Source: Gemmatimonadales bacterium (GTDB lineage: Bacteria; Gemmatimonadota; Gemmatimonadetes; Longimicrobiales; Gaopeijiaceae). Taken from it: DNA of 64,000 bases. Location of the stretch: contig CP070829.1 in assembly GCA_020344755.1 (NCBI GenBank), forward strand, positions 472,973 through 536,972. Reading direction: 5' to 3'. Each line of letters starts with the position of its first letter. Within the stretch, counting starts at the first letter, position 1. The notes beneath the pieces are model-generated. The model was not told the DNA's origin. It was given only the letters and a program-made list of their open reading frames with translations, and made no database searches. The position numbers and the translations under genes were made by a program. This document shows, piece after piece, positions 1 through 64,000 of this stretch.

Positions 1-40
1 GTTCAGTTCGAGCTGGGCCGGTCGATCGCATTCCGTGCGA

Positions 41-63
41 CTTTGTGCGTAGAACGCACAAAG
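41..63. promoter_or_regulatory. Operator-like palindrome 1 (CTTTGTGCGT-aga-ACGCACAAAG)
   Basis: Perfect 10-bp inverted repeat, 23 bp in total, AT-rich relative to the window, upstream of the TTGACA box; same consensus as the site at 106-128. Confidence 0.7.
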
Positions 64-80
64 CCCTTCCCCGATCAGTG

Positions 81-86
81 TTGACA
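81..86 (+). promoter_or_regulatory. Sigma70-type -35 hexamer TTGACA
   Basis: Exact TTGACA 112 nt upstream of the ATG at 198. The -10 region at 17 bp spacing is weak (TTCTTT) and overlaps palindrome 2. Confidence 0.55.
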
Positions 87-105
87 ATCTCGGCGCTCCT
101 GGCTT

Positions 106-128
106 CTTTGTTCGAATACCGAACAAAG
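106..128. promoter_or_regulatory. Operator-like palindrome 2 (CTTTGTTCG-aatac-CGAACAAAG)
   Basis: Perfect 9-bp inverted repeat with a 5-nt spacer, 23 bp in total, overlapping the putative -10/+1 region. Confidence 0.72.
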
Positions 129-197
129 TCCCGCGGTCCCGGTAGTGACTCCAGCGGGGGTTCGGTATGGCGCACCCCTTCCCAATGGAGTTGAGAC

Positions 198-3140
198 ATG
201 ACCGCGCGACGTCTGACGGCACTGGCAATCCTGGCCCTTCTCTTCACCGCCGCCTGCGACGATGACGAGAACCCCATGGGACCCGAACCGCCCGATGTGC
301 CGGTTGCGGACGGCGTCTTCCTGGACGACTTCGCCGATAATGTGACGTTCCAGGCCTTCGCCGACTCCAAGGCCGATGGTGTGGAGGTGGATGCCACCGA
401 GGCCTTCCGGGGGAGCGCATCCCTCAAGATCACCGTGCCGGGGTCCGGAGACGCAGCCGGATACGTCGGCGGCGCGCTGACCTCCAGCGCGGCGTGGGAT
501 CTCTCCGGGTACACCGCTCTCAGCTTCTGGGCCCGGGCCAGCAAGAACGCCACCCTCGACGTAGCGGGATTCGGGAACGACAACACGGGAAGCTCCCAGT
601 ACCAGGTGGAGGTCACCGACCTCGGCCTCTCCGGCGTCTGGCAGAAGTTCATCATCCCCATTCCGGATCCTTCGTCTCTCAGCTCCGAGGCGGGGCTCTT
701 CTACTTCGCCGAGGGACGGGAGGGCGACGAGAGCTACACCATCTGGCTCGACGACATCCGGTTCGAATCGGTGGAGGCCTCCGTGGTGCGCGCTTCCATG
801 GGCAGCCGCACCCTGACGCTGGAGGTGGGAAGCTCCGTGCAGGTGGAAGACCTGACCGCCACGGTGAACGCCGGGGGCGTGGAGCGGACCGTCAGCGCCA
901 TGCCGGCGTACTTCACCTTCGCTTCGTCCGACGATGCCGTGGCAGCCGTGCTCCCGGACGGAACGATCAACGTGGTGGGTTCGGGAAGCGCCGTGATCAC
1001 GGCCTCGCTGGGAGACATCGACGCTACCGGCTCGATCTCCATCTCCACCGGTAGGCCGCTCTCAGAGCCGGCTCCCACGCCCACCCAGGACCCCGCCGAC
1101 GTCATCTCCCTCTTCAGCAACGCCTACGACGACGTGACCGTGGACACCTGGTCCGCGGAGTGGCCCGATGACGCGGACGTGGAGGACGCGCAGATCCAGG
1201 GCGACGACATGAAGCTCTACACCAACCTCAACTTCGCCGGGATCGAGTTCACCTCCCAGACCATCGACGCCACGTCGATGACCCATTTCCACATGGACAT
1301 CTGGACGCCGGATGCCACGGACGGGGGCGAGGTGTTCAAGATCAAGCTGGTTGACTTCGGCGCCAACGGTGTCTGGGAGCCCACCAACAGCGACAACGTC
1401 GAGCACGAGATCTCCGTGACTGCCCCCACCCTGAAGTCCAACGAGTGGGTCAGCATCGACGTGCCTCTCACTGAGTTCGTCGGCCTCACGACCCGGGCCC
1501 ACATGGCCCAGCTCATCATCTCCGGAGATCCCAACACGGTCTACGTGGACAACGTCTACTTCTACCAGGGCGGACCGGTGGACGCGCCGAGCACTTCGGC
1601 GCCCGTGCCCGCCTACGACGCCGTCGACGTCATCTCCCTCTTCAGCGACTCGTACACCGACGTGACGGTGGACACCTGGTCCGCGGTGTGGGACAACGCG
1701 GACGTGTCGGACGAGACCGCCGGTGGTAACCCGGTGAAGAAGTACTCCGGGCTGGTCTTCGCGGGCATCGAGTTCACCTCCGCGCCCGTGGACGCCTCGG
1801 CCATGACCAACTTCCGCATGGACATCTGGACCCCCGACGCCACCGACGCCGGCCAGGAGTTCAAGATCAAGCTGGTGGACTTCGGCGCCGACGGCGCGTT
1901 CGACGGCGGCGACGACGTGGAACACGAAGTCACCCTCACGGCAACCTCCACGCCGGCCATCGGCACCGGGAGCTGGTTCACCCTGGACATCCCCCTGACC
2001 GAGTTCGCCGGGCTCACCACCCGGGGGAGCGTGGCCCAGCTCATCATCTCCGGAGGCCTTCCCACGGTCTTCGTGGACAACGTCCTCTTCTACAAGAACG
2101 TGTCCGCCCCGAGAACCCCGGCCCCGACACCGACGTATGACGCCGCCAACGTGGTCTCGCTCTTCAGCGATGCCTACACCGACGTGGCCGTTGACACCTG
2201 GTCGGCCGTCTGGGACAACGCGGACGTGGCCGACACGGACGCCGGCGGGGATGCGGTGAAGGCCTACACGAACCTGGTCTTCGCCGGGATCGAATTCACC
2301 ACCGCGCCCGTGGACGCCACGGGGATGACCCACTTCCGCATGGACATCTGGAGCCCCGACGCCACCGACGGCGGTGAGGGCTTCAAGATCAAGCTGGTGG
2401 ACTTCGGGGCCGACGGCGTCTTCGGAGGGGACGACGTGGAGCACGAGCTGACGCTCACCGCAGCTTCCACGCCCGCCATCGGCACCGGGAACTGGTACGT
2501 CCTGGAGATTCCGCTGACGGACTTCACCGGGCTCACGACGCAGGGGAGCGTGGCCCAGCTCATCATCTCCGGTGACCTGCCCACCGTCTACGTGGACAAC
2601 GTCCTCTTCTTCGAAGACGTGAACTCGCCGGCGGAGGCAGCACCCACGCCCACCGACGCCGCGGCGGACGTCATCTCCTTCTTCAGCGACGCCTACACCG
2701 ACGTGACGGTGGACACCTGGTCGGCGAGTTGGGATGTGGCGGACGTGGAGGATGCCACGGCAGGCGGGGATCCGGTGAAGAAGTACACGAACCTGAGCTA
2801 CGCCGGCATCGAGTTCACCTCCTCGCAGGTGGACGCCACCGAGATGACCCACTTCCGCTTCGACTTCTGGACGCCCGACCCCACCGACGGCGGCCAGGTC
2901 TTCAAGGTCAAGCTGGTGGACTTCGGAGCGGACGGTGCGTTCGGTGGCGGCGACGACGTGGAGCACGAGATCACCCTCGACGCCTCCTCGTCGCCGGCCC
3001 TGGGTACGGGCTCCTGGGTGAGCTTCGACGTGCCGCTGGCGGACTTCACCGGTCTCACCACCCGGGCAAACCTGGCCCAGCTCATCATCTCGGGCGATCC
3101 GAACACGGTCTTCCTGGACAACATCTACCTTAGGAAGTAG
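198..3140 (+). CDS. Lipoprotein with an N-terminal carbohydrate-binding-like domain, an Ig-like domain and four tandem ~175-aa putative glycan-binding repeats
   Basis: Lipobox LFTAA-C, GGAG RBS. Repeats read DVISLFSxAYxDVxVDTWSxxW...FAGIEFT...MDIWTPD...KIKLVDFG...AQLIISG...DN. No GH16 ExDxxE motif seen. Confidence 0.85.
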   Translation: MTARRLTALAILALLFTAACDDDENPMGPEPPDVPVADGVFLDDFADNVTFQAFADSKADGVEVDATEAFRGSASLKITVPGSGDAAGYVGGALTSSAAWDLSGYTALSFWARASKNATLDVAGFGNDNTGSSQYQVEVTDLGLSGVWQKFIIPIPDPSSLSSEAGLFYFAEGREGDESYTIWLDDIRFESVEASVVRASMGSRTLTLEVGSSVQVEDLTATVNAGGVERTVSAMPAYFTFASSDDAVAAVLPDGTINVVGSGSAVITASLGDIDATGSISISTGRPLSEPAPTPTQDPADVISLFSNAYDDVTVDTWSAEWPDDADVEDAQIQGDDMKLYTNLNFAGIEFTSQTIDATSMTHFHMDIWTPDATDGGEVFKIKLVDFGANGVWEPTNSDNVEHEISVTAPTLKSNEWVSIDVPLTEFVGLTTRAHMAQLIISGDPNTVYVDNVYFYQGGPVDAPSTSAPVPAYDAVDVISLFSDSYTDVTVDTWSAVWDNADVSDETAGGNPVKKYSGLVFAGIEFTSAPVDASAMTNFRMDIWTPDATDAGQEFKIKLVDFGADGAFDGGDDVEHEVTLTATSTPAIGTGSWFTLDIPLTEFAGLTTRGSVAQLIISGGLPTVFVDNVLFYKNVSAPRTPAPTPTYDAANVVSLFSDAYTDVAVDTWSAVWDNADVADTDAGGDAVKAYTNLVFAGIEFTTAPVDATGMTHFRMDIWSPDATDGGEGFKIKLVDFGADGVFGGDDVEHELTLTAASTPAIGTGNWYVLEIPLTDFTGLTTQGSVAQLIISGDLPTVYVDNVLFFEDVNSPAEAAPTPTDAAADVISFFSDAYTDVTVDTWSASWDVADVEDATAGGDPVKKYTNLSYAGIEFTSSQVDATEMTHFRFDFWTPDPTDGGQVFKVKLVDFGADGAFGGGDDVEHEITLDASSSPALGTGSWVSFDVPLADFTGLTTRANLAQLIISGDPNTVFLDNIYLRK
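1063..3137 (+). repeat. Four intragenic tandem repeats of ~520 nt
   Basis: GCCCAGCTCATCATCTC occurs at 1506, 2034, 2553 and 3075 (periods 528, 519, 522). Confidence 0.9.
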
Positions 3141-3173
3141 CCCACGGGCCCCAGAGGGTCCGAAGCAGGTACG

Positions 3174-3211
3174 ATCGCCCCCGCACCACCCGGTGCGGGG
3201 GCGATTCGTTT
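3174..3211 (+). terminator. Intrinsic terminator
   Basis: Perfect 14-bp stem ATCGCCCCCGCACC / GGTGCGGGGGCGAT, 4-nt loop, followed by TCGTTT; starts 34 nt after the stop codon. Confidence 0.75.
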
Positions 3212-3344
3212 GGGTAGCCACCCGCGCGTGCCGGAGGTAGGATGCGCTGGCACGAAGGGCTTCAGGGAACGCGTCCTCCCGCCGGCCCTCCAGCGGGCCC
3301 GTGTCCCGCTCTGCCAGCGGACGTCACCTCCCCAGGAGATCCCG

Positions 3345-5537
3345 ATGCCTCGCACCCGCGCAGCCCTGCTCTCCCTGCTCCCCCTCGTGGCCGGTCTCCA
3401 TGTGGCAGCGCCCCTGGCGTCCCAGGTGGAGACCGTGGAGGGTCGGTCGCTCGAGCTCGAGGATTACTATGGCTTGAAGCGAGTCGGCGCCCCCGCCATC
3501 TCCCCGGGCGGGGAGTGGGTGGTCTACACGGTCTCCACGCCGGTGGAGGAGACCAACGACGATCGCAGCGAGACGTGGCTCGTCCCCGCCAACGGCTCGG
3601 GAGAACCGGTTCGGGTCACCCACGAGGGAAGCGACGTGACGTCCCCGTCGTGGTCCGACGACGGTCGCCTGCGCTACGAGCGCGAAGACGGATCCCGGTG
3701 GCTGGTGGTGCCCGGTGGGACCTCCGCTCCAGCGCCGGACGAGGAAGGCGACTCAGACGGTGAACTCAGCCCCGACGGGGCCTGGGTCGCCGTGGTCCGG
3801 GACCTCCCCGTGGCTCCGGCTCCCGAGCCCGAGTGGTCGGACTTCGAGCGCCGCCACCAGGACCGTTTCGAAGGAGTGCAGTTCGACTGGTACCCCTTCG
3901 TTCGCGATGGGCGGCCCTTTCCCCTCCCCGATCCCGCCGCGCAGCCCATGCGGGAGATCTACCTCGAGCCTGCCGACGGCGAAGGCGATCCGCGGCAGCT
4001 CACCCGCCTCGGCCTGCGACCCGGGAGCCTCTCGTGGCGAGCCGACGGGCAGGTCCTCCTCTTCACCGCGGACGAGGCGGTGCGGGACCCCTTGGCGTAC
4101 GGCCGGCCCGACCTCTTCCTGGTCACCGTGGGCGGGGAGCTCACCCGGCTCACCGACGACGGATTCTCGTACTCCGGCGTGGACTTCTCCCCCGACGGGC
4201 GCTGGATCTCCTACGTCCGCTCATGGGGCACCGACTTCATCATCGACCGGAAGCTGGATCACGGGGGCCCCCGGGACCTCTACGTCCGCCCCGCCGACGG
4301 CGGCGAACCCGTGAACCTGACCGCGGACTTCGACCTGGACGCCGGTTCCCCTCGCTGGTCCCCCGACAGCCGCTACCTCTACTTCACCACCGGCATCGGC
4401 GGCGCCGTCCACCTCTTCCGGGTGTCGGCCTCCGGAGGGCCCGTGGAACAGGTCACCCGTGGGGAACGCCGGATCCTGGGGCTCGATACCGACGGTGCGC
4501 TCCGCCGCATGACCTACCTGGTGGGTGAGTTCGACCGTCCCCCGGAGGTCTGGACGGCGGACATCGACGGCGGCAATGAGCGGCGTCTCACGAACGTCCA
4601 CGCGGACTTTCTGGCCGAGGTCTCGCCGAGCCGGTGGGAACGGGTGCGCTACGAGAGCTACGACGGCACCCCCATCGAGGGGTTCCTCCTCCATCCCCAC
4701 GGATTCGATCCTGCGGCGGGCGGCGGCCGCACCTCGACGCGGGCTCCCGCCCTCGGGGATCCGTCACACGGGTACCCCCTCATCATCGTCAACCACGGCG
4801 GGCCCCACTCGGCCTCAGGATACGGGTTCAACTTCAAGAACCAGCTCTTCGCGGCCCACGGCTACTTCGTCTTCCTTCCCAACTTCAGGAGCTCCACGGG
4901 CTACGGGGACGACTTCAAGTGGGGGACCTGGGGCGCCTGGGGCACGAACGACGGCGAGGACGTGTTGGCCGGTGTTGACCACCTGGTGGAGCGGTATCCC
5001 ATCGACGTGGAGCGCGTGGGGACCACTGGTCACTCCTACGGCGGGATCCTCACCAACTGGCTCATCACCCGGTACCCGGACCGCTTCAAGGCCGCCGTGA
5101 GCGGGGCCGGCGCATCCAATTGGACGAGCAACTACGCCCACTCGGACGTGGCCCGCACCAAGGAGCTGGAGTTCTTCGGGCGGCCGTGGGAGCCGGAGGC
5201 CCGGGCGATCATGATCCGGCAGTCTCCCTACCTGAACTCGGGCGGGGTGAAGGCCGCCACCCTCTTCGTGCACGGCGAAGTGGACTACCGCGTGCCCCTC
5301 GAAGGAGCGATCCAGCTCTACACCTCGCTGAAGAAGCAGGGGGTGCCGGCGGAGCTGATCATCTACGAGGGGATGGCTCACGGCATCCGGGGCCACTGGA
5401 ACGTCGTGCACCGCATGATGCATGAGCTGAGGTGGTGGGAGACCTACCTGAAGCCCGTGGAGGGCGGGCTCGCCAGTGACGGGGCTGACGTGCCCCCGCG
5501 TGAGGGGGCGGAGCCGGACGCGGGTGACGTAGGCTGA
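3345..5537 (+). CDS. S9 family (prolyl oligopeptidase / acylaminoacyl-peptidase-like) serine peptidase with TolB-like propeller
   Basis: AGGAG RBS before ATG 3345, signal peptide, SPDG repeats, HGGP, nucleophile GHSYGG, DYRVP, HGI. Confidence 0.92.
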   Translation: MPRTRAALLSLLPLVAGLHVAAPLASQVETVEGRSLELEDYYGLKRVGAPAISPGGEWVVYTVSTPVEETNDDRSETWLVPANGSGEPVRVTHEGSDVTSPSWSDDGRLRYEREDGSRWLVVPGGTSAPAPDEEGDSDGELSPDGAWVAVVRDLPVAPAPEPEWSDFERRHQDRFEGVQFDWYPFVRDGRPFPLPDPAAQPMREIYLEPADGEGDPRQLTRLGLRPGSLSWRADGQVLLFTADEAVRDPLAYGRPDLFLVTVGGELTRLTDDGFSYSGVDFSPDGRWISYVRSWGTDFIIDRKLDHGGPRDLYVRPADGGEPVNLTADFDLDAGSPRWSPDSRYLYFTTGIGGAVHLFRVSASGGPVEQVTRGERRILGLDTDGALRRMTYLVGEFDRPPEVWTADIDGGNERRLTNVHADFLAEVSPSRWERVRYESYDGTPIEGFLLHPHGFDPAAGGGRTSTRAPALGDPSHGYPLIIVNHGGPHSASGYGFNFKNQLFAAHGYFVFLPNFRSSTGYGDDFKWGTWGAWGTNDGEDVLAGVDHLVERYPIDVERVGTTGHSYGGILTNWLITRYPDRFKAAVSGAGASNWTSNYAHSDVARTKELEFFGRPWEPEARAIMIRQSPYLNSGGVKAATLFVHGEVDYRVPLEGAIQLYTSLKKQGVPAELIIYEGMAHGIRGHWNVVHRMMHELRWWETYLKPVEGGLASDGADVPPREGAEPDAGDVG

Positions 5538-5823
5538 GGTTGGCGCCAGTGACGGGGCCGTGGTGACCGCGACTGGCGGGGGCCCAGATGGCCCCGAGTG
5601 CCGCGGCTGGGGTAGGGGCGAGGCCGCCCTGGGCCAAGCTCTTCGCTGGGAAGCCTCACTCACCCATGCGTCGGAGCCAGTGCATCCCCCATCCGGGTAG
5701 CCTCCTCTTCCTCTCTTGCTTAGCGTTGGTCCTTCCCGCTTGCGTCGCCCTGGTCGTTCGCGGGGTCGCGCCGCGCCAGATCCGAGATTCATCCCTCGAA
5801 CCGCCCCTCACCTCGAAACCTCC

Positions 5824-6375
5824 ATGCTCTCTCCCCTCCAGAAGCAGAAGCTCACCCGGTACTTCCGCGTCTACGACATCGACGACGACGGCACTCTCGG
5901 CAGGCCCGATTTCGACCGAGTCCTCGAGAACCTCCGGGTCCTGCACGGGTTGAGTGACGGTGCACCCCGGTGGACCGCGCTCCGGCAGGCCTACCTGGAC
6001 CGGTGGGAGGCGGTCCGCAGGTCCGCGGACGTAGACGAGGACGGTGGGGTCGACCTGACGGAGTGGCTGGCCTACTGGGCCGATCTCCTCGCCGACGGCG
6101 CACGCTACCAGGCTGAAGTCTCCAGCCTGGTGGACCGGCTCTACGCATTGTTCGACACCGACGAGGACGGTGTCATCGGAGCGGACGAGTTCTGCGACTT
6201 CTACGGGGCCTTCGGACTCCGGGCGGAGCTGGCCCGCGAGGTGTTCCACGGGCTGGACCGCGACGGCAACGGGTCGATCAGCCGCTCCGAGTTGACGGAG
6301 ATGGCTCACCAGTTCTATCGCAGCGACGATCCCGGCGCCCCCGGGAACCAACTCTACGGCTCCCTGGAGGGTTGA
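5824..6375 (+). CDS. Four-EF-hand calcium-binding protein (calerythrin/SCP-like)
   Basis: Loops DIDDDGTLGRPDF, DVDEDGGVDLTEW, DTDEDGVIGADEF, DRDGNGSISRSEL; C-terminal NxLYG. Confidence 0.88.
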   Translation: MLSPLQKQKLTRYFRVYDIDDDGTLGRPDFDRVLENLRVLHGLSDGAPRWTALRQAYLDRWEAVRRSADVDEDGGVDLTEWLAYWADLLADGARYQAEVSSLVDRLYALFDTDEDGVIGADEFCDFYGAFGLRAELAREVFHGLDRDGNGSISRSELTEMAHQFYRSDDPGAPGNQLYGSLEG

Positions 6376-6534
6376 GAGCGCTCCGGGCATCGATGCAGGC
6401 CATCACGGAGTGATGAAGGCCCCCGGCCTGGACCCGATCCACCCACTTGCCCCCGCCACGGCCCGGCCGACACCTTCTCCGCTTCAGGCCCGCTCCCCGG
6501 GAGTCCCCCGCCCAACAGACCCGTCCACGCCACC

Positions 6535-9500
6535 ATGACGCCCATGCTCCGCCACACCCGCGTTCTCCTCCCCAGCCTCGCCCTCGCCGCTCTTCCCGCC
6601 CCCGTCGTCGGGATCCAGGACACCCAGGAGTGGGACGTGTCCGCTCCACGGGGCGAGGCCCGCACTGTGTCGTTCACGACGACCGAGGGGACCTGGATGA
6701 GCGTGGACCTGAGCCCGGACGGCCGGACCCTCGTATTCGATCTCCTGGGAGACCTGTACGCCCTCCCCGTGGAGGGCGGCCAGGCCACGCGCATCACCTC
6801 CGGGCCCGCCTGGGACGTGCAGCCCCGCTTCTCGCCCGACGGCCGGCGGATCGCCTTCACCAGTGACCGGGCCGGAGGAGACAACCTCTGGGTGATGAAC
6901 GCAGACGGCTCGGACCCGACCCAGGTGTCGAAGGAGAGCTTCCGGCTGTTGAACGGGCCGGCCTGGACCCCCGATGGTCAGTACCTCCTGGGCCGGAAGC
7001 ACTTCACCAGCACCCGATCCCTGGGGGCCGGGGAGGTGTGGATGTACCACGTGGGCGGCGGCTCCGGGATGCGGATCACCGAGCGGCGTAACGACCAGCA
7101 GGACCAGGGGAACGAGATCGCCGTCAGCCCCGACGGCCGGTACCTGTACTTCTCCGAGGATGCCACGTCCGGCCCCACCTTCCAGTACAACAAGGACCCC
7201 AACCCGGGCATCTACCGCATCCGTCGGCTCGACCGCGAGACCGGGGACATCACCACCATCTCCGGCGGGCCCGGCGGTGCGGCCCGCCCGGTACCTTCGC
7301 CCGACGGCGAAAAGCTGGCCCTCGTGCGCCGGGTGCGGGGGGAGTCGGTCCTCTACGTCCGCGACCTGGCCACGGGTGCGGAACGGCCCGTCTGGGACGG
7401 GCTGGACCACGACCAGCAGGAGGCGTGGGCCATCTTCGGCGTGTATCCCAACTTCGCCTGGACCCCCGATTCCCGTGACGTAATCCTCTGGGCCGGCGGC
7501 AAGCTGGTGCGGGTGAACACCGAGACCCGGGGGGTGGCCGAGGTCCCCTTCCAGGCCGAGGTGGAGCAGACCGTGGCGGAGGTGGTGCGTTTCCCTGCGG
7601 AGCTCCATCCGGAGCGCTTCGAAGCCCGGATGATCACCGGCGCCCGCACCACACCGGACGGCCGCACCGTGGTCTTCCATGCCGTGGGTCAGCTGTGGAA
7701 GAAGCAGCTCCCGGATGGGACTCCCCAGCGGCTCACCTCGGACGAGCACTTCGAGTACGAGCCGTCCCTGAGCCCCGACGGCCGGACCGTGGTGTACACG
7801 ACCTGGGACGACGAGCGCCTCTCCGAGATCCGGTCCGTGCCCCTCGCCGGCGGGCGGTCCACGGTCCTCACCCGACGGCCCGGGTACTACTCCGAGCCCC
7901 AGTTCAGCCCGGACGGGCGACACATCGTCTTCCGGCGAGGGAGCGGCAACGCCCTTCTCGGTACCCTCCACTCCAGCGACACCGGGCTGTGGGTCATGGC
8001 AGCCGACGGGGGTGAGCCTCGGCGGATCCGGGAGAGTGGATCGAATCCGTTCTTCGGGCCGGCAGGGGCCCGGATCTACTTCAGCACCGGTGGCGGAGCC
8101 GAGAAGCAGCTCCGCAGCGTCACCCTGGACAACGCCGACGAGCGCGTCCACCTCACCATGAACTACCCCACGGACGTGGCCCTGAGTCCCGACGGCCGGT
8201 GGGTGGCGTGGAACGAGCTCTTCCAGGTGTACGTGGCCCCCATGCCCCGGACGGGAGGGCCCCTTGCCCTGTCCAAGGACATGACCGGCGTTCCGGTGAC
8301 CCGGGTCAGCCGGGACGACGGCATCGCCCTGCACTGGAGCGATGCCGGAACCCTCCACTGGACCTACGGCCCCGAGTACTTCACCCGTACCATGGCGAAC
8401 TCGTTCGCCTTCGTGGACGGCGCTCCCGAGGAGATTCCATCCGCCGACACGGTGGGCCTTCTCCTGGGTCTGGAGGTGAATGCCGACGCCCACGATGACG
8501 TCTTCGCCCTGACCGGCGCCCGCGTGGTGACCATGGTCGGGGACGAGGTCATCGAGGACGGGACGGTGGTGGTCCGCGGCACCCGGATCGCCGCCGTGGG
8601 CCCCTCGGACCAGGTCCAGATTCCCTCCGACGCCACCGTCGTCGATGCCCGCGGCCGGACCGTGATCCCGGGGATCGTGGACGCCCACGCCCACGCGAAC
8701 CACTTCTTCTCGGGGCCCACGCCGGAGCAGAACTGGACGTACTACGCGAACCTGGCCTTCGGTGTCACCACCGCCCACGACCCCTCCGCGAACACCGCGT
8801 TCGTCTTCCGGAACCGGGAGCTCCAGCTCGCGGGCCGGATCGTGGGCCCGCGCATCCTCTCCACCGGCACGATCCTCTACGGCGCGGAAGGGGACTTCAA
8901 GGCGGTGGTCAACAGCCTCGACGACGCCCGGCGCCACGTGCGGCGGATGAAGCAGGTGGGGGCGGTGAGCGTGAAGAGCTACAACCAGCCGCGGCGGGAG
9001 CAGCGGCAGCAGATCCTCCAGGCGGCCCGGGAGCTCGGGATGATGGTGGTCCCGGAAGGGGGCTCCACCTTCTTCCACAACGTCACCATGGTGGTGGACG
9101 GGCACACCAGCGTGGAGCACAACGTCCCCGTGGCGCCGCTCTACCGGGACGTCATGGAGCTGTGGCGCCACTCCGGGACGGCGTACACCCCCACCCTCGT
9201 GGTGAACTACGGCGGTCCAAGCGGCGAACGGTGGTGGTACGAGACCACCCGCGTCTGGGAGAACGAGCACCTGCTGCGCTTCTTCCCCCGAGGGAACCTG
9301 GACGCCCTCAGCCGCCGCGTGGTGAGCACGCCGGAGGAGGAATACCACCACATCGCCGTGGCGGAGCAGGCCAAGAAGCTCGTGGACCAGGGCAACCTGG
9401 TGCAGATCGGCGCCCACGGGCAGCTCCAGGGTCTGGCGGCGCACTGGGAGATCTGGATGCTGGAGCAGGGCGGCATGACGCCCCACGAGGCGCTGCGGTC

Positions 9501-9759
9501 CGCGACGCTCCACGGGGCGCGCTTCCTCGGCCTCGATGGGGACATCGGCTCCATCGAAGCGGGCAAGCTCGCGGACCTGGTGGTCATCGACGGCAATCCC
9601 CTGGTGGACCTCCGCACCAGCGAGAAGGTCACCCACGTCATGGTGGGGGGACGGCTCTTCGACACCTCCACCATGAACGAGATCGGCGGTCGGGAGCGGG
9701 AGCGGCGCCCCTTCTGGTGGCAGAGGCCCGAGGTGGACGACTCGTTCATCTGGCGGTAG
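6535..9759 (+). CDS. Secreted amidohydrolase with N-terminal PD40/TolB-like beta-propellers
   Basis: Many SPDG repeats, then PGIVDAHAH, GVTTAHDP, IGAHGQLQG, GSIEAGKLADLVV. Confidence 0.92.
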   Translation: MTPMLRHTRVLLPSLALAALPAPVVGIQDTQEWDVSAPRGEARTVSFTTTEGTWMSVDLSPDGRTLVFDLLGDLYALPVEGGQATRITSGPAWDVQPRFSPDGRRIAFTSDRAGGDNLWVMNADGSDPTQVSKESFRLLNGPAWTPDGQYLLGRKHFTSTRSLGAGEVWMYHVGGGSGMRITERRNDQQDQGNEIAVSPDGRYLYFSEDATSGPTFQYNKDPNPGIYRIRRLDRETGDITTISGGPGGAARPVPSPDGEKLALVRRVRGESVLYVRDLATGAERPVWDGLDHDQQEAWAIFGVYPNFAWTPDSRDVILWAGGKLVRVNTETRGVAEVPFQAEVEQTVAEVVRFPAELHPERFEARMITGARTTPDGRTVVFHAVGQLWKKQLPDGTPQRLTSDEHFEYEPSLSPDGRTVVYTTWDDERLSEIRSVPLAGGRSTVLTRRPGYYSEPQFSPDGRHIVFRRGSGNALLGTLHSSDTGLWVMAADGGEPRRIRESGSNPFFGPAGARIYFSTGGGAEKQLRSVTLDNADERVHLTMNYPTDVALSPDGRWVAWNELFQVYVAPMPRTGGPLALSKDMTGVPVTRVSRDDGIALHWSDAGTLHWTYGPEYFTRTMANSFAFVDGAPEEIPSADTVGLLLGLEVNADAHDDVFALTGARVVTMVGDEVIEDGTVVVRGTRIAAVGPSDQVQIPSDATVVDARGRTVIPGIVDAHAHANHFFSGPTPEQNWTYYANLAFGVTTAHDPSANTAFVFRNRELQLAGRIVGPRILSTGTILYGAEGDFKAVVNSLDDARRHVRRMKQVGAVSVKSYNQPRREQRQQILQAARELGMMVVPEGGSTFFHNVTMVVDGHTSVEHNVPVAPLYRDVMELWRHSGTAYTPTLVVNYGGPSGERWWYETTRVWENEHLLRFFPRGNLDALSRRVVSTPEEEYHHIAVAEQAKKLVDQGNLVQIGAHGQLQGLAAHWEIWMLEQGGMTPHEALRSATLHGARFLGLDGDIGSIEAGKLADLVVIDGNPLVDLRTSEKVTHVMVGGRLFDTSTMNEIGGRERERRPFWWQRPEVDDSFIWR

Positions 9760-9848
9760 GACGCCGGGCACCACTCGGCCGAGGGGTCCGTTGCTCAGGG
9801 CGTTCCGCTCAGCGTCAAGCGTCTGCGCGCTGTCCCGGTCCCGCCCCT

Positions 9849-11129
9849 TTAGATTGTCCGCAGCCCCTCGTAGTGCTCCACGAGAGCGTCGCGCAGCACC
9901 TCCTCGAACGCCAAGAGCTCGAACCCGAGCTGGTCCGCCAGCGACTCGGCGAAGCGGCCTCGATGAAAGCAGCGTGCGAAGATGAGTGCCTCGGGCTCCC
10001 GAGCGCGCAACAGCATGGCCGCCCGGAAGTTGACCACCTCGGCGGAGGAGGAGAGCAGGTATACGGGATCGCCGTCCAGACCCGAAAGCTCGTCCCGCAC
10101 GCGAGCCCAGGTTCCCGGATCCTCCAGGTCGCCATCCACGGTGGAGTGGGCCAGGGTGTCCAGGGGGACGTCCGCTTCGAACTGCCGGATCTTCTGTTCC
10201 GCCTCCGCGTCCACGACCAGGATCCGCTCGATCTCGTCTCCCGCGGTGACGCGCAGGAGTTCCAGGATCGTCTGCGCGAATCGGCCGAACCCTCCGAGGA
10301 CGACCACGTCGCGGTATTCCGTTTCCTCGAAGTGTGGATGCAGGAAGCGCTCGTAGAGGTGGAGCGCACCGATGCGGTGGGTGTTGAAGACCAGAGGCTG
10401 GGATCGTCCCGACTTCGCCGCACGGGCCTTCTCGCGGACCATCCGGTTGACGGGCCGCAATAGGCTCAGGTCCGCCACGTGCACCGCGACGGGAAGGGTG
10501 GGACAGCGCTCGGTCGCGCCCCATCCCACGTCGAGGTTCACGAGATCGTCGTCGGTGACGACGATCATCCGCTCCGCCCTCTCCATCCCCAACAGACCGA
10601 GAGTCGCGGGGCGTCGGGCATCTGCGTGCAGGACCTGGACGCCGCCGAAGCGGTCCACCTCGCTCGTGTTGACCAGGCTCTGGAGATGATCCACCAGGAG
10701 CACGGGCGTATCCGGCTCCACTGCGCGGATCGCCTTGAGGTAGGCCAGGCCCACGGGTCCGGCCCCCACCAGGATCACGTGGTCCTGCAGGCTGCTGGCG
10801 TCCCGGGTCTTCGGCCGAAGAAGCCGCAGAACTGCCTCCAGGACCGCGGTGGTGGTGATGGCCGGCGCCAGAAAGTAGGCAACCCACAGGGCTGCGCGGG
10901 CCCAGACCGTCCCCCCGCTCGGGGCACCCAGGTCCAACCCGCCGAATACGAACAAGCCCGCCGCATAGTAGATCCAGGCCAGAATCGGCTCGTCCACAAG
11001 GCTCGCGATGCCGGTGGTCCCCACACCGCTCGCGATGGAGCCCAGCGTCAGCAGGAAGACGAGGATGACCCCCGCCATGCGTACGACGTTCCCGGTCGAT
11101 ACCGGCCGGGTCCGGCGTGGCGTGGTCAT
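9849..11129 (-). CDS. Two-TM channel-like protein with tandem RCK/TrkA-N domains
   Basis: ATG overlaps the upstream stop (ATGA). TM, pore-like WIYYAAGLFVFGGLDLG, TM; HVILVGAGPVG (GxGxxG); second domain VVVLGGFGRFAQ. Confidence 0.72.
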   Translation of the reverse strand: MTTPRRTRPVSTGNVVRMAGVILVFLLTLGSIASGVGTTGIASLVDEPILAWIYYAAGLFVFGGLDLGAPSGGTVWARAALWVAYFLAPAITTTAVLEAVLRLLRPKTRDASSLQDHVILVGAGPVGLAYLKAIRAVEPDTPVLLVDHLQSLVNTSEVDRFGGVQVLHADARRPATLGLLGMERAERMIVVTDDDLVNLDVGWGATERCPTLPVAVHVADLSLLRPVNRMVREKARAAKSGRSQPLVFNTHRIGALHLYERFLHPHFEETEYRDVVVLGGFGRFAQTILELLRVTAGDEIERILVVDAEAEQKIRQFEADVPLDTLAHSTVDGDLEDPGTWARVRDELSGLDGDPVYLLSSSAEVVNFRAAMLLRAREPEALIFARCFHRGRFAESLADQLGFELLAFEEVLRDALVEHYEGLRTI

Positions 11130-12055
11130 TCCTCCGGGCCCGCTTCGCCGCCGGGGCCACTCCGGGTAGACCGAAGGAGCTCCCGGACCCGATCCCGGTG
11201 CTCGCGCCGGACCCCGGCGATGAAGGGCCCCCTGTGACCCACGGGATCGATGGGGTGGCCGGCGAGGTCCACCACCTCCCCTCCGGCACCTCGAACCACG
11301 AGAAGTCCCGCCGCGAGATCCCACGGTGCCGCCTCCGCCGCCTCCCAGAGGTTGACGTAGGTGAAGTGGCCGCGGGCAGCCCCCAGCAGCGCCCACGACG
11401 GCGAACCACCGGGAGCCCGAACCATCCGGACCCGCTTTTCCCTCCACCCCTCCATCAGGGTGTCCAGGGCGTGCCCCGCGTGTCGGGCGGGATGGACGTT
11501 CACCAATACCGGCGACGCTTCGCCCGCGGCCTGGGGAAGATCCACGCCCTGGTGACCCTCGCCGAAGACGTCCAGACGAAGGAGCCGGCTCCTTTCGCCG
11601 GTGACGGCATAGCCAACCTCGCCCGTCAGTGGGCTCGCGATGAGCCCGATCCGGGGCTCGCCGTCTTCAAAGATGGTCATCACGCTGGCGAAGGTCTCCG
11701 TGTGACCGAGGTAGGCGTAGGTGCCATCGATGGGGTCGAGGACGACCGTCCATCCGGCCTCTTCCAGGCTTCCCCCGGTCTCCTCTCCCAGGAACGAGGC
11801 CCCCGGTGCGAAGTCCTTCAGCGCCCGGCGCACCAGGGCTTCGATCTCGGATTCCAGCACCGTGGTGGGGGATCCATCCGCCTTCACCTTGGAGACCGCC
11901 GCGTGCTCCGCCAGAAGTCGGATCCTCCCCGCCACCGACAGCAGGGCCTGCAACCCGAACTGCACCCAGGAATCGTCATCCAGGCTCCCCGGGGGCATGG
12001 ACTCTCCCGTCCGCGCCCGGGCCAGCGCATCTCGCTCCCGAAGCTGCAGGCTCAT
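11126..12055 (-). CDS. Inositol monophosphatase (FIG) family phosphatase
   Basis: FLGEE, VLDPIDGT and WDLAAG motifs; start 5 nt after the upstream stop. Confidence 0.88.
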   Translation of the reverse strand: MSLQLRERDALARARTGESMPPGSLDDDSWVQFGLQALLSVAGRIRLLAEHAAVSKVKADGSPTTVLESEIEALVRRALKDFAPGASFLGEETGGSLEEAGWTVVLDPIDGTYAYLGHTETFASVMTIFEDGEPRIGLIASPLTGEVGYAVTGERSRLLRLDVFGEGHQGVDLPQAAGEASPVLVNVHPARHAGHALDTLMEGWREKRVRMVRAPGGSPSWALLGAARGHFTYVNLWEAAEAAPWDLAAGLLVVRGAGGEVVDLAGHPIDPVGHRGPFIAGVRREHRDRVRELLRSTRSGPGGEAGPEE

Positions 12056-12060
12056 GGAGC

Positions 12061-14631
12061 TCACCCGGTCCTCGAGAGGAGGCGCTCGGCCACGTCGCCG
12101 GCGACCCGCCCTTCGTCGAGGGCCCGGGTCAGCCCCCGCTGGACCGCCTCGGCCTGGCCCGGAGGGATGCGGTTCAGCGTGGACGCATCCAGGGTCCACC
12201 ATTCCAGCTCCTCGAAATCACCCACGGGCTCGAAGAGATCCGGCACGGTCTCCTCCTCGCCGTCGAGAAGGTACTCCCGTACTTCGACCCAGGCGTGATC
12301 CGTCTGTCGCGGGTCGTAGGCATAGCCCTCATGGAGGTGTTCGATGCGACCACGTGGCCGCCACCCTGTCTCCCGCTCCATGACCCGCACGAGGCCCTGG
12401 TCGGAATCCTCGTCCGGAAGAAGGAATCCCTTCGGCAGTTCCAGCAGTGTCTCTCCCTCCCTGGAGCCCAGGAGGATCTCCAGGTCGCCGGTGACGGCAC
12501 TGGTCCGGAACACGACGCCCAACACCGAGGCATTGGCCCCCCAGAGGCCCAGGAGCCCTCGACCCGCCAGGCCGGTACGGCCCCTGGGGTTGAGGGGCCG
12601 GCCCTCCTCGTCGCGGAATCGCGCCGGTCGCTCCTTCAGCTCCCCCGGGTCCATCTCTTCCGGATCCGCCCACCCCGCGGGGTCCCGGTCCCGGCCCGCC
12701 GCCACCACCGAGGAATCCACGTGGTAGGGCGGGTCGTACCCTTCGCAGTCCAGGACCCAGAGCGACTCGTCGATGGAGATCCGTTGCCGGGGTGGGTAGG
12801 TGGCAGGCCGCTCGGCCCGGATCTTCAGGTGGAAGTCGTCCGCCACGAGGTTCAGGGCGATGGACTCGCACGACGAGAGGGCATAGGCCAACTGGGTCTC
12901 ATCGCACTCCCCGCGATCCCTGCGCTTGTCGAAGCTCAGCGTGTGCATGGCGTACCGCAGCAGCGCGACCCGGTACACGAGCCACTCGTCCTCCGCCTTC
13001 AGGGAGAAGCACTTCTGTCGAATGAGCCGGACCGTCGACAGGATCTTCCGGAAGCGCAGATCCCACTTGGCGAACTTCAGGGACTCGGGCAGCTCGTCGG
13101 CCGCCGCCGGAATCCGTTGATTCTGGAGGTACTCCTCGAATGCGCTCAGGCGGGGCAGGTCCTCCGGGTCGAAGGCCTTGCTCATGACGAACTTCACGTC
13201 GTTCTCGAGCTTGGCGAAATCCAGCTCCACGGGATGAACCGCGCTGTGGGTCCAGTCGATGAACCACACGTTGTCCCCGTCGTCGCAGATCACGTTGGCG
13301 AAGTTGAGGTCGCCATGCTGCAGGCATACCTCCGCAGGGATGGAGTCGGGGTTCCGTGCGACCAGCCGGATGACACTCGCCAACTGATCCAGGTCCACGT
13401 GCTCTTCCGTGAACCCGGACTCGGCCAGGTATCGGTGAATCAGGGTGCCGTTCTCCCGTAGCCAGACGAGCTGCTGCTCCGATTGAAGGCCCAGAGCACG
13501 AAACGGAGCGACCTGGCTTCTCTCCAGGGTGTTCTCGTAGAGCCGGCCGACCAGCAGGTCCAGGGATTTCTCGAATCGAATGAGAAAGTGCCGGATCGCG
13601 GCCTCGCTGTCTGCTTCCTCGAAGTGGTCCTGTAGGGTCACCGGCCGGCCCTCCATGGCGGCCAGCTCCATCCCCACCCCCAGGAGGTCCCCTTCGACCA
13701 CCGGGTAGCCGAAGGTGGGCACGTGCTTCCCGAGGAAGTCCTTGACCTGGTGGTATCCGTCCAGCTCGCGCCGCATCTGGGAGAAGTCGTCGATCTTGAT
13801 GACCATGGGCTCGGTGCGAGCCTCCCCCTTCCATCCATCCGCCAGGAAGAGCAGGCTGCCGCTGAAGCCACCGGCCAGGGCGCGGAGATGGGTCCGGGTC
13901 CAGTGCATGCAGATGAGCTGGACGATGCGCTGGGCATCCGGAGACATGCGCCCGCGGGCCTCCTCCGGTTCGATCCGGCAGGGCTGCCCGCTGGACGGGT
14001 CCACGTGGTTGGGATCGACCCCCGCCCACCGCGCTGCGGACTCCAGGTCCAGCACCACCTCCACCCCGGAACGGGGGAGATTGTGGCGCAGGGTGGCGAA
14101 GTGAGCCTCGGACGTGGCACTGCCCACCAGGTGGGGACAGACCGCCACACGCTCGAAACCGAGGACGGTGCGAAGGAACATGGCGATGGTCTGCACACGC
14201 TTCTCCGTGTGGCACCCCACCACCAGGAACTCCACGTCCGCCGATCCGGAACGCACCGTTTCCGCATCCACTGAAGCCGCACTCGCAATCGCCTCGATCA
14301 GCTCTCTCCAGGCGATCCGACCACGAGGGCAGGGAACCACGGCGGCTCCGGCCAGGAGGTCCTCCAGAGGCTCGACCCATTCGGCGAGCATTCCCTCGCC
14401 GGCGGATTCCTCCCCGCCTGCAACGGGATCCTCACGCAGGAGGATCACGCCGGCTCCGGTGGCATCCACCGCGGCTCGGAGCAGCTTCGGGAGCGGACCC
14501 TCGCCGTAGCGTCGCCCCCGCCCCATCAACCGGGCGATCTCTCCGGCTCCCAGGTTCGACGGGATGCCGTGGAATTGCCTCTCGGGGCTCAGGGCTCCCC
14601 GGACCAGGCTGTCTGCGATCACGATGTTCAT
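12061..14631 (-). CDS. Three-domain protein: isochorismatase-like / APH-type kinase / NUDT9-like ADP-ribose pyrophosphatase domain
   Basis: IVIAD and FLVVGCHTEKRV (cysteine-hydrolase-like); GGFSGS, VIKID, HGDLNFANV, WFIDW (kinase); YDPPY, WADP, NPRGRTGLAGRGLLGLWG, GYAYDPRQTDHAWVE (NUDT9 signature). Confidence 0.8.
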   Translation of the reverse strand: MNIVIADSLVRGALSPERQFHGIPSNLGAGEIARLMGRGRRYGEGPLPKLLRAAVDATGAGVILLREDPVAGGEESAGEGMLAEWVEPLEDLLAGAAVVPCPRGRIAWRELIEAIASAASVDAETVRSGSADVEFLVVGCHTEKRVQTIAMFLRTVLGFERVAVCPHLVGSATSEAHFATLRHNLPRSGVEVVLDLESAARWAGVDPNHVDPSSGQPCRIEPEEARGRMSPDAQRIVQLICMHWTRTHLRALAGGFSGSLLFLADGWKGEARTEPMVIKIDDFSQMRRELDGYHQVKDFLGKHVPTFGYPVVEGDLLGVGMELAAMEGRPVTLQDHFEEADSEAAIRHFLIRFEKSLDLLVGRLYENTLERSQVAPFRALGLQSEQQLVWLRENGTLIHRYLAESGFTEEHVDLDQLASVIRLVARNPDSIPAEVCLQHGDLNFANVICDDGDNVWFIDWTHSAVHPVELDFAKLENDVKFVMSKAFDPEDLPRLSAFEEYLQNQRIPAAADELPESLKFAKWDLRFRKILSTVRLIRQKCFSLKAEDEWLVYRVALLRYAMHTLSFDKRRDRGECDETQLAYALSSCESIALNLVADDFHLKIRAERPATYPPRQRISIDESLWVLDCEGYDPPYHVDSSVVAAGRDRDPAGWADPEEMDPGELKERPARFRDEEGRPLNPRGRTGLAGRGLLGLWGANASVLGVVFRTSAVTGDLEILLGSREGETLLELPKGFLLPDEDSDQGLVRVMERETGWRPRGRIEHLHEGYAYDPRQTDHAWVEVREYLLDGEEETVPDLFEPVGDFEELEWWTLDASTLNRIPPGQAEAVQRGLTRALDEGRVAGDVAERLLSRTG

Positions 14632-14640
14632 GGACGATCC

Positions 14641-16053
14641 CTAGAGAATGCAACCGGCGGAGACCAGCTCTTCGAGCTTGGCCGACTTGGTCGAGGCGAC
14701 CTCCTTGAGCACCCCGCGGAATTCCGGATAGTCCCCACGAAGCCGTTCGAAGTCGCCGGTGGACAGAAAGAAGACGTCGCTGTGCGTCGTGGCCTGCACC
14801 GAGCCGGTGCGTCGTTCGCCCAGCAGGAGCGACAGGTCTCCGAAATAGTCCCCGGCCTCGAGTCCGCCCAGGTGGCGGGCGCCTCCCTCCATGGTGATGG
14901 TCAGCTTCCCGCTGCTCACGAAATAGACGCCCGTGGCCACCTCCCCCTCCCGAACCACGAAGCTCCCGGGGACGAAGACCAGGGGTTGGAGCGACATGAG
15001 CAGAGCGTTTCGCAGGGCGGGCTCGGCGTGGCGGAAGAGGGGCACCTTCTCGATGAGCTCCCGCGTGAGATGGAAGACGACCTCGAGCCGGATGGGGTCC
15101 GGCAGGTCACGCAGGAACTGCTGGGTGCTCGACCCGCGATATCGCTCCCAGATGTACTCGTAGTAGTCCCGGATCTGACGCTGGAGAGGTTCAGGAAGGG
15201 CGCGGCTGCGCAAGTACTGGCTGACTCCGTCCGCCCGGTCCCAGAAGGCCGTCTTCGCTGCGTCGATGGAGCTCACCAGGGAGGCGATGCTCCCGATGAT
15301 GAGCGCGTACATGGAGGCCCCCAGCACCATCACCAGGATGGTGAAGGCATACTCCGCATTCCGCGTCGGCACGATGTCGCCGAAGCCCACCGTGGTGGTG
15401 GTGACGAAACCCCAGTAGAGGGAGCGCAGGTACTGGCTCCCCCGGTCCAACCCGTCGATCCCCGCTGCCACGGTCCAGGAGTCCCGGGGGAATCCTTCCA
15501 CCACCGCCACGAGGAACCACCCGCACGCGATCCAGTGGATCAGCAGGAACACGCCGATCACCAGCTTGCTGATCCTCAGGTAGCCCGTGTTGGTGCTGTG
15601 CAGGCGCTCCCACTGGCGGAACGCGCGGAGGAGGCGTTGGAGCCGAAGGAGCCGGGTCGTACGGAGCAGGAGCACCACCGGCACCCCCGCCACCGCGGCG
15701 CTCGACATCAGGAAGAGGGCATCCAACGGGACGACCCCAAGAAGGTCGGCGGAGAACCCGGACCGACGGTATCGGCGGACCACGGCCGCCGATTCGGTGA
15801 CCTCGCTGCCTCCCGCGCGAAAGGTCGTCCGGAAGTTCAGGAAGATGTCCGCAACGAAGAGGACATCCAGGAGGTACACGAGAAGGCTACCGCCGAGATC
15901 GACCTCCCGCACGAAGACGATCTGGAAGGGGACCACCAGCCCCGTCACCACCACGGCCAGGACGATGACGAGGTCCCACGCCGTTCTGAAGGTCGAGCGT
16001 TCCGGGATCAGGGGCACCGGCGGAGGGATGGCTTGGGCAGCCGCTCCGCTCAA
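14641..16053 (-). CDS. 6TM voltage-sensor K+ channel with C-linker and cyclic-nucleotide-binding domain
   Basis: TTG start overlapping the rsbV stop (TTGA) with a GGAGGG RBS; S4 LLRTTRLLRLQRLLR; filter TTVGFGDIVP; CNBD GDYFGDLSLL...RTGSV. Confidence 0.9.
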   Translation of the reverse strand: MSGAAAQAIPPPVPLIPERSTFRTAWDLVIVLAVVVTGLVVPFQIVFVREVDLGGSLLVYLLDVLFVADIFLNFRTTFRAGGSEVTESAAVVRRYRRSGFSADLLGVVPLDALFLMSSAAVAGVPVVLLLRTTRLLRLQRLLRAFRQWERLHSTNTGYLRISKLVIGVFLLIHWIACGWFLVAVVEGFPRDSWTVAAGIDGLDRGSQYLRSLYWGFVTTTTVGFGDIVPTRNAEYAFTILVMVLGASMYALIIGSIASLVSSIDAAKTAFWDRADGVSQYLRSRALPEPLQRQIRDYYEYIWERYRGSSTQQFLRDLPDPIRLEVVFHLTRELIEKVPLFRHAEPALRNALLMSLQPLVFVPGSFVVREGEVATGVYFVSSGKLTITMEGGARHLGGLEAGDYFGDLSLLLGERRTGSVQATTHSDVFFLSTGDFERLRGDYPEFRGVLKEVASTKSAKLEELVSAGCIL

Positions 16054-16382
16054 AAGCCCTCCAGCGCCTCGGCTTCGGACGGGAAGACCGCGAAGATGGT
16101 ACTGAAGCCGGAGATCTCGAAGACCTCGGCCACCGTCTCGTTCAGCCCGCACAGCCGCAGGTTGCCGCCTCCGCCGCGCAACTTCTTCGCCGTGGCCAGG
16201 AGGACCCGAAGGCCGGCGCTGGAGATGTAGTCCAGGTCGGAGAAGTCCACCAGGACCTTCACGGTTCCGGCCCCTATCAGGTCGTCGAGGGCCTCCTGCG
16301 CTTCGGGGGCCGTATTGGTGTCGAGATTGCCCTCGAACCGGACCACGGCGACACCGTCCTGCTCATCGTGTGAGATCTTCAC
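16050..16382 (-). CDS. rsbV: STAS-domain anti-sigma factor antagonist (RsbV/SpoIIAA-like)
   Basis: EGNLDTNTAP, VDFSDLDYISSAGLRVLL with the phospho-Ser retained, EVFEISGF. Confidence 0.88.
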   Translation of the reverse strand: MKISHDEQDGVAVVRFEGNLDTNTAPEAQEALDDLIGAGTVKVLVDFSDLDYISSAGLRVLLATAKKLRGGGGNLRLCGLNETVAEVFEISGFSTIFAVFPSEAEALEGF

Positions 16383-18088
16383 GTCTGCTCCTCGGTTGGT
16401 TCATTCGCCCCACCTTCGTGAGACAGGTACTTGACCAGCACGACCACATTCCGGTCGGTGCGCCGGGTATACGACGCCTCGTCCATGAGATTCTGGACCA
16501 GGTGGATTCCGAGTCCACCGATCTCGCGCTCTTCCAGCTCGAGCGCAGTGTCGGGCGAACTGCGGCCAAATGGATTGAAGGGATGCCCGTCGTCACTGAT
16601 GCGCACCGCGAGGCGATCGGGCGACAACTCGACTCGCACCTCGATGAGGTGCTCGGCCTCATCCTTGTAGGCATAGGAGATGACGTTGTTGAGGAGATCG
16701 TCGAAGACCAGCTTCATGCTACGGCGGACCTTCTCGGGCATTCCGTAGGCTGAAGCGAACTCGTCGAACGACCGGTTCACTCTCTCGATTTCCTCATACC
16801 GGTTCCCGACTTCGAGCTCCAGGACGTGCATCCCGGCAGCCCCACCCTCCCGGCCGGTGAACTGGACAGCCAGCACCGTCACGTCATCCGCCTGCTCCGC
16901 CTCGGCCTGGAACTTCCAGACGTCCTCGGTGGAGGCGGCCACGAGCTCTTCTACGGAGCCGTAGGCACGCGCTTCCAGGACGCGCACCAGGCGATCTTCC
17001 TCGTACAATGCCCCCGCGGGATCCATGGCCTCCGTGACGCCGTCCGTGTAGACGAAGAGGAAATCGCCGGACTGCAGCGACTCGGCGTCCTCCCCGTAGA
17101 CCAGTCCGTCCACGGCTCCCACCACGGGCCCGTGCCGAATCGCCAATCGTACCACCTCACCCGACGCGCGTCGCAGGTAGGGTGGATTGTGGCCGGCGTT
17201 GCAGTACGACAACTCGCCCGTCGTCACGTCCAGGATCCCCAGCCACAAGGTCACGAACATGGCCGAGTCGTTGTTCTCGGAGATCTCGTCGTTGACGTGC
17301 GTGAGGATGCTTGCCGGAGAGAAGTCGTTGGTCGCCCTGGACTTGATGAGGGTCTTCGTGACGGCCATGAAGAGGGCCGCCGGCACTCCCTTTCCGGACA
17401 CGTCTCCCACACAGAAGCAGAAGCGGTCCTCGTCGATGAGGAAGAAGTCGTAGAAGTCCCCGCCCACCTCGCGGGCAGGCTCCAGCGTGGCGAAGACGGT
17501 GAATTCGTTGCGGTGGGGGAAGGGGGGGAACTTCAGCGGGAGCATACTCATCTGAATGTCCCGGCCGATGTTCAGCTCGCTTTCCATCCGCTCCTTCGCC
17601 GTCGTCGTGCGACGCAGGTTGTCGAAGGATTCCTGAAGTTCCTGGTTCTTGACCGTGAGCTCCCGCATCAGGGCGTCGCGCCCCTTCTCTTCCACGGCGT
17701 CCCGCAGCTCGCGCTGACGGTGCGACTGCCTCGCCTGCGCCTCGATGTGGGGAAGGTGAAGGCTCATCCGGACGCTGGGCTCCCCGTCGACGCGCACGAT
17801 GTGCACGGCATCGAAGAATGCCTCTGCCACGGAGTGGTCCATTCGCCCACCCACGCCCACCAGGTCCAGCACGAACTCCGGTTCGGTCCCGTCCAGGCTC
17901 AGGTGCACGTCGATGCGACCGACCTGCTCGATGCGGTTGGCCGCCCTGAAAAGCTCGGAGGTGACGGCCGCGATCCGCGTGGCGAGCATCGGATCGCTGG
18001 TCAGGTCCTGCAGGAGCCTTCGGATCTTGCCCCGTGCCTCGGGAACCGAGCCCTCGGCTCCACCCAGGATCGTCCCGAGATCGATCAC
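16379..18088 (-). CDS. SpoIIE/PP2C phosphatase (RsbU-like) fused to a C-terminal HATPase (RsbW-like)
   Basis: ESELNIGRDIQMSMLP, VGGDFYDF, GDVSGKGVPAALFM, YTDGVTEA, DDVT; then NVISYAY, DDGHPFNP, GGLGIHLV. Confidence 0.9.
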   Translation of the reverse strand: MIDLGTILGGAEGSVPEARGKIRRLLQDLTSDPMLATRIAAVTSELFRAANRIEQVGRIDVHLSLDGTEPEFVLDLVGVGGRMDHSVAEAFFDAVHIVRVDGEPSVRMSLHLPHIEAQARQSHRQRELRDAVEEKGRDALMRELTVKNQELQESFDNLRRTTTAKERMESELNIGRDIQMSMLPLKFPPFPHRNEFTVFATLEPAREVGGDFYDFFLIDEDRFCFCVGDVSGKGVPAALFMAVTKTLIKSRATNDFSPASILTHVNDEISENNDSAMFVTLWLGILDVTTGELSYCNAGHNPPYLRRASGEVVRLAIRHGPVVGAVDGLVYGEDAESLQSGDFLFVYTDGVTEAMDPAGALYEEDRLVRVLEARAYGSVEELVAASTEDVWKFQAEAEQADDVTVLAVQFTGREGGAAGMHVLELEVGNRYEEIERVNRSFDEFASAYGMPEKVRRSMKLVFDDLLNNVISYAYKDEAEHLIEVRVELSPDRLAVRISDDGHPFNPFGRSSPDTALELEEREIGGLGIHLVQNLMDEASYTRRTDRNVVVLVKYLSHEGGANEPTEEQT

Positions 18089-19224
18089 GAGCCCAACTTA
18101 CAGACGACGACCGTGGCATCGTCGTGGCGCTTGCCGTACTGGGAGACCAGCCGGTCCGCAACGGTCTCCACGCCCTGGTACCGGAGCTGAGGGTAGTCCT
18201 CGAAGTCTGTGCGGTCCGAGATCCCGTCCGTGTGGATGATGAGGACGTCGTCCGGATTCAGCTGAGCTGTCTCGACCCGGGGCGTCTTCACCTGGACACC
18301 GACGGTGCCGGGCATCGAGCCCATTCGTTGTGACGTCGCACCCTGGATCCGGAACACGGTGTTGCCGATGGCGGCGTGACGAACGGTGCCACTCGACAGG
18401 TCGATCCAGCAGACCGAGACCGCCGCACCCACGGTATCTTGGAGGCGATCGTGCAACCGCGTCATGACATGGGCCAGGTCCGGGCTCCCGTGGCTCCTCA
18501 GATGGCGGGTCGCTGCCTTCGCCGCCAGGTGCGCCGAGCGTCCGTGCCCGAGCCCGTCCACGACGCCGATGAGCACCCCGCCCTCCACCTCGGTCACCGA
18601 TACCGCGTCGCCGCTCACCATCTCACCCCGACAGGGCCGATTGACGTGGGCGACCTGCAGGGTGACGCCTGGAGCGACGGAGCTCGGGAAGGACCGGGAA
18701 CCCCGAAGCGTGCCCCGCTCCGCCAGGCGGGCAGTGCCCGTGAGGGCATCCGAGCCCAGACGCCTTCTCACCCGCGCTCCGGACGGCTGGAGCCACTTGC
18801 GGACCACGACGCGTGTCCCTACCCCCACGGTCGATTCGATGTCGAAGTCGTCCATCATCCGCCGCACGCCTGGCAATCCGAGCCCCAGGGTCCCGCTGGA
18901 ACTGAAGTGATCCTGCAGCGCTCGCTGGACGTCATCGATCCCGGGTCCCCGGTCCGACACCGTGATCTGGATCCCCCTGCGTCGCACATCCTGCACTTCC
19001 TCCAGCATGACCGATCCATGCGTGGCGTACTTCAGGATGTTCGTGGCCAACTCGGACACCACCGTTCCGAGGGAGCGGCTCTCGGTGTCCGTGAATCCCA
19101 TGCCCTTCGCAAGGTCCGTGGCAGAAAGGACTGCGTGGTGCACGTCCCCCTCCGCCCGGATTCTCACCGACCGCCGGACTCGGGCCTTATCGTCCACGGC
19201 GTGCCCTGCGCCCGCGTAGCTCAC
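18085..19224 (-). CDS. rsbT-rsbX: RsbT kinase / RsbX phosphatase fusion
   Basis: SELATNILKYA, DRGPGI, TLGLGLPGVRRMMDDF; then SGDAV, VDGLGHG, HTDGISD, DDATVVV. Confidence 0.88.
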   Translation of the reverse strand: MSYAGAGHAVDDKARVRRSVRIRAEGDVHHAVLSATDLAKGMGFTDTESRSLGTVVSELATNILKYATHGSVMLEEVQDVRRRGIQITVSDRGPGIDDVQRALQDHFSSSGTLGLGLPGVRRMMDDFDIESTVGVGTRVVVRKWLQPSGARVRRRLGSDALTGTARLAERGTLRGSRSFPSSVAPGVTLQVAHVNRPCRGEMVSGDAVSVTEVEGGVLIGVVDGLGHGRSAHLAAKAATRHLRSHGSPDLAHVMTRLHDRLQDTVGAAVSVCWIDLSSGTVRHAAIGNTVFRIQGATSQRMGSMPGTVGVQVKTPRVETAQLNPDDVLIIHTDGISDRTDFEDYPQLRYQGVETVADRLVSQYGKRHDDATVVVCKLGS

Positions 19225-19667
19225 GCCTCGGGATCATCCGTCTCCACCTCTTCCCCCAGGTCCTCGGACGCACCCTCTTCGGTCACCTCACCGGAGTTCC
19301 GGTTGCGCATCTTCTCGAAGGCGTCGTCGAGGGTCGCCGTGGCGATCACGCCTTCGGTATCGATCCCCAGATCGATCAGGGCCGACACCACGCCCGCCTG
19401 AAGTCCCGAGAGGACGGTCGACGCTCCCATGAGGTGGGCCATCCGCATGGTATCGCGCAGGGCCCGGAAGTCGGCGGCGTCCATCACGTCCACCCCGGAG
19501 AGGTCGAGGATGACGCCCCGCGCGCCGGACGACCGCACGAACTCCAGCAACTCGTCCCGGAATGCGGCCAGCACCCGGTCGTCGAGATCGATCTGAATCG
19601 ATGCCACGACGCATCCCTGCGCCACCTGCAGTGGAATCCTCGCCCCGGCGTCGAGTCCCCGGCTCAA
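19221..19667 (-). CDS. rsbS: Stressosome STAS scaffold RsbS
   Basis: RIPLQ, VASIQIDLDD, GVILDLSG, LMGASTVLSGLQAGVVSALIDLG; located between rsbR and rsbT. Confidence 0.88.
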   Translation of the reverse strand: MSRGLDAGARIPLQVAQGCVVASIQIDLDDRVLAAFRDELLEFVRSSGARGVILDLSGVDVMDAADFRALRDTMRMAHLMGASTVLSGLQAGVVSALIDLGIDTEGVIATATLDDAFEKMRNRNSGEVTEEGASEDLGEEVETDDPEA

Positions 19668-20575
19668 CGGCCCCGCCCACCCGCTCGGCCAATGGCACCC
19701 ACCGCGTCGGCCAGCGCGTCCCGCATGGTCGCGGTGGTATTCACCTCGCCGACGTCGATCCCCAGGTCGACGATCGTCTGTGCGATGGCCGGCGATACCC
19801 CGGAGATGGTGGTCTCACACCCCATGAGCTTCGTCGCTCGGGTGATCTTGATGAGGTGGTTGGCCACAGCCGTGTCCACCACGCCGACACCGCTGATGTC
19901 GAGAATGAAGACCCGGGCCTGGGTCTCGGCGATCTTGCCCAGAGTCGCGTTCATGATCTCCCGGGAGCGGCGGGAGTCGATGATCCCGACGACCGGGAGA
20001 AAGAGCAGGCCGTCCCAGATCTCCGTCACCGGAGTGGACATCTCCATGAGGGAGCGGGACTGCGCGGTCAGCGTCTGTTCCACCAGGTGGTTGTAGGTGT
20101 CCACCACGATGGCCGTGTCGAAGTGGAGCAGCTTGATGACCGAGTCCAGGATCGCAGCACGCTCTTCGTCCGCGAAATTCCCTTCCCGGACTACCATGCT
20201 GAACAGCTCCTGGAACATGTTCATGCCGGCGAAATAGGTGTTCAACGGGAGCCCGATCCGCGCGTGCGCCTCTCCCACCACGGCCCGCCGCTGCACGTAC
20301 TCGTTGTCGACCGCGCCGTCCATGAAGAACTCCCAGTAGGAGTCCTGCAGCCGCTGGACGCGTTTGAGGGTCTCGGGGTCCGAGAAGAACTCGTCGTAAT
20401 CCGGGTGGTTTTCGAGCCAGTCGTACCATCGCTGCACCAGCTCGTCCATCCGGGCCAGGGCCTCGGCGCCGAACCTGCGGATTCTCTCCAGGTCCTCGTC
20501 GCTGATGCGATACAGCTCGAGGAGTTCCCTATGGTCGAGGTGGGTCGGGGTGGCAAAGTCATGCGGATGGTTCAT
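19664..20575 (-). CDS. rsbR: RsbR with N-terminal protoglobin/sensor globin domain and C-terminal STAS
   Basis: GAGGA RBS; globin helices with proximal GEAHARIGL; STAS MSTPV, LDISGVGVVDTAVANHL. Alternative start at 20623. Confidence 0.88.
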   Translation of the reverse strand: MNHPHDFATPTHLDHRELLELYRISDEDLERIRRFGAEALARMDELVQRWYDWLENHPDYDEFFSDPETLKRVQRLQDSYWEFFMDGAVDNEYVQRRAVVGEAHARIGLPLNTYFAGMNMFQELFSMVVREGNFADEERAAILDSVIKLLHFDTAIVVDTYNHLVEQTLTAQSRSLMEMSTPVTEIWDGLLFLPVVGIIDSRRSREIMNATLGKIAETQARVFILDISGVGVVDTAVANHLIKITRATKLMGCETTISGVSPAIAQTIVDLGIDVGEVNTTATMRDALADAVGAIGRAGGRGR

Positions 20576-20632
20576 GGATTCCTCACGTTGGCTTCTCGAT
20601 TTCCGGGCCGGGGGCACGTTCATTCGGTTCCA

Positions 20633-22504
20633 TCAGTCGGCTTCCCCCGTGGCGACCTCGATGGCGTCCCTCAGTGACCGGGCCGTGGCGATTCCCGACA
20701 TGGTTTCGGGGTGGTCGGCCAGATCGGCGGCGAGTTGGGGACGCAAGCCGGACAAGATCACCTTGGCGCCCATGAGCCGAGCCGCCTGGGCTACCAGGGC
20801 CAGCTCGTCCGCCACCTCGGGATCCAACCGGGACACCCCTGTAAGGTCGACGATGACGCAGCGATCCCCTCGTTCGTGCAGGCGGTGGGTGAGAGAGTCG
20901 CGGATCCGCTGACACCGGGACCGGTCGAGCTCTCCCACCAGGGGGAGCACCACCACGTCGTCGTGTATGGGGATCAGCGGGGTGGAGAGGGCCTCGATGG
21001 ACCTGTTCTGACGGTCGATCAGGTCGCGCAGCGACACGCGCATGGACTCGAAGCTCCGGGCCAGGTCCCCCACCTCGTCCCCACGGTTCATGTCCACGGG
21101 CTGATCCAGCTCACCGCCGGCCAGGGCGTTCGCCGTGACCGACAGGGCCTGGATGGGCCGAACGAGATTGCCAGAGAACCAGTAGGCCAGGAGAGCGAGA
21201 AGGGGGATGAGGACCACCAACGCGACCGCCATTCGACGACCGAGTGTTCCGACGGCGGACATGGCCTCGGCGACGTCGATCTCGCTCATGATCACCCAGT
21301 TCAGGTCCTGGATGTCCAGGGGCCGGAATGCCGAAAACACCTCCACGTCGCGGTAGTCCCTGAAACGGGACTCGCCGGTCTCACCGGCGAGGGCCCGGCT
21401 CACGCCTTCCGTGCGGGCGGGCTGAAGTCCCACCGCACTCTCCTGGGCCTCGATGGATCGCACGACGGTCTCGTCGATCCCGGCCGCCCGGATCGCGGCG
21501 AGATATCCTTCCCGCTCCTCGATGAGGAATCGAGACTCCGTCCGCAGCGTCTCGTCCGGTCCCACCAGGTAGGCCTCTCCCGTCTCTCCGAAGCCCACGG
21601 ACCGCCACGCGCCTCCACTGGTCATGGTCTCGTTGATCCGGCTCAGTGGCATCTGGAAGACCAGGGCTCCCAGGACCTCGCCCTCCTCCACGACGGGGGA
21701 GGCAATGAAGGAGGCCGGGGCTCCGTAAGAGGGAAGATAGGGACGGAAGTCTACGAGCCGAGCGTCGGACGCTGCGGGGAACCCCATCGCCGCCGCGGAG
21801 ACGTCGGCGAGACTGGACTGGCGGTGGGGCCCCGCCGAGAGAGAGGTCCCGAAGTCCACCTCCTTGAAGACGGAGTAGACGATCCGGAGGTCGGTAGCGC
21901 TCACCAGGAAGAGATCGTAGTAGCCGAATCGCTCCAGGAACTGTCGAAGGAGCGGGTGGTAGCGCGCGTGGGCCTCGTCGTAGCGGGTACCCGCATCCGA
22001 AGCGTCCAGGAGGTGCTTGAAATCCAGGGCGTAGGGGTTGTCGCCGATGTAGAGGTGCTGCAGCGACAGGGCCACCGGGTCCTCGGGCCAGTACCGCGAC
22101 AGGGGCCCCGGATCGTCCACGCTGGCCTCGAGTCGGGGATAGAACTCGTTCTGATAGTGGACTCTGACTTCACGTTCCACGTCCGGGGCGGACAGCTGCC
22201 TCGCTGCGAGTTCCTGCTCCAGCGTCGCGGTGGCCGCCGAGAACTCCCGTAGGGCCGCGACCACCATCCGGTCCTCCGAGAGCGTCACCAACTGGTCGCG
22301 AATCGTCTGGAAATAGTCCTCGATCTGTTGGCCCTTGAGCTCCCGTGCTGCGGTGAGTTGGTCGATGGCCTGCTGCTCCAGGGTGCGGACCCCGAGCCGG
22401 TACGACACGACAGCCATCGTGCCGATGGACACCAGCGTGACCAGCGCCAGGACCGAGAGCACCCGGACCCGGATCGATCGGTCACGCTCGAAGGAGCCGA
22501 ACAT
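20633..22504 (-). CDS. Membrane-anchored RsbR paralogue (TM-dCache-like-TM-HAMP-STAS)
   Basis: Two TM segments around a large extracytoplasmic domain (GYYDLFL, DFRPYLPSYGAPASFIASP, GETGEAYLVG); HAMP RGDEVGDLARSF; STAS LSTPLIP...LSGLRP. Confidence 0.85.
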   Translation of the reverse strand: MFGSFERDRSIRVRVLSVLALVTLVSIGTMAVVSYRLGVRTLEQQAIDQLTAARELKGQQIEDYFQTIRDQLVTLSEDRMVVAALREFSAATATLEQELAARQLSAPDVEREVRVHYQNEFYPRLEASVDDPGPLSRYWPEDPVALSLQHLYIGDNPYALDFKHLLDASDAGTRYDEAHARYHPLLRQFLERFGYYDLFLVSATDLRIVYSVFKEVDFGTSLSAGPHRQSSLADVSAAAMGFPAASDARLVDFRPYLPSYGAPASFIASPVVEEGEVLGALVFQMPLSRINETMTSGGAWRSVGFGETGEAYLVGPDETLRTESRFLIEEREGYLAAIRAAGIDETVVRSIEAQESAVGLQPARTEGVSRALAGETGESRFRDYRDVEVFSAFRPLDIQDLNWVIMSEIDVAEAMSAVGTLGRRMAVALVVLIPLLALLAYWFSGNLVRPIQALSVTANALAGGELDQPVDMNRGDEVGDLARSFESMRVSLRDLIDRQNRSIEALSTPLIPIHDDVVVLPLVGELDRSRCQRIRDSLTHRLHERGDRCVIVDLTGVSRLDPEVADELALVAQAARLMGAKVILSGLRPQLAADLADHPETMSGIATARSLRDAIEVATGEAD

Positions 22505-22516
22505 CCGAGCGACGGC

Positions 22517-22918
22517 TCAGACCCGGTCCACCCGGACGCGACCCGCGGGCAGGGTCACGTACCAGACCGGCTCCGTAATCACCGATTCCACCGGGTAGAG
22601 AAGGCCGTCCTGGTCGAGGACGTCACCCAGCCGCACCGCGACGGTCACCCGTCCCTGGTCGCGCCACTGGCTGTCGGGCCGGAGGGCGAATGCGACCCCC
22701 GGGCCGACCTGGCTCGCCACCGTGCCGTACCCCCCACCGTAGACGTCCACCACGGCCTCCGACGGATCCGGATTCGCCGACATCCACCACCCTCCCGAGG
22801 ACTCGTCGAGCTCGAGGAAGTCTTCCAGCGTAGCTCGGTACAACACCGTTTCGGCGTCGAGACCGTGGGCCTCCAGGGTCTCCGAGAGGATTCGTTCCGT
22901 TTCGGGTTCGTGTGGCAT
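22517..22918 (-). CDS. Hypothetical protein (133 aa)
   Basis: Fills the gap between flotillin and the membrane RsbR, 12 nt from the next start; GC3-rich codons. Confidence 0.7.
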   Translation of the reverse strand: MPHEPETERILSETLEAHGLDAETVLYRATLEDFLELDESSGGWWMSANPDPSEAVVDVYGGGYGTVASQVGPGVAFALRPDSQWRDQGRVTVAVRLGDVLDQDGLLYPVESVITEPVWYVTLPAGRVRVDRV

Positions 22919-22984
22919 GGTCGATGGGCTCGGGGCAGCGCAGACGGCGACAGCCGTGATAATGGCGATACGACTGCAGGGGCG

Positions 22985-24286
22985 CTAATCCAGCTCCTTG
23001 GGAAGATCGCCAGCCTCCTTGGCCCCACCACCCGACCCCAGCCGGGCCAGGTCCACCCCCGTGGCGTTCTTCATCTGTTCCATCATGCTGACCGCCGATC
23101 CCGTGAGGTTGCGGACGTAGTTGGGGAGCCCCTCTCCACCGGCGTCTCCGCCGCCATCGAGGATCGTGAGCTTGTCGATGCGGAGGTTCTCCGCGACTAC
23201 GCGGGTGACCTTGTCCACCAGATCCGGGAACATGCGGATCATGAAGAGATCCTGGGTCGCCCCACCGTCCCACTCTTCCCGCATGAGGTGGACGGCCTCG
23301 GCCGTGGCCCGTCCCTCCTCACGAATCCGCGCCGCCCGTCCCTCGGCCTCGAGCCGGTCGGCTTCGGACCGCGCCCGCGCGGGAATGATGGTGTCCGCCG
23401 AGTGGCGCTTCTCGCTGAGTTCCGCCCGGCGAGACTCCAGGTCGACTTCCCGGTCCACGCGGGCGATTCGCCCTGCGACCTCCGCGCGCTCGCGCGCCTC
23501 GTTGGTCTCGGCTTGGAGGTTTGCACGCTCCACCTCCAGGGCGTTCTCCTTCTCGATCACCTGGCGCTCCGCCGCGATCTCCGCCTCCCGACCGAGGCGC
23601 TTCTGCTCCGCGGACACCTGCCGTGCTTCGGCGTCCGCCTGGGCCTCGGCGATGCGGGCGTCCCGCTGAACCTCCGCGTTCCGCTTGCGCCCGATGGCCT
23701 CCAGATATCCCGCCTCGTCCGAGAGATCCTGGATCTGGAAGAAGTCCAGGACGATGCCCAGTCCCGAGAGCTCCCCGCGCGCCCTCGCGGTGACCTCCTG
23801 CGCCAGATCGAGGCGACGCTCGTTGGCCTCCTCCGGGCTCACGCCGGCAATGACACCCCGGAGCGCGCCTTCGAGCACCTGCTGGGCAGTCTTGTCGATG
23901 GCCTCGACCCCCTTGCCCAGGAACCGCTCGATGCCTGCCTCCAGCCCCTCGTCCTCTCGGCCCGCCAGCTTCACATTCGCCTTCCCCTCGATGTCCACGG
24001 GAATCATCCCGCGGCACAGCGCCTTGTGGGGCCGGACCTGCACGGTTCGGGTAGTGAGTGGGAGCCGCATGGCCGACTCCAGGAGGGGCCATTTGAATCC
24101 CCGCCCCCCCCGAATCAGGCGATAGCCCACCACGGTTCCATCCTGGGTCTTTCGCTTGCGACCCGAGATGATCACCACCTCGTTGGGCTGGCAGATCACG
24201 ATGTTGGCCTTGATGAAGATCACCAGGGCCAGGATTCCAAAGGCCCCGATCCCGAGATAGATCCCGATCAGCTGTGCTTGGTCCAT
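22985..24286 (-). CDS. Flotillin / SPFH (band 7) protein
   Basis: N-terminal TM, PNEVVIISGR, LEGALRGVIA, IQDLSDEAGYLEAIGRKRNAEV, Ala/Glu-rich coiled coil. Confidence 0.9.
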   Translation of the reverse strand: MDQAQLIGIYLGIGAFGILALVIFIKANIVICQPNEVVIISGRKRKTQDGTVVGYRLIRGGRGFKWPLLESAMRLPLTTRTVQVRPHKALCRGMIPVDIEGKANVKLAGREDEGLEAGIERFLGKGVEAIDKTAQQVLEGALRGVIAGVSPEEANERRLDLAQEVTARARGELSGLGIVLDFFQIQDLSDEAGYLEAIGRKRNAEVQRDARIAEAQADAEARQVSAEQKRLGREAEIAAERQVIEKENALEVERANLQAETNEARERAEVAGRIARVDREVDLESRRAELSEKRHSADTIIPARARSEADRLEAEGRAARIREEGRATAEAVHLMREEWDGGATQDLFMIRMFPDLVDKVTRVVAENLRIDKLTILDGGGDAGGEGLPNYVRNLTGSAVSMMEQMKNATGVDLARLGSGGGAKEAGDLPKELD

Positions 24287-24306
24287 GATGAGCCCTTCGG
24301 AAACGG

Positions 24307-25743
24307 CTACGTGTTGAAGTAGAGGGAGAACTCGCCCGGGTGCGGTCGAAGCCGGACGAAATCGATCTCGTTCTGACGCTTGTATTCGACCCAGGTCTCG
24401 ATGAGGTCGGGCGTGAAGACGCCGTCCTGCACCAGGAAGTCGTGGTCGGCCTCGAGCGCGGTGATGGCCTCGTCCAGCGAACCGGGTGTCCGCTCGATGT
24501 CGGCGCCCGCCCCGCTGGCCGCCAACTCGTAGATGTCTTCGTCCACCGGGTCGGGCGGCTCGATGCGTCTGCGAACCCCGTCGATCCCCGCACACATGAT
24601 GGCGGCGAAGCTCAGGTAGGGATTACACGACGGATCGGGCGTGCGAAACTCGATGCGTTTCGACTTCGGTCCCCCGGTCATGGTGGGGATGCGAATGCAG
24701 GCGCTCCGGTTCCGACCCGAGTAGAGGAGGTTCATGGGCGCCTCATAGCCCGGCACCAACCGCCGGTACGAATTGGTGGTCGGGCAGCAGATCCCGCACA
24801 AGGCCCGCGCGTGGGCCAGCAGCCCTCCGACGAAGTGCAGGGCCACCTCGCTGAGATCACCGTAGCGGCCCGCCTCGTAGAAGACGTTCCGTCCGTCTTT
24901 GGACAGGCTGATGTTGTGGTGCATTCCCGATCCGTTCTCCTGCAGGAGCGGCTTGGGCATGAACGTCGCCGTCTTCCCGAACCGGTTCACGACGTTCTTC
25001 ACCACGTACTTGTACTTGATGGCCGCATCGGCCTGCTGCAGGAGGGGCCCGAAACGGAAGCCGATCTCGCACTGGCCGGCCGCACCGACCTCGTGATGAT
25101 GCAACTCCGGCTGCAGCCCCACCTTCTTCAGGACGTGCGAAATCTTGGACCGGAGGTTGTTGTACTGGTCCACCGGCGGGGCCGAGAAGTACGCCCCCCG
25201 CTGGGCGGCCCGGTGTCCCAGGTTCGGGTCGTCTCCCTTCTCGCCGGTGGACCACGACGCCGCAGAGCTATTCAGGAAGAAGTACCCGTGCTGCGTGGCC
25301 TGGTCGAAGCGTACGTCGTCGAAGATGAAGAACTCGATCTCCGGGCCGAAGTACGCCGTGTCGGCGATCCCCAGCGAACGCAACAGGACCTCCGCCCGCC
25401 GCGCCACGGACCGTGGATCCCGGGAGAAGGTGTAGCGCCCGTTGGGGTCCACGATGTCGCAGAACACCGAGAGCGCCGGATCATCGAAGAAAGGGTCCGC
25501 GAAGACGGATGCGGGATCCGGAATCAGGAGCATGTCGCTCTGGTTGATCCGCGTGAATCCCCGGACCGACGACCCGTCGAAGGCCATCCCGTTCCGGAAG
25601 AGCGCCTCGTCCACCATCTCCGCAGGCAGGGTGAGATGCTGGAGGGTCCCCAGGAGGTCCACGAACTTCAGGTCCAGGAATTCGATCCCCTCGTCGTTGA
25701 TCCTGCGAACCACGTCTCGCGCGCTGGTGGGGCGATTCGGCAT
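24307..25743 (-). CDS. glnA: Glutamine synthetase type I
   Basis: FDGSSVRGF, FGPEIEFF, HHEVGAAGQCE, TFMPKP...NGSGMHH, RLVPGYEAP, NRSACIRIP, RIEFRTPDP; adenylylation Tyr retained in DIYEL. Confidence 0.97.
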   Translation of the reverse strand: MPNRPTSARDVVRRINDEGIEFLDLKFVDLLGTLQHLTLPAEMVDEALFRNGMAFDGSSVRGFTRINQSDMLLIPDPASVFADPFFDDPALSVFCDIVDPNGRYTFSRDPRSVARRAEVLLRSLGIADTAYFGPEIEFFIFDDVRFDQATQHGYFFLNSSAASWSTGEKGDDPNLGHRAAQRGAYFSAPPVDQYNNLRSKISHVLKKVGLQPELHHHEVGAAGQCEIGFRFGPLLQQADAAIKYKYVVKNVVNRFGKTATFMPKPLLQENGSGMHHNISLSKDGRNVFYEAGRYGDLSEVALHFVGGLLAHARALCGICCPTTNSYRRLVPGYEAPMNLLYSGRNRSACIRIPTMTGGPKSKRIEFRTPDPSCNPYLSFAAIMCAGIDGVRRRIEPPDPVDEDIYELAASGAGADIERTPGSLDEAITALEADHDFLVQDGVFTPDLIETWVEYKRQNEIDFVRLRPHPGEFSLYFNT

Positions 25744-25759
25744 GGTCGGCTCCCCTCTC

Positions 25760-26095
25760 CTAGTACAGCGCCCGCGAGCCGCGCTCGCCGGTCCACACCG
25801 TGACCACGTCGTGGAGCTCCGAGACGAAGATCTTCCCCCACCCCCCTGTCTCCATACACCCGCCGGTGATGGCCTCGATGGCGCGCTCCAGCACGGCATC
25901 GTTCACTGCCAGCTCCAGGCGAACACGCTTGAGGAGGGAGACCTCCTTCTTCACGCCCCGGAACATCTGCTGCTCGGTCCGCGGGGCGGTGCCCATGACC
26001 GAGGTGGCCGTCATGTGCCGGATCTCCGCGTCGAACAGGGCCTGCTTCACCGCCGGCAGCTGCTCGGGCTTGATGACGGCAACGATCATTTTCAT
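25760..26095 (-). CDS. glnK: P-II family nitrogen regulator, atypical
   Basis: MKMIVAVIKP, FRG, GKIFV and TGE give PII length and fold; between amtB and glnA; several signature residues are substituted. Confidence 0.82.
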   Translation of the reverse strand: MKMIVAVIKPEQLPAVKQALFDAEIRHMTATSVMGTAPRTEQQMFRGVKKEVSLLKRVRLELAVNDAVLERAIEAITGGCMETGGWGKIFVSELHDVVTVWTGERGSRALY

Positions 26096-26112
26096 TCGCG
26101 AGTCTCCCGAGC

Positions 26113-27423
26113 CTACTCGGTAGTGAAGATCTGGAATCCAGCGTACGACTCGATGCCGTGCTCGTCGATGTCGAGGCCCCGCAACTCGGTCTCGTGCGAG
26201 ACCCGAAGCCCCAGCACCGAGTCGATGGCCTTGAAGACGATCCACATGGCGACGGCGGTGAAGCCGAGGGCCGCCACGACGCCCAGCATCTGGACGCCCA
26301 GGGCACCGAATCCGCCACCCATGAACAGCCCGTCGGCCGACGCCCCGTACGCCTCGCGGCCCCAGAGCCCCACGGCCAGCGTACCGAAGACGCCGCAGAG
26401 GCCGTGGACCGCCACCGCCCCCACCGGGTCGTCCACCCGCAGGGCGTCAATCCAGGCGATGCCGTAGATGCACAGCACCCCGGCGATCGCTCCAATGAAG
26501 AGCGCGGCTCCCGGGCCGACGGCTGCACACGGGGCCGTGATGGCCACCAACCCCGCGAGGGCTCCGTTCAAGGCGAGCATCAGGTCCGGCTTCCCGTAAC
26601 GGATCCAACTGGTCACCATTGCCGTGACGGTCGCGATGGACGGAGCCAGGGTCGTGTTGATCGCAACCCGGGCCACCACGTCCGGCTCCCCCATGCCCAG
26701 CGTGGAGCCCGCGTTGAAGCCGTACCACCCGAACCAGAGGATGAAGACCCCCAACGACGCGAGCGGGAGGCTGTGGCCGCCAATGGCGTTGGGGGAGCCG
26801 TCGGCGTTGAACTTCCCGTACCGGGGACCGAGTACCCATGCCCCGACCAGACCGCTGACGCCGCCCACGGCATGAACCACCGTGGATCCCGCGAAGTCGT
26901 GGAAGCCGATGTCGGCCAGCCATCCCCCGCCCCACACCCAGTGCCCGACGATGGGATAGATGAAGGCGGACAGGATGAAGGAGTACGCCAGGTAGGAGGT
27001 GAACTTCATCCGCTCCGCCACCGCCCCGGCGACGATGGTGGCTGCCGCTCCCGCGAAGACGGCCTGGAAGAGCCAGAAGGCCTCGACGGGAACGCCTTCC
27101 ACCGGTGACTCGGCGCCGGCGAGAAACCACCCCTCGGTGCCGAAGAGCAGCCCCTGCGTGCCGTACATGATGGCGTAGCCAAAGATGAAATAGCCCAGGG
27201 CGGCGAAGGCAAAGTCCAGGAGGTTCTTCATCAGGACGTTGCCCGCGTTCTTGGTACGGACCAGCCCGGCTTCCAGAACACTGAACCCCGCCTGCATGAA
27301 GAACACCAGGATGGCCGCGATCAGGATCCAGAGGGTGTCCAGGGCATTCAAGGCGGCAGCGTCCTGGACCCTGGCAACCAGGGCCGATACGGCCGGGATC
27401 ACGTCGGGGAATGCAGAGCCCAT
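26113..27423 (-). CDS. amtB: Ammonium transporter
   Basis: FFMQAGF, DFAGSTVVHAVGG, LWFGWYGFNAGS, GALAGLVAITA, DDPVGAVAVHG (twin His). Confidence 0.96.
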   Translation of the reverse strand: MGSAFPDVIPAVSALVARVQDAAALNALDTLWILIAAILVFFMQAGFSVLEAGLVRTKNAGNVLMKNLLDFAFAALGYFIFGYAIMYGTQGLLFGTEGWFLAGAESPVEGVPVEAFWLFQAVFAGAAATIVAGAVAERMKFTSYLAYSFILSAFIYPIVGHWVWGGGWLADIGFHDFAGSTVVHAVGGVSGLVGAWVLGPRYGKFNADGSPNAIGGHSLPLASLGVFILWFGWYGFNAGSTLGMGEPDVVARVAINTTLAPSIATVTAMVTSWIRYGKPDLMLALNGALAGLVAITAPCAAVGPGAALFIGAIAGVLCIYGIAWIDALRVDDPVGAVAVHGLCGVFGTLAVGLWGREAYGASADGLFMGGGFGALGVQMLGVVAALGFTAVAMWIVFKAIDSVLGLRVSHETELRGLDIDEHGIESYAGFQIFTTE

Positions 27424-27639
27424 GGGGAGCTCATCTCCACGGCTTGAGTCATGGTTTGGGCAGGTGGCGAGGCTTGGACGGCGCGGGCAACATGGCCAGC
27501 CCCCATGAGCCACGCCACCCCCCCCTGCGGGCATACGAACTCCACGGATTGCGCCCCGCACCGGAGGCCCTCTACCATCCCGCGCGACCTGCCCACCGAT
27601 CATCGGCCTGGCCGCCCGCGTGGGCACGATTCCTCTGGA

Positions 27640-28140
27640 ATGGGAGCCGAAGTGAGAAGATCCTGGTCGGAGACCGCGCGCCGTGGACTGACCGAATTCG
27701 TGGTCATCGTCGTCGGCGTCCTGGCCGCGCTCTGGATCGACGCCGGGTGGTCGTGGCTTCAGGACCGGGACGAGGAGCGGCTGATCCTCGCCGACCTGGC
27801 TTCCGACTTCGAGGCGAACCTCGCCACCCTGGATGAGACCATCGCGGTCCACGACCGGCAGCTCCACGCCGTGGAGCGTGGCCTCAACACCGATCTGGCC
27901 TCCATTCCCATGGACGAGCTGTCCCCCATGACCCGCGCCGTCTTCACCCTGGAGACCTTCCTGCCCCGCCGAGGGGCCCTGGACGCGGCCATCTCGTCCG
28001 GGAGGGTCAATCTCATCCGGGACCACAGACTCCGGTCCGAATTGGCGGGCTGGGGTCGTCTCGTGGTGGAAGCCCGGCCCGACTTCCTGGCTCTGCGGGA
28101 AGAGACGCAGCGGATTCTCGACATGATCCTGGCCCATTGA
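27640..28140 (+). CDS. Hypothetical membrane-anchored protein
   Basis: EFVVIVVGVLAALWID TM followed by a helical region; start uncertain (ATG 27640 or GTG 27652). Confidence 0.65.
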   Translation: MGAEVRRSWSETARRGLTEFVVIVVGVLAALWIDAGWSWLQDRDEERLILADLASDFEANLATLDETIAVHDRQLHAVERGLNTDLASIPMDELSPMTRAVFTLETFLPRRGALDAAISSGRVNLIRDHRLRSELAGWGRLVVEARPDFLALREETQRILDMILAH

Positions 28141-28291
28141 GGGCGGGAGGGCGGGAGGGCCAAACTCCCGATCCCCGCAGTGGCGCATCAGCACCGACGA
28201 CGCGGCTCCTGCTTCCTCCTCGGCCCGCCGACTCTTGCGAGGGAAATGGGGGCCGATGGATCTTGCCCCCCTTCTCCTCCCCGACCGGCGC

Positions 28292-30874
28292 ATGCCCGAC
28301 CTCCCCCCCCAACTGACTGCGGCCCTCGAAGACCGCTACCGCGTCGAGCGAAGGCTCGGCGAGGGCGGGATGGCCACGGTCTATCTCGCCGAGGATCTCC
28401 GGCACCATCGGCCCGTGGCGCTCAAGGTCCTCAAGCCGGAGCTCGCCGCCATGGTGGGCGCCGACCGCTTCCTGACGGAGATCCGCACCACGGCGCGCCT
28501 GCAGCACCCCCACATCCTTCCCTTGCACGATTCGGGGGAGGCGGAGGGGCTCCTTTTCTACGTGATGCCGTACGTGGAGGGCGAATCCCTCCGTGACCGC
28601 CTGGACCGGGAGCGGCAGCTCCCGGTGGAGGACGCGGTCCGCATCGCGAGGCAGCTGTCCGAGGCGCTGGACTACGCGCACCGACAGGGCGTGGTCCACC
28701 GCGACATCAAGCCGGCGAACGTCCTCCTGGTGGACGGCAATCCGGTACTGGCGGACTTCGGTATCGCCCTCGCGGTAGGCGCCGCAGGCGCGGGTCGGCT
28801 GACGGAGACCGGGCTTTCCCTCGGGACGCCCCATTACATGAGTCCGGAACAGGCGACCGGAGAAGGTCACGTGGGGCCGGCCACGGATCTCTACGCCCTG
28901 GGCTGCGTGCTCTTCGAGATGCTGGCTGGAGCGCCGCCCTACGTGGCCGGGACCGCCCAGGGGGTCCTGGGGAAGATCCTGACCGAGCCGGTTCCCAGCG
29001 CCACGGCAGAGCGTCCGAGCGTTCCGGCCCACGTTGACGCGGTCATCCGAACCGCCCTGGAGAAGGTGCCCGCCGACCGGTTCCGCCGGGGTGCGGAGTT
29101 CGTCTCCGCCCTGGAGGATCCCGCCTACCGGGGTCGCGCGCAGGACCGTTCGGCCTCGGAGTCCCGTGACACGGCGGCAGGGTCGTGGGTTCGGACGGCC
29201 GCGGCGATGGCGGCCACCGCTGTGGTGGTGGCGCTGGCCATGTCCGTCATCGGGGACGATTCAGCGGGATCCGAGTTCCAGGTGGTTGCCGTCGACGTCT
29301 CCGACCTCGGAGGCGGGGCGCAGGTGCGCCTCTCCCCCGACGGACGGAATCTCCTGGCCCGGTCCGAGGGGCGGCTCTGGATTCGTGGCCTCTCCGACTT
29401 CACCTGGCGCGAGCTGCCCGGCACCGAGGGGGCGCTGACCCACGGTTGGGCGCCGGACGGCACGTGGATCACCTTCACGGTCGGGGACGAGGTCCGCAGG
29501 GTGGCACCGGACGGGGGGCCCGCCAGCACCCTCTTTCGACTCCCCGACGCCTGCTCCTGGCCCGACATCTGTGGCTCCACCTGGGGGTGGGATGGCCGGA
29601 TCTGGGCGGTAACCGGCTTCGATGACGTGCTGGTGGCGCCGCAAGACGGCGGCCCTCCCGAGCCCCTCTTCCAGCCCGCAGAGGGGGTGCACTATCACCT
29701 CCCCCTTCCACTCCCCGGAGGGGCGGCTCTCCTGGGTGCGGACGACGAGGTGGGCGGGCTTCGATGGGAGCTGTGGGACGGCGAGCAGGTCCTGCCCCTG
29801 GAGGGAATCGGGTTCCCGGCGGTGTACGGCGACGGCCGTGTGTATCACCAGCGCGGATCGGAGATCTGGGCCACCCCCTGGTCCGAGGACGAACGGACCT
29901 TCTCGGGACCGGCCGTATTCGTCGCTCCGGAGGCGCTGGTGCTCGGCGCGGGCGAGGACGGATCGATCCTCGCCCAACCGATCCGGCCCGGGCCCGAGCC
30001 TCGGCGGGAACTGGTCTGGGTGGATCGCCAGGGGCGGGAGACGGACTCGGCCATCCAGCCACCGTCGGGGTCCGGTCGGGTCGACGCGGTGGGGCTGTCG
30101 CGGGGGGGAGACGTGCTCTGGAGGGACGAGGACCGGCTCTGGTACGCGGGCGCCGACGGGGTCGGAGCGAGCCTCGTCCCCTCCGTGCAGGACAGCGAGG
30201 CAAGCTTCGGGGCGTGGAGCCCGGACGCTTCGGTGGTCTTCGTGGACCTGGACCAGCCCGGACGGGAGCGGCACGAGTCGCCCATCCTCCGGGTCGACCT
30301 CCGCTCGAGGAGCGTGGAGCCCGTGGTACCCCGGGGGAAGACGCCCTCGGTGTCGTTCGATGGAAGTGCGCTGGTGTTCGACGTGGGCGACGTGGGGGAG
30401 GGAGAGCTCCGGATCCTCGACCTGGCGACGGGTCAGGAGCGCCCCTTCACGGCGGGCTTCCCCATCGAACAATCTCCGGCACTCTCCCCAGGCGGGCCCT
30501 GGATCGCGTTCGTCACGCAAGACCGCCCCGGTGGGGACCAGGACCTCTGGGTGGCCCGCTTTCCCGACGGCGACGCCCCGGTCTTGATCGAGCGCGGCGT
30601 CACCGGCCGGCGACCGATATGGAGCCGCGACGGGAGCCGGCTCTACTTCGCGCAGGACGAGACACTCCACGAGGTCCGGCTGAGCCCTTCCGCGAACGGT
30701 CTACGGATCGACGGTCGGGACTACCTCTTCCGGCTGGACGGTCAGGGGTTAGCCGCGAGTTCACTGGTGGCCGATTCCGCCGGCGTCCGCTTTCTGCTCG
30801 GCGGGCTGCGGGAGGGCTCCGGGGCGGGCGACCGCACGCTCATGCTGCTCCAGAACTGGCGACCGGATCGCTAG
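28292..30874 (+). CDS. Hanks-type Ser/Thr protein kinase with TM and C-terminal PD40/TolB-like propeller
   Basis: LGEGGMATVY, VALKVL, HRDIKPANVLL, DFGIA, GTPHYMSPEQ; SPDG repeats. Confidence 0.93.
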   Translation: MPDLPPQLTAALEDRYRVERRLGEGGMATVYLAEDLRHHRPVALKVLKPELAAMVGADRFLTEIRTTARLQHPHILPLHDSGEAEGLLFYVMPYVEGESLRDRLDRERQLPVEDAVRIARQLSEALDYAHRQGVVHRDIKPANVLLVDGNPVLADFGIALAVGAAGAGRLTETGLSLGTPHYMSPEQATGEGHVGPATDLYALGCVLFEMLAGAPPYVAGTAQGVLGKILTEPVPSATAERPSVPAHVDAVIRTALEKVPADRFRRGAEFVSALEDPAYRGRAQDRSASESRDTAAGSWVRTAAAMAATAVVVALAMSVIGDDSAGSEFQVVAVDVSDLGGGAQVRLSPDGRNLLARSEGRLWIRGLSDFTWRELPGTEGALTHGWAPDGTWITFTVGDEVRRVAPDGGPASTLFRLPDACSWPDICGSTWGWDGRIWAVTGFDDVLVAPQDGGPPEPLFQPAEGVHYHLPLPLPGGAALLGADDEVGGLRWELWDGEQVLPLEGIGFPAVYGDGRVYHQRGSEIWATPWSEDERTFSGPAVFVAPEALVLGAGEDGSILAQPIRPGPEPRRELVWVDRQGRETDSAIQPPSGSGRVDAVGLSRGGDVLWRDEDRLWYAGADGVGASLVPSVQDSEASFGAWSPDASVVFVDLDQPGRERHESPILRVDLRSRSVEPVVPRGKTPSVSFDGSALVFDVGDVGEGELRILDLATGQERPFTAGFPIEQSPALSPGGPWIAFVTQDRPGGDQDLWVARFPDGDAPVLIERGVTGRRPIWSRDGSRLYFAQDETLHEVRLSPSANGLRIDGRDYLFRLDGQGLAASSLVADSAGVRFLLGGLREGSGAGDRTLMLLQNWRPDR

Positions 30875-31806
30875 CGGCCTCGACGGCTGCGACCCGGGGA
30901 GTCCACTCGAGCGGTGTCGGGCTGCGGCACTTCCGGAGGCGGCTCCCGACCCGGGACGAGTCGGTCCAGAATCATCTCCTGTCGCCAGCGCATCTGCCCC
31001 GGATTGTGGGCCGGGTTCGAGGTGAGGGGGTGGGGAAGCGTCCCGGCCAGGGCCGCAGCCTGCGCAATCGTCAGCTCCCGGGCCGACGTCCCGAAGTAGC
31101 GCTGAGCCGCCGCTTCGGCACCGAAGATCCCCGGCCCCCACTCCACCAGGTTCAGGTAGAGCTCCAGGATCCGGTCCTTTCCCAGGCGCCGTTCCAGGCG
31201 CCGGGCCACCACGAGCTCCAGCGCCTTCCTCAGGAAGCTCCGTTCGGTCCCGAAATACAGGTTCTTGGCCAGCTGCTGGGTCAGCGTGCTCCGGCCACGC
31301 AACTCGTCCTGGTGGCTCCGGACGTAGCGCAGTGCGCGGACCAGGGCCGCAAGGTCCGAGGGACTCCGCCACTTGAACTCGTCGTCACCCGTCCACTCCA
31401 CCTCTTCTGCCAGGGACACCCAGTCCACGCCCTCGTGCTCCCGGAAGCGGTAGTCCTCCGCCACGATCACCGCACGGACGAGGTTCGGTGAGATCTCCGG
31501 AAGGGGAAGCCACTCCTGCCGGATGAGCAGGGTGTCGCCCACCAGCCGGGCCTCACGGATCCGCTGCTCCATGAGGGCAGTCCGGTGGGGGTTCCGGCTC
31601 CCCAGCGTCCAGGGGTACGGGATGACGACAAAGACCAGGATCACGGACAGGACCATCGCCGCGGCGGCCGCCACCAGGAGCACCCGGAGCCACCGGAGAC
31701 GGCCCCGGGAGACCCCTTGGCCGCCATCTCCCACCCCCTCGCCATCCGGCGGGCGGAGGAACCAGCCCCGAGCGGCACGGAGGGACCACCCGCGTCTCCG
31801 GCTCAT
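30871..31806 (-). CDS. mtgA: Monofunctional peptidoglycan transglycosylase (GT51)
   Basis: AEDYRFREHEGVD, GRSTLTQQLAKNLY, RKALE, ILELYLN; ATG overlaps the upstream stop. Confidence 0.88.
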   Translation of the reverse strand: MSRRRGWSLRAARGWFLRPPDGEGVGDGGQGVSRGRLRWLRVLLVAAAAAMVLSVILVFVVIPYPWTLGSRNPHRTALMEQRIREARLVGDTLLIRQEWLPLPEISPNLVRAVIVAEDYRFREHEGVDWVSLAEEVEWTGDDEFKWRSPSDLAALVRALRYVRSHQDELRGRSTLTQQLAKNLYFGTERSFLRKALELVVARRLERRLGKDRILELYLNLVEWGPGIFGAEAAAQRYFGTSARELTIAQAAALAGTLPHPLTSNPAHNPGQMRWRQEMILDRLVPGREPPPEVPQPDTARVDSPGRSRRGR

Positions 31807-33038
31807 CGCAGGGGCCGGACCCAGATGTTGCGGAAGCTGATGGGCGGACTCGGATCGCCGTGGGCCTGGAGCATGATGGGTGCCTCGCCATGGGGCCGGT
31901 ACACGGGCACTCCCCGGTAGAGCGTCCGGCCTTTCAGCACCACATCGTTCTGCACCACCACGCCGTTGAAGAGGGCGGTGACGCGGGCGGGCGACTCCAG
32001 CACCCCCTCCTCGTTGAACCGGGGGGCGGTCCAAAGGACATCGTACGTCTGCCAGGAGCCCGGCGGACGCGCCGGGTTGGCCAGGGGGACATGCTGCTTG
32101 TAGACGCTTCCCGCCATGCCATTCACGTAGGTGGCGTTCCCGTACGAGTCCAGGATCTGGAGTTCGTAACCTCCGGGAGGATCCCCGGCGAAGGCCAGGT
32201 AGAGGCCGCTGTTGCCCCGGGCCTGCCCCTCCCCGGTGATCTCCTCCGGCACCCGCCACTCCAGGTGGAGCTGGTAGTCCCGGAACCGGCGCCGCGTCTG
32301 GATGTCACCCACCGACTTGTCCACTGTGACCACCCCGTCCGCCACCGTCCAACCCGCCGGTGTGTTGTCGCGGACGTTCACCCACTCCGAGAGGTCCGAC
32401 CCGTCGAAGAGGACGATGGCGTCGTCCGGTGGCGAGGTCGGGCCGGCGTAGCGCCCGGGACGGACCGTCCGGGGTACCGGCTCCCACACCTCCGTGTCCT
32501 CGGGACGGGGGGCGGGGCCCGAACCCACCGCTCCCCTGCCGGCCTCCGTCGACTCTCCTGCGGCGTCCCACGCCTCCTCCGGCGCTGGCCCCTTCTGGTA
32601 CTCCATGAGCATCCGCCAGGCGCCGTCGACCCGCACCAGGAGGGCCTCGAAGTGCACCGTGGCGACGCTCGCCTCACCGCCCCGGGGTCGAAGGGAGTAC
32701 CGAAAGATCCCCGTCTCGTGGGCGCTGGCCGCGTCGTGGAGTCGCCGGGTGAAGCGGAACTCCACCTCCGCGGCCGCCCTACCCTCCCGCACGTCCACGA
32801 ATCCGGGCTCCCACCCTTCCAGGGCCCGGGCGATGGGAACACTCGTCCCGGAGGCCAGCGAGACCAGGACCGCATCCGGATGGTAGAGGGAGGCGTACCC
32901 CCGGAAGTCCCCGTCCGCCACCGTGCGGGACACCTCGGCCCAGTACGCGTCCAGGCCATCGGGGAGCTGTCCCTGGGACGGTACGGGCACGAGAAGCGTG
33001 GCACCCACGAGAAGGGAGCCGAGATTGCGAGGGCTCAT
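31803..33038 (-). CDS. Secreted NTF2/SnoaL-like domain fused to DUF1080 (3-keto-disaccharide hydrolase-like)
   Basis: Signal peptide; YHPDAVLVS...HETGIFRY; then PEDTEVWEPVP, DAIVLFDG, LHLEWR, GNSGLY, YELQILDS, LQAHG. Confidence 0.8.
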   Translation of the reverse strand: MSPRNLGSLLVGATLLVPVPSQGQLPDGLDAYWAEVSRTVADGDFRGYASLYHPDAVLVSLASGTSVPIARALEGWEPGFVDVREGRAAAEVEFRFTRRLHDAASAHETGIFRYSLRPRGGEASVATVHFEALLVRVDGAWRMLMEYQKGPAPEEAWDAAGESTEAGRGAVGSGPAPRPEDTEVWEPVPRTVRPGRYAGPTSPPDDAIVLFDGSDLSEWVNVRDNTPAGWTVADGVVTVDKSVGDIQTRRRFRDYQLHLEWRVPEEITGEGQARGNSGLYLAFAGDPPGGYELQILDSYGNATYVNGMAGSVYKQHVPLANPARPPGSWQTYDVLWTAPRFNEEGVLESPARVTALFNGVVVQNDVVLKGRTLYRGVPVYRPHGEAPIMLQAHGDPSPPISFRNIWVRPLR

Positions 33039-33155
33039 GGCCGATCTCCAGGCGGAGGAGTGACGGGAGGAAGGCACTGTCCTCCGCCCAAGATGTGGCC
33101 CCCCCAGGCGGGGCGCGACCGGAAGGGCAAGTGTGGGGCTCCGGCTCGTTCGTCC

Positions 33156-34739
33156 CTACACGATCCTCCTGGCCACCGGATCCCAACGCACCTTTCGGTT
33201 CTCCCGGTAGGCCCGGGTCGCCATGTGGCAGGTGATGGCCTCCTCGAAGCCCCGCTCGATGCCGCAGCTCGTCTCGGCGTTCCCCCGGATCGCGTCGATC
33301 CACTCCTTGATGTGGAGGTGGTACGAGTTGACCATCTTGCCGTCCCGGTAGGTGTAGAGCAGCCCCCGCTGGGCGAAGTACGCCGCGGTAGCCGACGTCA
33401 CCGCGTCCACCCCCGACGTCCGGGGGTTGTACGAGAACATGGGCCGGGTGGGATCGATGACGTCGCCGGCGATCTTCTCGGCATACCGGGTGGAGTACTG
33501 GTCCGCGGTGACGTGCACCGTCTGGCCCACCTGCATGGTGGCGTCGTGCCCCATGAAGACCTGGCCCCGGTAGAGGCTGTTGGCCAACGTGGCGCTGTAC
33601 ATCAGCGTCAGGTCCCGCTCCGGGTACTCGCACACGGCCTGCCAGACGTCCGGCACTTCCCGGCCATCCTTGAAGTAGTAGATCCCCCCCGACGACACGA
33701 CGGTGTCGGGAATGCCGATCCCCAGGATCTGGTTCACCGCGTCGTATTCGTGGGACATGAGGTCCCCGGAAAGCCCCGTGCCGTAGTCCCACCAGCACCG
33801 CCACCGGAAGAAGCGCTCCGGGCTGAAGGGGACCTTGTTCTCCGAGGGTTCCTGGAACTGCTCCCAGTCGATGGTCGCGGGGGTGCCCCGATCGTCGATG
33901 CCGTAGACCCAGGCGCCCCAGGGCGCGTTCCGGTTGGTGGTGACCTCCACCAGGGAGACGTGGCCCAACACACCGGCGTCCACCACCTCCCGGGCCTTGA
34001 TGTGGGTCTCGGACTGGCGCTGCTGGTGCCCCACCTGGAAGGTGATATCGGAGGCGGTGACCGCATCGTACATCTGATGGGCCTCCTCCTCCGTCCGGGT
34101 CATGGCCTTCTCGACGTAGAGGTGCTTTCCCGCCGCCACCGCGTCCAGGGCGATGCGGGTGTGCCAGTGATCCGGGGTGGCGATGACCACCGCGTCCACG
34201 TCGCTCTCCAGGAGCTCGGTGTAGCGGCGGTACCGGGTCGCCTGCCCGGCGGTGGCGCCTCCCGGACCGTCGGCGTTCGCGGCCGCCGCCCGGGCGCGCT
34301 CGGCCCGCACGTCGAAGAGATCGCACACCGCGGTGATGGAGACATTCAGGTCCTCCTGCCCCATGAACACCTCGAGGGTCCGGTTGGCGGGGTTCTCCAG
34401 GTTGTTCCTCGCCTCCGCCTCGATCCAGTCTGGGTGGGCGAAGCCCAGGCACCGTCCCAGCGACTCCCCTTCCCCGCCGAAGCCGACGATGCCCACCCGC
34501 ACGCGGTCACCCGGCGGCCGGGAGATGGCGTCCGGGATCACCGCGGGGGCGCGGCCCTCGAGCCCCAGCTCCGCCATGATGGCTTCCCGCTTCGCATCGT
34601 CCGCCAGCTTCTTCTCGTACCACCCGGCGAAGAACACCCCCAGCACCGGCACCGAGGCCAGCGCCTTCAGCACGTCGCGGCGGCCGATGCCCGCGGACTC
34701 GACCTGTCCTTCCGTGTCCTTCACGGATTCGTCGCTCAT
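33156..34739 (-). CDS. Gfo/Idh/MocA oxidoreductase with a twin-arginine-like N-terminus
   Basis: RRDVLK, VRVGIVGFGG, VIATPDHWH, YVEKAMT, FQVGHQQR, GDLMSHEYD. Confidence 0.9.
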   Translation of the reverse strand: MSDESVKDTEGQVESAGIGRRDVLKALASVPVLGVFFAGWYEKKLADDAKREAIMAELGLEGRAPAVIPDAISRPPGDRVRVGIVGFGGEGESLGRCLGFAHPDWIEAEARNNLENPANRTLEVFMGQEDLNVSITAVCDLFDVRAERARAAAANADGPGGATAGQATRYRRYTELLESDVDAVVIATPDHWHTRIALDAVAAGKHLYVEKAMTRTEEEAHQMYDAVTASDITFQVGHQQRQSETHIKAREVVDAGVLGHVSLVEVTTNRNAPWGAWVYGIDDRGTPATIDWEQFQEPSENKVPFSPERFFRWRCWWDYGTGLSGDLMSHEYDAVNQILGIGIPDTVVSSGGIYYFKDGREVPDVWQAVCEYPERDLTLMYSATLANSLYRGQVFMGHDATMQVGQTVHVTADQYSTRYAEKIAGDVIDPTRPMFSYNPRTSGVDAVTSATAAYFAQRGLLYTYRDGKMVNSYHLHIKEWIDAIRGNAETSCGIERGFEEAITCHMATRAYRENRKVRWDPVARRIV

Positions 34740-35245
34740 GCTGCCTCCACGGCTGTGCCGGACTTCACGAAGAGTCGATCGAGGCCGACACGGTGGCCGG
34801 TGGGAAGCGCCAGCAGCACCACCAGCGCGGCCAGCTCCACCAGGACCTTGTTGACGATGATGTAGCTGCCCTCGGTGGGCAGAGAGTACTCCAGCCCCGG
34901 GAAGGGCGGGGCCGCCAGGTAATACAGGGCCAGGAGCACGATCCCGGCGACGGTGGCCGTCCGGGTGAGGATCCCCACCAACAGGGCGAGTCCGATGAGG
35001 GTGAGGCCCCACTCGTTCAGGACATCCACGACGCTCACCGCCCCGGGGTTGAGGGCCAGGTCACGGAAGGTCTCCGAAAACCAGCCCTGGGAATCCTGCA
35101 GATAGCTCACCGAGGTCCACTGGGGATTCGTGATCTTGGTCACTCCCTCGTACAGGAAGTGCCAACCCACCAGCATCCGCAGGACCACCAGAGCGGTGAG
35201 CTGGAAGCCGCCGTATTGGGCGGCGTCAACGTGCGCTCGACGCAT
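34736..35245 (-). CDS. DoxX/DoxD family membrane protein
   Basis: LRMLVGWHFLYEGVTKI, GLALLVGILTR, IVNKVLVE; GGGAG RBS. Confidence 0.85.
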   Translation of the reverse strand: MRRAHVDAAQYGGFQLTALVVLRMLVGWHFLYEGVTKITNPQWTSVSYLQDSQGWFSETFRDLALNPGAVSVVDVLNEWGLTLIGLALLVGILTRTATVAGIVLLALYYLAAPPFPGLEYSLPTEGSYIIVNKVLVELAALVVLLALPTGHRVGLDRLFVKSGTAVEAA

Positions 35246-35257
35246 GGTTCTCCCTTC

Positions 35258-36367
35258 TCATAGGTGTGACTCCGAGACGGAGCGCCAGCGCTTTGAGCGC
35301 CGTCGGCGACCGTCCGCGCCCAGGAGCAAACAGGCGCAACCGGGGAGGGTCTCGATCAGTGCCACCGCCCGCGCCGGGTCCAGGACCAGGGCGGTGGTGG
35401 CCAGGGCGTCGGCCATCATGGCCGTGGGGGCCGCGACCGACGCGCTCAGGGTGTGGAGGGGGGATTGCCCGGTGGCGGTGTCCACCACGTGGTGCACGCT
35501 CCGGTCCTCCGTGAAGAAGTTCTCGTAGCCGCCGGAGGTGGCGATGGCCCCGTCCCGGAGCTCGGTGACCGCCGGGAATCCGTCCCGCTTCAGCGGATCC
35601 TGGACACCGATCCTCCACGGACGGCCCTCCGCGTTCGTCCCCGACGCCCGGATGTCGCCCCCGGCGTCGATGAGCCAACGGTCGAGGCCCCGCCGGAGGA
35701 GGACGTCGGCCATTCGGTCCACCACGTGCCCCTTGGCGATGCCGTCCAGGGTCAGTCCCATGCCCCCCTTCTCGAAGCGGATGGACCGTTCCTTCACTTT
35801 GAGCGCGGACATCCCCACCAGCGCTCTCGCCTCGCGGAGGTCCGCCTCGGGGACCGGTCCCCTGAGTTTCCAGCCCCGGAGCAGGTCCACCACCGGCTTC
35901 ACCGTGGCATCGAAGGCCCCGTGGCTGAGGCGGTGCATCTCCACCGCTCCCCGCACGACCCCGGAAAGCTCCGGGGGCGGATCGTCCAGCCCACCCCGCT
36001 GGTTCAGGATCGACACCGCAGACGTACCGTCGTGGCGATTGAGGAGGGACACCACCCGGTCCAGCTCGGTGAAGGCGTCACCCACCGCGGCGTCGGCCAG
36101 GTCCCGGGATGGGTGCACCAACGTCACCGACACCCGGGTCCGCATGGAGGGCGCGGACCAAGTCGCGCGACGCAGGCCCCGGCGCACCCGGACGTTCTCC
36201 TCCATCCGGGGCTCCGGATCGACGGTCCGGAAGCCCATTCCCGCCAGAACCGCACTCAGGTCGTTGCCGGGGCGGGACGGGGTCGAGGGGGACATGTGCG
36301 ACGCCGTCACAGAGGCGAAGCCTCGGGGAGCCCGGGATTCCGCATTGCGCTCCTGGCTGGTGGGCAT
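35258..36367 (-). CDS. apbE: FAD:protein FMN transferase
   Basis: LDGIAKG, DAGGDIR, PWRIGVQDP, AIATSGGYE, HHVVD, ADALATT; start uncertain. Confidence 0.85.
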   Translation of the reverse strand: MPTSQERNAESRAPRGFASVTASHMSPSTPSRPGNDLSAVLAGMGFRTVDPEPRMEENVRVRRGLRRATWSAPSMRTRVSVTLVHPSRDLADAAVGDAFTELDRVVSLLNRHDGTSAVSILNQRGGLDDPPPELSGVVRGAVEMHRLSHGAFDATVKPVVDLLRGWKLRGPVPEADLREARALVGMSALKVKERSIRFEKGGMGLTLDGIAKGHVVDRMADVLLRRGLDRWLIDAGGDIRASGTNAEGRPWRIGVQDPLKRDGFPAVTELRDGAIATSGGYENFFTEDRSVHHVVDTATGQSPLHTLSASVAAPTAMMADALATTALVLDPARAVALIETLPGCACLLLGADGRRRRSKRWRSVSESHL

Positions 36368-36573
36368 CTGGTCCTGTCTGCGTCCCTCTAGCGTGCCCTC
36401 GGCGTCCGGACCGCGCCATGGGAGAATGCCTGATGACCCTGTGGGGCCTCGCCGGGATCCCCGATCCGGGGGGGCGACAGAGCACCGGAGGGGCGCCACT
36501 CCGAGACCCGGCTCACGCACCCGGGAGTTTCCCCCTGCTTTCGAGTACGCGGCGGATGGCCGAGGTTCATGCC

Positions 36574-37530
36574 ATGAACCCGGAACACACCCTGGGCAAT
36601 CCGTTTCTCCCCACGGACACCGACCCCGGTATCCTGATCCTGGACGGCGGGCTTGCCACCGCCCTGGAGGCCCGGGGGTTCGACCTCGACGACCCCCTCT
36701 GGTCCGCCCGCCTCCTCATCGAGGCCCCGGACGCCATCCGGCAGGTCCACGGCGACTTCCTGGCAGCCGGCGCGGACTGCATCGCCACGGTCAGCTACCA
36801 GGCCAGCCTCCAGGGATTCGGGAAGCGGGGGATCGGCCGCGACGAGGGGCTGGAGTTGCTTCGACTGGCCACCCGGCTGGCCGTGGAGGCTCGGGACGAC
36901 TTCTGGAGCGTCGTCGAGAGACGGATCGGACGGCGCCGGCCCCTGGTGGCGGCGAGCGTGGGTCCGTACGGGGCCTACCTGGCGGATGGCTCGGAGTACA
37001 CCGGGGACTACCGCGCCACGGAGGCGGAGCTGTACGACTTCCATCGAGAGCGGTGGCATCTCTTCGCCGACGGCCCGGCGGACCTCCTGGCGTGCGAGAC
37101 GATTCCCTCCCGCCGTGAGGTGGGGGTGATTCTGCAGTTGCTTAGAGAGACCCCCCGTCGCCAGGCGTGGCTCAGCGTCAGCTGCCGCGACGCGGCCCAC
37201 CTCTCCGATGGTACTCCGGTGGGCGAAGTCGCCCGCCTGTGCGATTCGGTCCCAAACCTGGTCGCTGTGGGGATGAATTGCACCAAGCCGGAGTTCATCG
37301 AGCCCCTCCTGCGCGAGCTCGGCCGCCATACGGGCAAACCCCTCATCGCCTACCCCAACGCCGGTGAGGATTACCGGGCCGAGTCCCGGACCTGGGCGCC
37401 CCCCGCGTCGCCGGTGGACTGGGGCCGGGAGGCGCGCCGGTGGATCCAGGCCGGCGCCCGGGGGGTCGGGGGATGCTGCCGAGTGGGCCCCCGGGAGATC
37501 CACGCCTTGAGGAACAGTCTGGCTATCTAA
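36574..37530 (+). CDS. mmuM: Homocysteine S-methyltransferase
   Basis: ILDGGLAT, VAASVGPYGAYLADGSEYTG, ACETIP, GMNCT, YPNAGE, GGCCRVGP (Zn ligands). Confidence 0.92.
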   Translation: MNPEHTLGNPFLPTDTDPGILILDGGLATALEARGFDLDDPLWSARLLIEAPDAIRQVHGDFLAAGADCIATVSYQASLQGFGKRGIGRDEGLELLRLATRLAVEARDDFWSVVERRIGRRRPLVAASVGPYGAYLADGSEYTGDYRATEAELYDFHRERWHLFADGPADLLACETIPSRREVGVILQLLRETPRRQAWLSVSCRDAAHLSDGTPVGEVARLCDSVPNLVAVGMNCTKPEFIEPLLRELGRHTGKPLIAYPNAGEDYRAESRTWAPPASPVDWGREARRWIQAGARGVGGCCRVGPREIHALRNSLAI

Positions 37531-37582
37531 CCTCGGGCCGGGCCATAGAGGACCCGAGGCGTCCAGATGGGGAGGCTGTGAA

Positions 37583-37636
37583 GCCCCCGCTTCCGCCTCC
37601 GCCCCCGCCTACGCCTCCACCTCCACCTCCACCTCC
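37583..37636. repeat. Imperfect hexanucleotide tandem repeat (RCCTCC)9
   Basis: gccccc gcttcc gcctcc gccccc gcctac gcctcc acctcc acctcc acctcc. Confidence 0.8.
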
Positions 37637-37764
37637 GGCTCGATACAGGGAGCGCCGACGGATCCCCTTTCCGAACGGTCCTGCCCCCGGTCTCGTATCC
37701 CTAGAGGCCCCCCGATCGAGCCGGACGGCCCGCCGGGTCGGGAGGCTCACCTGGAGGAGGCACG

Positions 37765-38310
37765 ATGGCCCACGAGCTCGAGAGGCTGACCACCGGATCC
37801 ACCACGTACTGGAAATATGTGTTCCCCACGACGTGGATCACCGCCCTGGGTGGCTTCAACGTCGCCATGTGGCTCGACCTGATCGGCTCGCCGCCGGCCC
37901 CCCTGCCCGCGAAGGTCGCCATTCTCGGCCTCTGGCTGGCCTTCTCCCCGTTCTTCGTCTGGTGGAGCACGCAGATGCGCCACGTCTGGACGGACGGAGA
38001 CCACCTCATCGTACGGCCGCACGGCTCGGACGTCCGGATTCCCCTCTCCGAGATCGTCGAGGTGCGGGAGAGCCGCTACCGCCGCGTGAAGGAGATCACC
38101 ATCGAGCTCCGACGGAGCACCCCCGGGGTGGGTAGGAAGATCGTGTTTCCCGCCCCGTTCATCCTGCAGAAGCCCTGGAGCGACCATCCTGTCGTCGCGC
38201 GCATCAGGGAGATGAAGCGACTGCAGGCGGGGGTGTCCGGCGCGGAGCGGATCAGCGCTTCGGCGGTCTCCGGGAGCGGGGCGGAAGACCGAGGGCGAGG
38301 CCGGGGCTGA
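37765..38310 (+). CDS. Hypothetical membrane protein (two TM plus possible PH-like domain)
   Basis: GGAGG RBS; two hydrophobic segments, then a beta-rich tail (RIPLSEIVEV). Confidence 0.72.
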   Translation: MAHELERLTTGSTTYWKYVFPTTWITALGGFNVAMWLDLIGSPPAPLPAKVAILGLWLAFSPFFVWWSTQMRHVWTDGDHLIVRPHGSDVRIPLSEIVEVRESRYRRVKEITIELRRSTPGVGRKIVFPAPFILQKPWSDHPVVARIREMKRLQAGVSGAERISASAVSGSGAEDRGRGRG

Positions 38311-38540
38311 GCAGGAGGCCGGGACTGAGCACGAAGCTGGCAGGGTTCTGACTCAGCGAGGTCATCGGACTCCTCGAGCGGCGAGGCAGCCGCGAATCCC
38401 CGCAGGCCTCGGGCGCCCTCTTGTGTATACAAACACGACTGTATACGATTACGACACACTGGCCGTACCGGCCTCCGGTCTCGACCCGTGCGGCGTAGAT
38501 GCGCCGTGGGCCCCGACCGGGCTTGCCAAGACGAGGGGAC

Positions 38541-38861
38541 ATGGGACGGGAGTCCATCGGAGAACTGGAGCACCTCATCCTGCTGGCCATCGCGGCTCTG
38601 GACGCGAACGCCGGCGCGCTTGCGATCCGCCGCCGACTGGAGACGGAAGGTCGCGGAATCACGAGAGGGGCTCTCTACCGCTCCCTCGACCGGCTGGGCG
38701 AGAAGGAGCTCATCGTCTGGGAGGTGGAGGAGCCGGCGGCAGACCGCGGGGGGCACGTTCGCCGCGTCTACGGTCTCTCTCCCGACGGGCTGGACGCCAT
38801 CCGTGAACGACGGGCCACTCTGGAGAGACTCTGGGCCGACGCCGCGGAGGTCGTCCGGTGA
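38541..38861 (+). CDS. PadR family transcriptional regulator
   Basis: GELEHLILLAI, GALYRSLDRLGEKELI, RGGHVRRVY; GAGGGG RBS. Confidence 0.9.
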   Translation: MGRESIGELEHLILLAIAALDANAGALAIRRRLETEGRGITRGALYRSLDRLGEKELIVWEVEEPAADRGGHVRRVYGLSPDGLDAIRERRATLERLWADAAEVVR

Positions 38862-41563
38862 GTCAACGCCCCGGCGCACCCCGTCCTCCTCGACGCCTGA
38901 CGTCACTGCTCGCGCGCGTGATCCCGGATGGCGCGGCCGGCGCCTCGTCGGTGCTGGGCGACTTGTATGAGGAGTATCTCCGCCTCCGTGCGCGCCGCGG
39001 AAGGGTCGCGGCGGACCTCTGGTATGCCGCCCAGGTGGTCGCCCTCGGCCTCCCCTGGGGCTTCGCGGCGGTCCGGAGGACGCTGTCCGAGCTCCTGGCG
39101 GGCCTCGCACTCGATGTTCGCTCCAGCCTCCGGGGGCTGCGTCGACAACCGGCCCTCATTGTCGTCTCCGTGCTCTCCCTGTCCCTGGGCTCGGGACTCG
39201 TGACCGCGGCTGCCACCATGGTGAACGGTGCGTGGTACGCCCCCCTTCCCTGGGCCGCCGCCGAGCGGATGGTGGATCTCGCAGATACTCATCCCACGGA
39301 GATCCCGGCGGGCTTTACCCCCGGCACCTCGCTGCGGGCGTTCGAACGTTGGCGGACCGACCTCCCGCAGGGCGTGTTCGAGCGGCTGGAGGCAAGGATG
39401 CGGGCGTGGGTCCCCGTCCGGACTGGAGGGATGGCTCCATCCACGGTGCGGGCGATCCGTGTATCCGGCGGATACACCGACCTGCTCGAGCTCCAAGCCA
39501 GCACCGGGCGGCTCGTCTCGCCCACGGACGTGGAGCCCGGCGCCGACCCGGTGGTGGTCCTGTCGGACGGGCTGTGGCGGGCGGCGTTCGGGGAGTCCAC
39601 GGACGCCATCGGACGCACCCTGGACGTCGACGGGGTGGGACACACCGTGATCGGTGTCCTGCGCGCCGATGCCCGGACCCTGGAGGACGCGGAGCTCATC
39701 CTTCCCCTGCCCCCCGCGGGATCCGAAGCCACCTTCGCCCAGAGGGGCGTCCAGGTGCTGGGAGTCCTGGCGGAGGGCGTCTCCGTGGAAGCCGCCGACG
39801 CGGCGCTGGCATCGCTGGCCTCGGGATTGTATGCCGATGCGGAGGAGCTGACCCCAGGGTGGTCGGCTTCGGCGACCCCCCTTCGCACGGTGCTCGCGCG
39901 CCGTGGGGTGCCCCCCATGGGCGCCGTGGCGCTGGTCCTTCTCTGTCTCGTCGTGCTGTTGGTGGCCACGCTCAACCTGGCCTCCCTCCTTCTCGCCCGG
40001 ACGACGCAGCGAACCCGGGAGTTCGGAGTGCGGGCCGCTCTGGGTGCTGGTACCGCCCAGGTGGCCCGGGCCAGCCTCATGGACGGCCTCCTCCTCGCTG
40101 GAGCCGGGGGCCTCCTGGGGCTGGTGGTGGTGGTCCTGGCGAGGGATGCAGCCGTGGCTCGCTTCGCCGCCGAGATCCCGTCCTGGGCCAGCTTCCCCAT
40201 CGACCTCAGGGTCCTGGCGGCGACCCTCCTGGCGACCACGCTGACGGCGGTGCTCGTCGGCCTGCTGCCCATCGTGCGGGCCTTGGCCATCGGCCGAGGA
40301 GCGGGACTCGCCCGATCCGCGACCGGTCAGTCGGGTCGGAGCTCGTCCCGCGGGCAGAACCTCCTGCTGGGAGCGCAGATCGTCTTCGCCCTGGTGCTGG
40401 TGGCGGCCAGCGCGGGCGCACTGCGGACCTTCTCCCGCGTGAGCGACTTCGACCGGCTCGGATACCGGTGGGAAGGGTTGACCGGGGTCAACGTATCCCC
40501 CGTGGAAGGGGATGGCCCCTGGGTCGTGGCCCGCACTGCCGAAGCGCTGGACCGGGCCTCAGAGCTGGATCCTCGGGTGCAGGCGCACGCCACCAACCGG
40601 TCCCTCCGCCTGGCCGGGGCGGATGCTGTCGGAGAGGGCACCCTCGTCCGGATCGGGGGCTTCCCCGAGGCCCTTTTCGGATCGTCGGTACCGAGTGCGT
40701 CTCGTGCCGTGGGCCCGGGCTACTTCGAGCTCAACGAGATCCCCATCCTCGCTGGACGGGCCATCACCGAGGCCGATGGCGCCGCATCGCCGCCGGTGGC
40801 GGTGGTCTCGCTCGATGCGGCCCGGGCCATGTGGCCCGACCGCGCCCCGGAGTCCGTGCTGGGAGAACTCGTCGAGCTCGAGCGGGAAGGGCGCCGCTCG
40901 AACTTCACCGTGGTCGGCGTGTCGGGACCGGTGATCCTCGATCCGACGACCACAGGGGATCGCACGGTCCCAAGCCTCTACCCGTCGATCCTGCAGACCC
41001 CGGACGTGCTCTTTGGCGATGCGGCTTCGGCAATCCAGCTCCAGGTCAGCACCGAGGGTGCTCCGCCCACCCTGCAGGAGTGGACGGCCTGGGTGAACGA
41101 GGTGCTCCCCGGCGCCCAGGTCGCCCAGGTCTTCGAGGTCGAAAGGATTCTGCGCCAGTGGGTGCGGCCCATCGGGGTGATGGGGTCCGTCCTCGGCGTT
41201 CTGGCGGCGCTCGTCCTGGCCCTGGTCGCCATCGGGATCTACGGGACGGTCTCCTACCGGATCGCTTCGACCCGTCGGGAGATCGGGATCCGGCTCGCCC
41301 TCGGCGCCGATGCGGGCAAGGTGGTGGGGGCCGTCGTTCGTCCCGTCGCCCGAGTCGTCCTGGCAGCTCTCTTGCTGGGAGCGGTCTTGGCCCTCGCCTC
41401 CGGCCGGGTCCTGTCCGCTGGCGGGATCCCCGTGGGTCAGGGAGACGCCGCGACGCTGGCGCTGGGGGTGGTCCTCATGATCGGCGCCGCGGCGGGCGCC
41501 GCCCTGGGCCCGCTTCGGCGCGCGTTGGCCATCGATCCGTCCCTGTCGTTGCGGGAGGAGTAG
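38858..41563 (+). CDS. ADOP-type duplicated ABC permease (MacB/FtsX-like)
   Basis: GTGA overlap with padR; DVRSSLRGLRRQP, VVVLSDGLWR, RTREFGVRAALGAG, TRREIGIRLALGA, IDPSLSLREE. Confidence 0.88.
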   Translation: MSQRPGAPRPPRRLTSLLARVIPDGAAGASSVLGDLYEEYLRLRARRGRVAADLWYAAQVVALGLPWGFAAVRRTLSELLAGLALDVRSSLRGLRRQPALIVVSVLSLSLGSGLVTAAATMVNGAWYAPLPWAAAERMVDLADTHPTEIPAGFTPGTSLRAFERWRTDLPQGVFERLEARMRAWVPVRTGGMAPSTVRAIRVSGGYTDLLELQASTGRLVSPTDVEPGADPVVVLSDGLWRAAFGESTDAIGRTLDVDGVGHTVIGVLRADARTLEDAELILPLPPAGSEATFAQRGVQVLGVLAEGVSVEAADAALASLASGLYADAEELTPGWSASATPLRTVLARRGVPPMGAVALVLLCLVVLLVATLNLASLLLARTTQRTREFGVRAALGAGTAQVARASLMDGLLLAGAGGLLGLVVVVLARDAAVARFAAEIPSWASFPIDLRVLAATLLATTLTAVLVGLLPIVRALAIGRGAGLARSATGQSGRSSSRGQNLLLGAQIVFALVLVAASAGALRTFSRVSDFDRLGYRWEGLTGVNVSPVEGDGPWVVARTAEALDRASELDPRVQAHATNRSLRLAGADAVGEGTLVRIGGFPEALFGSSVPSASRAVGPGYFELNEIPILAGRAITEADGAASPPVAVVSLDAARAMWPDRAPESVLGELVELEREGRRSNFTVVGVSGPVILDPTTTGDRTVPSLYPSILQTPDVLFGDAASAIQLQVSTEGAPPTLQEWTAWVNEVLPGAQVAQVFEVERILRQWVRPIGVMGSVLGVLAALVLALVAIGIYGTVSYRIASTRREIGIRLALGADAGKVVGAVVRPVARVVLAALLLGAVLALASGRVLSAGGIPVGQGDAATLALGVVLMIGAAAGAALGPLRRALAIDPSLSLREE

Positions 41564-41601
41564 GGTCCGGCGCCTGACAGTCCGACCACGAGCCGATGCC
41601 G

Positions 41602-43899
41602 TCACCGGACGTGGAAGCTCGTCCGTTCCGTGGCAGTGGAATCCCCGCCAACGAAGGCCACGAACTCACCGGGCTCCACGTCCCAGACTCCCCGGGCGGT
41701 GTAGAAGGCCAGATCCTGGGCACGCACGGTGAAGTGCACCGTCGTCGCCTCCCCAGGGTCCAGTTCCACCCGCTCGAATCCTTTCAACTCCCGCACGGGG
41801 CGGGCCCGGCTTCCCACCACATCCCGGATATAGAGCTGCGCCACGTCGGATCCGCTGCGATCACCGGTGTTCCGGACATCCACGCTGATGGTCACCTGGC
41901 CATCGGGGGACACCTCGGAGCGATCGGCCCGCACGTTGGAGTAGGAGAACGTCGTGTAGCTCAGCCCGTATCCGAAGGGGTAGAGCGGCTCGTTGGGAGC
42001 ATCGGTGTAGTGGGACCAGAACACCGTGCCGGGATCCACGGGGCGACCCGTGTTGAAATGGTTGTAGTAGATGGGCACCTGCCCCGTCACCCGGGGGAAG
42101 GAGACGGGCAGCTTTCCCGACGGGTTGTGGGCACCGAAGAGCACCTCCGCGATGGCGTGCCCCGCCTCGGATCCCAGATGCCAGGCCTCCACGATGGCCG
42201 GCGCGTGCTCCGCCACCCAGGGGATGGCCAGCGGGCGCCCGTTCATGAGGACCACCACCACGTTCGGGTTCACCGCCAGCACCTCCCGGAGCAGCGCCTC
42301 CTGCTGGCCCTTCAGGGTCAGGTCGGCCACACTCCGGGCCTCCCCGGACTGGAACGCCTCTTCACCGAGCGCCATGACGACCACGTCGGCCCCCGCGGCG
42401 ACCCGCACCGCCTCGGCGAATCCGCTCCGGTCCTCGGCGTCCAGGGCCAGGTCCTGGATGAAGGATCGCTGCCCGATCCCGAGCTTGTAGCCCTCGGCGT
42501 AGCTGACGGTCGTCCCGGCACCGACGGCGGCCTCGACGCCCTCCAGCAGGGAGACGGCGGAGTTCGGGATGGCCTGGGCCCGCCAGGACCCCAGCGGCGC
42601 ATCCTTGTCCGCCGCCAGCGCACCGATCACCGCGATGGACCGGCCTTCCGGCGGGAGGGGAAGGAGGCGGTCCTGGTTCTTCAAGAGGACGATGGATTTC
42701 CGGGCTACGTCCCGGGCCAACGCCAGGTGCTCCGGGCTCAGCAGGAGGTCGGCCTCCCTCTCCGGGTCCGAGTACCGGTACGGGTCGTCGAAGAGCCCCA
42801 GGGCGAACTTCACCCGGAGAACGCGCCGGACGGCGTCGTCCAGGAGGGCCTCGTCCACCGCTCCCGATTCGATCAACCTCTCCAGGTGGGCCCGGTAGGC
42901 GTCGGACTCCATGTCCATGTCGCTCCCCGCCGAAAGGGCCAGCCGGGCCGCCGCGGCCGGGTCCTCGGCCACGCCGTGGGTGGTCATCTCGAGGATGGAT
43001 TGCCAGTCGGACACCACGAACCCCGGAAAGCCCCAATCCCCCTTGAGAACGTCCCGCTGGAGGTAGGCGCTGGCCGTGACGGGGATCCCGTCGAGCACGT
43101 TGAAGCCGTTCATGACGCTGGCCACGCCCGCCCCCACGGCCGCCTGGAAGGGGGGGAGGATGGTGTTCCAGAGGGTGGCCGTACCCACGTCCACGGTGTT
43201 GTACTCTCGGCCCGCCTCGGCGAAGCCGTATCCGGCGAAGTGCTTGGCCGTGGCCGCGATGGAGCTCAGATCCGCCAGGTCATCCCCCTGGAAGCCGCGC
43301 ACCCGGGCGGCAGCCACCAGCGATCCCAGGTACGGGTCCTCCCCCGCCCCCTCCATCACCCGGCCCCAGCGGGCGTCCCGTCCGATATCGACCATGGGCG
43401 CGAAGGTCCACTGGATACCGGCGGCGGCGGCCTCCCGGGCCGCCACCCGGGCCGAGGCGCGGATCGCCTCCAGATCCCAGCTCGCCGTCTCGGCCAGGGG
43501 GATGGGGAACATGGTCCGATAGCCGTGGATCACATCCAGCCCGAACAGGAGCGGGATGCCCAGGCGGCTTCCTTCCACCGCCAACTGCTGGGCGCTCCGG
43601 GTGGCTTCAGCCCCGGTCACGTTCAGCATGGAGCCCACCCGGCCTTCACGGATCCGCTCGTACCGCCTCCCGGCCTCCCCGTCGTCCGGTGGCGGACCGG
43701 TCAGGTCGAAGGTGTTCGAGTACTGGTTGAGCTGGCCTACCTTCTCCGCCACCGTCATCCGCGCCAGTAGCTCGTCGATCCGCCGCTCCCTCTCGGCATC
43801 CATCAGGGGATGACCGGACGAGGCCGACTGGGCGGACAGGTTCGAGGCGATGACGCAGAGCGTCACCAGGGAGGAGAGGAGCGGTCTGAGGGTACGCAC
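41602..43899 (-). CDS. bglX: GH3 beta-glucosidase (BglX-like)
   Basis: AAGGTGAG RBS before the GTG; MTVAEKVGQL, RDARWGR, GEDPYL, KHFAGYG, VVSDW nucleophile, PSGKLPVSFP, YPFGYGLSYT, QLYIRD, ELKGF. Confidence 0.93.
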   Translation of the reverse strand: MRTLRPLLSSLVTLCVIASNLSAQSASSGHPLMDAERERRIDELLARMTVAEKVGQLNQYSNTFDLTGPPPDDGEAGRRYERIREGRVGSMLNVTGAEATRSAQQLAVEGSRLGIPLLFGLDVIHGYRTMFPIPLAETASWDLEAIRASARVAAREAAAAGIQWTFAPMVDIGRDARWGRVMEGAGEDPYLGSLVAAARVRGFQGDDLADLSSIAATAKHFAGYGFAEAGREYNTVDVGTATLWNTILPPFQAAVGAGVASVMNGFNVLDGIPVTASAYLQRDVLKGDWGFPGFVVSDWQSILEMTTHGVAEDPAAAARLALSAGSDMDMESDAYRAHLERLIESGAVDEALLDDAVRRVLRVKFALGLFDDPYRYSDPEREADLLLSPEHLALARDVARKSIVLLKNQDRLLPLPPEGRSIAVIGALAADKDAPLGSWRAQAIPNSAVSLLEGVEAAVGAGTTVSYAEGYKLGIGQRSFIQDLALDAEDRSGFAEAVRVAAGADVVVMALGEEAFQSGEARSVADLTLKGQQEALLREVLAVNPNVVVVLMNGRPLAIPWVAEHAPAIVEAWHLGSEAGHAIAEVLFGAHNPSGKLPVSFPRVTGQVPIYYNHFNTGRPVDPGTVFWSHYTDAPNEPLYPFGYGLSYTTFSYSNVRADRSEVSPDGQVTISVDVRNTGDRSGSDVAQLYIRDVVGSRARPVRELKGFERVELDPGEATTVHFTVRAQDLAFYTARGVWDVEPGEFVAFVGGDSTATERTSFHVR

Positions 43900-44005
43900 G
43901 TGTGAACTCACCTTACATGGGGGGACGGAGCGCGGTGCTGGGCGCGTCGGCTCCGAGACTGGGGATTTCCTCACCGTCCGGGCAAGGACGGGTCTCTCGA
44001 CCCGC

Positions 44006-47000
44006 TCAGGCCGGAGCCTCCAGAGGCTCGCCCAGGCCCGGGCGGAGGGTCACTTCGACGCGCTGGATCGCACCGGTGCGGCGGAAGAGTTCGGCGCTCG
44101 CCTCCCGGTCCAGCGTCAGCCCGTCCAGGCTCCGGGAAGAGCCGTCGGCGAGGTGCAGGGTCAGTCCCTCCTCCTCCGCCATGCGATACACCACCGGGAC
44201 CTGGCAATACGTGAACGCCAGTGAATGCGGCTCCAGCGCCACCGAGGCCTCGGCCCCGTCGACGTCGTAGTAGCGGAAGGTCTCCGGCGTCTCCAGGAAC
44301 TCGCTCCGACGAAGGAGCAGAGGATCGAATCGTACCCGCCCCTCGGAGACCCACAGGCCCAGCTCGCCGAGTCGTGTGATGACCTCTTCCTTGACCTGCC
44401 CGGTCATCCCCGGCTGTTTGGCGCCGGCATTCGCCGGCGTGTGGGAGTAGGGATCGGTGGGGAAGGCACCGAAGACCTCAGGCGCCTTGTTGAAGCCCAG
44501 ACCCGCTCGCACGTCGTAATACCGCGCCGCCAGCGCCTGGAAGGCGTCCGGGTCTTCGCTGGCCGCCCGCGCCGCGACCTCCTGCACCGCCAGCAGGAGC
44601 TTGCTCACCATGTGCCAGTAGATGGACCCGAGCCCCTCGTATCCATAGAAGGTCCCCGACCGGCCGGTGAAGCGCGCATGGTCGAAGACGGACTCGAAGA
44701 TCTCCCCGATGAGCTCCGACTCCCTGGCCACCAGCTCCGGGGCCCACTCAGCCCGGAGGGCATCCAGGGCCCGCCGAACGTCTCCTGCGTTCTGGAAGGC
44801 GGGGTTGAAGTGGACGACTCCATCGATGTCGCGCTCCACCACGGTGGTGTCACCGTCGGCGAGCAGCTTGATGAGGAGCTCCGAGCCCGCCACCCGGGTC
44901 TCGGGGATGATGTTCTTCTCGAGGAAACCGGGGAGCTCCCGGTCCGGATAGAGCATGTACGAGTGCTGGTCCGCCCGGTACATCTCGCTGCGGCGGAGCG
45001 CGTCGAGGAGTGAGACGGCCTCACGGGGCTCCAGGGCGCCGGAGCTCAGGGCGGCCACCTGGCCCTCCAGCATGGGGTACAGGGGCTTCACGGCAATGCC
45101 GTCGTCGGCGATGTCGAGGATGTTGTAGGCGTGGTAGAGGCCGTCCTCCCGCCGGTTCGACTCGATGGAGTGGTCCAGGAAGCGGAGCGTGGACCGGAGG
45201 AAGTCGCGCAACGTCTCCGCCCCCACGGCCCGCACCTCGCCGCCGAGCCCACGGGTGTACAGCCCGGCGCGGTAGTCGCCGGCAGCGTTTCCGAGGGTGT
45301 CCAGGACGGTCTTTCGGGTCGAGTCGGTGATCCTCGAAGCGTCCAGTAGACCGTCGTGGTCCAGCAGGGCGCACTGGCTCCGCTCCAGCCACACCGCCAC
45401 CTCGTCGTGCATCTCCACGGCTCCGTCCCCCAGGGCCTCGAAGAGATCCAGGCAGAAGGCCACGTACCGACGGGCGTAGTAGACCGTCACCATGGAGGCG
45501 CCGTAGCCCGCCAGGGCGTTGTTGGCGTCGTTCCACTCGGGACGCTGGGTGTTCAGCCAGAATCCCGCCCCCGGCGCGAAGCTGCCGAGCTTGGCCAGGA
45601 GGGGGACCAGGAGCTTCTCCGTGAGGTTCGCCCCGTGGAGATCCCCCTCCTCGCCGGCCAGGTACCGACCGTCGAAGCCGATGGCCTCCACCCGCTCCTC
45701 GATCCGGACCTCACGCGCCCGGTTGTATTCGATGGCGTGGCGGGGGTCGGCCAGCAACTCCTCGTACGGCCGGAGGTCGTACGGGACGTCGGCGTAGACG
45801 AAGCGGGGCGCTCGGAGCAGGCGCTCGAGCCGACCCGGGTGATGCGCACGGGACCACTCCAGGAGCTTGAGGAGATAGATGAGCTGGTGGTCCCCCCAGT
45901 ACCCGAGGTTGGCCCACGGCTCGTCCGGAGACGGGCGCTCCCAGTCGTAGCCCTCCCGGTGGACGCGGTACGGATTGTATCCATCCGCGGTGGAGGTGTT
46001 CAGGAACTTCCCGATGACGCCGTCCAGGTACTGGGGGAAAGACAGGCAGAGGGCCTCCCAGTTCTGGAAGATGTCCCGCCAGTTTCCCTGGTAGCCGAGC
46101 CGCCGGGACCCGTCCCGGTCCCGCAGCTCGATGGAGAACCGGTTCCAGGGCCGGCTCGGATCGCCGTGTCGGCGACTGAAGGAGAGGGGAAGGTACTCCG
46201 TCACGAGGCGCAGGAGCGCCGGGTCTCCCACTCCCTCCGCGGCCTCCAGGGCAAGCCCCAGCTCGACCTTCTCCCCCAGTGCGGCGAAGAAGGCGGCGTG
46301 CTCCTTCCACACCACGCGGTTGAAAGACCGGACGTGGGCCTCCAGATCGGCGACATCGATGTCATAGACGGACTCGAACGTGCCACCCCTCATGACGTTG
46401 AAGAGGACGTTGGCGAAGTGATGGACGGACCCCAGGTGGTCCCCGGTCCTCTGCAGACCGTCCGCACCACCGACGATCTTCGCCAGGCGCACGGTGCTCG
46501 CCGCCACGTCGTCCAGCACGGCGGACCGTCGCACCTCCTCGTCCACCACGGTCCGGCGGAGTCGCGCGATCTCCGAAGGGCCGTACCCCAGGTCGGTGAC
46601 CAACAGCCAGTCGCGACTCCCGCCCGCCCGGAGATCCACCTGGGCGCGCACGAAGTACGCACCCCTTCGCCCGCATACCCGGGTCTCCCCGCGCACCTCG
46701 CCACCCCTCCGGAACGTGTCGACCTGCCGGGACGAGAGCAGCCGCGCAGCCGCGGAGGGCAAGGTCGACCAGCAGACCGTGGCCCGCAGGGACTCGGCGG
46801 GCTCCGTGCTGTCGCCGGGAACGGAGCTCAGCGCGAACGTCGCCAGTCCCGTCGCCCCGTCCAACTCGTTCTGCTTGTGCGCGTCACCCAGCACGCTGAA
46901 CAGGCGTTGAAAGCCGTCGGCGATCCCCCACGGGAGCAGGTTCTGGATCCCGTCCAGCACCTCCACCGACACGGCCGCCTCACCCCGGTTCTCGAGCTCC

Positions 47001-47488
47001 GCACGCCGAACGAACCCGAAGCGCTCCGACGGGGACCAGCGGTACCGGAAGGCGAGGGCCAGGTCGTGGTTCACCTCCTCGAACACCAGGGTGTTGCCGT
47101 ACACGTTCTTGTAGAGGTGCCGCGAGACGCGGTAGAGCCCCTCGTAGCGCCGGCTGAACGGCTCCCAGAGGAGCCGCCGACCCTGCTCTACGACCCTCAG
47201 GATGGTCTTCGGGCCCGTGTGATCGGCGGAGTCGTGGATCCGGTCCACCGTTTCGTAGGGGAAGAGCGCGTGGTCCGCATTCCGTCGCCCGGCGGTGAGC
47301 CCCCCGTTGCTCGAGATGAACATCCAGTGATCGGACGCGCTCACCACGCTCATGAAGAAGGGGTCCATCCGATCGTAGTTGGCGATCCGATAGAAGGGCT
47401 CCCCCCCCAGGGTCACGAAGTCGCCGTGGACCTCGCCCTCCGCTTCGCTCATCCGCAGGGCTTGGACGTACATGGCGTCAGAACTCAT
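44006..47488 (-). CDS. Large GH94-superfamily protein, likely GH149 beta-1,3-glucan phosphorylase
   Basis: PFFMSVVSASDHWMFISSNGGLTAGR, YQGNWRDIFQNWEAL, PEWNDANNAL, YEGLGSIYWHMVSKL, PTDPYSHTP, QPGMTGQVKEE. Start may be 47506. Confidence 0.72.
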   Translation of the reverse strand: MSSDAMYVQALRMSEAEGEVHGDFVTLGGEPFYRIANYDRMDPFFMSVVSASDHWMFISSNGGLTAGRRNADHALFPYETVDRIHDSADHTGPKTILRVVEQGRRLLWEPFSRRYEGLYRVSRHLYKNVYGNTLVFEEVNHDLALAFRYRWSPSERFGFVRRAELENRGEAAVSVEVLDGIQNLLPWGIADGFQRLFSVLGDAHKQNELDGATGLATFALSSVPGDSTEPAESLRATVCWSTLPSAAARLLSSRQVDTFRRGGEVRGETRVCGRRGAYFVRAQVDLRAGGSRDWLLVTDLGYGPSEIARLRRTVVDEEVRRSAVLDDVAASTVRLAKIVGGADGLQRTGDHLGSVHHFANVLFNVMRGGTFESVYDIDVADLEAHVRSFNRVVWKEHAAFFAALGEKVELGLALEAAEGVGDPALLRLVTEYLPLSFSRRHGDPSRPWNRFSIELRDRDGSRRLGYQGNWRDIFQNWEALCLSFPQYLDGVIGKFLNTSTADGYNPYRVHREGYDWERPSPDEPWANLGYWGDHQLIYLLKLLEWSRAHHPGRLERLLRAPRFVYADVPYDLRPYEELLADPRHAIEYNRAREVRIEERVEAIGFDGRYLAGEEGDLHGANLTEKLLVPLLAKLGSFAPGAGFWLNTQRPEWNDANNALAGYGASMVTVYYARRYVAFCLDLFEALGDGAVEMHDEVAVWLERSQCALLDHDGLLDASRITDSTRKTVLDTLGNAAGDYRAGLYTRGLGGEVRAVGAETLRDFLRSTLRFLDHSIESNRREDGLYHAYNILDIADDGIAVKPLYPMLEGQVAALSSGALEPREAVSLLDALRRSEMYRADQHSYMLYPDRELPGFLEKNIIPETRVAGSELLIKLLADGDTTVVERDIDGVVHFNPAFQNAGDVRRALDALRAEWAPELVARESELIGEIFESVFDHARFTGRSGTFYGYEGLGSIYWHMVSKLLLAVQEVAARAASEDPDAFQALAARYYDVRAGLGFNKAPEVFGAFPTDPYSHTPANAGAKQPGMTGQVKEEVITRLGELGLWVSEGRVRFDPLLLRRSEFLETPETFRYYDVDGAEASVALEPHSLAFTYCQVPVVYRMAEEEGLTLHLADGSSRSLDGLTLDREASAELFRRTGAIQRVEVTLRPGLGEPLEAPA

Positions 47489-47933
47489 CAGCTTCCGATT
47501 CTCCATCGGGTGTGCGGGCGCTTCAAAGGCATTTCGGGCCGGACCCTGCGTGAATCCGCCGGGGCTCGCAAGGGGGAGGCGCCGCTGTCGCTCCGGAGTG
47601 CCACGCCCAGGGGGCGAGGCGAAGCGCAGGTCGACCCTGGAAACCCCTCTGGCGGCCGACCTCTGATCCTGCCTGCGGCCGGCCATCGAGGGACGCTTCC
47701 GCATCGAGCGCACCATCGGCGAGGAAGGGATCGACAGGGTCTGCCCGGAGCACGACGTGAGGCCCGAGCTGCCGGGAAACGGACACCATCGGCGTACGGT
47801 CTTGCAGAGGTCCGTATCGGAATATTGAAGATTCCTTTACTTGCGGCACAGGCACTACCCCGCCCATAACAGTCGTCGGCCTGCCCGCCACAACCGTCGC
47901 GCAGCCGACGTTCCCCCTCCAATGGAGCCTGAC

Positions 47934-48320
47934 ATGTCCGAACGCATGAAGCCGATCCTCGGTGGTATGGTCACGGGGATCATCGTGAACTATCTGGGTG
48001 TCTACTACTTCTACGGTCCCATTGCCGAGTCGGCCGGGCCAGGGACCATGGAGCTCCCGAGGGGCGTCGCTCTGGTCATTGCCACGGTCTTCTTCGTCCT
48101 CTTCTTCGACTGGGCGAACCAGCAGATCCGGAATCCCATCAAGACCGGTCTCATCGTGGCGGTCTCTCAGATCCTGCTGGTGGACGTCTACTACTACCTG
48201 AGTGGCCAGCGGCCCCTTTCGCAGGCGGCGGCCAGCGTGGTGGTCCTGTTGGTGAGTTGGCTTGCGGTGGGGGCAGTGTACGGGAAGCTGATGGGTGCCG
48301 GCTCGCAGGGCGGGGACTGA
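47934..48320 (+). CDS. Hypothetical four-TM membrane protein
   Basis: GGAG RBS; four hydrophobic segments. Confidence 0.72.
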   Translation: MSERMKPILGGMVTGIIVNYLGVYYFYGPIAESAGPGTMELPRGVALVIATVFFVLFFDWANQQIRNPIKTGLIVAVSQILLVDVYYYLSGQRPLSQAAASVVVLLVSWLAVGAVYGKLMGAGSQGGD

Positions 48321-48408
48321 GGGCAGTCCGTCTCGCGAAACCCGGGATTCCCAACTTCGGGCAGGCCGGTCTGTAAGCCGGAATCGTCCGGGAAGTCGTA
48401 GAACCGCT

Positions 48409-48440
48409 GACGGGGGAGGCGTGAAATCGCCTCCCCCGTC
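48409..48440. terminator. Hairpin between convergent genes, probable bidirectional terminator
   Basis: Perfect 13-bp stem GACGGGGGAGGCG / CGCCTCCCCCGTC, 6-nt loop; no clear U-tract. Confidence 0.6.
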
Positions 48441-48538
48441 GTGCATCCGGCTCCGGTCCGCTCAGGCGCCCACCGCTCCGGACCCTGGTGGACCAGGAAG
48501 GGTGATCTCGTACTCGGGCCCCGGCGAGCGCAGCCCTT

Positions 48539-50374
48539 CTAGAAGGCCGCCTCGGCCACCTCCATGAGCTCTGTGGTGCTCCCTTCCACCACCACTCGGG
48601 CCAGCGTCACCTCGGGCAGCACTTCGCGGGCGTAGAAACGTGCCGCCGCGACCTTCCCATCGTAGAAGACTTCTTCTTCCTCCGGCATCCCGCCGGCGGC
48701 GAGCCGCTCCAGCGCCACCGCGGCGTTGTGGATGAGGCGCCACCCCACGACCACCTTGCCCAGTGCGTAAAGGACGCGGTTTCCGTGGAGGCCCGTGTGG
48801 TAGACGGACTCGGCGTTCCGAGCCATGAGAGCGGCGAAGGTCCGCTGGAGCTCACCCAGCGCCCGGCCCAATCGCTCCCTGGGCTCGGCGAGCCGGTCGC
48901 CGCCGGGTCCTTCGGCCCCCCGGCCCGCTTCGGCGGCGATCTGCCCGCCCAGGCCGGTCAGGGTGGCACCCCCGTCCCGAGCCACCTTCCGGAAGACCAG
49001 GTCCAGGGCCTGCATGTGGGTGGTGCCCTCGTAGAGGGAGTCGATCTTCTGATCCCGGACGTACTGCTCCATGGGGTAGTCCTGCACGAAGCCCGACCCC
49101 CCCAGGACCTGGATGCTCAGGGCGAGCTGCTCGTACACCACCTCCGACGCGAAGCCCTTCACCACGGGAAGGAGAAGGTCGTTCAGCCGGTCCAACTCCG
49201 CGGCGGCCGGTGCGGCGTGTCCCCCCTTCAGCTCCACCTGGTCCTGTACGTGGCTCGCGTAGTAGCAGAGAGCCCGGAGCCCCTCCGCATGGCTCTTCTG
49301 GAGCATGAGCATGCGCCGCACATCCGGGTGCTCGATGATGCGGACCCGGGGAGACGTCTTGTCCGCCCACTTCGCCAGGTCCGGCCCCTGGATCCGCTCC
49401 TTGGCGTACTCCAGGGCGTTCAGGTATGCGGTGGAAAGCGTGGACATGCTCTTGAAGCCGATGGACATGCGGGCCTGCTCGATGAGCGCGAACATCTGCC
49501 GGATCCCGTCGTGCTCGTCTCCCATGAGGAAACCGCGCGCGGGCTTCTCCTCGCCGAAGTTCATCACGCAGGTCGCGCTCCCCTTGATCCCCATCTTCTT
49601 CTCGATGGAACCGCAGACGACGCCGTTGCGCTCCCCCAGGCTCCCGTCCTCGTTCACCCAGAACTTCGGCACGATGAACAGGGACAGTCCCTTGGTCCCG
49701 GGTCCGGCGCCCTCCGGCCGGGCCAGGACCAGGTGGACGATGTTGTCCGGGTAGTCGTAGTCGCCGTTGGTGATCCAGATCTTGGTGCCCTCGATGGCCC
49801 AGGTACCGTCTCCCAGGTCCCGGGCACTCGCCGTGGCTTCCCCCACGTCCGAGCCTGCCTGCGGCTCGGAGAGTTGCATGGTCCCACCCCAGCCGCCCTC
49901 CAGCATCGCCGGGACGAATCGGGCGCGCTGCTCGTCCGTCCCCAGCAGGTCGATGACCCGGGCGATGAAGGTGCCGAACATGTAGAACATGGCCATGGGG
50001 GAGGCGCCGGCCATCATCTCGAAGGCCGCCCATCCCACGCTCGGAGGCATCCCCACCCCACCCCACTCGTCCGCGGCCTCCAGGTACTGCCATCCACCCT
50101 CGTAGATCCGGTCGAGCATCTCGTGCACCTCGGGCTGGAGATACACGTTGCCCTCGTCATCCAGCCTCAGGGGAACCCGGTCGGAGGGCTCGAAGGCCTT
50201 GGCGATCTCCTGGGTCGCCAGTTGCTCGATGGCGGCGAGGGCATCCCGGGCCGTCTCTTCGTCCAGGTGCGCGAACCGGCCCTGGCCCAGGACGCCGGTG
50301 CCCACGCCGTTCACTTCGAAGAGGTTGAAGAAGATGTCCCGGAGATTGCTCTTGTAGTGCAGGGAGTTGGACAC
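48539..50374 (-). CDS. Acyl-CoA dehydrogenase
   Basis: GTMQLSEPQAGSDVG, IEGTKIWIT, GLSLFIVPK, EKKMGIKGSATC, LGGSGFVQDYPMEQYVRDQKIDSLYEGT. Confidence 0.94.
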   Translation of the reverse strand: MSNSLHYKSNLRDIFFNLFEVNGVGTGVLGQGRFAHLDEETARDALAAIEQLATQEIAKAFEPSDRVPLRLDDEGNVYLQPEVHEMLDRIYEGGWQYLEAADEWGGVGMPPSVGWAAFEMMAGASPMAMFYMFGTFIARVIDLLGTDEQRARFVPAMLEGGWGGTMQLSEPQAGSDVGEATASARDLGDGTWAIEGTKIWITNGDYDYPDNIVHLVLARPEGAGPGTKGLSLFIVPKFWVNEDGSLGERNGVVCGSIEKKMGIKGSATCVMNFGEEKPARGFLMGDEHDGIRQMFALIEQARMSIGFKSMSTLSTAYLNALEYAKERIQGPDLAKWADKTSPRVRIIEHPDVRRMLMLQKSHAEGLRALCYYASHVQDQVELKGGHAAPAAAELDRLNDLLLPVVKGFASEVVYEQLALSIQVLGGSGFVQDYPMEQYVRDQKIDSLYEGTTHMQALDLVFRKVARDGGATLTGLGGQIAAEAGRGAEGPGGDRLAEPRERLGRALGELQRTFAALMARNAESVYHTGLHGNRVLYALGKVVVGWRLIHNAAVALERLAAGGMPEEEEVFYDGKVAAARFYAREVLPEVTLARVVVEGSTTELMEVAEAAF

Positions 50375-50532
50375 GGGAAGCGGGGGTTCGGGTACGTAGG
50401 GGATTGCTGAAACCTAAAACCTGTGAGCCCGCTTCCGGCAGGACCGGGAACGGCCCGTGCCCGCGACGGCAGGCGAGGCCACGGGGCGCCGGTCCGATTG
50501 CGCCGGCTCTGGGGAGGGGATAGGGTCTCCCC

Positions 50533-51279
50533 ATGTCCCTGGACCCCGTGAAGCAGACGTACGAGAAGCTCGGTCGAGACGACCCGCTCTATGCGGTCTT
50601 GTCCCGCAAGGGCCTGGAAGACAACAAGTGGGATCCCGAGGAATTCTTCGAGACGGGAAGGCGCGAGATCGAGGCCGTCCTGGGCTACGTCGATCAGGTG
50701 GGGCTTCCCCTCCATCGGGGGCGTGCCCTGGACTTCGGGTGCGCGGTGGGGCGGCTGAGCCAGGCCCTGGCGGAGCACTTCGAGCGGGTCGCGGGCGTCG
50801 ATATCTCGGCATCGATGGTCGAGCGGGCCCGTGACTTCAATCGGCACGGGAGCCGGGTCGAGTACTTCGTCAATACGGTCCCGAACCTCCGGATTCTCGA
50901 CAGCGAGTCGTTCGACTTCGTCTATTCCAACATCACCCTCCAACACATCCCGCCGGACGCCGCGGCCGAGTACATCCGGGAGTTCTTCCGGGTCCTGCGG
51001 CCCGGTGGGATCGCTGTCTTCCAGGTGCCGAACGGCCCGCCGTTGAAGCCGGGTTCCCTGCGAGCCCGGCTCTATATGCTCCGGCGCCGTCATCTTCGTC
51101 GGCTCTGGAAGAGGGTTCGGGGGAAGCCGCCGGTCGAGATCCACTACATCGCGGTCGAGCACGTCCGAGCCCTGATCCGGGAAAGTGGCGCACGCCTGGT
51201 GGATGAGGTGGGCCTCGGACGACGCCGGCGTCAGAGCAACCTCCGCTACTGTGCCGTGAAGGAGGCACCCTCGGAGTAG
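50533..51279 (+). CDS. Class I SAM-dependent methyltransferase
   Basis: ALDFGCAVGRL, GVDISASM, FDFVYSNITLQH, RVLRPGG. Confidence 0.9.
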   Translation: MSLDPVKQTYEKLGRDDPLYAVLSRKGLEDNKWDPEEFFETGRREIEAVLGYVDQVGLPLHRGRALDFGCAVGRLSQALAEHFERVAGVDISASMVERARDFNRHGSRVEYFVNTVPNLRILDSESFDFVYSNITLQHIPPDAAAEYIREFFRVLRPGGIAVFQVPNGPPLKPGSLRARLYMLRRRHLRRLWKRVRGKPPVEIHYIAVEHVRALIRESGARLVDEVGLGRRRRQSNLRYCAVKEAPSE

Positions 51280-51335
51280 ACCCGGAGCCGCAGCCAGCCG
51301 AGGCCTCCCGGTTAGGGGAAGTGCCGACTGGGATA

Positions 51336-53045
51336 CTACCGAGCGGCGTAGACCGACTGCCCCTCCTTGATCGTCTCCAGGACCACGATGTCGCCGATGG
51401 TCGTGGGGTCCACGGTCAGAGGGTTGGCCGAAAGCACGACGAGATCCGCGAGCTTGCCGACCTCGATCGATCCCTTTCGATCCTCCTCGAAGTGCTGGTA
51501 CGCGCCCCACAGCGTGATGGCCTTCAGCGCCTCGGCGGGCGTGAGGCGCTCCCCGGCTCCCATGACCTGGCCACTGCGCGAGGTCCGGTTGACCGTCGCC
51601 GCCATGACACGCATCAGGTTCGGCAGTGCGACCGGAGCATCCGAGTGGCTGGTCACCCGCAGTCCTCGATCCAGTGCGGACCTCATCGGAGAGATCCGCT
51701 GGGCCTGATCGGGACCGACGATCTCGTCGTACCAGTCGCCCCAGTAGAAGGTGTGCATGGGAAAGAGCGACGGCATGATCTGCAGGGCTGCGAGTGAGTC
51801 CAGCTGATCCTGCCGAATGAACTGGCCGTGGATCAACACGTGTCTCCGATCCCCTGGGCCGTGCTCCCCGTGGACACCCCCGACGGCTCGGATCAGCTGA
51901 TCGATGGCGGCGTCCCCGTTGGCATGGGTGAGGACCTGCCACCCCTGCTGGTAGGCCTCCTCGAAGAGCGAGGCGACGAAGGCATCGTCGGGAATCGCCG
52001 CATACCCTCGGTAACCCGGTGCCTGTCCGTCAGGGGGGAGGAGATACGGCTCGGTTCGCCAGGCCGTCCTCCCCTGTGGAGAGCCATCCAGCGTCACCTT
52101 CATGCCGCCCACCCGATAGCGGTCTCGGTAATCGCGGGTGTGCCACTCGTCCGTGAGAACCTCACGGCTGGCGTAGTCGATGTACGACACCACATCGACG
52201 TCGAAGAGTCCTGCCTCGGCGGCCCCAGCCAGGGCCTGGTGGACGTCAGCGCTGGCTCGGCCTTCTTGAATGGTCGTGTGCCCGAAGCTCTTGGCGGTCT
52301 CCAGGGCACGCCGCAGAAAGTAGACCTGGTCCTCGGGATCCCCGGGATTCAGGACCTGGAACAGGGTCGGCAACCCTGCCAGCTCCTCGAGCACACCGTT
52401 GGGCTCACGGCTTCCGGGACGACGGCGGATGACGCCCCCCTCGGGATCGTCTGATTCGGCGGAGTACCCGATGGCCTCCAGGCCCAGGCTGTTGACGGCG
52501 ATGATGTGCCCCGAGATGTGCACCGCCATGACCGGAATCTCGGTGGACACCCGATCGAGGTCGTCTCGGGTGGGATGGCGACGTTCGGCGAGAACCGCCT
52601 CGTCGTATCCCATGCCGAAGATCCAGCCGGTGCGAGCCACGTCCCCCCCTGCGGCGAATTCCCGCAGAGCCTGGACGACGTCTTCGATGGTATCGGCCCC
52701 GCCGTCCGGGGAGGCCAGGAGGTTGGCGCCCACCGCCTGCGGCCCCAGGCCACCCAGGTGGATGTGGCCGTCGATGAACCCGGGAACGAGGGTGTTGCCG
52801 GAGAGGTCGGCCAGCGTCGTCGACTCGCCGCGGAACTCGAGCACCTCGGCCTCGGTTCCCACGGCCACGATGCGGCCGTCCCTCACTGCCACGGCCTCGG
52901 CGGACGGCCGGTCGTCATCCATGGTGACGACCTCACCGTTCAGGTAGATCGTATCCGCGGGATCAGGAGCCGCACAGCCGACAATCATCAGGCTGGTCGC
53001 CATTCCCGCGGCGGCAATTCGAAGCCGCACGTGTCTCATCTTCAT
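51336..53045 (-). CDS. Amidohydrolase family 3 (YtcJ-like) lipoprotein
   Basis: Lipobox IVG-C; PGFIDGHIH, HISGH, DGSPQGRTA, HANGDAAID, SHSDAPV, GSIEVGKLADLVVL. Confidence 0.9.
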   Translation of the reverse strand: MKMRHVRLRIAAAGMATSLMIVGCAAPDPADTIYLNGEVVTMDDDRPSAEAVAVRDGRIVAVGTEAEVLEFRGESTTLADLSGNTLVPGFIDGHIHLGGLGPQAVGANLLASPDGGADTIEDVVQALREFAAGGDVARTGWIFGMGYDEAVLAERRHPTRDDLDRVSTEIPVMAVHISGHIIAVNSLGLEAIGYSAESDDPEGGVIRRRPGSREPNGVLEELAGLPTLFQVLNPGDPEDQVYFLRRALETAKSFGHTTIQEGRASADVHQALAGAAEAGLFDVDVVSYIDYASREVLTDEWHTRDYRDRYRVGGMKVTLDGSPQGRTAWRTEPYLLPPDGQAPGYRGYAAIPDDAFVASLFEEAYQQGWQVLTHANGDAAIDQLIRAVGGVHGEHGPGDRRHVLIHGQFIRQDQLDSLAALQIMPSLFPMHTFYWGDWYDEIVGPDQAQRISPMRSALDRGLRVTSHSDAPVALPNLMRVMAATVNRTSRSGQVMGAGERLTPAEALKAITLWGAYQHFEEDRKGSIEVGKLADLVVLSANPLTVDPTTIGDIVVLETIKEGQSVYAAR

Positions 53046-53058
53046 TGGCTCACTCGAT

Positions 53059-53134
53059 GCTCGGGTGTTCGCCCGCGTCTCGGGCGATGGTCTCGGGCCG
53101 TCGTCTCGGGTGTTCGCTCATGTCTCGGGCGGTC
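53059..53134. repeat. Array of five CTCGGG-core direct repeats
   Basis: CTCGGG at 53060, 53079, 53092, 53105 and 53124; CTCGGGTGTTCGC is duplicated exactly. Confidence 0.65.
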
Positions 53135-53633
53135 GCTCGCGTGCGAGGACGCGCGACCTCTGGGCTGCAGCGTGCTCCACCGGATCGACAACCCGATCTC
53201 GTCCGATGGTCGGCCTGGACCCGACTGCGATCGCCTCCCACGCCGCTCGGAAGAGGGTACCATATACCCCCGCCGTTGCCCGATCGCCACGCCGGCTCGT
53301 TGGGCTACCGCACGAGTCCCGAGCCCGGCGGCCTGGTGGTCAACGCCGAATCCCGGACATTCGGCGACCCGAGGCCGCCCCGGTGCGCCCGTGTCCAAGA
53401 GGGTTTCCTTCCGGGTCGCTCGAGCGTCGGAACCTCGATTGCCCGACGAGACAGCTCGCCGGACCCGGGGGGCAGAGGAGGGCCCGATTCCGGCGCTCCG
53501 ATTGACCACCGGGGCTTCGGAGTGCCATATGAGTCATTCGGCGCGCTTCCCGAGGCGCGCGCCGACGGGGCGGGAGACGTCTCTCGGACCGGCTCCCTTC
53601 CCGGCCCGCTCATCCTGCTGAGGGAACGCCGCC

Positions 53634-54131
53634 ATGCCGACCACCTTCACGCTGAACGGTTCCCCGATCACCGTCGACGCGCCCCCCGAAATGCCGTTGC
53701 TTTGGGTCCTCCGCGACATGCTGGACCTCAAGGGGACGAAGTTCGGGTGCGGCATCTCCCAGTGCGGGGCGTGCACGGTCCACGTGAACGGCCAAGCGGC
53801 CCGGAGCTGCCGGGTCCGCCTGGAGACGGTGGAAGGAGACGACGTGCGAACCATCGAAGGGCTTTCTCCCGATGGCCAACACCCCCTGCAGGTAGCGTGG
53901 CGGGAGGTCGACGTCCCCCAGTGTGGCTATTGCCAGGCCGGACAGCTCATGGCGGCGGCGGCGCTCCTGGAGCGGAATCCCAATCCCTCGGACGACGACA
54001 TCGACGCAGCCATGGAGCGAAATCTCTGCAGGTGCGGAACCTACATCCGCATCCGTGAGGGGATTCACCGAGCAGCCCGACAGTTGGCCGACACGGCCGG
54101 GAACGAATCCGGATCCCAGGAGGCGAAATGA
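53634..54131 (+). CDS. iorA: (2Fe-2S)-binding small subunit of an isoquinoline 1-oxidoreductase-like molybdoenzyme
   Basis: [36 protein letters not shown]. Confidence 0.9.
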
Positions 54132-56326
54132 GCGGCGCGGCGATGGAGCGGCGGCAGTTCCTCAAGGTGACGGCCCTCGCGGGTGGCGGCCTCCTGCTCT
54201 CAAGCTATTCCGAGCTGGTGGCGGCCGACGTGGCGGCTACAAGCGCGATCGGGGGCGGAGCGGCCCCCGTCGCCCTCACCGGGCACGTCCGCATCGACCC
54301 TGACGGGACCATTACCATCATGGCCCAGAACCCGGAGATCGGGCAGGGCGTGAAGACCATGCTGCCCATGCTCATCGCCGAGGAGCTGGACGTGGCGTGG
54401 GAGAGTGTCCGGGTGGAGCAGGCGGACCTGGACACCGACCTCTACTCGGGCCAGTTCGCCGGGGGCAGCCTCGCCACGCCCATGCACTGGTATCCCATGC
54501 GGAGGGCCGGTGCCGCGGCACGCCAGATGCTGTTGGCCGCAGCCGCCCAGGAGTGGGGAGTCTCCCGGGACTCCCTGGAAACGGAAGAGGGGGTGGTGCA
54601 CCACCGGGCCAGTGGGCGGAGCGCGCCCTACGGAGCCTTTGTCACGGCGGCGGCGGGCCTCGCCGTTCCGGACCCGGAGACGGTTCCCCTGAAGGATCCC
54701 TCGGAGTTCACCATCATCGGGACGCCCCGGGGCAACGTGGACATCGACCCCATCGTCACCGGCCAGCCGCTCTTCGGCATCGACGTGGTCCAGCCCGGCA
54801 TGGTCTACGCCGTCTTCGAGAAGTGTCCCGTGTTCGGCGGAAAGGTCCGGAGCGCCAACCTGGACGCCGTCCGGGCGGCACCGGGAGTCCAGGACGCCTT
54901 CGTGGTGGAGGGAGGGAGCGATCTGTCGGGCCTCCTGTCCGGCGTGGCCATCGTCGGGGACAACTGGTGGCAGCTGAACCAGGCCCGGCGGACCGTCCTT
55001 GAGGTGGAATGGGACGAGGGCGATACGGCGGCGGAGAGCAGCGAGGGCTACCGGGCGCAGGCAGACGCCCTATTCCAGCAGCCGCCCCAGCGGTCGCTCC
55101 GGGAGGATGGCGAGTTCGAGGCCGCCTTCCAGGCCGCGGCCCACACCGTGGAGGCGGAGTACCACTACCCCTTCCTCTCCCACACGCCCTTGGAGCCGCA
55201 GAACTGCACGGCCCTCTTCCAGAACGGTCACCTGGAGCTCTGGGCGCCCACCCAGACTCCGGAGAGGGGACGCTCCATGGCGGCGGATCTCCTGGGGATC
55301 TCCCAGCAGGACATCACCCTCCACCTCACCCGCATGGGCGGTGGCTTCGGGCGGCGCCTGAGCAACGACTACCTGGTGGAGACGGCGTGGATCGCCCGTC
55401 AGCTCGAGGGCACCCCGGTCAAGCTCCAGTGGACCCGGGAAGACGACATGCGCCACGACTTCTACCGGCCGGCGGGCTACCACCGACTCGAGGGCGGCGT
55501 CGACGACAGCGGCCGCCTCGTGGCGTGGCGGAACCACTTCGTCTCCTTCGGCCGAGGGGACGGGTTCGCCCCCAGCGCCTCGGTCCGGGACTCGGAGTTC
55601 CCGGCCGGCGCCGTGCCGAACATGAGCATGGGCGTCAGCCTGATTCCCACCGGCGTGCCCACCGGTGCGCTCCGGGCGCCGGGCAGCAACGCGCTCGCCT
55701 TCGTATACCAGTCCTTCCTGGATGAGCTCGCCCACGCGGCCGGTGCCGATCCCCTGCAGTTCCGACTGGATCTGCTCGCCGGAGCCGGGCCGGAGACGGC
55801 GCTCGACGCCCCCCGGATGATCCGGGTCCTGGAGCGGGTCCGGGACGTGTCCGGTTGGGGGGCCACGAATCTCCCCGAAGGCACCGGCATGGGGGTGGCC
55901 TTCCACTTCAGCCACCGGGGATACGTGGCGGAGGTGGTGCAGGCCACCGTCAGTCCCGACGGCGCGCTCACCGTGGACAAGGTCTGGGCCGCGGTGGATA
56001 TCGGTCGGCACATCATCAATCCGCTCAACGCGGAGAACAACGCGCAGGGCTCGGTCATCGAGGGGATCTCCCACGCCCTGGGGCAGGAGATCACCATCGC
56101 GGACGGCCGGGTGTCTCAGTCGAACTTCAACAACTATCCCCTGCTCCGGATGAGCCAGACCCCGGAGGTGGAGGTCCACTGGGTCGAGAGTGACAACGAT
56201 CCCACCGGTCTGGGAGAGCCCCCGCTACCGCCGGCGATCCCAGCCCTCTGCAGCGCCATCTTCGCGGTCACCGGGAAGCGGATTCGCGAGCTCCCGATCT
56301 GGAAGCACAACCTGAGCTGGGGGTGA
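54128..56326 (+). CDS. iorB: Molybdopterin-binding large subunit (IorB-like) with Tat signal
   Basis: [46 protein letters not shown]; ATGA overlap with iorA. Confidence 0.9.
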
Positions 56327-56346
56327 CGAACCCGGTCGTCACCCCC
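56319..56346 (+). terminator. Hairpin overlapping the iorB stop codon
   Basis: Perfect 11-bp stem GGGGGTGACGA / TCGTCACCCCC, 6-nt loop; no U-tract. Confidence 0.4.
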
Positions 56347-56459
56347 GGTGGCGGGTAGCGCCGGACCGCAGCGGATCGGGTACGAACGGTCCCGCCACGT
56401 CGTGCTGGACTTTCGCTTCGGGCCAGCCGTAGGTTCGGCCTCCACAAGGAGGCCGTCCC

Positions 56460-56972
56460 ATGGTTTCACCGAAGTTCAGCGAGTCCATCAGCACCATCGC
56501 GGTCCTGCTCGGGCTGTTCTTCGTCGGATTCGAGATCCGTCAGAACACCAATGCGGTGAAGGGCGCGACGATCCAGGCGCTGGCAGAGATGAGCCAGGAG
56601 AACTCGTTCCTGGGCATCGAGAATCCGGATCTTCGCACAGCCTATCGGATCGTGCGTGAGTTCGGTCCCGACTCCCTGACCATCGACCAGCTGGACCTTC
56701 TCGGGTGGTTCACCACCTCGTCGCTCCGCGTGATGGAGAACCGGTGGCGCCAGTCGCAGCTCGGCACCCTCGACGACTTCAACACCGCCGCCGCAGGGGA
56801 CCCCTTCTGGCGCTCGATCTGGTTCCGGGGCTGGTGGGCGCGGAACGGAGTGCAGGTCTACGGGGGCACCAGGTTCTTCGACTTCGTGGAGTCGGAGCTC
56901 CTGACCCGCCCGGACCTGGAGCTCTCTCCCTTCGGCCAGGAGACCGACCTCCCGATCCCCGGGAAACGCTGA
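56460..56972 (+). CDS. Hypothetical protein with N-terminal TM
   Basis: AGGAGG RBS; IAVLLGLFFVGFEIRQNT. Confidence 0.75.
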   Translation: MVSPKFSESISTIAVLLGLFFVGFEIRQNTNAVKGATIQALAEMSQENSFLGIENPDLRTAYRIVREFGPDSLTIDQLDLLGWFTTSSLRVMENRWRQSQLGTLDDFNTAAAGDPFWRSIWFRGWWARNGVQVYGGTRFFDFVESELLTRPDLELSPFGQETDLPIPGKR

Positions 56973-57128
56973 CCCGAGAGGCGAGTTCGGGCTTCGGAGC
57001 GGACCCTCCGCACCAGGCCCCGCGGCCGCGGTGCGGGTCGTGCGCAGGGTGCACGACGGGCCCGCACCCCATCCTCCACGATGGTTCTGCGTCACGTCCG
57101 CCTGCGCACCCGACCCGGTGCGCAGGGC

Positions 57129-57935
57129 TCACTGGGCAGCAGAATAGAGCTCGACCGGCTCCGCGAAACCCTTTAGCGATCTCGTACCCTGGGAGTCGAA
57201 TGTGAGGTCGGAGCCGACGCACGCATCTTTGATCTCACGGGATACGAAGACGGTGCCCGCCTCGGCCACATCACAGATTCGGGACGTCATCTGCACCGCC
57301 GAGCCGAAAAGGTCGTCACTCTCCTCCACCGGCTCACCCGCATGCAGCCCGATTCGGATTCGGAGAGGGATCTCACTGTGCGCGTTGTACGTCGCGAACT
57401 CCTCCTGGATCCGGATGGCACACAGGACCGCATCGGGTGCCTCCCTGAATGACGCCATGATGCCATCCCCGAGATGCTTGACCTCGGAACCACCGAAGCG
57501 CTTCAGACAACGGCGGACGATACTGTCATGCACCCGGACCAATTCCACCGCCCCGGCGTCCCCGAGTCGCGCGGTCATCTCCGTGGACCCGACCATGTCG
57601 GTGAACATGATGGAACGAAAACCCGACTCGTCGATGGGCTTCGTCTTGGCGGTCGGCGGATCCTGGATGCGACCGAGAAAGGCCTCCACGGCGGAAAGGT
57701 CGACAGGGGTGATCTCGTGGGCCACCTGTCCGTGCGCCTCGGCATGGACCTGGTTGACCGTCTCCCTGTCGGGCGCATCGACGAGGCAAAAGGTGGTGCG
57801 ACGCGCCTTGTCGTACCAGTAGGTCAGGAACTTCGCTCCGTACCGATCCTGGAGCTCCAGATCTTTGAGGTGTAACTCGGCTACATCCTCTGCGGATAAC
57901 TCGCCCGCATCGTGACGGTCCATGAAGATCGGCAT
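57129..57935 (-). CDS. DUF4242 (SCO4226-like) domain fused to a class III nucleotide cyclase
   Basis: GAGGAG RBS; MDRH...FCLVDAPD...VHAEAHG; FTDMVGST, VKHLGDGIM, RIGLHAGEP, DLFGSAVQMTSR. Confidence 0.85.
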   Translation of the reverse strand: MPIFMDRHDAGELSAEDVAELHLKDLELQDRYGAKFLTYWYDKARRTTFCLVDAPDRETVNQVHAEAHGQVAHEITPVDLSAVEAFLGRIQDPPTAKTKPIDESGFRSIMFTDMVGSTEMTARLGDAGAVELVRVHDSIVRRCLKRFGGSEVKHLGDGIMASFREAPDAVLCAIRIQEEFATYNAHSEIPLRIRIGLHAGEPVEESDDLFGSAVQMTSRICDVAEAGTVFVSREIKDACVGSDLTFDSQGTRSLKGFAEPVELYSAAQ

Positions 57936-58219
57936 TCGCGACTCCTCACACGCATGCGTGTAGTCCGGTGCGCTCCAGTTCGAGCGCCCACAGTAGGAGC
58001 GGGACTCCACGGCTGCAAATGAGAGTGGTCCGCTCGCCCACCCCCACCGGTGGGTGGTAGCCCCGTCGGGGAGACTGTATCGTGCGAGCGGCACCTGTGT
58101 AGTTCGACCGCGGCTGGGCCTGGGCCGATGGCGTCACAGTCGAGGGGGGGTGCCCGAGGGTCCGCGTTTCTTGCCTTTCGAAAAGGGGGCCGTTCTTGAG
58201 TGGAGATCGTGGTGAGCGT

Positions 58220-59902
58220 ATGCGGCCGGTGATCCTGATCGCTGACGATCGCGCGGACGCGCTCGAGCGCATCCGTCACGAACTCGACCGTCGTTATGCA
58301 TCCGACTACCGAATCGTGTGCGAAGCGTCGGCGCAGGGGGCCCTCCAGACCCTCGAGGCGATACGGGACGGCGACGACGCCCTGGCGCTGGTGATGGCTG
58401 CGCAGTGGATGGAGACTCTGACGGGGGAGGAGCTGCTCATCCGTGCGAAGGCGATGCACCCGAACGCCAAGCGGGCGCTCCTGATCGACTTCGGTGCCTG
58501 GGGCGACCAACCGACGGCGGAGGCGGTCCTCCGGGCCATGGCTCTCGGGCACATGGACTACTACGTGCTCAAGCCATGGCGGTCACCCGACGAACTGTTT
58601 CACCGGATGGTCGCGGAGTTCCTTCACGAGTGGTCTCGCACCCGTCCGGGCGCGATCCGTGAGCTCGTCATCATCGCGGACCGTTGGGCCTCGCGAGGCC
58701 ACGAGCTTCGCGCGCAGCTGGATCGAAACGGTGTACCCCACGCCTTCTATGCGAGTGATTCCCCTGAAGCCGAGAATCTACTGGCCCAGATCGGCGAGAC
58801 CGCTTCGAGCGGGCCCATCGTGGTCACGTTCGATGGCCGTGTGCTGTTCGATCCGACGAACACCGAGCTGGCTCGAGCCTATGGCGTGAACACACAACTC
58901 GGAGATGAACGGGATTTCGACGTAGCCATCGTGGGAGCGGGCCCGGCGGGGTTGTCGGCCGCCGTGTATGCCTCGTCCGAGGGACTCCGCACCCTGGTGG
59001 TGGAAGCCGAGTCCATCGGCGGGCAAGCCGGCTCGAGCTCCCTCATCCGGAACTACCTCGGATTCCCGCGGGGAGTGAGCGGTGCGGAGCTCGCGCAGCG
59101 GGCGTATCAGCAGGCATGGGTCTTCGGCACGCGCTTCCTGCTCATGCAACGCGTGGTCGGGTTGGAGTGCGGACGAGATCGACACACCCTGATCATGTCC
59201 GACCAGAGCCGGGCGACGGCGCGCGCGGTGATTCTGGCCACGGGCGTCTCCTATCGGCGCCTGGACATCGCCGGTCTGGAGGCGCTGGTGGGGGCCGGGG
59301 TCTTCTATGGAATGTCGGTATCCGAGGCGCAGGCCCTGGTGCAGGAAGACGTCTTCGTCGTTGGGGGCGGGAATTCCGCCGGGCAGGCCGCGGTGAGCCT
59401 CTCGCGCTACGCCCGCCACGTCACCATGCTCGTCCGCGGCTCCACGCTTGCCACCTCGATGTCGCAGTATCTCCAGGACGAGATCGCCGCCAACCGGAAG
59501 ATCTCCGTCCGTTACCACGCGGAGATTGCGGACGGGGGCGGCGAAGGTCGATTGAGATGGCTTTCGATCCGCGACGCATCGACGGGCGAGAGTACCACGA
59601 GCCCTGCGGGGGCGCTGTTCATTCTCATCGGCGCCTGGCCGCACACCGAGTGGCTGCCTCCCGAGTTCGATCGAGACGAGCAGGGCTACCTCCGCACGGG
59701 GGTCCAGGCCGAGGCCTCCTGGGACCGCAGGCTTGCACGATCCCCCATGCAGTTCGAGACCAGTGCGCCCGGCGTCTTCGCAGTGGGAGACGTTCGGCAG
59801 GGCTCGGTGAAGCGGGTGGCCTCTTCCGTCGGAGAAGGATCGGTCGTCATCGCGCAGGTGCACCGGTACCTGAGCGCACAGTCGGTCGAGAACGGGTCGT
59901 AG
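58220..59902 (+). CDS. Receiver-like domain fused to a thioredoxin reductase-like flavoprotein
   Basis: LIADD...YYVLKPW; VGAGPAGLSAAVYASSEG, GGQAGSSSLIRNYLGFP, VVGGGNSAGQAA, GVFAVGDVR. Confidence 0.88.
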   Translation: MRPVILIADDRADALERIRHELDRRYASDYRIVCEASAQGALQTLEAIRDGDDALALVMAAQWMETLTGEELLIRAKAMHPNAKRALLIDFGAWGDQPTAEAVLRAMALGHMDYYVLKPWRSPDELFHRMVAEFLHEWSRTRPGAIRELVIIADRWASRGHELRAQLDRNGVPHAFYASDSPEAENLLAQIGETASSGPIVVTFDGRVLFDPTNTELARAYGVNTQLGDERDFDVAIVGAGPAGLSAAVYASSEGLRTLVVEAESIGGQAGSSSLIRNYLGFPRGVSGAELAQRAYQQAWVFGTRFLLMQRVVGLECGRDRHTLIMSDQSRATARAVILATGVSYRRLDIAGLEALVGAGVFYGMSVSEAQALVQEDVFVVGGGNSAGQAAVSLSRYARHVTMLVRGSTLATSMSQYLQDEIAANRKISVRYHAEIADGGGEGRLRWLSIRDASTGESTTSPAGALFILIGAWPHTEWLPPEFDRDEQGYLRTGVQAEASWDRRLARSPMQFETSAPGVFAVGDVRQGSVKRVASSVGEGSVVIAQVHRYLSAQSVENGS

Positions 59903-60094
59903 CTCACCGTCGAGCAACCGCCCGCGTAGGGCGTTCCCCTGGGCGGACCACCATGCCCGGGCCCCGAGTCTTCAGGGCTCCGGATCGCCTCGCGGATGGT
60001 GTCTCGGGCGGAGGGCCACCATACTCCGCAGTGCGAGAGCGCGCCCGACCCGCTCCGGCGCCCGGCCCCCTCCCCCCACGCCAGGAGGACGAAG

Positions 60095-61474
60095 ATGTCA
60101 GCTCCCGACCCCACCGCACTGCAGCAAGCCCTCAGAGGCCAGGTGATCCCACCGGGGCATCCCGCCTACGACGACTCCCGTGCGATCTGGAACGGGATGA
60201 TCGACCGGAGACCCTGGGCCATCGCACGTTGTATCGGCACGGCCGACATCCAGGCCTGCTTGAGATACGCGCTCGAGCACGATCTCCCCTTCACCGTCCG
60301 TGGAGGGGGCCACAACATCGCCGGACTGGCTGTCGCCGATGACGCACTGATGATCGACCTGTCCGGCATGCGCGGTGCGTGGGTGAACCGCGGCGCGGGC
60401 ACCGTGCGCGTTCAGCCCGGGGCCACCCTCGGCGATATCGATCGCGAGACGCAGCTCCACGGGCTGGCCGCCGTCCTGGGCTTCGTCTCCAACACCGGCG
60501 CCACGGGCCTGACGCTGGGCGGCGGCTTCGGCTACCTGACCCGCGAATACGGGTGGACCTGCGACAACGTGACTTCGGCAGAACTGGTCACGGCCGAGGG
60601 CCGGCTCGTCCGGGCCAGCGAAACCGAGAACGCCGACCTGTTCTGGGGACTCCGGGGCGGAGGCGGCAACTTCGGCATCGTGGCGGGCATGGATCACAAG
60701 CTCTACCCGGTGGGGCCCGAGATCGTCGGTGGCCTGATCGCCTGGAAGGCAGAGGACGCGGACGCCGTGCTCGAGATGTTCCGCAACGTCACCGTCAATG
60801 CGCCGCGGGAGCTGACCTGCGCGGCGCTCATGCGAAAGGCTCCCCCCGCGCCCTGGCTTCCGCCGGAGATGCACGGACAGCCCATCGTGGGCATCGTGCT
60901 CTGCCATTCCGGGCCGGTCGAGCAGGCGGAAGCCGACGTGTCCGCCATCATCCACCACGGGTCTCCGGTCGGAAGCGTGGTGCAGCGCCGTTCCTACGTC
61001 TCCCAGCAGAGCATCCTCGACGCCACGCAACCCAACGGTCGCCGGTACTACTGGAAGTCGGAGTACCTGCCGGGGCTCGACTCCGACCTCCTTCGCTCCT
61101 ATCGCGACTACGGTGAGAGGATCGAGTCCCCCCATTCGGCGATTCTCTTGTTTCAGGTGGGCGGCGCGGTTGCCGACCTGCCGGAGGATCACTCGCCGAT
61201 GGGGAACCGCGATGCACGGTACGTCCTCAACATCACCGCCTCCTGGGAAGGGGCCGAAGAGGACGAACGCCACATCGGCTGGGCGCGCGACGCCTGGGCT
61301 TCGATGCGCGGTTTCTCCACCGGCGGTACCTACGTCAACTTCCTCACCGAGGATGACGGAATCGACCGAATCCGGGACGCGTACGGAGCCCACTACGACC
61401 GCCTGGTCGAAGTAAAGACCCGTTGGGACCCCGCGAACGTGTTCAACGCGAACAAGAACATCGCACCCCGGTAG
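60095..61474 (+). CDS. FAD-binding oxidoreductase (BBE/VAO-like)
   Basis: AGGAGG RBS; VRGGGHNIAG (covalent His), GLTLGGGFG, LFWGLRGGGGNFGIV, YVNF, KTRWDPANVF. Confidence 0.92.
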   Translation: MSAPDPTALQQALRGQVIPPGHPAYDDSRAIWNGMIDRRPWAIARCIGTADIQACLRYALEHDLPFTVRGGGHNIAGLAVADDALMIDLSGMRGAWVNRGAGTVRVQPGATLGDIDRETQLHGLAAVLGFVSNTGATGLTLGGGFGYLTREYGWTCDNVTSAELVTAEGRLVRASETENADLFWGLRGGGGNFGIVAGMDHKLYPVGPEIVGGLIAWKAEDADAVLEMFRNVTVNAPRELTCAALMRKAPPAPWLPPEMHGQPIVGIVLCHSGPVEQAEADVSAIIHHGSPVGSVVQRRSYVSQQSILDATQPNGRRYYWKSEYLPGLDSDLLRSYRDYGERIESPHSAILLFQVGGAVADLPEDHSPMGNRDARYVLNITASWEGAEEDERHIGWARDAWASMRGFSTGGTYVNFLTEDDGIDRIRDAYGAHYDRLVEVKTRWDPANVFNANKNIAPR

Positions 61475-61945
61475 GTCTCTCGCGGGTCGGCGGCCAAGGC
61501 CCGGCGGGTCGATACGGTGACTGCAGCCTCCCCTGGGTTGAGCCGACCGACTCCGACGCGAGACACCTTCTGAATCAGCTCCTCCTTCCCCCTGTGCGAG
61601 TGAGCTGCTGCCGCGGGCCAGCCCGCACATCTCCAGCTGCGATGGTGCGGAGGGGACCACGGCCCTCCGCACCGTCCTTCCGACGGTGTCGTGGATCACG
61701 TCTGGCTCGGGGAGGCACGGATCGTTCGCGACGCACTCGCGGCGGAGTCGCGAACGACCATGGGACCCCCCGAACGGGTACCGGGTCGACCCACGAAGGG
61801 CCCGGAAGCCGGAGGCCCGGAGTCATCGTGCACGTTGCGCCCACCGATGGGCCCCCGCATCGTGCAGGCGAGGTGTTGCGCGAGACGCGTAAGCGCGGCA
61901 TGCACAGGAATTCCCTCCCGCCACCGTAACTGGAAGGACGGTGCC

Positions 61946-63214
61946 GTGGGATTCTCGACAGCCCCGGACGTCGACCACGAAGCGCCCGGCCCGGTCGCGC
62001 CCTCGGAACGCATCGCCGTCCTGGACATCCTCCGGGGATTCGCGCTCTTCGGCGTCCTGGTGGTGAACCTGCCGGACCTGGCATGGGAGACCGGGGTGAG
62101 CGCCACCCGGTCGGGCCTCCTGCACCAGTCGATCCAATGGGTCGTCGATTTCGCCTTCGGGCACCGCTTCCTGGGGCTCTTCTCCATCCTGTTCGGCGTC
62201 GGCTTCGTGATCCAGAAGGAGCGAGCCGCGAGACGCGGGAAGCCCTTCCTTCCGGTCTACCTCCGCCGGATGGCGGTCCTGCTGGTCTTCGGTCTGCTCC
62301 ACGCCCTGATCTATCCGGGCGACATCCTAGTCCGCTATGCCCTGGTGGGGCTGCTGCTGCCGCTGGCGTACCGGGGCTCCGTTCGCACCGTGACCGTGGC
62401 GGCGGCGGCACTCGTGATCCTCTCCGCCGTGGGTCCGGTGGTGGGCGATCTGACGGGACATCTGGTGTCCGAGCCCGTGGTACGGGTCCTCGACGATGCG
62501 AACCGGTCGGAGTTCTGCAGCCAGACGAGAGAGCGCATCATGGCGGAGGGGATCGGAGGCCGCCGCGAGCTCTATGAGCGGGGGCGGCTGAGCCAGGTGG
62601 CGCCCGTCAATCTCTGCCGGCTCCCTGCCGAGGCCCGCTGGTGGATCCGGACCGGGAGGCTCGAGGGAATTCTCGCGTACTTCCTGATCGGCATGGTGCT
62701 GGCCAGGGTCGGCTTCTTCGCCGGCGTCCAGGAGAGGAAACGACTCCTCAAGGGGGTGCTGCTCGGGGGAGCCGTCCTGGGGTTCGCCCTCCTCGCCCTC
62801 GAAATGCTCACCCCCGATGTCGAGACCGCGATGTGGGATCTGGTGAAGCGATCCCTGTTGAGCGTCGGAAGGCTCGCGACCTGCCTTGCCTACGGCAGCG
62901 GCGTCATCCTGGCCTTCATGACCCCCACCGGGGTGAGGATCCTGTCTCCCCTCGGATCCGTCGGCCGCATGGCGCTCACCGCCTATCTCGGCCAATCCCT
63001 CATCGCCACCACGCTCTTCTACGGCTACGGCCTCGGGTGGGGGCGGACACTCAGCTCAGCAGGCGTCATCGCGGTCGGGTTCGGGATCTACGCCGTTCTC
63101 ATCCCCTTCTGCGTGGTCTGGCTCCGGTACTTCCGATTCGGGCCGTTGGAGTGGATCTGGCGGAGCATCACGTATGGGCGGGTCCAGCCCCTCAGGGGTG
63201 GAGCTGGACGGTAA
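61946..63214 (+). CDS. DUF418 (YeiB-like) membrane protein
   Basis: RIAVLDILRGFALFGVL, FSILFGVG, GDILVRY, GRMALTAYLGQS, FGPLEWIWR. Confidence 0.88.
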   Translation: MGFSTAPDVDHEAPGPVAPSERIAVLDILRGFALFGVLVVNLPDLAWETGVSATRSGLLHQSIQWVVDFAFGHRFLGLFSILFGVGFVIQKERAARRGKPFLPVYLRRMAVLLVFGLLHALIYPGDILVRYALVGLLLPLAYRGSVRTVTVAAAALVILSAVGPVVGDLTGHLVSEPVVRVLDDANRSEFCSQTRERIMAEGIGGRRELYERGRLSQVAPVNLCRLPAEARWWIRTGRLEGILAYFLIGMVLARVGFFAGVQERKRLLKGVLLGGAVLGFALLALEMLTPDVETAMWDLVKRSLLSVGRLATCLAYGSGVILAFMTPTGVRILSPLGSVGRMALTAYLGQSLIATTLFYGYGLGWGRTLSSAGVIAVGFGIYAVLIPFCVVWLRYFRFGPLEWIWRSITYGRVQPLRGGAGR

Positions 63215-63445
63215 AGGGGGACGATCACGCGCGCCCACCAGCACCAGGCCCGCACTCTCTCCTTGTAGATCACGAATCCACCGGCCATCATCCCTCTCCC
63301 GGCAGGTGGGGCGTCCGCCGAGCCATCCGCCACGCATCGGGGGTGGACCGACCGGTGGACGGGGCCGTGGCCGGTGACCTCTCTTTCTTGAATCGCCGTT
63401 CGGTGGAGCCAAGCCCCGGACGGCGCTGGCCTCGAGGAGAACAGG

Positions 63446-64000
63446 ATGAGCGGACCTCAGGGCGGTCTATTCCTCGGAGGAGTCGTGGATCCCACCACGG
63501 GGGATCGCACCGGCGAGCGACTCGTCACGGAGGCCCACCACCTGACCACCCACGGCGTCGTCGTGGGGATGACCGGGTCGGGAAAGACGGGGCTGGGCGT
63601 GATCCTCCTGGAGGAGGCCCTCCTCTCCGGGATCCCGGTCCTGGCTCTGGACCCCAAGGGGGACATGGGGAACCTCCTCCTCACCTTCCCCGAGTTCCGT
63701 CCCGCCGACTTCCGTCCCTGGGTCGACGCCGCCGAAGCCCGCCGGAAGGGGGTGGACCTGGACGCTCTCGCCGCTTCCACGGCGGAGAAGTGGAAGGAGG
63801 GGCTGGCCTCGTGGGAGGTGGCGCCCGAGCGGCTCCGCGACCTCCGAAGAGCCGCCGACTTCACCATCTATACGCCCGGATCCTCGTCGGGCGTTCCCCT
63901 GAACCTCCTGGGGTCCCTCCAGGCCCCGGCCGATGGGACGGATCTGGAGTCCATGCGGGAGGAGATCGAAGGCTTCGTGTCCTCGCTCCTCACCCTGGCG
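63446..64000 (+). CDS. HerA/FtsK-like P-loop ATPase, N-terminal part (truncated by the window end)
   Basis: GAGGAG RBS; my translation gives LTTHGVVVGMTGSGKTGLG...LDPKGD...IYTPGSSSG. Open to the window edge and absent from the ORF track. Confidence 0.85.
   Translation, partial: MSGPQGGLFLGGVVDPTTGDRTGERLVTEAHHLTTHGVVVGMTGSGKTGLGVILLEEALLSGIPVLALDPKGDMGNLLLTFPEFRPADFRPWVDAAEARRKGVDLDALAASTAEKWKEGLASWEVAPERLRDLRRAADFTIYTPGSSSGVPLNLLGSLQAPADGTDLESMREEIEGFVSSLLTLA

Follow-up and report, generated by a model that had tools for sequence, protein, structure and literature searches.

A kinase/NUDT9-homology protein and an IMPase-family phosphatase form the core of a multi-phylum gene cassette within a 15-gene block of Gemmatimonadota

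A 15-gene, minus-strand block of a Gemmatimonadales bacterium (positions 9849-27423 of the window, the whole 64,000-nucleotide stretch of contig CP070829.1 that was analysed) contains a gene cassette whose core is found again in five or more bacterial phyla, with kinase identity down to 40%. Over about 100 loci, the near-invariant pair consists of an 856-aa protein carrying a kinase and a NUDT9-homology (NUDT9H) domain, and a phosphatase of the IMPase family. The full set of 15 genes is a lineage-specific elaboration in Gemmatimonadota, and the conserved unit is smaller. We consider it rather probable, while stopping short of firm confidence, that the block works as a single signalling and transport system, a Gemmatimonadota elaboration of the multi-phylum cassette.

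The 15 ORFs fill the block, their frames are supported by GC3, and the junctions from gene 1 to gene 15 measure 17, 16, 20, 66, 12, 57, -4 (five times), 9, 5 and -4 nt, exactly the consecutive genes and 14 gap sizes listed in the original prediction, all of whose domain calls were likewise recovered by Pfam search. The overlaps have the form xTGA, and the starts are GTG, TTG or ATG. Fifteen co-directional genes with no gap wider than 66 nt are far beyond chance, and an operon-like block is supported. The -4 nt junction between rsbV and the channel gene requires a TTG start at 16053, which is supported because the homologue alignments in L008 and L016 begin at residue 1. The interval upstream of amtB (27424-27660), which separates it from a divergent gene, probably holds the promoter and the 5'-UTR; RNA is seen there in a contig spanning 27357-27507, which reaches 84 nt or more beyond the amtB start, and neither a sigma-70-like consensus nor an Rfam element was found. 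Transcript continuity, which had been proposed as a check, was observed over four stretches (amtB-PII-glnA, glnA-flotillin, rsbS-rsbT and channel-kinase), but the 66-nt and 57-nt gaps are spanned by none of the RNA contigs listed, and this RNA evidence is thin, consisting of undirected metatranscriptome contigs that possibly include DNA.

To survey conservation, the 15 proteins were searched by tblastn against 97 related loci, and counts were taken from the 23 that have long flanks. The IMPase is present in 21 of these, the PP2C/RsbW-kinase/RsbV switch (rsbV or PP2C/RsbW) in 19, an ion transporter in 19, AmtB, atypical PII or glutamine synthetase (GS) in 15 and flotillin in eight; these counts are not fully independent because many loci come from related MAGs. 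The loci belong to Gemmatimonadota, Planctomycetota, Armatimonadota (Fimbriimonadia), Desulfobacterota (Desulfobacteraceae), Myxococcota (Myxococcales) and others, and the source samples were estuarine, mangrove or sediment. Linkage outlasts rearrangement, the IMPase gene lying upstream of the kinase gene in some loci, and amtB lying on the opposite strand or after the IMPase gene in others. Nitrogen-linked loci fall in at least nine clades over the kinase tree, and independently annotated contexts read AmtB-PII-GlnA-Band_7-(RsbW)-STAS-kinase/NUDT9H-IMPase. Since the association recurs across phyla and survives such rearrangements, the objection of non-conservation that accompanied the original prediction falls: AmtB/PII/GS, flotillin, switch, kinase/NUDT9 and IMPase recur together, although the predicted 15-gene composition itself is confined to one lineage.

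The core protein (12061-14631) comprises an isochorismatase-like domain without Cys, an APH/TCAD9 kinase and a NUDT9-homology domain (Pfam TCAD9, 92 bits; APH; NUDIX), and is represented by at least 379 clusters at 90% identity in public data. Its N-terminus is homologous to a paralogue with a significant Isochorismatase match, and the Cys is absent. The protein matches human NUDT9 (1q33, E 7e-13) and the NUDT9-H domain of TRPM2, and Foldseek returned Nudix, NUDT9, TRPM2 and NrtR. The kinase motifs are invariant in all homologues; in all of them too, R[VI][ML]xxE takes the place of REUxEE in the Nudix box, while the NUDT9 ligand motifs are retained. Judged from these motifs, the kinase is intact, and the isochorismatase/nicotinamidase-like and NUDT9H domains are apparently catalytically dead. 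The adjoining IMPase-family phosphatase, dedicated to this partner (309 aa, 11126-12055; Pfam Inositol_P, E 1e-29; DPIDGT and WDxAAG motifs in the translation) scores under every NCBIfam equivalog cut-off. Of 38 loci flanked by 1 kb or more on each side, 36 have its gene next to that of kinase/NUDT9H, as do 21 of the 23 long loci. Because this pair is the most constantly linked to rsbV, it is the likeliest direct output of the switch, rather than the channels.

The same cassette might run on other chemistry, with a protein kinase acting on PII*, GS, AmtB or transporters, NUDT9H and the isochorismatase-like domain reporting NAD or ADP-ribose, and the IMPase having a separate metabolic role (e.g. 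in osmolytes or inositol phosphates) instead of reversing the kinase. TCAD9 does fall within the protein-kinase-like superfamily, but Pfam matches of the kinase extend to the APH, choline-kinase and RIO families. PII proteins of other bacteria are controlled through T-loop modification, which favours this reading, but the T-loop of PII* is without the Tyr/Ser positions that are canonically modified. L022 has, in place of the IMPase, a paralogue with a PTP/dual-specificity phosphatase domain, typical of protein phosphatases, whereas the near-obligate partner elsewhere belongs to a family for which we know of small-molecule substrates only. A separate IMPase role would also suit the environments of the source samples, where osmolyte control matters. 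Taken together, we regard this chemistry as fairly unlikely.

The first three genes encode an ammonium transporter (amtB, 436 aa, 26113-27423; Pfam Ammonium_transp, E 2.8e-127, passing the NCBIfam 'amt' subfamily cut-off), the atypical PII protein PII* (111 aa, 25760-26095; a weak Pfam P-II match of 67 bits) and a type I GS (glnA, 478 aa, 24307-25743; NCBIfam GlnA type I equivalog, 591 bits against a cut-off of 429). By tblastn this amtB is the sole copy in the genome, and amtB is linked to kinase/NUDT9H in 11 of the 23 well-flanked loci. PII* lies far under the NCBIfam GlnB/GlnK cut-offs (59 against 181) and forms a distinct subfamily, with a T-loop GTAP[RK]xEQ..[YF]RG and a C-terminal VWTGxRG conserved in cassette loci. 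Among 41 relatives it occurs in only two genomes, both also carrying the kinase/NUDT9H gene, and the block-type GSI likewise occurs only in G000 and G004, the G004 contig with PII and glnA being 99-100% identical to this genome and possibly a binning artefact; all members of the genus, this genome included (C1:1614067), have a type III GS. On these grounds, PII* and GSI are an accessory set. A short GS-like gene (354 aa) is a recurrent neighbour in seven other loci. The fourth gene of the block encodes a flotillin-like SPFH/Band_7 protein (433 aa, 22985-24286; Pfam Band_7; NCBIfam FloT-like, 172 bits, under cut-off), also found after glnA in L007, L019, L022, L023, L045, L057 and L112-L115.

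Six genes encode a stressosome and its partner switch. The sensors are a membrane RsbR-type protein of dCache-HAMP-STAS architecture (623 aa, 20633-22504; Pfam HAMP, dCache_1 and STAS), whose position is kept in L005, L006, L008, L009, L016, L017, L025, L112, L114 and L115, and a soluble protoglobin-STAS RsbR-type protein (303 aa, 19664-20575; Pfam Protoglobin, E 6e-30, and STAS); haem-globin RsbR proteins are O2 sensors in Vibrio stressosomes (PMC4976288). They are followed by an RsbS-type single STAS protein (148 aa, 19221-19667; Pfam STAS), with Ala at the canonical phospho-acceptor position (A, T, R, P or L among homologues), and a fusion of an RsbT-like kinase with an RsbX-like PP2C (379 aa, 18085-19224; Pfam HATPase_c/HATPase_c_2 at 27-143, SpoIIE at 214-376), the halves of which are two separate ORFs in L009. 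The switch comprises a protein with a docking domain, a PP2C and an RsbW-like Ser kinase (569 aa, 16379-18088; Pfam SpoIIE, E 1.6e-52, and HATPase_c_2, E 2.8e-24; NCBIfam RsbW matches), and an RsbV-type STAS protein (110 aa, 16050-16382; Pfam STAS, E 5e-24), present in 17 of the 23 well-flanked loci, with a phospho-acceptor motif D[YF][IV]SSAGLR near-invariant over some 45 homologues. Residues 1-140 of the PP2C-RsbW protein align solely in loci that also have rsbS and rsbT; elsewhere its N-terminus is swapped for PAS, SBP+dCache or a separate GAF/HAMP-PP2C. The stressosome is present in the block, as originally described, but is one of several interchangeable inputs (the others being PAS, GAF, HAMP, SBP+dCache and Hpt/REC), restricted to one Gemmatimonadota clade and one Fimbriimonadia locus.

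Alternatively, the block could be a mosaic of an ordinary amtB-glnK-glnA operon, a stressosome/partner switch for a sigma or anti-sigma factor whose gene lies elsewhere, and a pair for NAD/ADP-ribose salvage (kinase/NUDT9 plus IMPase) with channels, all of them co-transferred horizontally yet functionally separate. The modules can indeed separate, since nitrogen genes are absent from eight of the 23 long loci and no switch is visible in four; the two widest gaps fall between modules, and RNA depth is greater from amtB through flotillin than over the downstream genes. The genome also encodes a second rsbV-like and PP2C pair (C1:838810-841007) and, far away from the block, two non-primary sigma factors that have a region 3; one of these might in principle be a partner of the RsbW domain. 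Nevertheless, linkage has held across phyla, divergent kinases and several gene orders; PII belongs to a cassette-specific subfamily and GSI is an accessory copy co-occurring with the kinase gene; and in a reverse test four of four PII* homologues, chosen mainly by the length of their contigs, sat in the same cassette with the switch. The rsbV gene overlaps the next by 4 nt. None of the 19 Sigma70_r2 matches of the genome lies in the window, as had been claimed, and no sigma-factor gene was found across 863 kb of related loci. The degenerate Nudix box, moreover, makes a salvage-hydrolase role unlikely. A mosaic is consequently an improbable reading, and there is already precedent in principle for stressosomes with outputs other than sigma factors (PMC4976288).

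The cassette is also linked to one or more transporters of monovalent ions that bear CNBD or RCK domains, and the two channels of this block are accessories that can be exchanged for others. A CNBD-containing K+-channel-like protein (470 aa, 14641-16053, its TTG start overlapping the rsbV stop; Pfam Ion_trans, Ion_trans_2 and cNMP_binding) is found in six of the 23 loci, scattered over several clades, its slot being taken by Na_H_Exchanger-TrkA_N in L017 and by Na_Pi_cotrans in L112. The last gene encodes a membrane protein with a TrkA_N (RCK) domain (426 aa, 9849-11129; Pfam TrkA_N, E 4.5e-14), placed after the IMPase gene in Gemmatimonadota loci only (4/23). Kef/NhaP-TrkA_N, SulP-STAS-CNBD, Na/Pi or AmtB itself act as substitutes. 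With transporters so frequent in these loci, control of ion flux by the cassette is plausible.

Between the flotillin and sensor genes lies a small protein of 133 aa, unk133 (22517-22918; Pfam AvrPphF-ORF-2, E 1.3e-3, under cut-off), conserved beside the cassette in Gemmatimonadota, Planctomycetota and metagenome loci. Its AF2 model (pLDDT 76, pTM 0.72) best matches AvrPphF ORF2 in Foldseek (1s21, E 5e-5, TMq 0.59), then weakly DarT and Tpt1, and predicts an ADP-ribosyltransferase (ART) fold. This fold, the TCAD9 kinase (a name derived from conflict systems), the Nudix domain and channel effectors might suggest abortive infection or NAD-based immunity against phages, as might the patchy distribution among relatives (2/41) and the match of the CNBD to Pycsar effector models. 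Yet PADLOC gave nothing beyond that generic CNBD match, and effector genes (MoxR/vWA, nuclease, TIR or others) are absent from the neighbourhoods, whose constant members are AmtB, PII, GS, flotillin and sensory domains. The block is not flanked by genes of mobile elements either; a conflict system is thus highly improbable.

For the single system that we favour, every step of mechanism beyond gene linkage is inferred. O2 or another gas, through the globin RsbR, and a periplasmic ligand, through the dCache RsbR, would act on a stressosome holding RsbT-PP2C. Freed RsbT would dock on the PP2C-RsbW protein, at its N-terminal domain, and tip this protein from kinase to phosphatase, and the shifted phosphorylation state of RsbV would switch its partnering to or from the kinase/NUDT9H protein. 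A precedent for such partnering is the HsbR/HsbA/HsbD system, where a bifunctional PP2C/kinase acts on a STAS protein, HsbA, that then binds an enzyme, HsbD (PMC5085249). The kinase may also be gated by an NAD-derived ligand, e.g. ADP-ribose, possibly a product of unk133. How much of a phosphorylated small molecule, or else of a phospho-protein, is present would depend on the kinase and the opposing IMPase. At membrane sites organised by flotillin, this signal would tune both K+/cation flux, through the CNBD channel and the RCK protein, and the uptake and assimilation of NH4+, through AmtB, PII* and GS.

A literature search found no description of the cassette, in agreement with the initial impression that no system of such composition had been reported. 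The core partnership in at least five phyla thus points to a signalling system for which no description was found, and which probably serves ionic, osmotic and nitrogen homeostasis where sediments are saline.

GC3 frame analysis and the ORF listing bore out the uninterrupted run of 15 minus-strand genes between 27423 and 9849 (hereafter the block) that had been called in this window (GC content about 68%) of a 4.1-Mb single-contig genome of the Gemmatimonadota (Longimicrobiales-like). The junctions (17, 16, 20, 66, 12, 57, -4, -4, -4, -4, -4, 9, 5 and -4 nt) matched the original prediction exactly, and all of its domain calls were upheld by Pfam. Listed along the minus strand, the genes encode AmtB, a weak-scoring PII, GlnA, a Band_7/flotillin protein and a 133-aa protein (unk133), followed by a dCache-HAMP-STAS, a protoglobin-STAS and an RsbS-like STAS protein, an RsbT-like HATPase-PP2C fusion, a fusion of PP2C with an RsbW-like HATPase_c_2 kinase, an RsbV-like STAS protein, an Ion_trans/CNBD channel, an 856-aa protein with TCAD9/APH kinase and NUDIX domains (the core protein), an IMPase and a TrkA_N membrane protein.

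The block is flanked by genes unrelated to it (peptidase S9, an EF-hand protein, a convergent PD40-amidohydrolase, a divergent small ORF and a Ser/Thr kinase), and no mobile-element genes were found among these flanks. The EF-hand protein (5701-6375, 224 aa) bears several such motifs and is encoded between the peptidase and amidohydrolase genes. The Ser/Thr kinase upstream of the block (28235-30874) carries PD40 repeats and has at least 44 paralogues in the 4.1-Mb genome, and paralogues of the PD40-amidohydrolase downstream (6535-9759) are likewise numerous. When synteny was used to test the block (17.6 kb) as a possible discrete insertion within the genus, the flank genes turned out to be members of large paralogous families, and genomes of the 'same genus' to be too divergent for clear orthologues.

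Metatranscriptome contigs from sediment and soil match the block with 0-6 mismatches and span amtB-PII-glnA (25522-26187), glnA-flotillin (24186-24377), rsbS-rsbT (19124-19319) and channel-kinase (14516-14703), with the greatest depth on amtB through flotillin. Because these contigs are undirected (and may include DNA), and none of those listed crosses the 66-nt or the 57-nt gap, co-transcription of the whole block is putative. A consensus promoter scan found no sigma-70-like sites, and terminator-like hairpins were fewer than in shuffles; these scans argue neither for nor against internal transcription units. Rfam identified no riboswitch or leader between 9000 and 29000.

The original prediction turned in part on whether the gene set recurs in other genomes, and it does, in layers. 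With the core protein as anchor, a search of one genome per species gave 18 loci, a profile scan of metagenomes 77 further loci, and three look-ups annotated contexts on Mb-scale contigs; all 15 window proteins were run by tblastn against these related loci. The complete glnA-to-RCK arrangement was recovered in several Gemmatimonadota MAGs (L005, L006, L008, L009, L016 and L025). A Fimbriimonadia MAG (L017) has, in this order, flotillin, both RsbRs, RsbS, RsbT-PP2C, PP2C-RsbW, RsbV, a transporter and the kinase; a Phycisphaerales MAG (L019) has AmtB-PII-GlnA-flotillin-PP2C-RsbV-kinase-IMPase, a Desulfobacteraceae MAG (L014) PP2C/RsbW-RsbV-kinase-IMPase, and unclassified Mb-scale contigs (L022-L024) AmtB-PII-GlnA-Band_7-(RsbW)-STAS-kinase-IMPase.

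For the component counts we used the 23 loci whose flanks reach at least 8 kb. Of these, 21 have the IMPase (as do 36 of the 38 loci with at least 1 kb on both sides), 19 have rsbV or PP2C/RsbW, 19 an ion transporter of any kind, and 15 AmtB, PII or a GS, followed by flotillin (8/23), the CNBD channel (6/23), unk133 (6/23) and the stressosome, i.e. the RsbR, RsbS and RsbT module (3/23). Clustering of unassigned genes added further recurrent neighbors: a Na+/H+-exchanger-TrkA_N protein (13 loci), SulP-STAS-CNBD proteins, hybrid kinases/Hpt and receiver proteins. A short GS-like protein of about 354 aa (Gln-synt_N plus partial Gln-synt_C) lies near the kinase gene in seven loci (L042, L049, L050, L051, L056, L069 and L073) and recurs in variants without full-length glnA. 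Gene order varies while linkage stays, with the IMPase before the kinase, amtB on the opposite strand, or amtB after the IMPase. In a maximum-likelihood phylogeny of the kinase protein, the loci linked to nitrogen genes are spread over at least nine separate clades, those linked to a stressosome group in a single Gemmatimonadota clade (the stressosome-bearing L017 was left off the tree, its kinase gene being truncated), and loci with the CNBD channel are dispersed among several clades. These data show a conserved multi-phylum genetic partnership (hereafter the cassette), whose near-invariant pair is the sensor-kinase and the IMPase, together with a usual PP2C/RsbW/RsbV switch, accessory AmtB, PII and GS, flotillin, and variable cation transporters and sensors.

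The position following rsbV is filled differently in different lineages, by the CNBD channel in the window, a Na/Pi cotransporter in L112 (19690-20333) and a Na+/H+ exchanger-TrkA_N protein in L017 (7719-9980), which suggests that the cassette contains a transporter 'socket' at this point. In L023 (ERZ28763718 ctg125597), the Gln-synt_N and Gln-synt_C parts of glnA lie in two separate ORFs and three DDE transposase copies are inserted around the STAS-kinase-IMPase genes, so that this copy appears to be decaying. On the Myxococcales chromosome CP070713.1 (L020, 9995-11473), a truncated core protein comprising residues 1-501 only, without the NUDT9H domain, adjoins a CNBD channel and PP2C, with no IMPase within 10 kb.

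The core protein (12061..14631, minus strand) combines three domains. Its C-terminal third matches human NUDT9 (1q33, E 7e-13, residues 603-709 and 766-811) as well as the NUDT9-H domain of TRPM2; Foldseek searches with its AF2 model returned Nudix, NUDT9, the TRPM2 chanzyme and the ADPR-binding NrtR domain, and the homologue P0030 carries PF25969 NUDT9_N in precomputed annotation. The domain is thus a true NUDT9 relative, with NUDT9 cap and Nudix fold. Nearly all homologues keep the motifs GRTG.AGRG.LG.WG.N and YD.RQTDHAW. What is missing is the catalytic Nudix box GX5EX7REUXEEXGU and its glutamates, the corresponding stretch being RVMERE in the window and R[VI][ML]xxE in 14 of 14 aligned homologues, versus REUxEE. 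Judging from this degenerate box, the domain is probably a ligand sensor rather than a hydrolase. For the same reason 'ADP-ribose pyrophosphatase', which together with 'NUDIX domain-containing protein' and 'phosphotransferase' makes up the only names given to the protein in the sources, is unlikely to be a correct label. The core protein shares with NUDT9 and TRPM2 the cap and Nudix core and the GRTG..GRG..WG.N and DPRxTDxAW motifs, and with vertebrate TRPM2 the degenerate box, which points to ligand sensing in place of hydrolysis, as in ADPR sensing by NrtR. Unlike in TRPM2 and NrtR, the bacterial domain shares its polypeptide with a kinase and a putative isochorismatase-like domain, and not with a channel or an HTH.

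The middle domain retains the kinase motifs GGFSGS, the VxKID lysine, HGDLNxxNxICD and DNVWFIDWTH unchanged across homologues, and matches TCAD9 (PF19974) with 92 bits. This domain is shared with MoxR-vWA 'ternary' conflict systems (PF19974), which raises the alternative that the cassette is itself a conflict or defense system. We rejected this reading as unlikely: PADLOC returned no defense signature (the generic CNBD domain matched Pycsar effector models, and the other eight proteins had no match), and the neighbors, which are sensory, nitrogen and ion-transport genes, are unlike those of such systems, with MoxR, vWA and effector absent in the annotated neighborhoods.

Residues 1-235 have no direct Pfam match, and the putative isochorismatase-like call for this N-terminal domain rests on a paralogue (L022:12615-14924) that aligns to core residues 2-569 (E 1e-29) and matches Isochorismatase PF00857 (E 1.2e-8). 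The AF2 model of the N-terminal domain is alpha/beta with high pLDDT; the best 50 Foldseek matches of the whole 856-aa model were to Nudix domains only. In VVGCHTEKRV, Arg or Lys occupies, in the window and in homologues, what we take to be the position of the catalytic Cys of TDxC. The paralogue combines its isochorismatase domain and TCAD9 kinase with a C-terminal PTP/dual-specificity phosphatase domain in place of NUDT9H, and stands in for the IMPase at that locus, suggesting a need for a phosphatase partner. The IMPase of the block (11126..12055, minus strand) matches Inositol_P (Pfam, E 1e-29), with metal-binding motifs VLDPIDGT and PWDLAAG readable in the translation, and reached no NCBIfam equivalog. 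The core-protein family is common in sediment and marine metagenomes and comprises at least 379 clusters at 90% identity; at 50% identity it has 88 representatives with E≤1e-30, roughly 20 of those listed being full length.

The proposed signaling chain would begin with a stressosome, a type of complex in which RsbT is sequestered by a large core of RsbR and RsbS. Two RsbR-type proteins (variable N-terminal sensor plus C-terminal STAS), one dCache-HAMP-STAS and one Protoglobin-STAS, accompany RsbS (19221-19667, a 148-aa STAS protein) and RsbT, the latter recognized as HATPase_c/HATPase_c_2 in the protein encoded next (residues 27-143), the genes overlapping by 4 nt. In RsbS the canonical phospho-acceptor, which we take to be Ser59 in B. 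subtilis RsbS, is replaced by Ala, and six homologues have A, T, R, P or L; lacking this residue, the stressosome departs from the textbook type, and stressosomes of this type are probably unable to use RsbS phosphorylation. The phospho-serine motif of RsbV, D[YF][IV]SSAGLR, is near-invariant in about 45 homologues. A single polypeptide carries SpoIIE (E 1.6e-52) and HATPase_c_2 (E 2.8e-24) and matches RsbW in NCBIfam; it resembles HsbR and is predicted to act on RsbV as both kinase and phosphatase. Its N-terminus has no direct Pfam match. Residues 1-140 align only where rsbS and rsbT are also present, and elsewhere the PP2C bears PAS, SBP+dCache, GAF or HAMP, or follows Hpt/hybrid kinases, so that the N-terminus is best read as a predicted RsbT-docking input domain.

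As originally stated, the window contains no sigma factor (none of the 19 genomic Sigma70_r2 matches falls there). Elsewhere the genome does encode two non-primary sigma factors that have region 3, each more than 190 kb from the block, and a distal sigma factor may in principle be the partner of the switch. This enters a rival explanation, under which the block would be a mosaic of modules that work independently, the sigma target being encoded at a distance; against it, neither a sigma-like ORF nor an anti-sigma partner was found in 863 kb of related loci or in the window. The kinase/NUDT9H protein is the likely partner of RsbV. Elsewhere in this genome (C1:838810-841007), another rsbV-like STAS gene lies near a PP2C, with no sigma-factor match close by.

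Partner switches with outputs other than sigma factors have precedents. In Pseudomonas, HsbR acts on the STAS protein HsbA as both kinase and phosphatase, and the phosphorylated form, HsbA~P, binds the enzyme HsbD (PMC5085249). The HptB-HsbR-HsbA system shares with the cassette a single polypeptide with PP2C phosphatase and Ser kinase, a single STAS protein as its target, and, in some loci (L014, L018), Hpt or hybrid kinases upstream; its STAS protein relays by binding non-sigma partners, an enzyme (HsbD) among them. Unlike that system, the block has a predicted stressosome-docking domain as input rather than a receiver, and lacks FlgM and HsbD. Stressosomes with non-sigma outputs are also already documented (PMC4976288), those of Vibrio (globin-RsbR) and Moorella thermoacetica having a two-component/CheY-like protein or a diguanylate cyclase as output (PMC4976288, PMC9237108). 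The block shares with these a haem-type globin RsbR, the absence of sigma B, and an output presumed to be another signaling enzyme; it differs in its proposed output, the kinase/NUDT9H-IMPase pair, and in its tie to AmtB-PII-GS-flotillin.

The B. subtilis RsbRST-RsbU-RsbV/RsbW-sigma B cascade likewise has RsbR-type proteins, RsbS, the RsbT kinase, a PP2C with an N-terminal docking domain, an RsbW-type Ser kinase, the conserved phospho-serine of RsbV and an RsbX-like feedback PP2C. In contrast to that cascade, the block and related loci have no sigma factor, RsbW is fused to PP2C, the RsbT of the block is fused to an RsbX-like PP2C, its RsbS is without the phospho-acceptor Ser, one of its RsbRs is a membrane dCache-HAMP protein, and rsbV is followed by genes for a channel, the kinase/NUDT9H protein and the IMPase.

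At the other end of the block, amtB is followed directly (gap 17 nt) by the PII gene (25760..26095, minus strand). Alignment of PII proteins from the cassette gave a T-loop GTAP[RK]xEQ..[YF]RG and a C-terminus VWTGxRG. In the window protein the T-loop reads GTAPRTEQQMFRGVKKE, and the canonical GxGRQKG...Y51 is absent in the comparison with what we take to be the E. coli GlnB sequence; its NCBIfam GlnB/GlnK score is 59 bits versus a cut-off of 181. By these sequence features the cassette PII proteins, which have no counterpart of Tyr51 or Ser49, are a distinct subfamily, found in the window and in L007, L019, L022-L024, L045, L057, L069, L073 and L112-L115. This atypical PII occurs widely in metagenomes, with 205 clusters at E≤1e-15 and one member listed in 128 index blocks.

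We also considered whether amtB, PII and glnA (24307..25743, minus strand) are simply a housekeeping amtB-glnK-glnA set. This was rejected, because the genus uses a GSIII-type enzyme, encoded elsewhere in every sampled member including this genome, and the atypical PII with type-I GS occurs in only 2 of 41 relatives, the same two that carry the kinase gene. In a reverse test starting from four homologues of the PII (65-71% identity, picked mainly for contigs of at least 20 kb), all four sit in AmtB-PII-GlnA-Band_7 followed by the switch; the whole stressosome comes next in three, and the fourth has an SBP-PAS-PP2C-RsbW sensor instead, with a CNBD channel and a kinase/NUDT9H gene alongside. In the closest relative (G004), PII and glnA (C32:321-2106) are 99-100% identical to those of this genome, whereas on another contig (C51) the kinase, IMPase, channel and RCK genes are 71-84% identical (the kinase contig 84%); the nitrogen contig may be mis-binned, or a recently transferred nitrogen module.

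The 133-aa protein (22517..22918, minus strand) is kept in Gemmatimonadota, Planctomycetota and metagenome loci. With its AF2 model (pLDDT 76, pTM 0.72), Foldseek gave AvrPphF ORF2 (1s21) as the sole significant match (E 5e-5, prob 1.0, TMq 0.59), DarT and Tpt1 coming next and weak, in agreement with a below-cut-off Pfam match to the AvrPphF ORF2 family (E 1.3e-3). Its modeled fold is ADP-ribosyltransferase-like (HopF/AvrPphF-ORF2-like). R28, D99, S112 and E116 are invariant, their correspondence to ART catalytic positions being uncertain. Taken together with the predicted nicotinamidase-like and NUDT9-like sensor domains, this predicted fold gives the cassette a coherent NAD/ADP-ribose theme, with ART catalysis putative. 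AmtB-GlnK and AmtB/PII/DraG-DraT systems share with the block the succession of amtB and PII gene and a PII-linked ADP-ribose theme (here an ART-fold protein and an ADPR-type sensor domain). Unlike AmtB-GlnK, the block has a non-canonical PII T-loop, a score far below the GlnB/GlnK models, and added GSI and flotillin genes; unlike DraG-DraT control of nitrogenase, it has no DraT, DraG or nitrogenase.

We propose that the sensors would set the phosphorylation state of RsbV, which would regulate the kinase, itself gated in addition by an NAD-derived ligand. Kinase and IMPase would jointly set the level of a phosphorylated small molecule or phospho-protein, a variant of the same system with a protein kinase being a rival to the small-molecule form, and the resulting signal would act at flotillin sites to adjust glutamine synthesis and the transport of NH4+ and K+. 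The runs holding window sequence come from estuary, mangrove and sediment, an origin that fits a role in ionic, osmotic and nitrogen homeostasis. We consider it improbable, on present data, that the kinase/NUDT9H protein and the IMPase make and break a novel phosphorylated messenger derived from NAD or ADP-ribose, whose production would be licensed by the RsbV phospho-switch and by ADP-ribose/nicotinamide from the ART-fold protein, and whose readers would be the atypical PII and, in the linked channels and transporters, the CNBD/RCK domains. If true, this would be a bacterial ADP-ribose-type second-messenger pathway coupling stress sensing to NH4+/K+ flux and glutamine synthesis, and a prokaryotic counterpart to the ADPR gating of TRPM2.

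Nothing relevant to this gene combination was found in open full text, in line with the original prediction, whose author knew of no described system of such composition. The signaling logic, from sensor to PP2C/kinase to STAS to a non-sigma partner, is of a known kind, and since non-sigma stressosome outputs are already documented (PMC4976288), the absence of a sigma factor is not the novelty; the new elements are the proposed pair of output proteins, the atypical PII, and a coupling that takes in AmtB, GS, flotillin and transporters.

Outside the Firmicutes, partner-switching modules and stressosomes are common and their outputs mostly obscure. For such switches the cassette offers a concrete and conserved candidate output, a putative ligand-gated kinase with its own phosphatase, and ties it to cation transport and flotillin microdomains as well as to nitrogen assimilation and an atypical family of PII proteins. 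The cassette also places NUDT9-homology sensor domains, which are otherwise known from TRPM2, in a bacterial setting, and hints at an ADP-ribose-based control of ammonium metabolism beyond the DraT/DraG paradigm.

Follow-up and report, generated by a model that had tools for sequence, protein, structure and literature searches.

The question that this locus raises is whether a NUDT9-like coding stretch lying close to ion channel genes is a bacterial counterpart of vertebrate TRPM2, the standard example of how a Nudix hydrolase can become a non-catalytic sensor of ADP-ribose (ADPR). The original prediction, made for the window examined here (the whole stretch of DNA analysed, 64,000 nucleotides), was that the NUDT9-like stretch is a gene of its own, set between two channel genes, and that its TRPM2-style degenerate Nudix box serves a split form of ADPR-gated channel logic.

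A three-domain protein, KinNudix

All of the peptides that drew attention to the locus are found when the minus strand of 12061-14631 is translated. The NUDT9-like stretch is not a separate gene; it is the tail, the C-terminal ~30%, of an 856-aa open reading frame termed KinNudix (P0001; Table 1). Pfam matches to the protein are TCAD9, APH and NUDIX, and the precomputed Pfam annotation of all family members carries PF25969 (NUDT9_N) together with PF00293. In AF2 models the N-terminal domain reaches a pLDDT of 92.8, while the NUDT9-homology domain combines a core at ~80 with a low-confidence cap (pLDDT 35-65).

Table 1. KinNudix, its domains and motifs, and neighbouring genes in the window
Feature	Position	Strand	Basis or remark
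Membrane protein with TrkA-N/RCK domain	9849..11129	minus	Pfam TrkA_N; start overlaps IMPase stop (ATGA)
IMPase-family phosphatase gene	11126..12055	minus	Pfam Inositol_P 103.7 bits; ATG 5 nt past KinNudix stop
KinNudix (P0001), 856-aa three-domain ORF	12061..14631	minus	ORF list; stop codon 12061-12063
NUDT9-homology domain, residues 601-856 (NUDT9_N cap + Nudix core)	12064..12831	minus	PDB matches NUDT9 and TRPM2 NUDT9-H; PF25969 + PF00293
DPRQTDHAW motif	12289..12315	minus	D773, R775 are counterparts of srTRPM2 terminal-ribose ligands D1426, R1428
Degenerate Nudix box GFLLPDEDSDQGLVRVMERETGW	12361..12429	minus	RVMERE at 12370-12387
NPRGRTGLAGRGLLGLWG...	12505-12591	minus	Translation of KinNudix ORF
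WADPEE	12655-12672	minus	Translation; W654 is the counterpart of adenine-stacking W1264 of srTRPM2
APH/TCAD9-type kinase domain, residues 239-600	12832..13917	minus	Pfam, Foldseek, residue conservation
N-terminal domain, residues 1-238 (isochorismatase/nicotinamidase fold)	13918..14631	minus	AF2 + Foldseek
CNBD-regulated K+ channel (Ion_trans + cNMP_binding)	14641..16152	minus	Pfam; stop 9 nt ahead of KinNudix ATG
Single-domain STAS protein (RsbV-like)	16050..16382	minus	Pfam STAS 84.5 bits
PP2C (SpoIIE) + HATPase_c_2 (RsbW-like) fusion protein	16379..18088	minus	Pfam
Stressosome-type genes: HATPase+PP2C, STAS (RsbS-like), protoglobin-STAS, dCache-HAMP-STAS (RsbR-like)	18085..22504	minus	Pfam

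More than 380 full-length homologues share 52-100% identity with KinNudix, and the family is a small one, with 56 cluster representatives (E<=1e-30) among 1.84 billion proteins. Its hosts are estuarine and sediment bacteria scattered patchily across phyla. The gene is single copy in the 4.1-Mb source genome and occurs in 1 of the 121 sampled genomes of the source phylum. Sources label the family "ADP-ribose pyrophosphatase". A literature search found no paper on it, and the family is entirely uncharacterised. Residue conservation is given below for 61 homologues drawn from several phyla.

Probable loss of catalysis and a probable ligand pocket

Judged by sequence, the similarity of the KinNudix C-terminus to NUDT9 is genuine and far above chance. 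A phmmer search of the PDB with the sequence alone returned human NUDT9 (1q33) at E=1.1e-13 and TRPM2 NUDT9-H domains at E=2e-8 to 2e-6. The family profile matched NUDT9 at E=7.8e-23 over residues 14-271 of 292, spanning both subdomains, choanoflagellate TRPM2 at E=2.5e-19 and human TRPM2 at E=3.7e-17. The predicted NUDT9-like identity is thereby borne out, and the human motifs that had been quoted in its favour (NPAGRTGLVGRGLLGRWG, REFGEE and DDPRNTDNAW) are found in the same alignments. The NUDT9-family signatures WADP, NPxGRTGxxGRGxLGxWGxN and DPRxTDxAW all appear in the KinNudix translation, and none of the 61 homologues departs from them at the core residues.

The active site is another matter, and here too the prediction stood. 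The domain does not match the canonical Nudix box GX5EX7REUXEEXGU. The HMMER alignment pairs "lvrvmere" of KinNudix with "lkrilrqe" of human TRPM2, so that RVMERE lies against RILRQE. The Mg2+-binding Glu of "RE", position 750, has become aliphatic in nearly every homologue (V in 52, I in 7, L and T in one each) and is Glu in none of the 61; V750 aligns with I1405 of human TRPM2 and with E1386 of srTRPM2. The first Glu of "EE", position 753, is present in only 2/61. The rest of the box is better preserved: E741 and R749 are each invariant (61/61), position 754 is Glu in 50 and Asp in 7, and the catalytic-base position is acidic (D/E) in 44/61. In NUDT9 the change of REF to RIL lowers activity about 100-fold, and chimeras carrying the human NUDT9-H box are inactive (PMC8145809). 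By analogy with these equivalent substitutions, ADPR hydrolysis by the KinNudix domain is predicted to be lost or reduced by at least about 100-fold, though slow hydrolysis is possible, since E754 and the acidic catalytic-base position (44/61) are kept.

The residues that would hold a ligand have fared differently. With contact roles taken from TRPM2 (PMC11479946), the adenine-stacking pair W654 and F736, the latter within the Nudix box region, and the ribose ligands D773 and R775 are invariant in 61/61 homologues. Two further contacts are not conserved: at position 704, the equivalent of srTRPM2 D1330, 50/61 homologues have Ala and none has Asp, and the His equivalent to human H1346 is likewise not kept in the family. 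Because of these two losses, the ligand may not be ADPR itself. Judged by these residues, the domain looks like a sensor that binds, but does not cleave, a metabolite of the ADP-ribose type.

Stand-alone bacterial NUDT9 homologues retain RELxEETG, AADP and G[SD]DA, and these canonical boxes point to a predicted loss of catalysis in KinNudix that resembles the one in TRPM2, arose independently and extends to the whole family. In a tree of bacterial and vertebrate NUDT9 proteins from which TRPM2 was absent, the fused domains grouped in a single long-stemmed clade (SH-aLRT 100, stem 1.2), distinct from the canonical NUDT9 of bacteria and vertebrates. The separate clade and the different fusion partners favour convergence with the TRPM2 domain.

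A pseudoenzyme and an intact kinase

The N-terminal domain is a nicotinamidase-fold pseudoenzyme from which the catalytic Cys is missing. All of the top 50 Foldseek matches in the PDB were isochorismatase-like hydrolases, many of them PncA nicotinamidases (E about 5e-5 at best, TM 0.64-0.71). A Pfam search with this domain gave no PF00857 match even at E<=10; sister families do match PF00857, but with Lys or Arg at the position of the catalytic Cys. In KinNudix the segment G139-C-H-T142-E-K-R145-V fits the motif GxxTxxCV with Cys replaced by Arg145, and Arg is found there in 54/61 homologues.

The middle domain matches TCAD9 (91.9 bits, cut-off 40; the alignment covers chiefly the C-terminal third of the profile), APH (31.6 bits, cut-off 23.2), RIO1 and Choline_kinase, and Foldseek relates it to maltokinase, APH(3'), LicA and YtaA. 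Its GGxSGS loop, K279, E289, H439-G-D441, N446 and D459 are invariant in 61/61 homologues; the catalytic set of the kinase (Gly-rich loop, beta3 Lys, alphaC Glu, HGD...N and DFG-equivalent Asp) is intact. The HGDLxxxN loop is also found in RIO-type protein kinases; the RIO1 match is weak.

Neighbouring genes and their recurrence

On the minus strand the order is CNBD K+ channel, 9 nt, KinNudix, 5 nt, IMPase-family gene, an ATGA overlap (-4 nt) and the channel-like protein with an RCK domain. The predicted position directly between two channel genes is not borne out: upstream, the CNBD channel is the immediate neighbour; downstream, the IMPase gene intervenes before the RCK protein. Both membrane protein genes are co-oriented and tightly packed with KinNudix in the source lineage. 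The true start of the CNBD channel ORF may be internal. Only two CNBD ORFs occur in the genome, and one of them is this neighbour. The pore-like segment of the RCK protein is non-canonical (…LFVFGGLDLG…), and the IMPase-family protein scores below all NCBIfam equivalog cut-offs. Further upstream, PP2C, STAS and HATPase_c_2 are encoded together, as in a partner switch of the RsbU/RsbV/RsbW type. No sigma-factor domain was found among the window genes at 9849-28293 or in the recurrent neighbour clusters examined.

Synteny was surveyed at 96 loci, with counts taken over testable loci or over loci of at least 10 kb; most are metagenomic, and operon structure was deduced from spacing alone. The IMPase-family gene is a near-constant partner, downstream of KinNudix at 55/63 testable loci and at 28/29 loci of at least 10 kb, and spacing indicates translational coupling of the two genes almost everywhere. 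PP2C and STAS genes each occur at 22 of the 29. The input domains of PP2C vary (stressosome in the window; GAF, REC or FHA elsewhere) and the downstream module is constant. Channels and transporters are frequent yet optional. The CNBD K+ channel occurs at 10/29 loci of at least 10 kb and lies directly upstream at 11/48 testable loci, recurring at loci where the kinase protein is as little as 40% identical; an RCK membrane protein homologue occurs at 5/29. Any of six ion-transport classes (CNBD- or RCK-bearing channels, transporters) is present at 17/26 loci of at least 10 kb, and about 40% of well-sampled loci have no channels. The linkage of KinNudix to ion-transport genes is non-random.

Relatives of KinNudix are instructive as to which parts belong together. 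At locus L098 a single protein joins HATPase_c_2, the N-domain, the kinase, NUDT9_N and NUDIX, flanked by FHA-PP2C, STAS and IMPase genes. One sister family has a DSP-PTPase domain in cis. In a sister lineage (P0273), the kinase and IMPase pair is found on 22 contigs and has no Nudix domain, channel or nearby partner switch. This pair works without the NUDT9-homology domain, which marks that domain as accessory.

What the module may do

The constant IMPase partner, with channel or transporter genes frequently nearby, points to a signalling route that has not been described. The explanation preferred here, which we rate at about even chances of being right, is a ligand-binding NUDT9-H pseudoenzyme on a kinase/phosphatase module that a stress partner switch controls as its output and that has a link to ion transport. 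The NUDT9-H domain would bind ADP-ribose or a close derivative and leave it uncleaved; the change of Asp to Ala at 704 hints at a substituted terminal ribose, such as that of phospho-ADPR or NAD(P). It might hand the ligand to the kinase or set kinase activity allosterically, and the kinase and IMPase would oppose each other, with a small phospho-sugar or nucleotide as substrate. The stressosome-fed partner switch would toggle the module, which would take the place of a sigma factor as target, and the output would adjust channels and transporters whose regulatory domains bind nucleotides, the host being a bacterium of estuaries or sediments under ionic stress.

A more specific proposal, decidedly unlikely as it stands, is that the kinase and IMPase make and destroy a new phosphorylated ADP-ribose-type or NAD-derived nucleotide. 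The dead NUDT9-H domain would hold the ADP-ribosyl substrate or sense the product, the stressosome-fed switch would set the kinase through the RsbW-like domain, and the nucleotide would be the CNBD/RCK ligand on K+ channels, Kef/NhaP exchangers, SulP and MscS-type transporters. If true, bacteria would have a second-messenger route of a new kind that leads from the sensing of stress to ion homeostasis, TRPM2-like and independently built.

Alternative explanations

The kinase could instead phosphorylate proteins, with the STAS protein, the RsbW/PP2C protein or the cytoplasmic domains of transporters as targets, the two pseudoenzyme domains as allosteric metabolite sensors, and an IMPase that merely adjusts the ligand pool, for example by taking the 2'-phosphate off NADP or phospho-ADPR. 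This is credible, if unlikely. The kinase is set in a protein-phosphorylation cascade (PP2C, STAS, HATPase) and fused at L098 to an RsbW-like domain, it has the weak RIO1 match, and the DSP-PTPase domain of the sister family comes from a superfamily that includes protein phosphatases. Its nearest folds, however, are all those of small-molecule kinases (maltokinase, APH, choline kinase, CotS-like), its catalytic loop HGDLNFAN is without the ePK Lys, and its near-obligate, translationally coupled partner belongs to a phosphomonoester-cleaving family, a pairing that persists in the P0273 lineage with no partner switch nearby. To our knowledge, the substrates of all characterised IMPase-family members are sugar or nucleotide phosphomonoesters.

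Very unlikely is the split TRPM2 of the original prediction, in which the NUDT9-like protein would be a detachable ADPR-sensing subunit that docks on the neighbouring channel or channels and gates them. The TRPM2-style decay of the box with the ADPR clamp retained, and a CNBD K+ channel that lies 9 nt upstream in a genome with two such ORFs and recurs directly upstream at other loci, would suit it. The domain, however, is never free-standing in its clade, seeming short forms being truncated gene calls, and is always joined to an intact kinase. Channels are missing from most loci and IMPase is near-universal (28/29 loci, against 10/29 for the CNBD channel); the P0273 lineage dispenses with both Nudix domain and channel; and the adjacent channels already have CNBD or RCK domains as ligand sensors. 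A single specific docking interface is hard to square with associated transporters of six unrelated folds. Direct ADPR gating of the neighbouring channels is not supported, and there is no sign of binding between KinNudix and a channel.

Equally doubtful is an ordinary enzyme of NAD/ADP-ribose salvage, that is, a slow but real pyrophosphatase for ADPR (or a nucleotide-sugar) with the kinase recycling the ribosyl product and the signalling linkage incidental. NAD metabolism offers precedents in its bifunctional Nudix fusions, each of the three domains goes back to a family of NAD-recycling enzymes, the family annotation names such an activity, and E741, R749, E754 and often the acidic base are kept. 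Against this, the Mg2+-binding Glu is missing in all 61 homologues, a change whose equivalent disables NUDT9 as well as human NUDT9-H (PMC11479946, PMC8145809); the nicotinamidase-fold domain has no nucleophile; the spread is patchy, unlike that of housekeeping salvage; and synteny with the partner switch is conserved (22/29), to the point of domain fusion with it. That the NUDT9-like domain is ligand-free and only scaffolds the kinase, structurally or for dimerisation, is highly improbable: the P0273 lineage does without it and its cap is modelled poorly, but it is precisely the adenine-stacking and ribose residues that stay unchanged (61/61) from phylum to phylum along a long, fast-evolving branch, which argues for a maintained ligand pocket.

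Comparison with known systems

The name TCAD9 comes from APH-superfamily kinases of the vWA-MoxR "ternary" conflict systems (Kaur et al. 2020, PMC7159879). The KinNudix kinase scores above the TCAD9 cut-off, yet no vWA, MoxR or VMAP genes were found among its window neighbours or the Pfam-checked recurrent neighbour clusters, and PADLOC gave no defence-system match.

With RsbU-RsbV-RsbW logic the locus shares a PP2C, an RsbW-like HATPase kinase and a single-domain STAS protein encoded together, and variable inputs; it differs in having no sigma factor in the recurrent neighbourhood. Few partner-switch targets beyond sigma factors are known to us. The SypE/SypA switch of Vibrio fischeri reportedly has a non-sigma output. 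Compared with switches of that type, the downstream genes at KinNudix loci encode a pseudoenzyme-flanked kinase and an IMPase, an output type that appeared in no paper found. If confirmed, it would be a defined non-sigma output for partner switches, possibly with a new small-molecule signal from the kinase/IMPase pair. The operons join stress sensing (stressosome, partner switch) to K+, Na+/H+, sulfate/anion and mechanosensitive transport.

Human mitochondrial NUDT9 (PDB 1q33/1qvj) is the best sequence and profile match, and Pfam finds NUDT9_N and NUDIX in both proteins. NUDT9 and its stand-alone bacterial homologues (for example in Desulfuromonas and Geobacteraceae; P0201, P0206) are free-standing enzymes with a canonical REUxEE, the Asp of AAD and the catalytic base of GDD, whereas the KinNudix domain is part of a multidomain kinase and no longer conforms to the Nudix box.

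The vertebrate TRPM2 NUDT9-H domain (human, PDB 6mix/6puo) is of the same family and the same two-part cap-and-core build. It shows the same box decay, RVMERE against RILRQE with the Mg2+ Glu turned aliphatic, and the same retention of the DPR ligands (human D1431, R1433); in both, a hydrolase presumably became a nucleotide sensor. In contrast to human TRPM2, KinNudix retains the adenine-stacking Trp and Phe, which the human channel has lost (PMC11479946), and it has Ala for the ribose-binding Asp. Its clade is bacterial, with canonical bacterial NUDT9-like enzymes as nearest relatives, and its domain sits on a kinase, not on a TRPM channel, the channel being a separate gene at about one third of loci. 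If confirmed, KinNudix would offer a tractable bacterial model for NUDT9-type pseudoenzymes that read ADPR-type metabolites: the same enzyme family with the same active-site loss, in bacteria, attached to a kinase instead of a channel.

A kinase fused to a degenerate NUDT9-homology domain

At the level of sequence, the C-terminal similarity of KinNudix (P0001, the window's 856-residue, three-domain protein) to NUDT9 is statistically solid. When its last 279 residues alone were used in a phmmer search of the PDB, human NUDT9 (1q33) was matched at E=1.1e-13 and the NUDT9-homology (NUDT9-H) domains of TRPM2 channels at 2e-8 to 2e-6. A profile of 61 homologues matched NUDT9 at 7.8e-23, with both NUDT9 subdomains covered, and also choanoflagellate TRPM2 (2.5e-19) and human TRPM2 (3.7e-17); the next-best Nudix protein reached only 4e-5. 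The HMMER alignments place RVMERE opposite RILRQE of human TRPM2 and REFGEE of NUDT9. This similarity had been put forward in the original prediction, and all of the peptides quoted there are found in the minus-strand translation of the KinNudix ORF, whose coordinates were rechecked. The NUDT9-like stretch had also been taken for a gene of its own; it is instead residues ~601-856 of the longer ORF, comprising NUDT9_N (PF25969, as named by the Pfam search) and Nudix domains.

Residues 239-600 are a kinase of the APH/TCAD9 type (Pfam TCAD9, 91.9 bits), with its closest Foldseek matches among maltokinase, APH(3'), LicA and YtaA; a sequence-level search of the PDB with the kinase domain alone gave no match. 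Its Gly-rich loop, K279, E289, H439-G-D441, N446 and D459 are unchanged in 61/61 homologues, from which the kinase looks active. Among 1.84 billion cluster representatives the kinase domain found 395 matches, 56 of them at E<=1e-30, and the family is thus small.

The remaining N-domain (residues 1-238) was modeled at pLDDT 92.8. It was considered as a counterpart of the TRPM2 SLOG/MHR1-2 region, which was rejected because the isolated model matches only isochorismatase-like hydrolases in Foldseek, many of them PncA nicotinamidases (E ~5e-5, TM up to 0.71); Foldseek alignments of full-length KinNudix with TRPM2 span 508-724 columns at rmsd >38 Å and are uninterpretable. Pfam gives no isochorismatase signal in the window's KinNudix sequence. 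The segment G139-C-H-T142-E-K-R145-V fits the GxxTxxCV motif of the isochorismatase family, with Arg, found in 54/61 homologues, replacing the nucleophilic Cys.

Ligand-binding and catalytic residues

Residue roles were taken from studies of choanoflagellate TRPM2 (srTRPM2) and human TRPM2 (PMC11479946, PMC5299621), and positions were transferred through the HMMER alignments.

Nudix-domain positions of KinNudix and their occupancy among 61 homologues
KinNudix position	Counterpart and role	Occupancy
W654	srTRPM2 W1264, adenine stacking	61/61
position 704	srTRPM2 D1330, ribose-binding Asp	Ala 50/61; Asp 0/61
F736	srTRPM2 F1372, adenine stacking	61/61
V750	srTRPM2 E1386, holds catalytic Mg2+; human TRPM2 Ile	V52, I7, L1, T1; Glu 0/61
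position 753	srTRPM2 E1389	Glu 2/61
E754	srTRPM2 E1390	E or D 57/61
D773, R775	srTRPM2 D1426, R1428, terminal ribose	61/61
position 805	srTRPM2 D1460, catalytic base	D or E 44/61

Changing REF to RIL cuts NUDT9 activity ~100-fold, and chimeras with the human NUDT9-H box are all inactive (PMC8145809). Residue conservation, read with these losses of activity, indicates that the KinNudix family retains the clamp for an ADP-ribosyl ligand but that most of its catalytic metal site is gone. The pocket around the terminal ribose appears to have been remodeled, and the database label of "ADP-ribose pyrophosphatase" for the family is probably wrong.

Origin and distribution

Stand-alone bacterial NUDT9-like proteins of 262-300 residues (Desulfuromonas, Geobacteraceae, Syntrophotaleaceae) retain RELxEETG, AADP and G[SD]DA. 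In a tree whose sequences are kinase-fused domains and canonical bacterial and vertebrate NUDT9, the kinase-fused domains form a single, long-stemmed clade (SH-aLRT 100) apart from both canonical groups; the TRPM2-like degeneration thus appears to be ancient within the KinNudix family and most probably had an origin separate from that in animal TRPM2. Two proteins, P0128 and P0130, were considered as free-standing degenerate NUDT9-H proteins and rejected, as both begin inside the kinase C-lobe; P0130, which has no kinase upstream and whose long-read assembly contains numerous broken genes, is regarded as either a truncated remnant or an artefact. Another protein, P0194 (372 aa), joins a thiol-peroxidase/AhpC-type domain to a truncated degenerate NUDT9-H (RVLEEDSGW, DPRQTDHAW). 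It comes from a single short ENA contig of 1450 nt and is possibly a chimera; a genuine fusion would tie the NUDT9-H sensor domain to oxidative stress.

Of 121 genomes sampled from the phylum, the window's is the only one with the KinNudix gene. Homologues of 50-57% identity come from records that bear the labels Gemmatimonadota, Planctomycetota, Myxococcota, Acidobacteria, Desulfobacteraceae and Fimbriimonadia, and the locus occurs in metagenomes of estuary, sediment and mangrove. This patchy, cross-phylum spread suggests a mobile accessory cassette. A description of the family was not found in literature on TCAD9, bacterial NUDT9 fusions, or links of the stressosome to channels or ADP-ribose (ADPR).

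Gene order in the window and in related loci

The minus strand of the window reads, from its upstream end, AmtB, PII, GlnA, an SPFH protein and an ORF without Pfam match; then dCache-HAMP-STAS, protoglobin-STAS, STAS, HATPase+PP2C, PP2C+HATPase_c_2 and STAS; and finally a CNBD K+ channel, KinNudix, an IMPase-family phosphatase gene (IMPase) and an RCK channel-like protein. Since the HATPase and PP2C fusions of opposite order adjoin, the operon has two kinase/phosphatase fusion proteins in tandem. The channel and KinNudix are 9 nt apart, KinNudix and IMPase 5 nt, and IMPase and the RCK protein overlap by ATGA. The original prediction had set the NUDT9-like gene between two channel genes, which the order contradicts, with IMPase separating it from the second "channel". 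Searches of PDB and family databases match the window's IMPase to generic family members only. Unrelated loci, too, have SPFH (seven loci) and GlnA-like genes (four to five) in the neighborhood of the kinase gene.

Coordinates of features in the window and in related loci
Feature	Position	Strand	Remark
SPFH/Band-7 protein and glutamine synthetase	22985-24595 and 24307-25899	-	upstream, same orientation
133-aa ORF	22517-22918	-	between SPFH and dCache-HAMP-STAS genes; no Pfam match
HATPase (RsbT-like) then PP2C fusion	18085-19224	-	directly upstream of PP2C+HATPase_c_2
CNBD K+ channel	14641-16152	-	
KinNudix	12061-14631	-	856 aa
P0251, HATPase-KinNudix fusion	L098:3214-6258		GCA_039817085.1 JBCBWO010000009.1; 1014 aa
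P0273, kinase without Nudix	L101:6001-8764		also L102-L104; 627 aa; 22 contigs
Sister-family protein	L099:257-2593		778 aa
Kef-type (Na_H_Exchanger+TrkA_N) and Na/Pi cotransporter genes	L014:5719-7980, L089:1284-3539, L072:712-2304		directly upstream of kinase gene

Genomes and metagenomes supplied 96 related loci, whose neighbors were scored by tblastn and ORF clustering. Of 63 testable loci, 55 have an IMPase gene after the kinase gene; among the 29 loci of 10 kb or more the figure is 28, and PP2C and STAS each occur in 22/29. Of these 29 longer loci, 10 have the CNBD K+ channel (directly upstream in 11/48), some of the channel loci having a kinase protein of only 40-57% identity, and 5 have the RCK protein. 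Other loci have a Kef-type Na_H_Exchanger+TrkA_N protein or a Na/Pi cotransporter directly upstream, or, in the neighborhood, SulP-STAS-CNBD, NhaP-type exchanger+TrkA_N or MscS+CNBD proteins (all by Pfam); of 26 loci that span 10 kb or more, 17 have at least one of six ion-transport classes. The 4.1-Mb genome of the window has only two CNBD ORFs, one of them the KinNudix neighbor. From these counts the link to ion transport is real but facultative; those to IMPase and to the partner switch (PP2C, STAS and RsbW-like HATPase genes) are far tighter. The PP2C input domain differs (stressosome in the window, GAF or REC elsewhere, FHA in L098), which places the kinase and IMPase pair at the output end.

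The window's channel has the filter TVGFGD, its relatives in other loci TVGYGD; its cyclic-nucleotide cassette is FGDLSLLLGERRTG, with Asp at the usual Glu. K+ channels beside the kinase gene share the cassette FGDLSLLLGE[RK]RTA, and the simple pattern used for it found no match in the SulP and MscS CNBDs. The idea that all neighboring CNBDs have one odd phosphate-binding cassette, which would point to a ligand other than a cNMP, was dropped. The Kef-type and Na/Pi cotransporter proteins of L014, L089 and L072 have in common a C-terminal region of ~150 residues without Pfam match (…MTS..G.G…R..YL……LL….N..RL..LFG..G.NY), which drove their co-clustering.

Variant architectures

In P0251 an RsbW-like HATPase_c_2 domain is fused N-terminally to the N-domain, kinase, NUDT9_N and NUDIX, in a locus ordered FHA-PP2C, STAS, fusion, IMPase. 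This fusion argues for a KinNudix-type protein as the target of the anti-sigma-like kinase domain, in the place normally held by a sigma factor. P0273 has the N-domain and kinase without Nudix domain; an overlapping IMPase gene follows, and partner switch and channel are absent nearby. Kinase and IMPase look like the persisting core, and NUDT9-H like an accessory.

A distant sister family (P0323, P0325, P0336) carries a Pfam-detectable isochorismatase, TCAD9 kinase and C-terminal DSP-PTPase in one chain, with no IMPase adjoining these genes; the TCAD9-type kinase is accompanied by a phosphatase, whether in trans or in cis. In all sister N-domains, too, the Cys is replaced by Lys or Arg, and they keep the nicotinamidase-like RDWH…HC.xGTxGAEF motif that was lost in the window's lineage. 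The sister-family protein of L099 matches Pfam PTP-SAK, Tc-R-P and, more weakly, PTP-NADK. P0243 (1228 aa) looks like a KinNudix-IMPase fusion but was rejected: by BLAST, KinNudix similarity ends at residue 634, and the remainder is out-of-frame, Arg-rich sequence with two IMPase fragments. The protein is a mis-call that merges two genes through a frameshift in high-GC DNA, and automated counts of architectures in this family should be read with caution.

A proposed signaling module

The simplest interpretation is made up of four elements. The NUDT9-H domain would bind ADP-ribose or a substituted derivative without hydrolysis, and would regulate the fused kinase or supply its substrate; kinase and IMPase may work against each other, with a small phospho-sugar or nucleotide as substrate; the partner switch would control this pair; and in many lineages the module may be wired to ion channels and transporters with nucleotide-binding regulatory domains. 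Domain identities, residue conservation, synteny and the fusion are shown by the data, while ligand, substrate, direction of control and any effect on transport are inferred. The original prediction holds up in its central idea, that near channels a NUDT9 domain inactivated in the TRPM2 style works as a sensor. Its mechanism, a split ADPR-gated channel, is a poor fit to a kinase that is always fused, a near-obligate IMPase and transporters that are optional and structurally diverse. That a new messenger of the phospho-ADPR type gates the CNBD or RCK transporters seems to us rather unlikely. An anti-phage defense system was rejected: PADLOC gave no match for KinNudix, IMPase, the RCK protein or PP2C-HATPase, and for the channel no more than a generic similarity to CNBDs.

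What appears to be new is an independent bacterial NUDT9-H pseudoenzyme within an uncharacterized kinase/phosphatase signaling module. The domain has degenerated as has NUDT9-H of vertebrate TRPM2, but the bacterial domain is fused to a kinase and falls in a clade of its own.

Follow-up and report, generated by a model that had tools for sequence, protein, structure and literature searches.

PII proteins are commonly described as sensors with one shared way of working, and the binding of effectors in the cleft is described as their universally conserved mode of regulation, with ATP and ADP binding competitively and 2-oxoglutarate (2-OG) binding in dependence on Mg-ATP (PMC4274968). The contacts that make this possible are known from the GlnK-dADP and GlnK-MgATP-2OG complexes: the nucleotide is held by Thr29, Gln39, Gly87, (Asp88), Lys90, Arg101 and Arg103, and Phe92 lies beside its adenine; Arg9, Lys58 and the main chain at residues 39 and 41 hold 2-OG; and Mg2+ forms a bridge between the three phosphates, 2-OG and Gln39's side chain (PMC8395244). 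The residues that contribute side-chain ligands are well conserved across the PII family (PMC8395244). At the target, Arg47 of E. coli GlnK plugs the AmtB pore, and binding of AmtB in vitro persists in the R47A variant (PMC4274968). Covalent control is less general, as many PIIs are never modified, and loss of Tyr51 or Gly27 is ordinary outside the Proteobacteria and Actinobacteria (PMC4285133).

Within the window, by which we mean the whole stretch of 64,000 nucleotides that was analysed, an intact open reading frame of 111 codons encodes a PII variant that we call PIIv (Table 1), and its translation is MKMIVAVIKPEQLPAVKQALFDAEIRHMTATSVMGTAPRTEQQMFRGVKKEVSLLKRVRLELAVNDAVLERAIEAITGGCMETGGWGKIFVSELHDVVTVWTGERGSRALY. 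PIIv is a true PII, a member of the Pfam P-II family with a GlnK-like fold. It matches PF00543 over residues 1-104 with 67.1 bits against a cut-off of 25, yet it reaches only about one third or less of the cut-offs of the NCBIfam equivalogs for GlnB and GlnK (54.9 vs 202 bits for NF008111 and 59.5 vs 181 bits for NF007946). Solved PIIs that align with it by sequence number 39, the best being GlnK1 of M. mazei (8TGE, 68.8 bits). An AF2 model computed from a family alignment of 33 sequences has a mean pLDDT of 83.7 and the beta-alpha-beta-beta-alpha-beta topology of a PII (E2-8, H10-22, E29-35, loop, E55-64, H66-82, E87-93), in which a long T-loop joins beta2 to beta3. When this model was compared with the PDB using Foldseek, the best 50 matches were all PII structures, at TM 0.66-0.78. 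The model is a monomer and its T-loop is of low confidence (pLDDT about 62), and it has no bearing on the cleft or on docking to AmtB.

Table 1. Features of the PIIv locus. Nucleotide positions are those of the window; the loops and the C-terminal motif are given in PIIv residues.
Feature	Position	Strand	Description	Evidence
Channel module (accessory)	11126..16152	-	cNMP-gated channel, kinase-NUDT9 and IMPase	Pfam
Stressosome/partner-switch module (accessory)	16050..22504	-		Pfam
Flotillin gene	22985..24286	-	flotillin-like SPFH/Band 7 protein, 433 aa	Pfam Band_7, 83 bits
glnA	24307..25743	-	type I glutamine synthetase, 478 aa	NCBIfam TIGR00653, 591 bits
PIIv	25760..26095	-	PII variant, 111 aa	intact 111-codon ORF, translated
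PIIv T-loop	G35-TAPRTEQQMFRGVKKEVSLLK-R57
PIIv B-loop	T83-GGWGK88		shortened
PIIv C-terminal motif	T99-V-W101-TGERG
amtB	26113..27423	-	ammonium transporter, 436 aa	NCBIfam TIGR00836, 453 bits

The original prediction, made from the sequence alone, held that this protein has lost most of the residues through which PIIs sense effectors and are modified, and each of the changes it listed is present. Positions were numbered on E. coli GlnB, whose sequence agrees with HMMER alignments to the solved PIIs. Against these references, G27H is present, G37A appears as A or P according to where the gap is placed, and TAPRTE takes the place of the T-loop base FGRQKGH, so that one residue is lost overall. 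Y51K, K58R, D88W, R101T and R103W are found as K50 (Arg or Lys across the family), R57, W86, T99 and W101. The assignment of Q39, K58, R101 and R103 as ligand residues likewise agrees with the solved GlnK complexes (PMC8395244). In PIIv the positions of Gln39, Lys58, Asp88, Lys90, Arg101 and Arg103 are taken by Pro/Arg, Arg57, Trp86, Lys88, Thr99 and Trp101. Gap placement at the T-loop base is ambiguous, one alignment keeping a basic residue at 38; a Gln at position 39 occurs in no alignment, wherever the gap is put. What PIIv does keep is Thr29, Gly87, Phe90 (the equivalent of Phe92), basic residues at 9 and 57, and Lys88. Beyond the changes originally listed, the B-loop TGxxGDGK is shortened to TGGWGK.

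These substitutions do not all carry the same weight. Among 238 canonical relatives, Gly27 (48%) and Tyr51 (41%) are poorly conserved and so vary in ordinary PIIs too; their loss, which is ordinary outside the Proteobacteria and Actinobacteria, therefore says little. By comparison, Q39, K58, D88, K90, R101 and R103 are 75-92% conserved in the same 238 proteins, while Q39, K58, D88, R101 and R103 stand at 0% in the 120 listed members of the PIIv family, in which the equivalent of K90 is K (42%), R (36%) or H (22%). Two PROSITE-type patterns (Y-[KR]-G-[AS]-[AE]-Y and [ST]-x3-G-[DY]-G-[KR]-[IV]-[FW]-[LIVM]-x2-[LIVM]), match 0/120 and 1/120 family members against 37/94 and 82/94 canonical PIIs of the fetched loci. 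Conversely, of the 120 members 117 carry the family's own T-loop motif and 119 carry its C-terminal motif, and each of the two is found in 0/94 of the canonical PIIs. Judged by its sequence, PIIv lacks the features tested here that define effector sensing by a canonical GlnB or GlnK.

Other positions of the family are fixed in a form of its own. There is no variation, or almost none, at H27, T36, E41, Q42, R57, W101, Arg105, Gly106 and Arg108, and position 40 of the T-loop base is likewise constant in being Thr or Ser; W86, the equivalent of Asp88, varies (W, F, S, Y, A or H). At the T-loop apex, Tyr/Phe45-Arg46-Gly47 corresponds to Tyr46-Arg47-Gly48 of GlnK, and Arg46-Gly47 is invariant in the 33-sequence alignment, with Arg present in 99% of the 120 members. 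The fact that the R47A variant of E. coli GlnK still binds AmtB (PMC4274968) makes the conservation of Arg46 suggestive of AmtB docking and not diagnostic of it. Basic residues that could be compensating are seen at Arg/Lys39, Lys/Arg/His88, Arg105 and Arg108, and some nucleotide binding is possible.

PIIv may be a functionally ordinary GlnK that binds ATP and ADP, and perhaps 2-OG, through substitutes (Arg/Lys39, Lys/Arg/His88, Arg57, Arg/Lys9, Arg105 and Arg108), so that AmtB would follow the energy and carbon status of the cell as usual. We regard this as a minority possibility. In its favour, Thr29, Gly35, Gly84, Gly87/Gly89, Phe92 and the basic positions 9, 58 and 90 are kept or conservatively replaced, the nearly invariant Arg108 lies near the C-terminal segment of the cleft, and GlnK2 of A. 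fulgidus has lost 2-OG binding and kept nucleotide binding (PMC8395244). However, three or four side-chain ligands of the phosphates and Mg are gone together, the B-loop that wraps the phosphates is shortened, and the equivalent of Lys90 is a His in 22% of the family. The long stem of the family in the phylogeny, followed by tight conservation, also argues against an ordinary GlnK.

A homologue search over 5.8 billion proteins (E <= 0.001) gave 517 matches, and the best 120 of these, at 63-99% identity, all carry the same substitution pattern. The substitutions are thus fixed in at least 120 homologues. A pattern that recurs in 120 homologues under purifying selection is far beyond chance. Pairwise dN/dS between close PIIv relatives is 0.015-0.09, and in the 33-sequence alignment 28 columns are invariant, many of them within the T-loop. 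A reading of PIIv as a remnant of glnK that is decaying and has no function would draw on the finding that 248 of 401 sampled Gemmatimonadota genomes carry no GlnB/K-type PII, which makes the protein dispensable in this phylum. We consider it very improbable, as the low dN/dS and the invariant columns effectively refute a pseudogene or drift, the frame is intact, the related loci examined share the synteny, hundreds of members make up the family and the gene is covered by RNA contigs.

The family is also well delimited. A PIIv profile searched against a library clustered at 50% identity gave 7 matches below 1e-30, several of them fragments, and then dropped to about 110 bits, where the full-length proteins checked were mostly canonical PIIs; the subfamily is thus compact. 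In a maximum-likelihood tree of the PIIv family with canonical PIIs from many phyla, the PIIv clade has a support of 100/100 and a stem of 1.09 changes per column. It lies weakly nearest to amtB-linked GlnKs of the 'GCGQQ' type from Gemmatimonadota and Planctomycetota, and its nearest canonical relatives are all amtB-linked; a distant member of the clade adjoins another channel, a bestrophin. By sequence and phylogeny, PIIv forms a distinct monophyletic subfamily of GlnK-derived PIIs under purifying selection, and a long stem combined with tight conservation suggests an altered function more than neutral tinkering. Scanning genome contigs with query-specific peptide patterns recovered six close relatives, all from Gemmatimonadota, and near-identical sequence occurs in metagenomes of estuarine, mangrove and marine sediment.

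That the substitutions might be common among the PIIs of this phylum, a possibility raised along with the original prediction, is not what we found. PIIs of 12 other Gemmatimonadota genomes keep the canonical residues, namely RxR (RIRTGE), GDGK and the Gly of the T-loop base, and some other PIIs of the phylum also have Gln39; we therefore rejected a phylum default. The 401 sampled genomes divide into 150 with the canonical type only, the 248 without a GlnB/K-type PII, and three with PIIv, which are the genome of the window (G000), G258 and G315. In each of the three, PIIv is the sole GlnB/K-type match. Five other sampled genomes belong to the genus of the window; PIIv is in none of them, a canonical PII is in one and four have neither.

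The genome of the window is a single contig of 4.1 Mb from a Longimicrobiales-like member of the Gemmatimonadota. The original prediction had asked for a canonical PII and for glnD elsewhere in the genome. A canonical GlnB/K beside PIIv was rejected, as the other two PF00543 matches are an SbtB-like gene adjoining an SbtA-like permease (G000:C1:~3.64 Mb, L002) and a weak PII-like gene adjoining an antiporter. The GlnD domain (PF08335) has no match in the genome, which, with Tyr51 replaced by Lys50, makes uridylylation of PIIv unlikely, and the GlnE domain also has none. PF00909 has a single match, the amtB of the window, which is the only Amt gene, and PF00120 matches one strong type I glutamine synthetase (GS), the glnA of the window, and one distant GS-like protein. 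PIIv stands in place of the canonical GlnK in the genomes that carry it, and since the other two PF00543 matches are SbtB-like and PII-like, it is the only candidate for a regulator of the GlnK kind at the principal ammonium-assimilation locus.

PIIv is encoded in a fixed amtB-PIIv-glnA-flotillin unit. The genes are co-oriented, with 17 nt between the end of amtB and the start of PIIv and 16 nt between the stop of PIIv and the start of glnA, and at both gaps there is a Shine-Dalgarno-like sequence for the gene that follows, GGAGAGGGGAG in the case of glnA. We found no terminator-like sites in the sequence between these genes. The last of the four encodes a Band 7 protein of 433 aa with weak similarity to the FloT model. 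Wherever the DNA of a related locus reaches far enough, the order amtB, PIIv, glnA, Band 7/flotillin is kept, at PIIv identities between 99% and 58%: amtB lies directly upstream of PIIv in all related loci, glnA follows PIIv in most (it is not seen in the short contig L125), and the flotillin gene follows glnA wherever the DNA suffices, the distant P0122 type included. The nearest canonical relatives are arranged as amtB-glnK, and once as amtB-glnK-amtB-glnK-glnA, and flotillin is absent from them. Contigs from RNA libraries of sediment, at 99% identity or above, cover positions 25730-26197, 25522-26187 and 25894-26398, so that metatranscriptome contigs cross both the amtB/PIIv and the PIIv/glnA junction; at a depth of about 3, and with carry-over of DNA into RNA libraries possible, these are consistent with co-transcription of amtB, PIIv and glnA in situ.

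PIIv could be mainly an adaptor or scaffold directed at the co-encoded GS, bridging it to AmtB within a membrane patch organised by flotillin and acting largely independently of any ligand, such that ammonia is assimilated on the spot. The presence of glnA and flotillin genes after PIIv in almost every locus down to 58% identity fits such a role, and so does the best PDB match, since that GlnK1 comes from the GS complex 8TGE (PMC10651883); moreover, in a genome lacking GlnE, control of GS by PII must be direct. The match to 8TGE is barely ahead of those to other PIIs, however (68.8 vs 62.6 bits), the order amtB-glnK-glnA also occurs with a canonical PII (L017), and synteny alone leaves the changed cleft unexplained. 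We therefore find a scaffold of this kind rather unlikely.

Downstream of the core lie two accessory modules, to which the original prediction had tied the regulation of PIIv. The stressosome module comprises dCache-HAMP-STAS, protoglobin-STAS, RsbS-like STAS, HATPase-PP2C, PP2C-HATPase and RsbV-like STAS proteins. The second module comprises a cNMP-gated ion channel, an APH-type kinase with TCAD9 and NUDT9/Nudix domains, and a protein of the inositol-monophosphatase family (IMPase). If PIIv acted downstream of these modules, with Thr or Ser of its T-loop phosphorylated or dephosphorylated by the partner-switch kinase and PP2C proteins, or with an ADP-ribose-like product of the kinase-NUDT9 and IMPase genes as its ligand, oxygen or envelope stress would gate ammonium uptake. 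In favour of this, Thr36 and Thr/Ser40 are among the invariant residues of the T-loop base, a PP2C phosphatase, PphA, dephosphorylates PII in cyanobacteria (PMC4285133), and the modules do recur beside the core. The stressosome module is found there in L004, L006, L007, L108-L113 and L116-L118, at PIIv identities of 66-99%, and the kinase-NUDT9 gene follows the core in the window, L008 and L119, with the IMPase gene too in L119.

Core and modules are nonetheless separable. L008, L119 and L114 (G258) have no stressosome; in them the flotillin gene is the last of the operon and PIIv keeps all its features, and an obligatory stressosome was therefore rejected. The kinase-NUDT9 gene was found in just one other sampled genome, G305, where the channel, kinase-NUDT9, IMPase and partner-switch genes stand together without amtB, PII or glnA, and it was not found in G258 or G315, both of which carry PIIv, so that co-distribution of the kinase with PIIv was rejected as well. 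Neither the stressosome nor the kinase is thus required, contrary to the tie originally proposed. Kinases of the RsbT/RsbW type are known to act on STAS proteins, which also speaks against PIIv as the recipient of the signal. The rebuilt PII tracks the four-gene core and not the signalling modules, and control by these modules is in our view improbable.

Taken together, the sequence evidence makes canonical ATP/2-OG/uridylylation chemistry in PIIv unlikely, and the best reading is that PIIv senses something else or serves as an adaptor of AmtB or GlnA. This part of the original prediction stands; its suggestion that the adaptor may be constitutive does not fare as well, as the amtB of this locus is the only ammonium channel of the genome and a permanently closed plug would be implausible. 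We favour, at a probability of about one half, that PIIv is a GlnK-derived regulator of AmtB, and possibly also of GS, in which another input has taken over from canonical MgATP/2-OG sensing. The protein would remain a trimer and its T-loops would dock on the AmtB trimer from the cytoplasmic side, with the apex Tyr/Phe45-Arg46-Gly47 entering the pore exit and gating the flow of ammonia. We infer this docking from the Tyr/Phe-Arg-Gly apex, the linkage to amtB, the GlnK ancestry and the bestrophin-linked distant member. PIIv may contact the co-encoded GS as well.

The inter-subunit cleft would have been rebuilt, with Gln39, the phosphate clamp of Arg101 and Arg103, Asp88 and two residues of the B-loop gone and with the family-specific invariants His27, Thr36, Glu41, Gln42, Arg57, Trp101 and Arg108 in their place. 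A cleft rebuilt in this way could not read MgATP/2-OG against ADP in the canonical manner, so that another small molecule or another mode of binding would have to operate the switch. As PIIv retains Thr29, Phe90 and Gly87 on the adenine side together with basic residues at 9 and 57, candidate inputs are a nucleotide with fewer phosphates, or a carboxylate that binds in the absence of Mg-ATP. A more specific form of this proposal, which we hold only tentatively on the same sequence grounds, is that PIIv represents a PII subfamily in which adenylate/2-OG sensing was exchanged for a new effector, through which PIIv couples the only ammonium channel and the main GS in a flotillin membrane domain; the effector might be a nucleotide that is less phosphorylated or of the ADP-ribose type, a free carboxylate, an amino acid, or a covalent mark on the T-loop.

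In the full-text literature that we searched there was no description of a variant of the PIIv type or of an AmtB-PII-GS-flotillin unit, and nothing relevant that links AmtB or GS with flotillin or the stressosome. The PIIv clade is without the residues for the chemistry usually ascribed to all PIIs, and it is strongly selected, widespread in sediments and still in possession of the T-loop apex. It therefore offers a natural experiment on what else the PII scaffold can sense and on how AmtB may be gated without 2-OG. If a new effector is indeed involved, a switch of nitrogen uptake would be wired beyond the triad of carbon, nitrogen and energy that is regarded as universal for PII. The constant association with GS and flotillin suggests a unit of ammonium assimilation that is organised at the membrane and is new to study, and as PIIv is small, soluble and easily expressed, the question of its ligand is directly addressable.

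Among the described systems, E. coli GlnK (PDB 1GNK; AmtB complex 2NUU/2NS1) offers an extensive likeness to PIIv: the fold is the same, the length is about 112 aa, the gene comes directly after amtB, the T-loop is of nearly equal length and has a Tyr-Arg-Gly apex, and the B-loop glycines and Thr29 are shared. In contrast to GlnK, PIIv is without Gln39, Asp88, Arg101 and Arg103, has Arg for Lys58, is shortened in the T-loop base and the B-loop, lacks Tyr51 and belongs to a genome without GlnD. A precedent for an effector pocket re-tuned at a co-encoded transporter is SbtB, a PII-fold protein whose T-loop plugs the co-encoded bicarbonate transporter SbtA and whose ligands are cAMP, AMP and c-di-AMP. 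SbtB differs in belonging to another branch of the superfamily and in having another partner, the neighbours of PIIv being amtB and glnA and not SbtA. A precedent for direct contact between PII and GS in an organism without GlnE is the GlnK1-GS complex of M. mazei (8TGE; PMC10651883), yet GlnK1 has the canonical effector residues, and its extra similarity to PIIv is marginal.

The unmodified GlnKs of Firmicutes and Archaea (GlnK/NrgB of B. subtilis, GlnK2 of A. fulgidus, GlnK1/2 of the Methanococcales) share with PIIv the absence of covalent T-loop modification, and they act as valve or plug of AmtB (bioRxiv 10.1101/2023.08.10.552651), as PIIv would by its sequence; that of A. fulgidus does not bind 2-OG (PMC8395244). 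Where they differ is in having kept the clamp of Arg101, Arg103 and Lys90 and the binding of ATP and ADP, while PIIv is without the clamp. PIIv is GlnK-like in its context and probably GlnK-like in its target.

The gene set downstream of the PII variant, namely the cNMP-gated channel, the kinase-TCAD9-NUDT9 protein and the IMPase, was found again in another Gemmatimonadota genome, together with RsbV-like and PP2C-HATPase genes, at a locus (L123) from which amtB, PII and glnA are absent. The downstream half of the long operon in the window is therefore an independent mobile module. For the upstream half, a Pirellulales MAG carries canonical PIIs in a tandem arrangement that ends in glnA (L017), which shows that loci with a canonical PII, too, can have glnA immediately 3' of glnK.

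In its C-terminal region, the glutamine synthetase of the window retains a Tyr, within the sequence DIYEL, that aligns with the E. coli adenylylation site, NLYDL, yet a search of the genome found no GlnE domain. Inside the same gene, two short RNA-library contigs (run X25) join position 24975/24979 to 25060, omitting 80-84 nt. Their flanks at this junction are only 21-23 nt and lie within a conserved region of the gene, and the contigs most likely derive from other organisms rather than from a real processing event.

At E <= 1e-10, GlnB/K-type PII was not found in 248 of the 401 sampled Gemmatimonadota genomes, which are mostly at least 90% complete, and nitrogen control independent of PII seems to be common in this phylum. 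A weak PII-like gene in the window's own genome (L003), of a type found again in several Gemmatimonadota genomes, is flanked by a putative PTS EIIA/PtsN-like gene and by a gene for a membrane protein of 443 aa resembling a cation/proton antiporter.

Positions of the loci described here
Feature	Locus	Position	Match
glnA of the window	window	24307-25743 (-)	
Channel, kinase-TCAD9-NUDT9, IMPase, RsbV-like, PP2C-HATPase	L123 (G305)	C126:3000-22900	
amtB-glnK-amtB-glnK-glnA	L017 (CAZGRF010000039)	2223-7331	
Weak PII-like protein, 116 aa	L003 (G000:C1:1055303-1058611)	ORF 1492-1842	32.5 bits
Distant variant-clade PII	L010 (JAGSGY010000073)	2159-2491	47% identity
SbtA-like permease; PII-family gene	L002 (G000:C1:3638617-3641886)	ORFs 192-1481; ~1500-1779	64 bits (PII)

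The variant clade has a distant member in a MAG labelled Proteobacteria (L010), with the T-loop GTAPTSEQ, His27 and a Trp at the 103 equivalent; a bestrophin-family channel gene lies immediately 5' of it and amtB is absent from the locus. Here a PII plug may have been adapted to an anion channel. The second PII-family gene of the window's genome (L002) lies immediately 3' of an SbtA-like permease, and the two have the look of a bicarbonate transporter pair of the SbtA/SbtB type, here in a member of the Gemmatimonadota.
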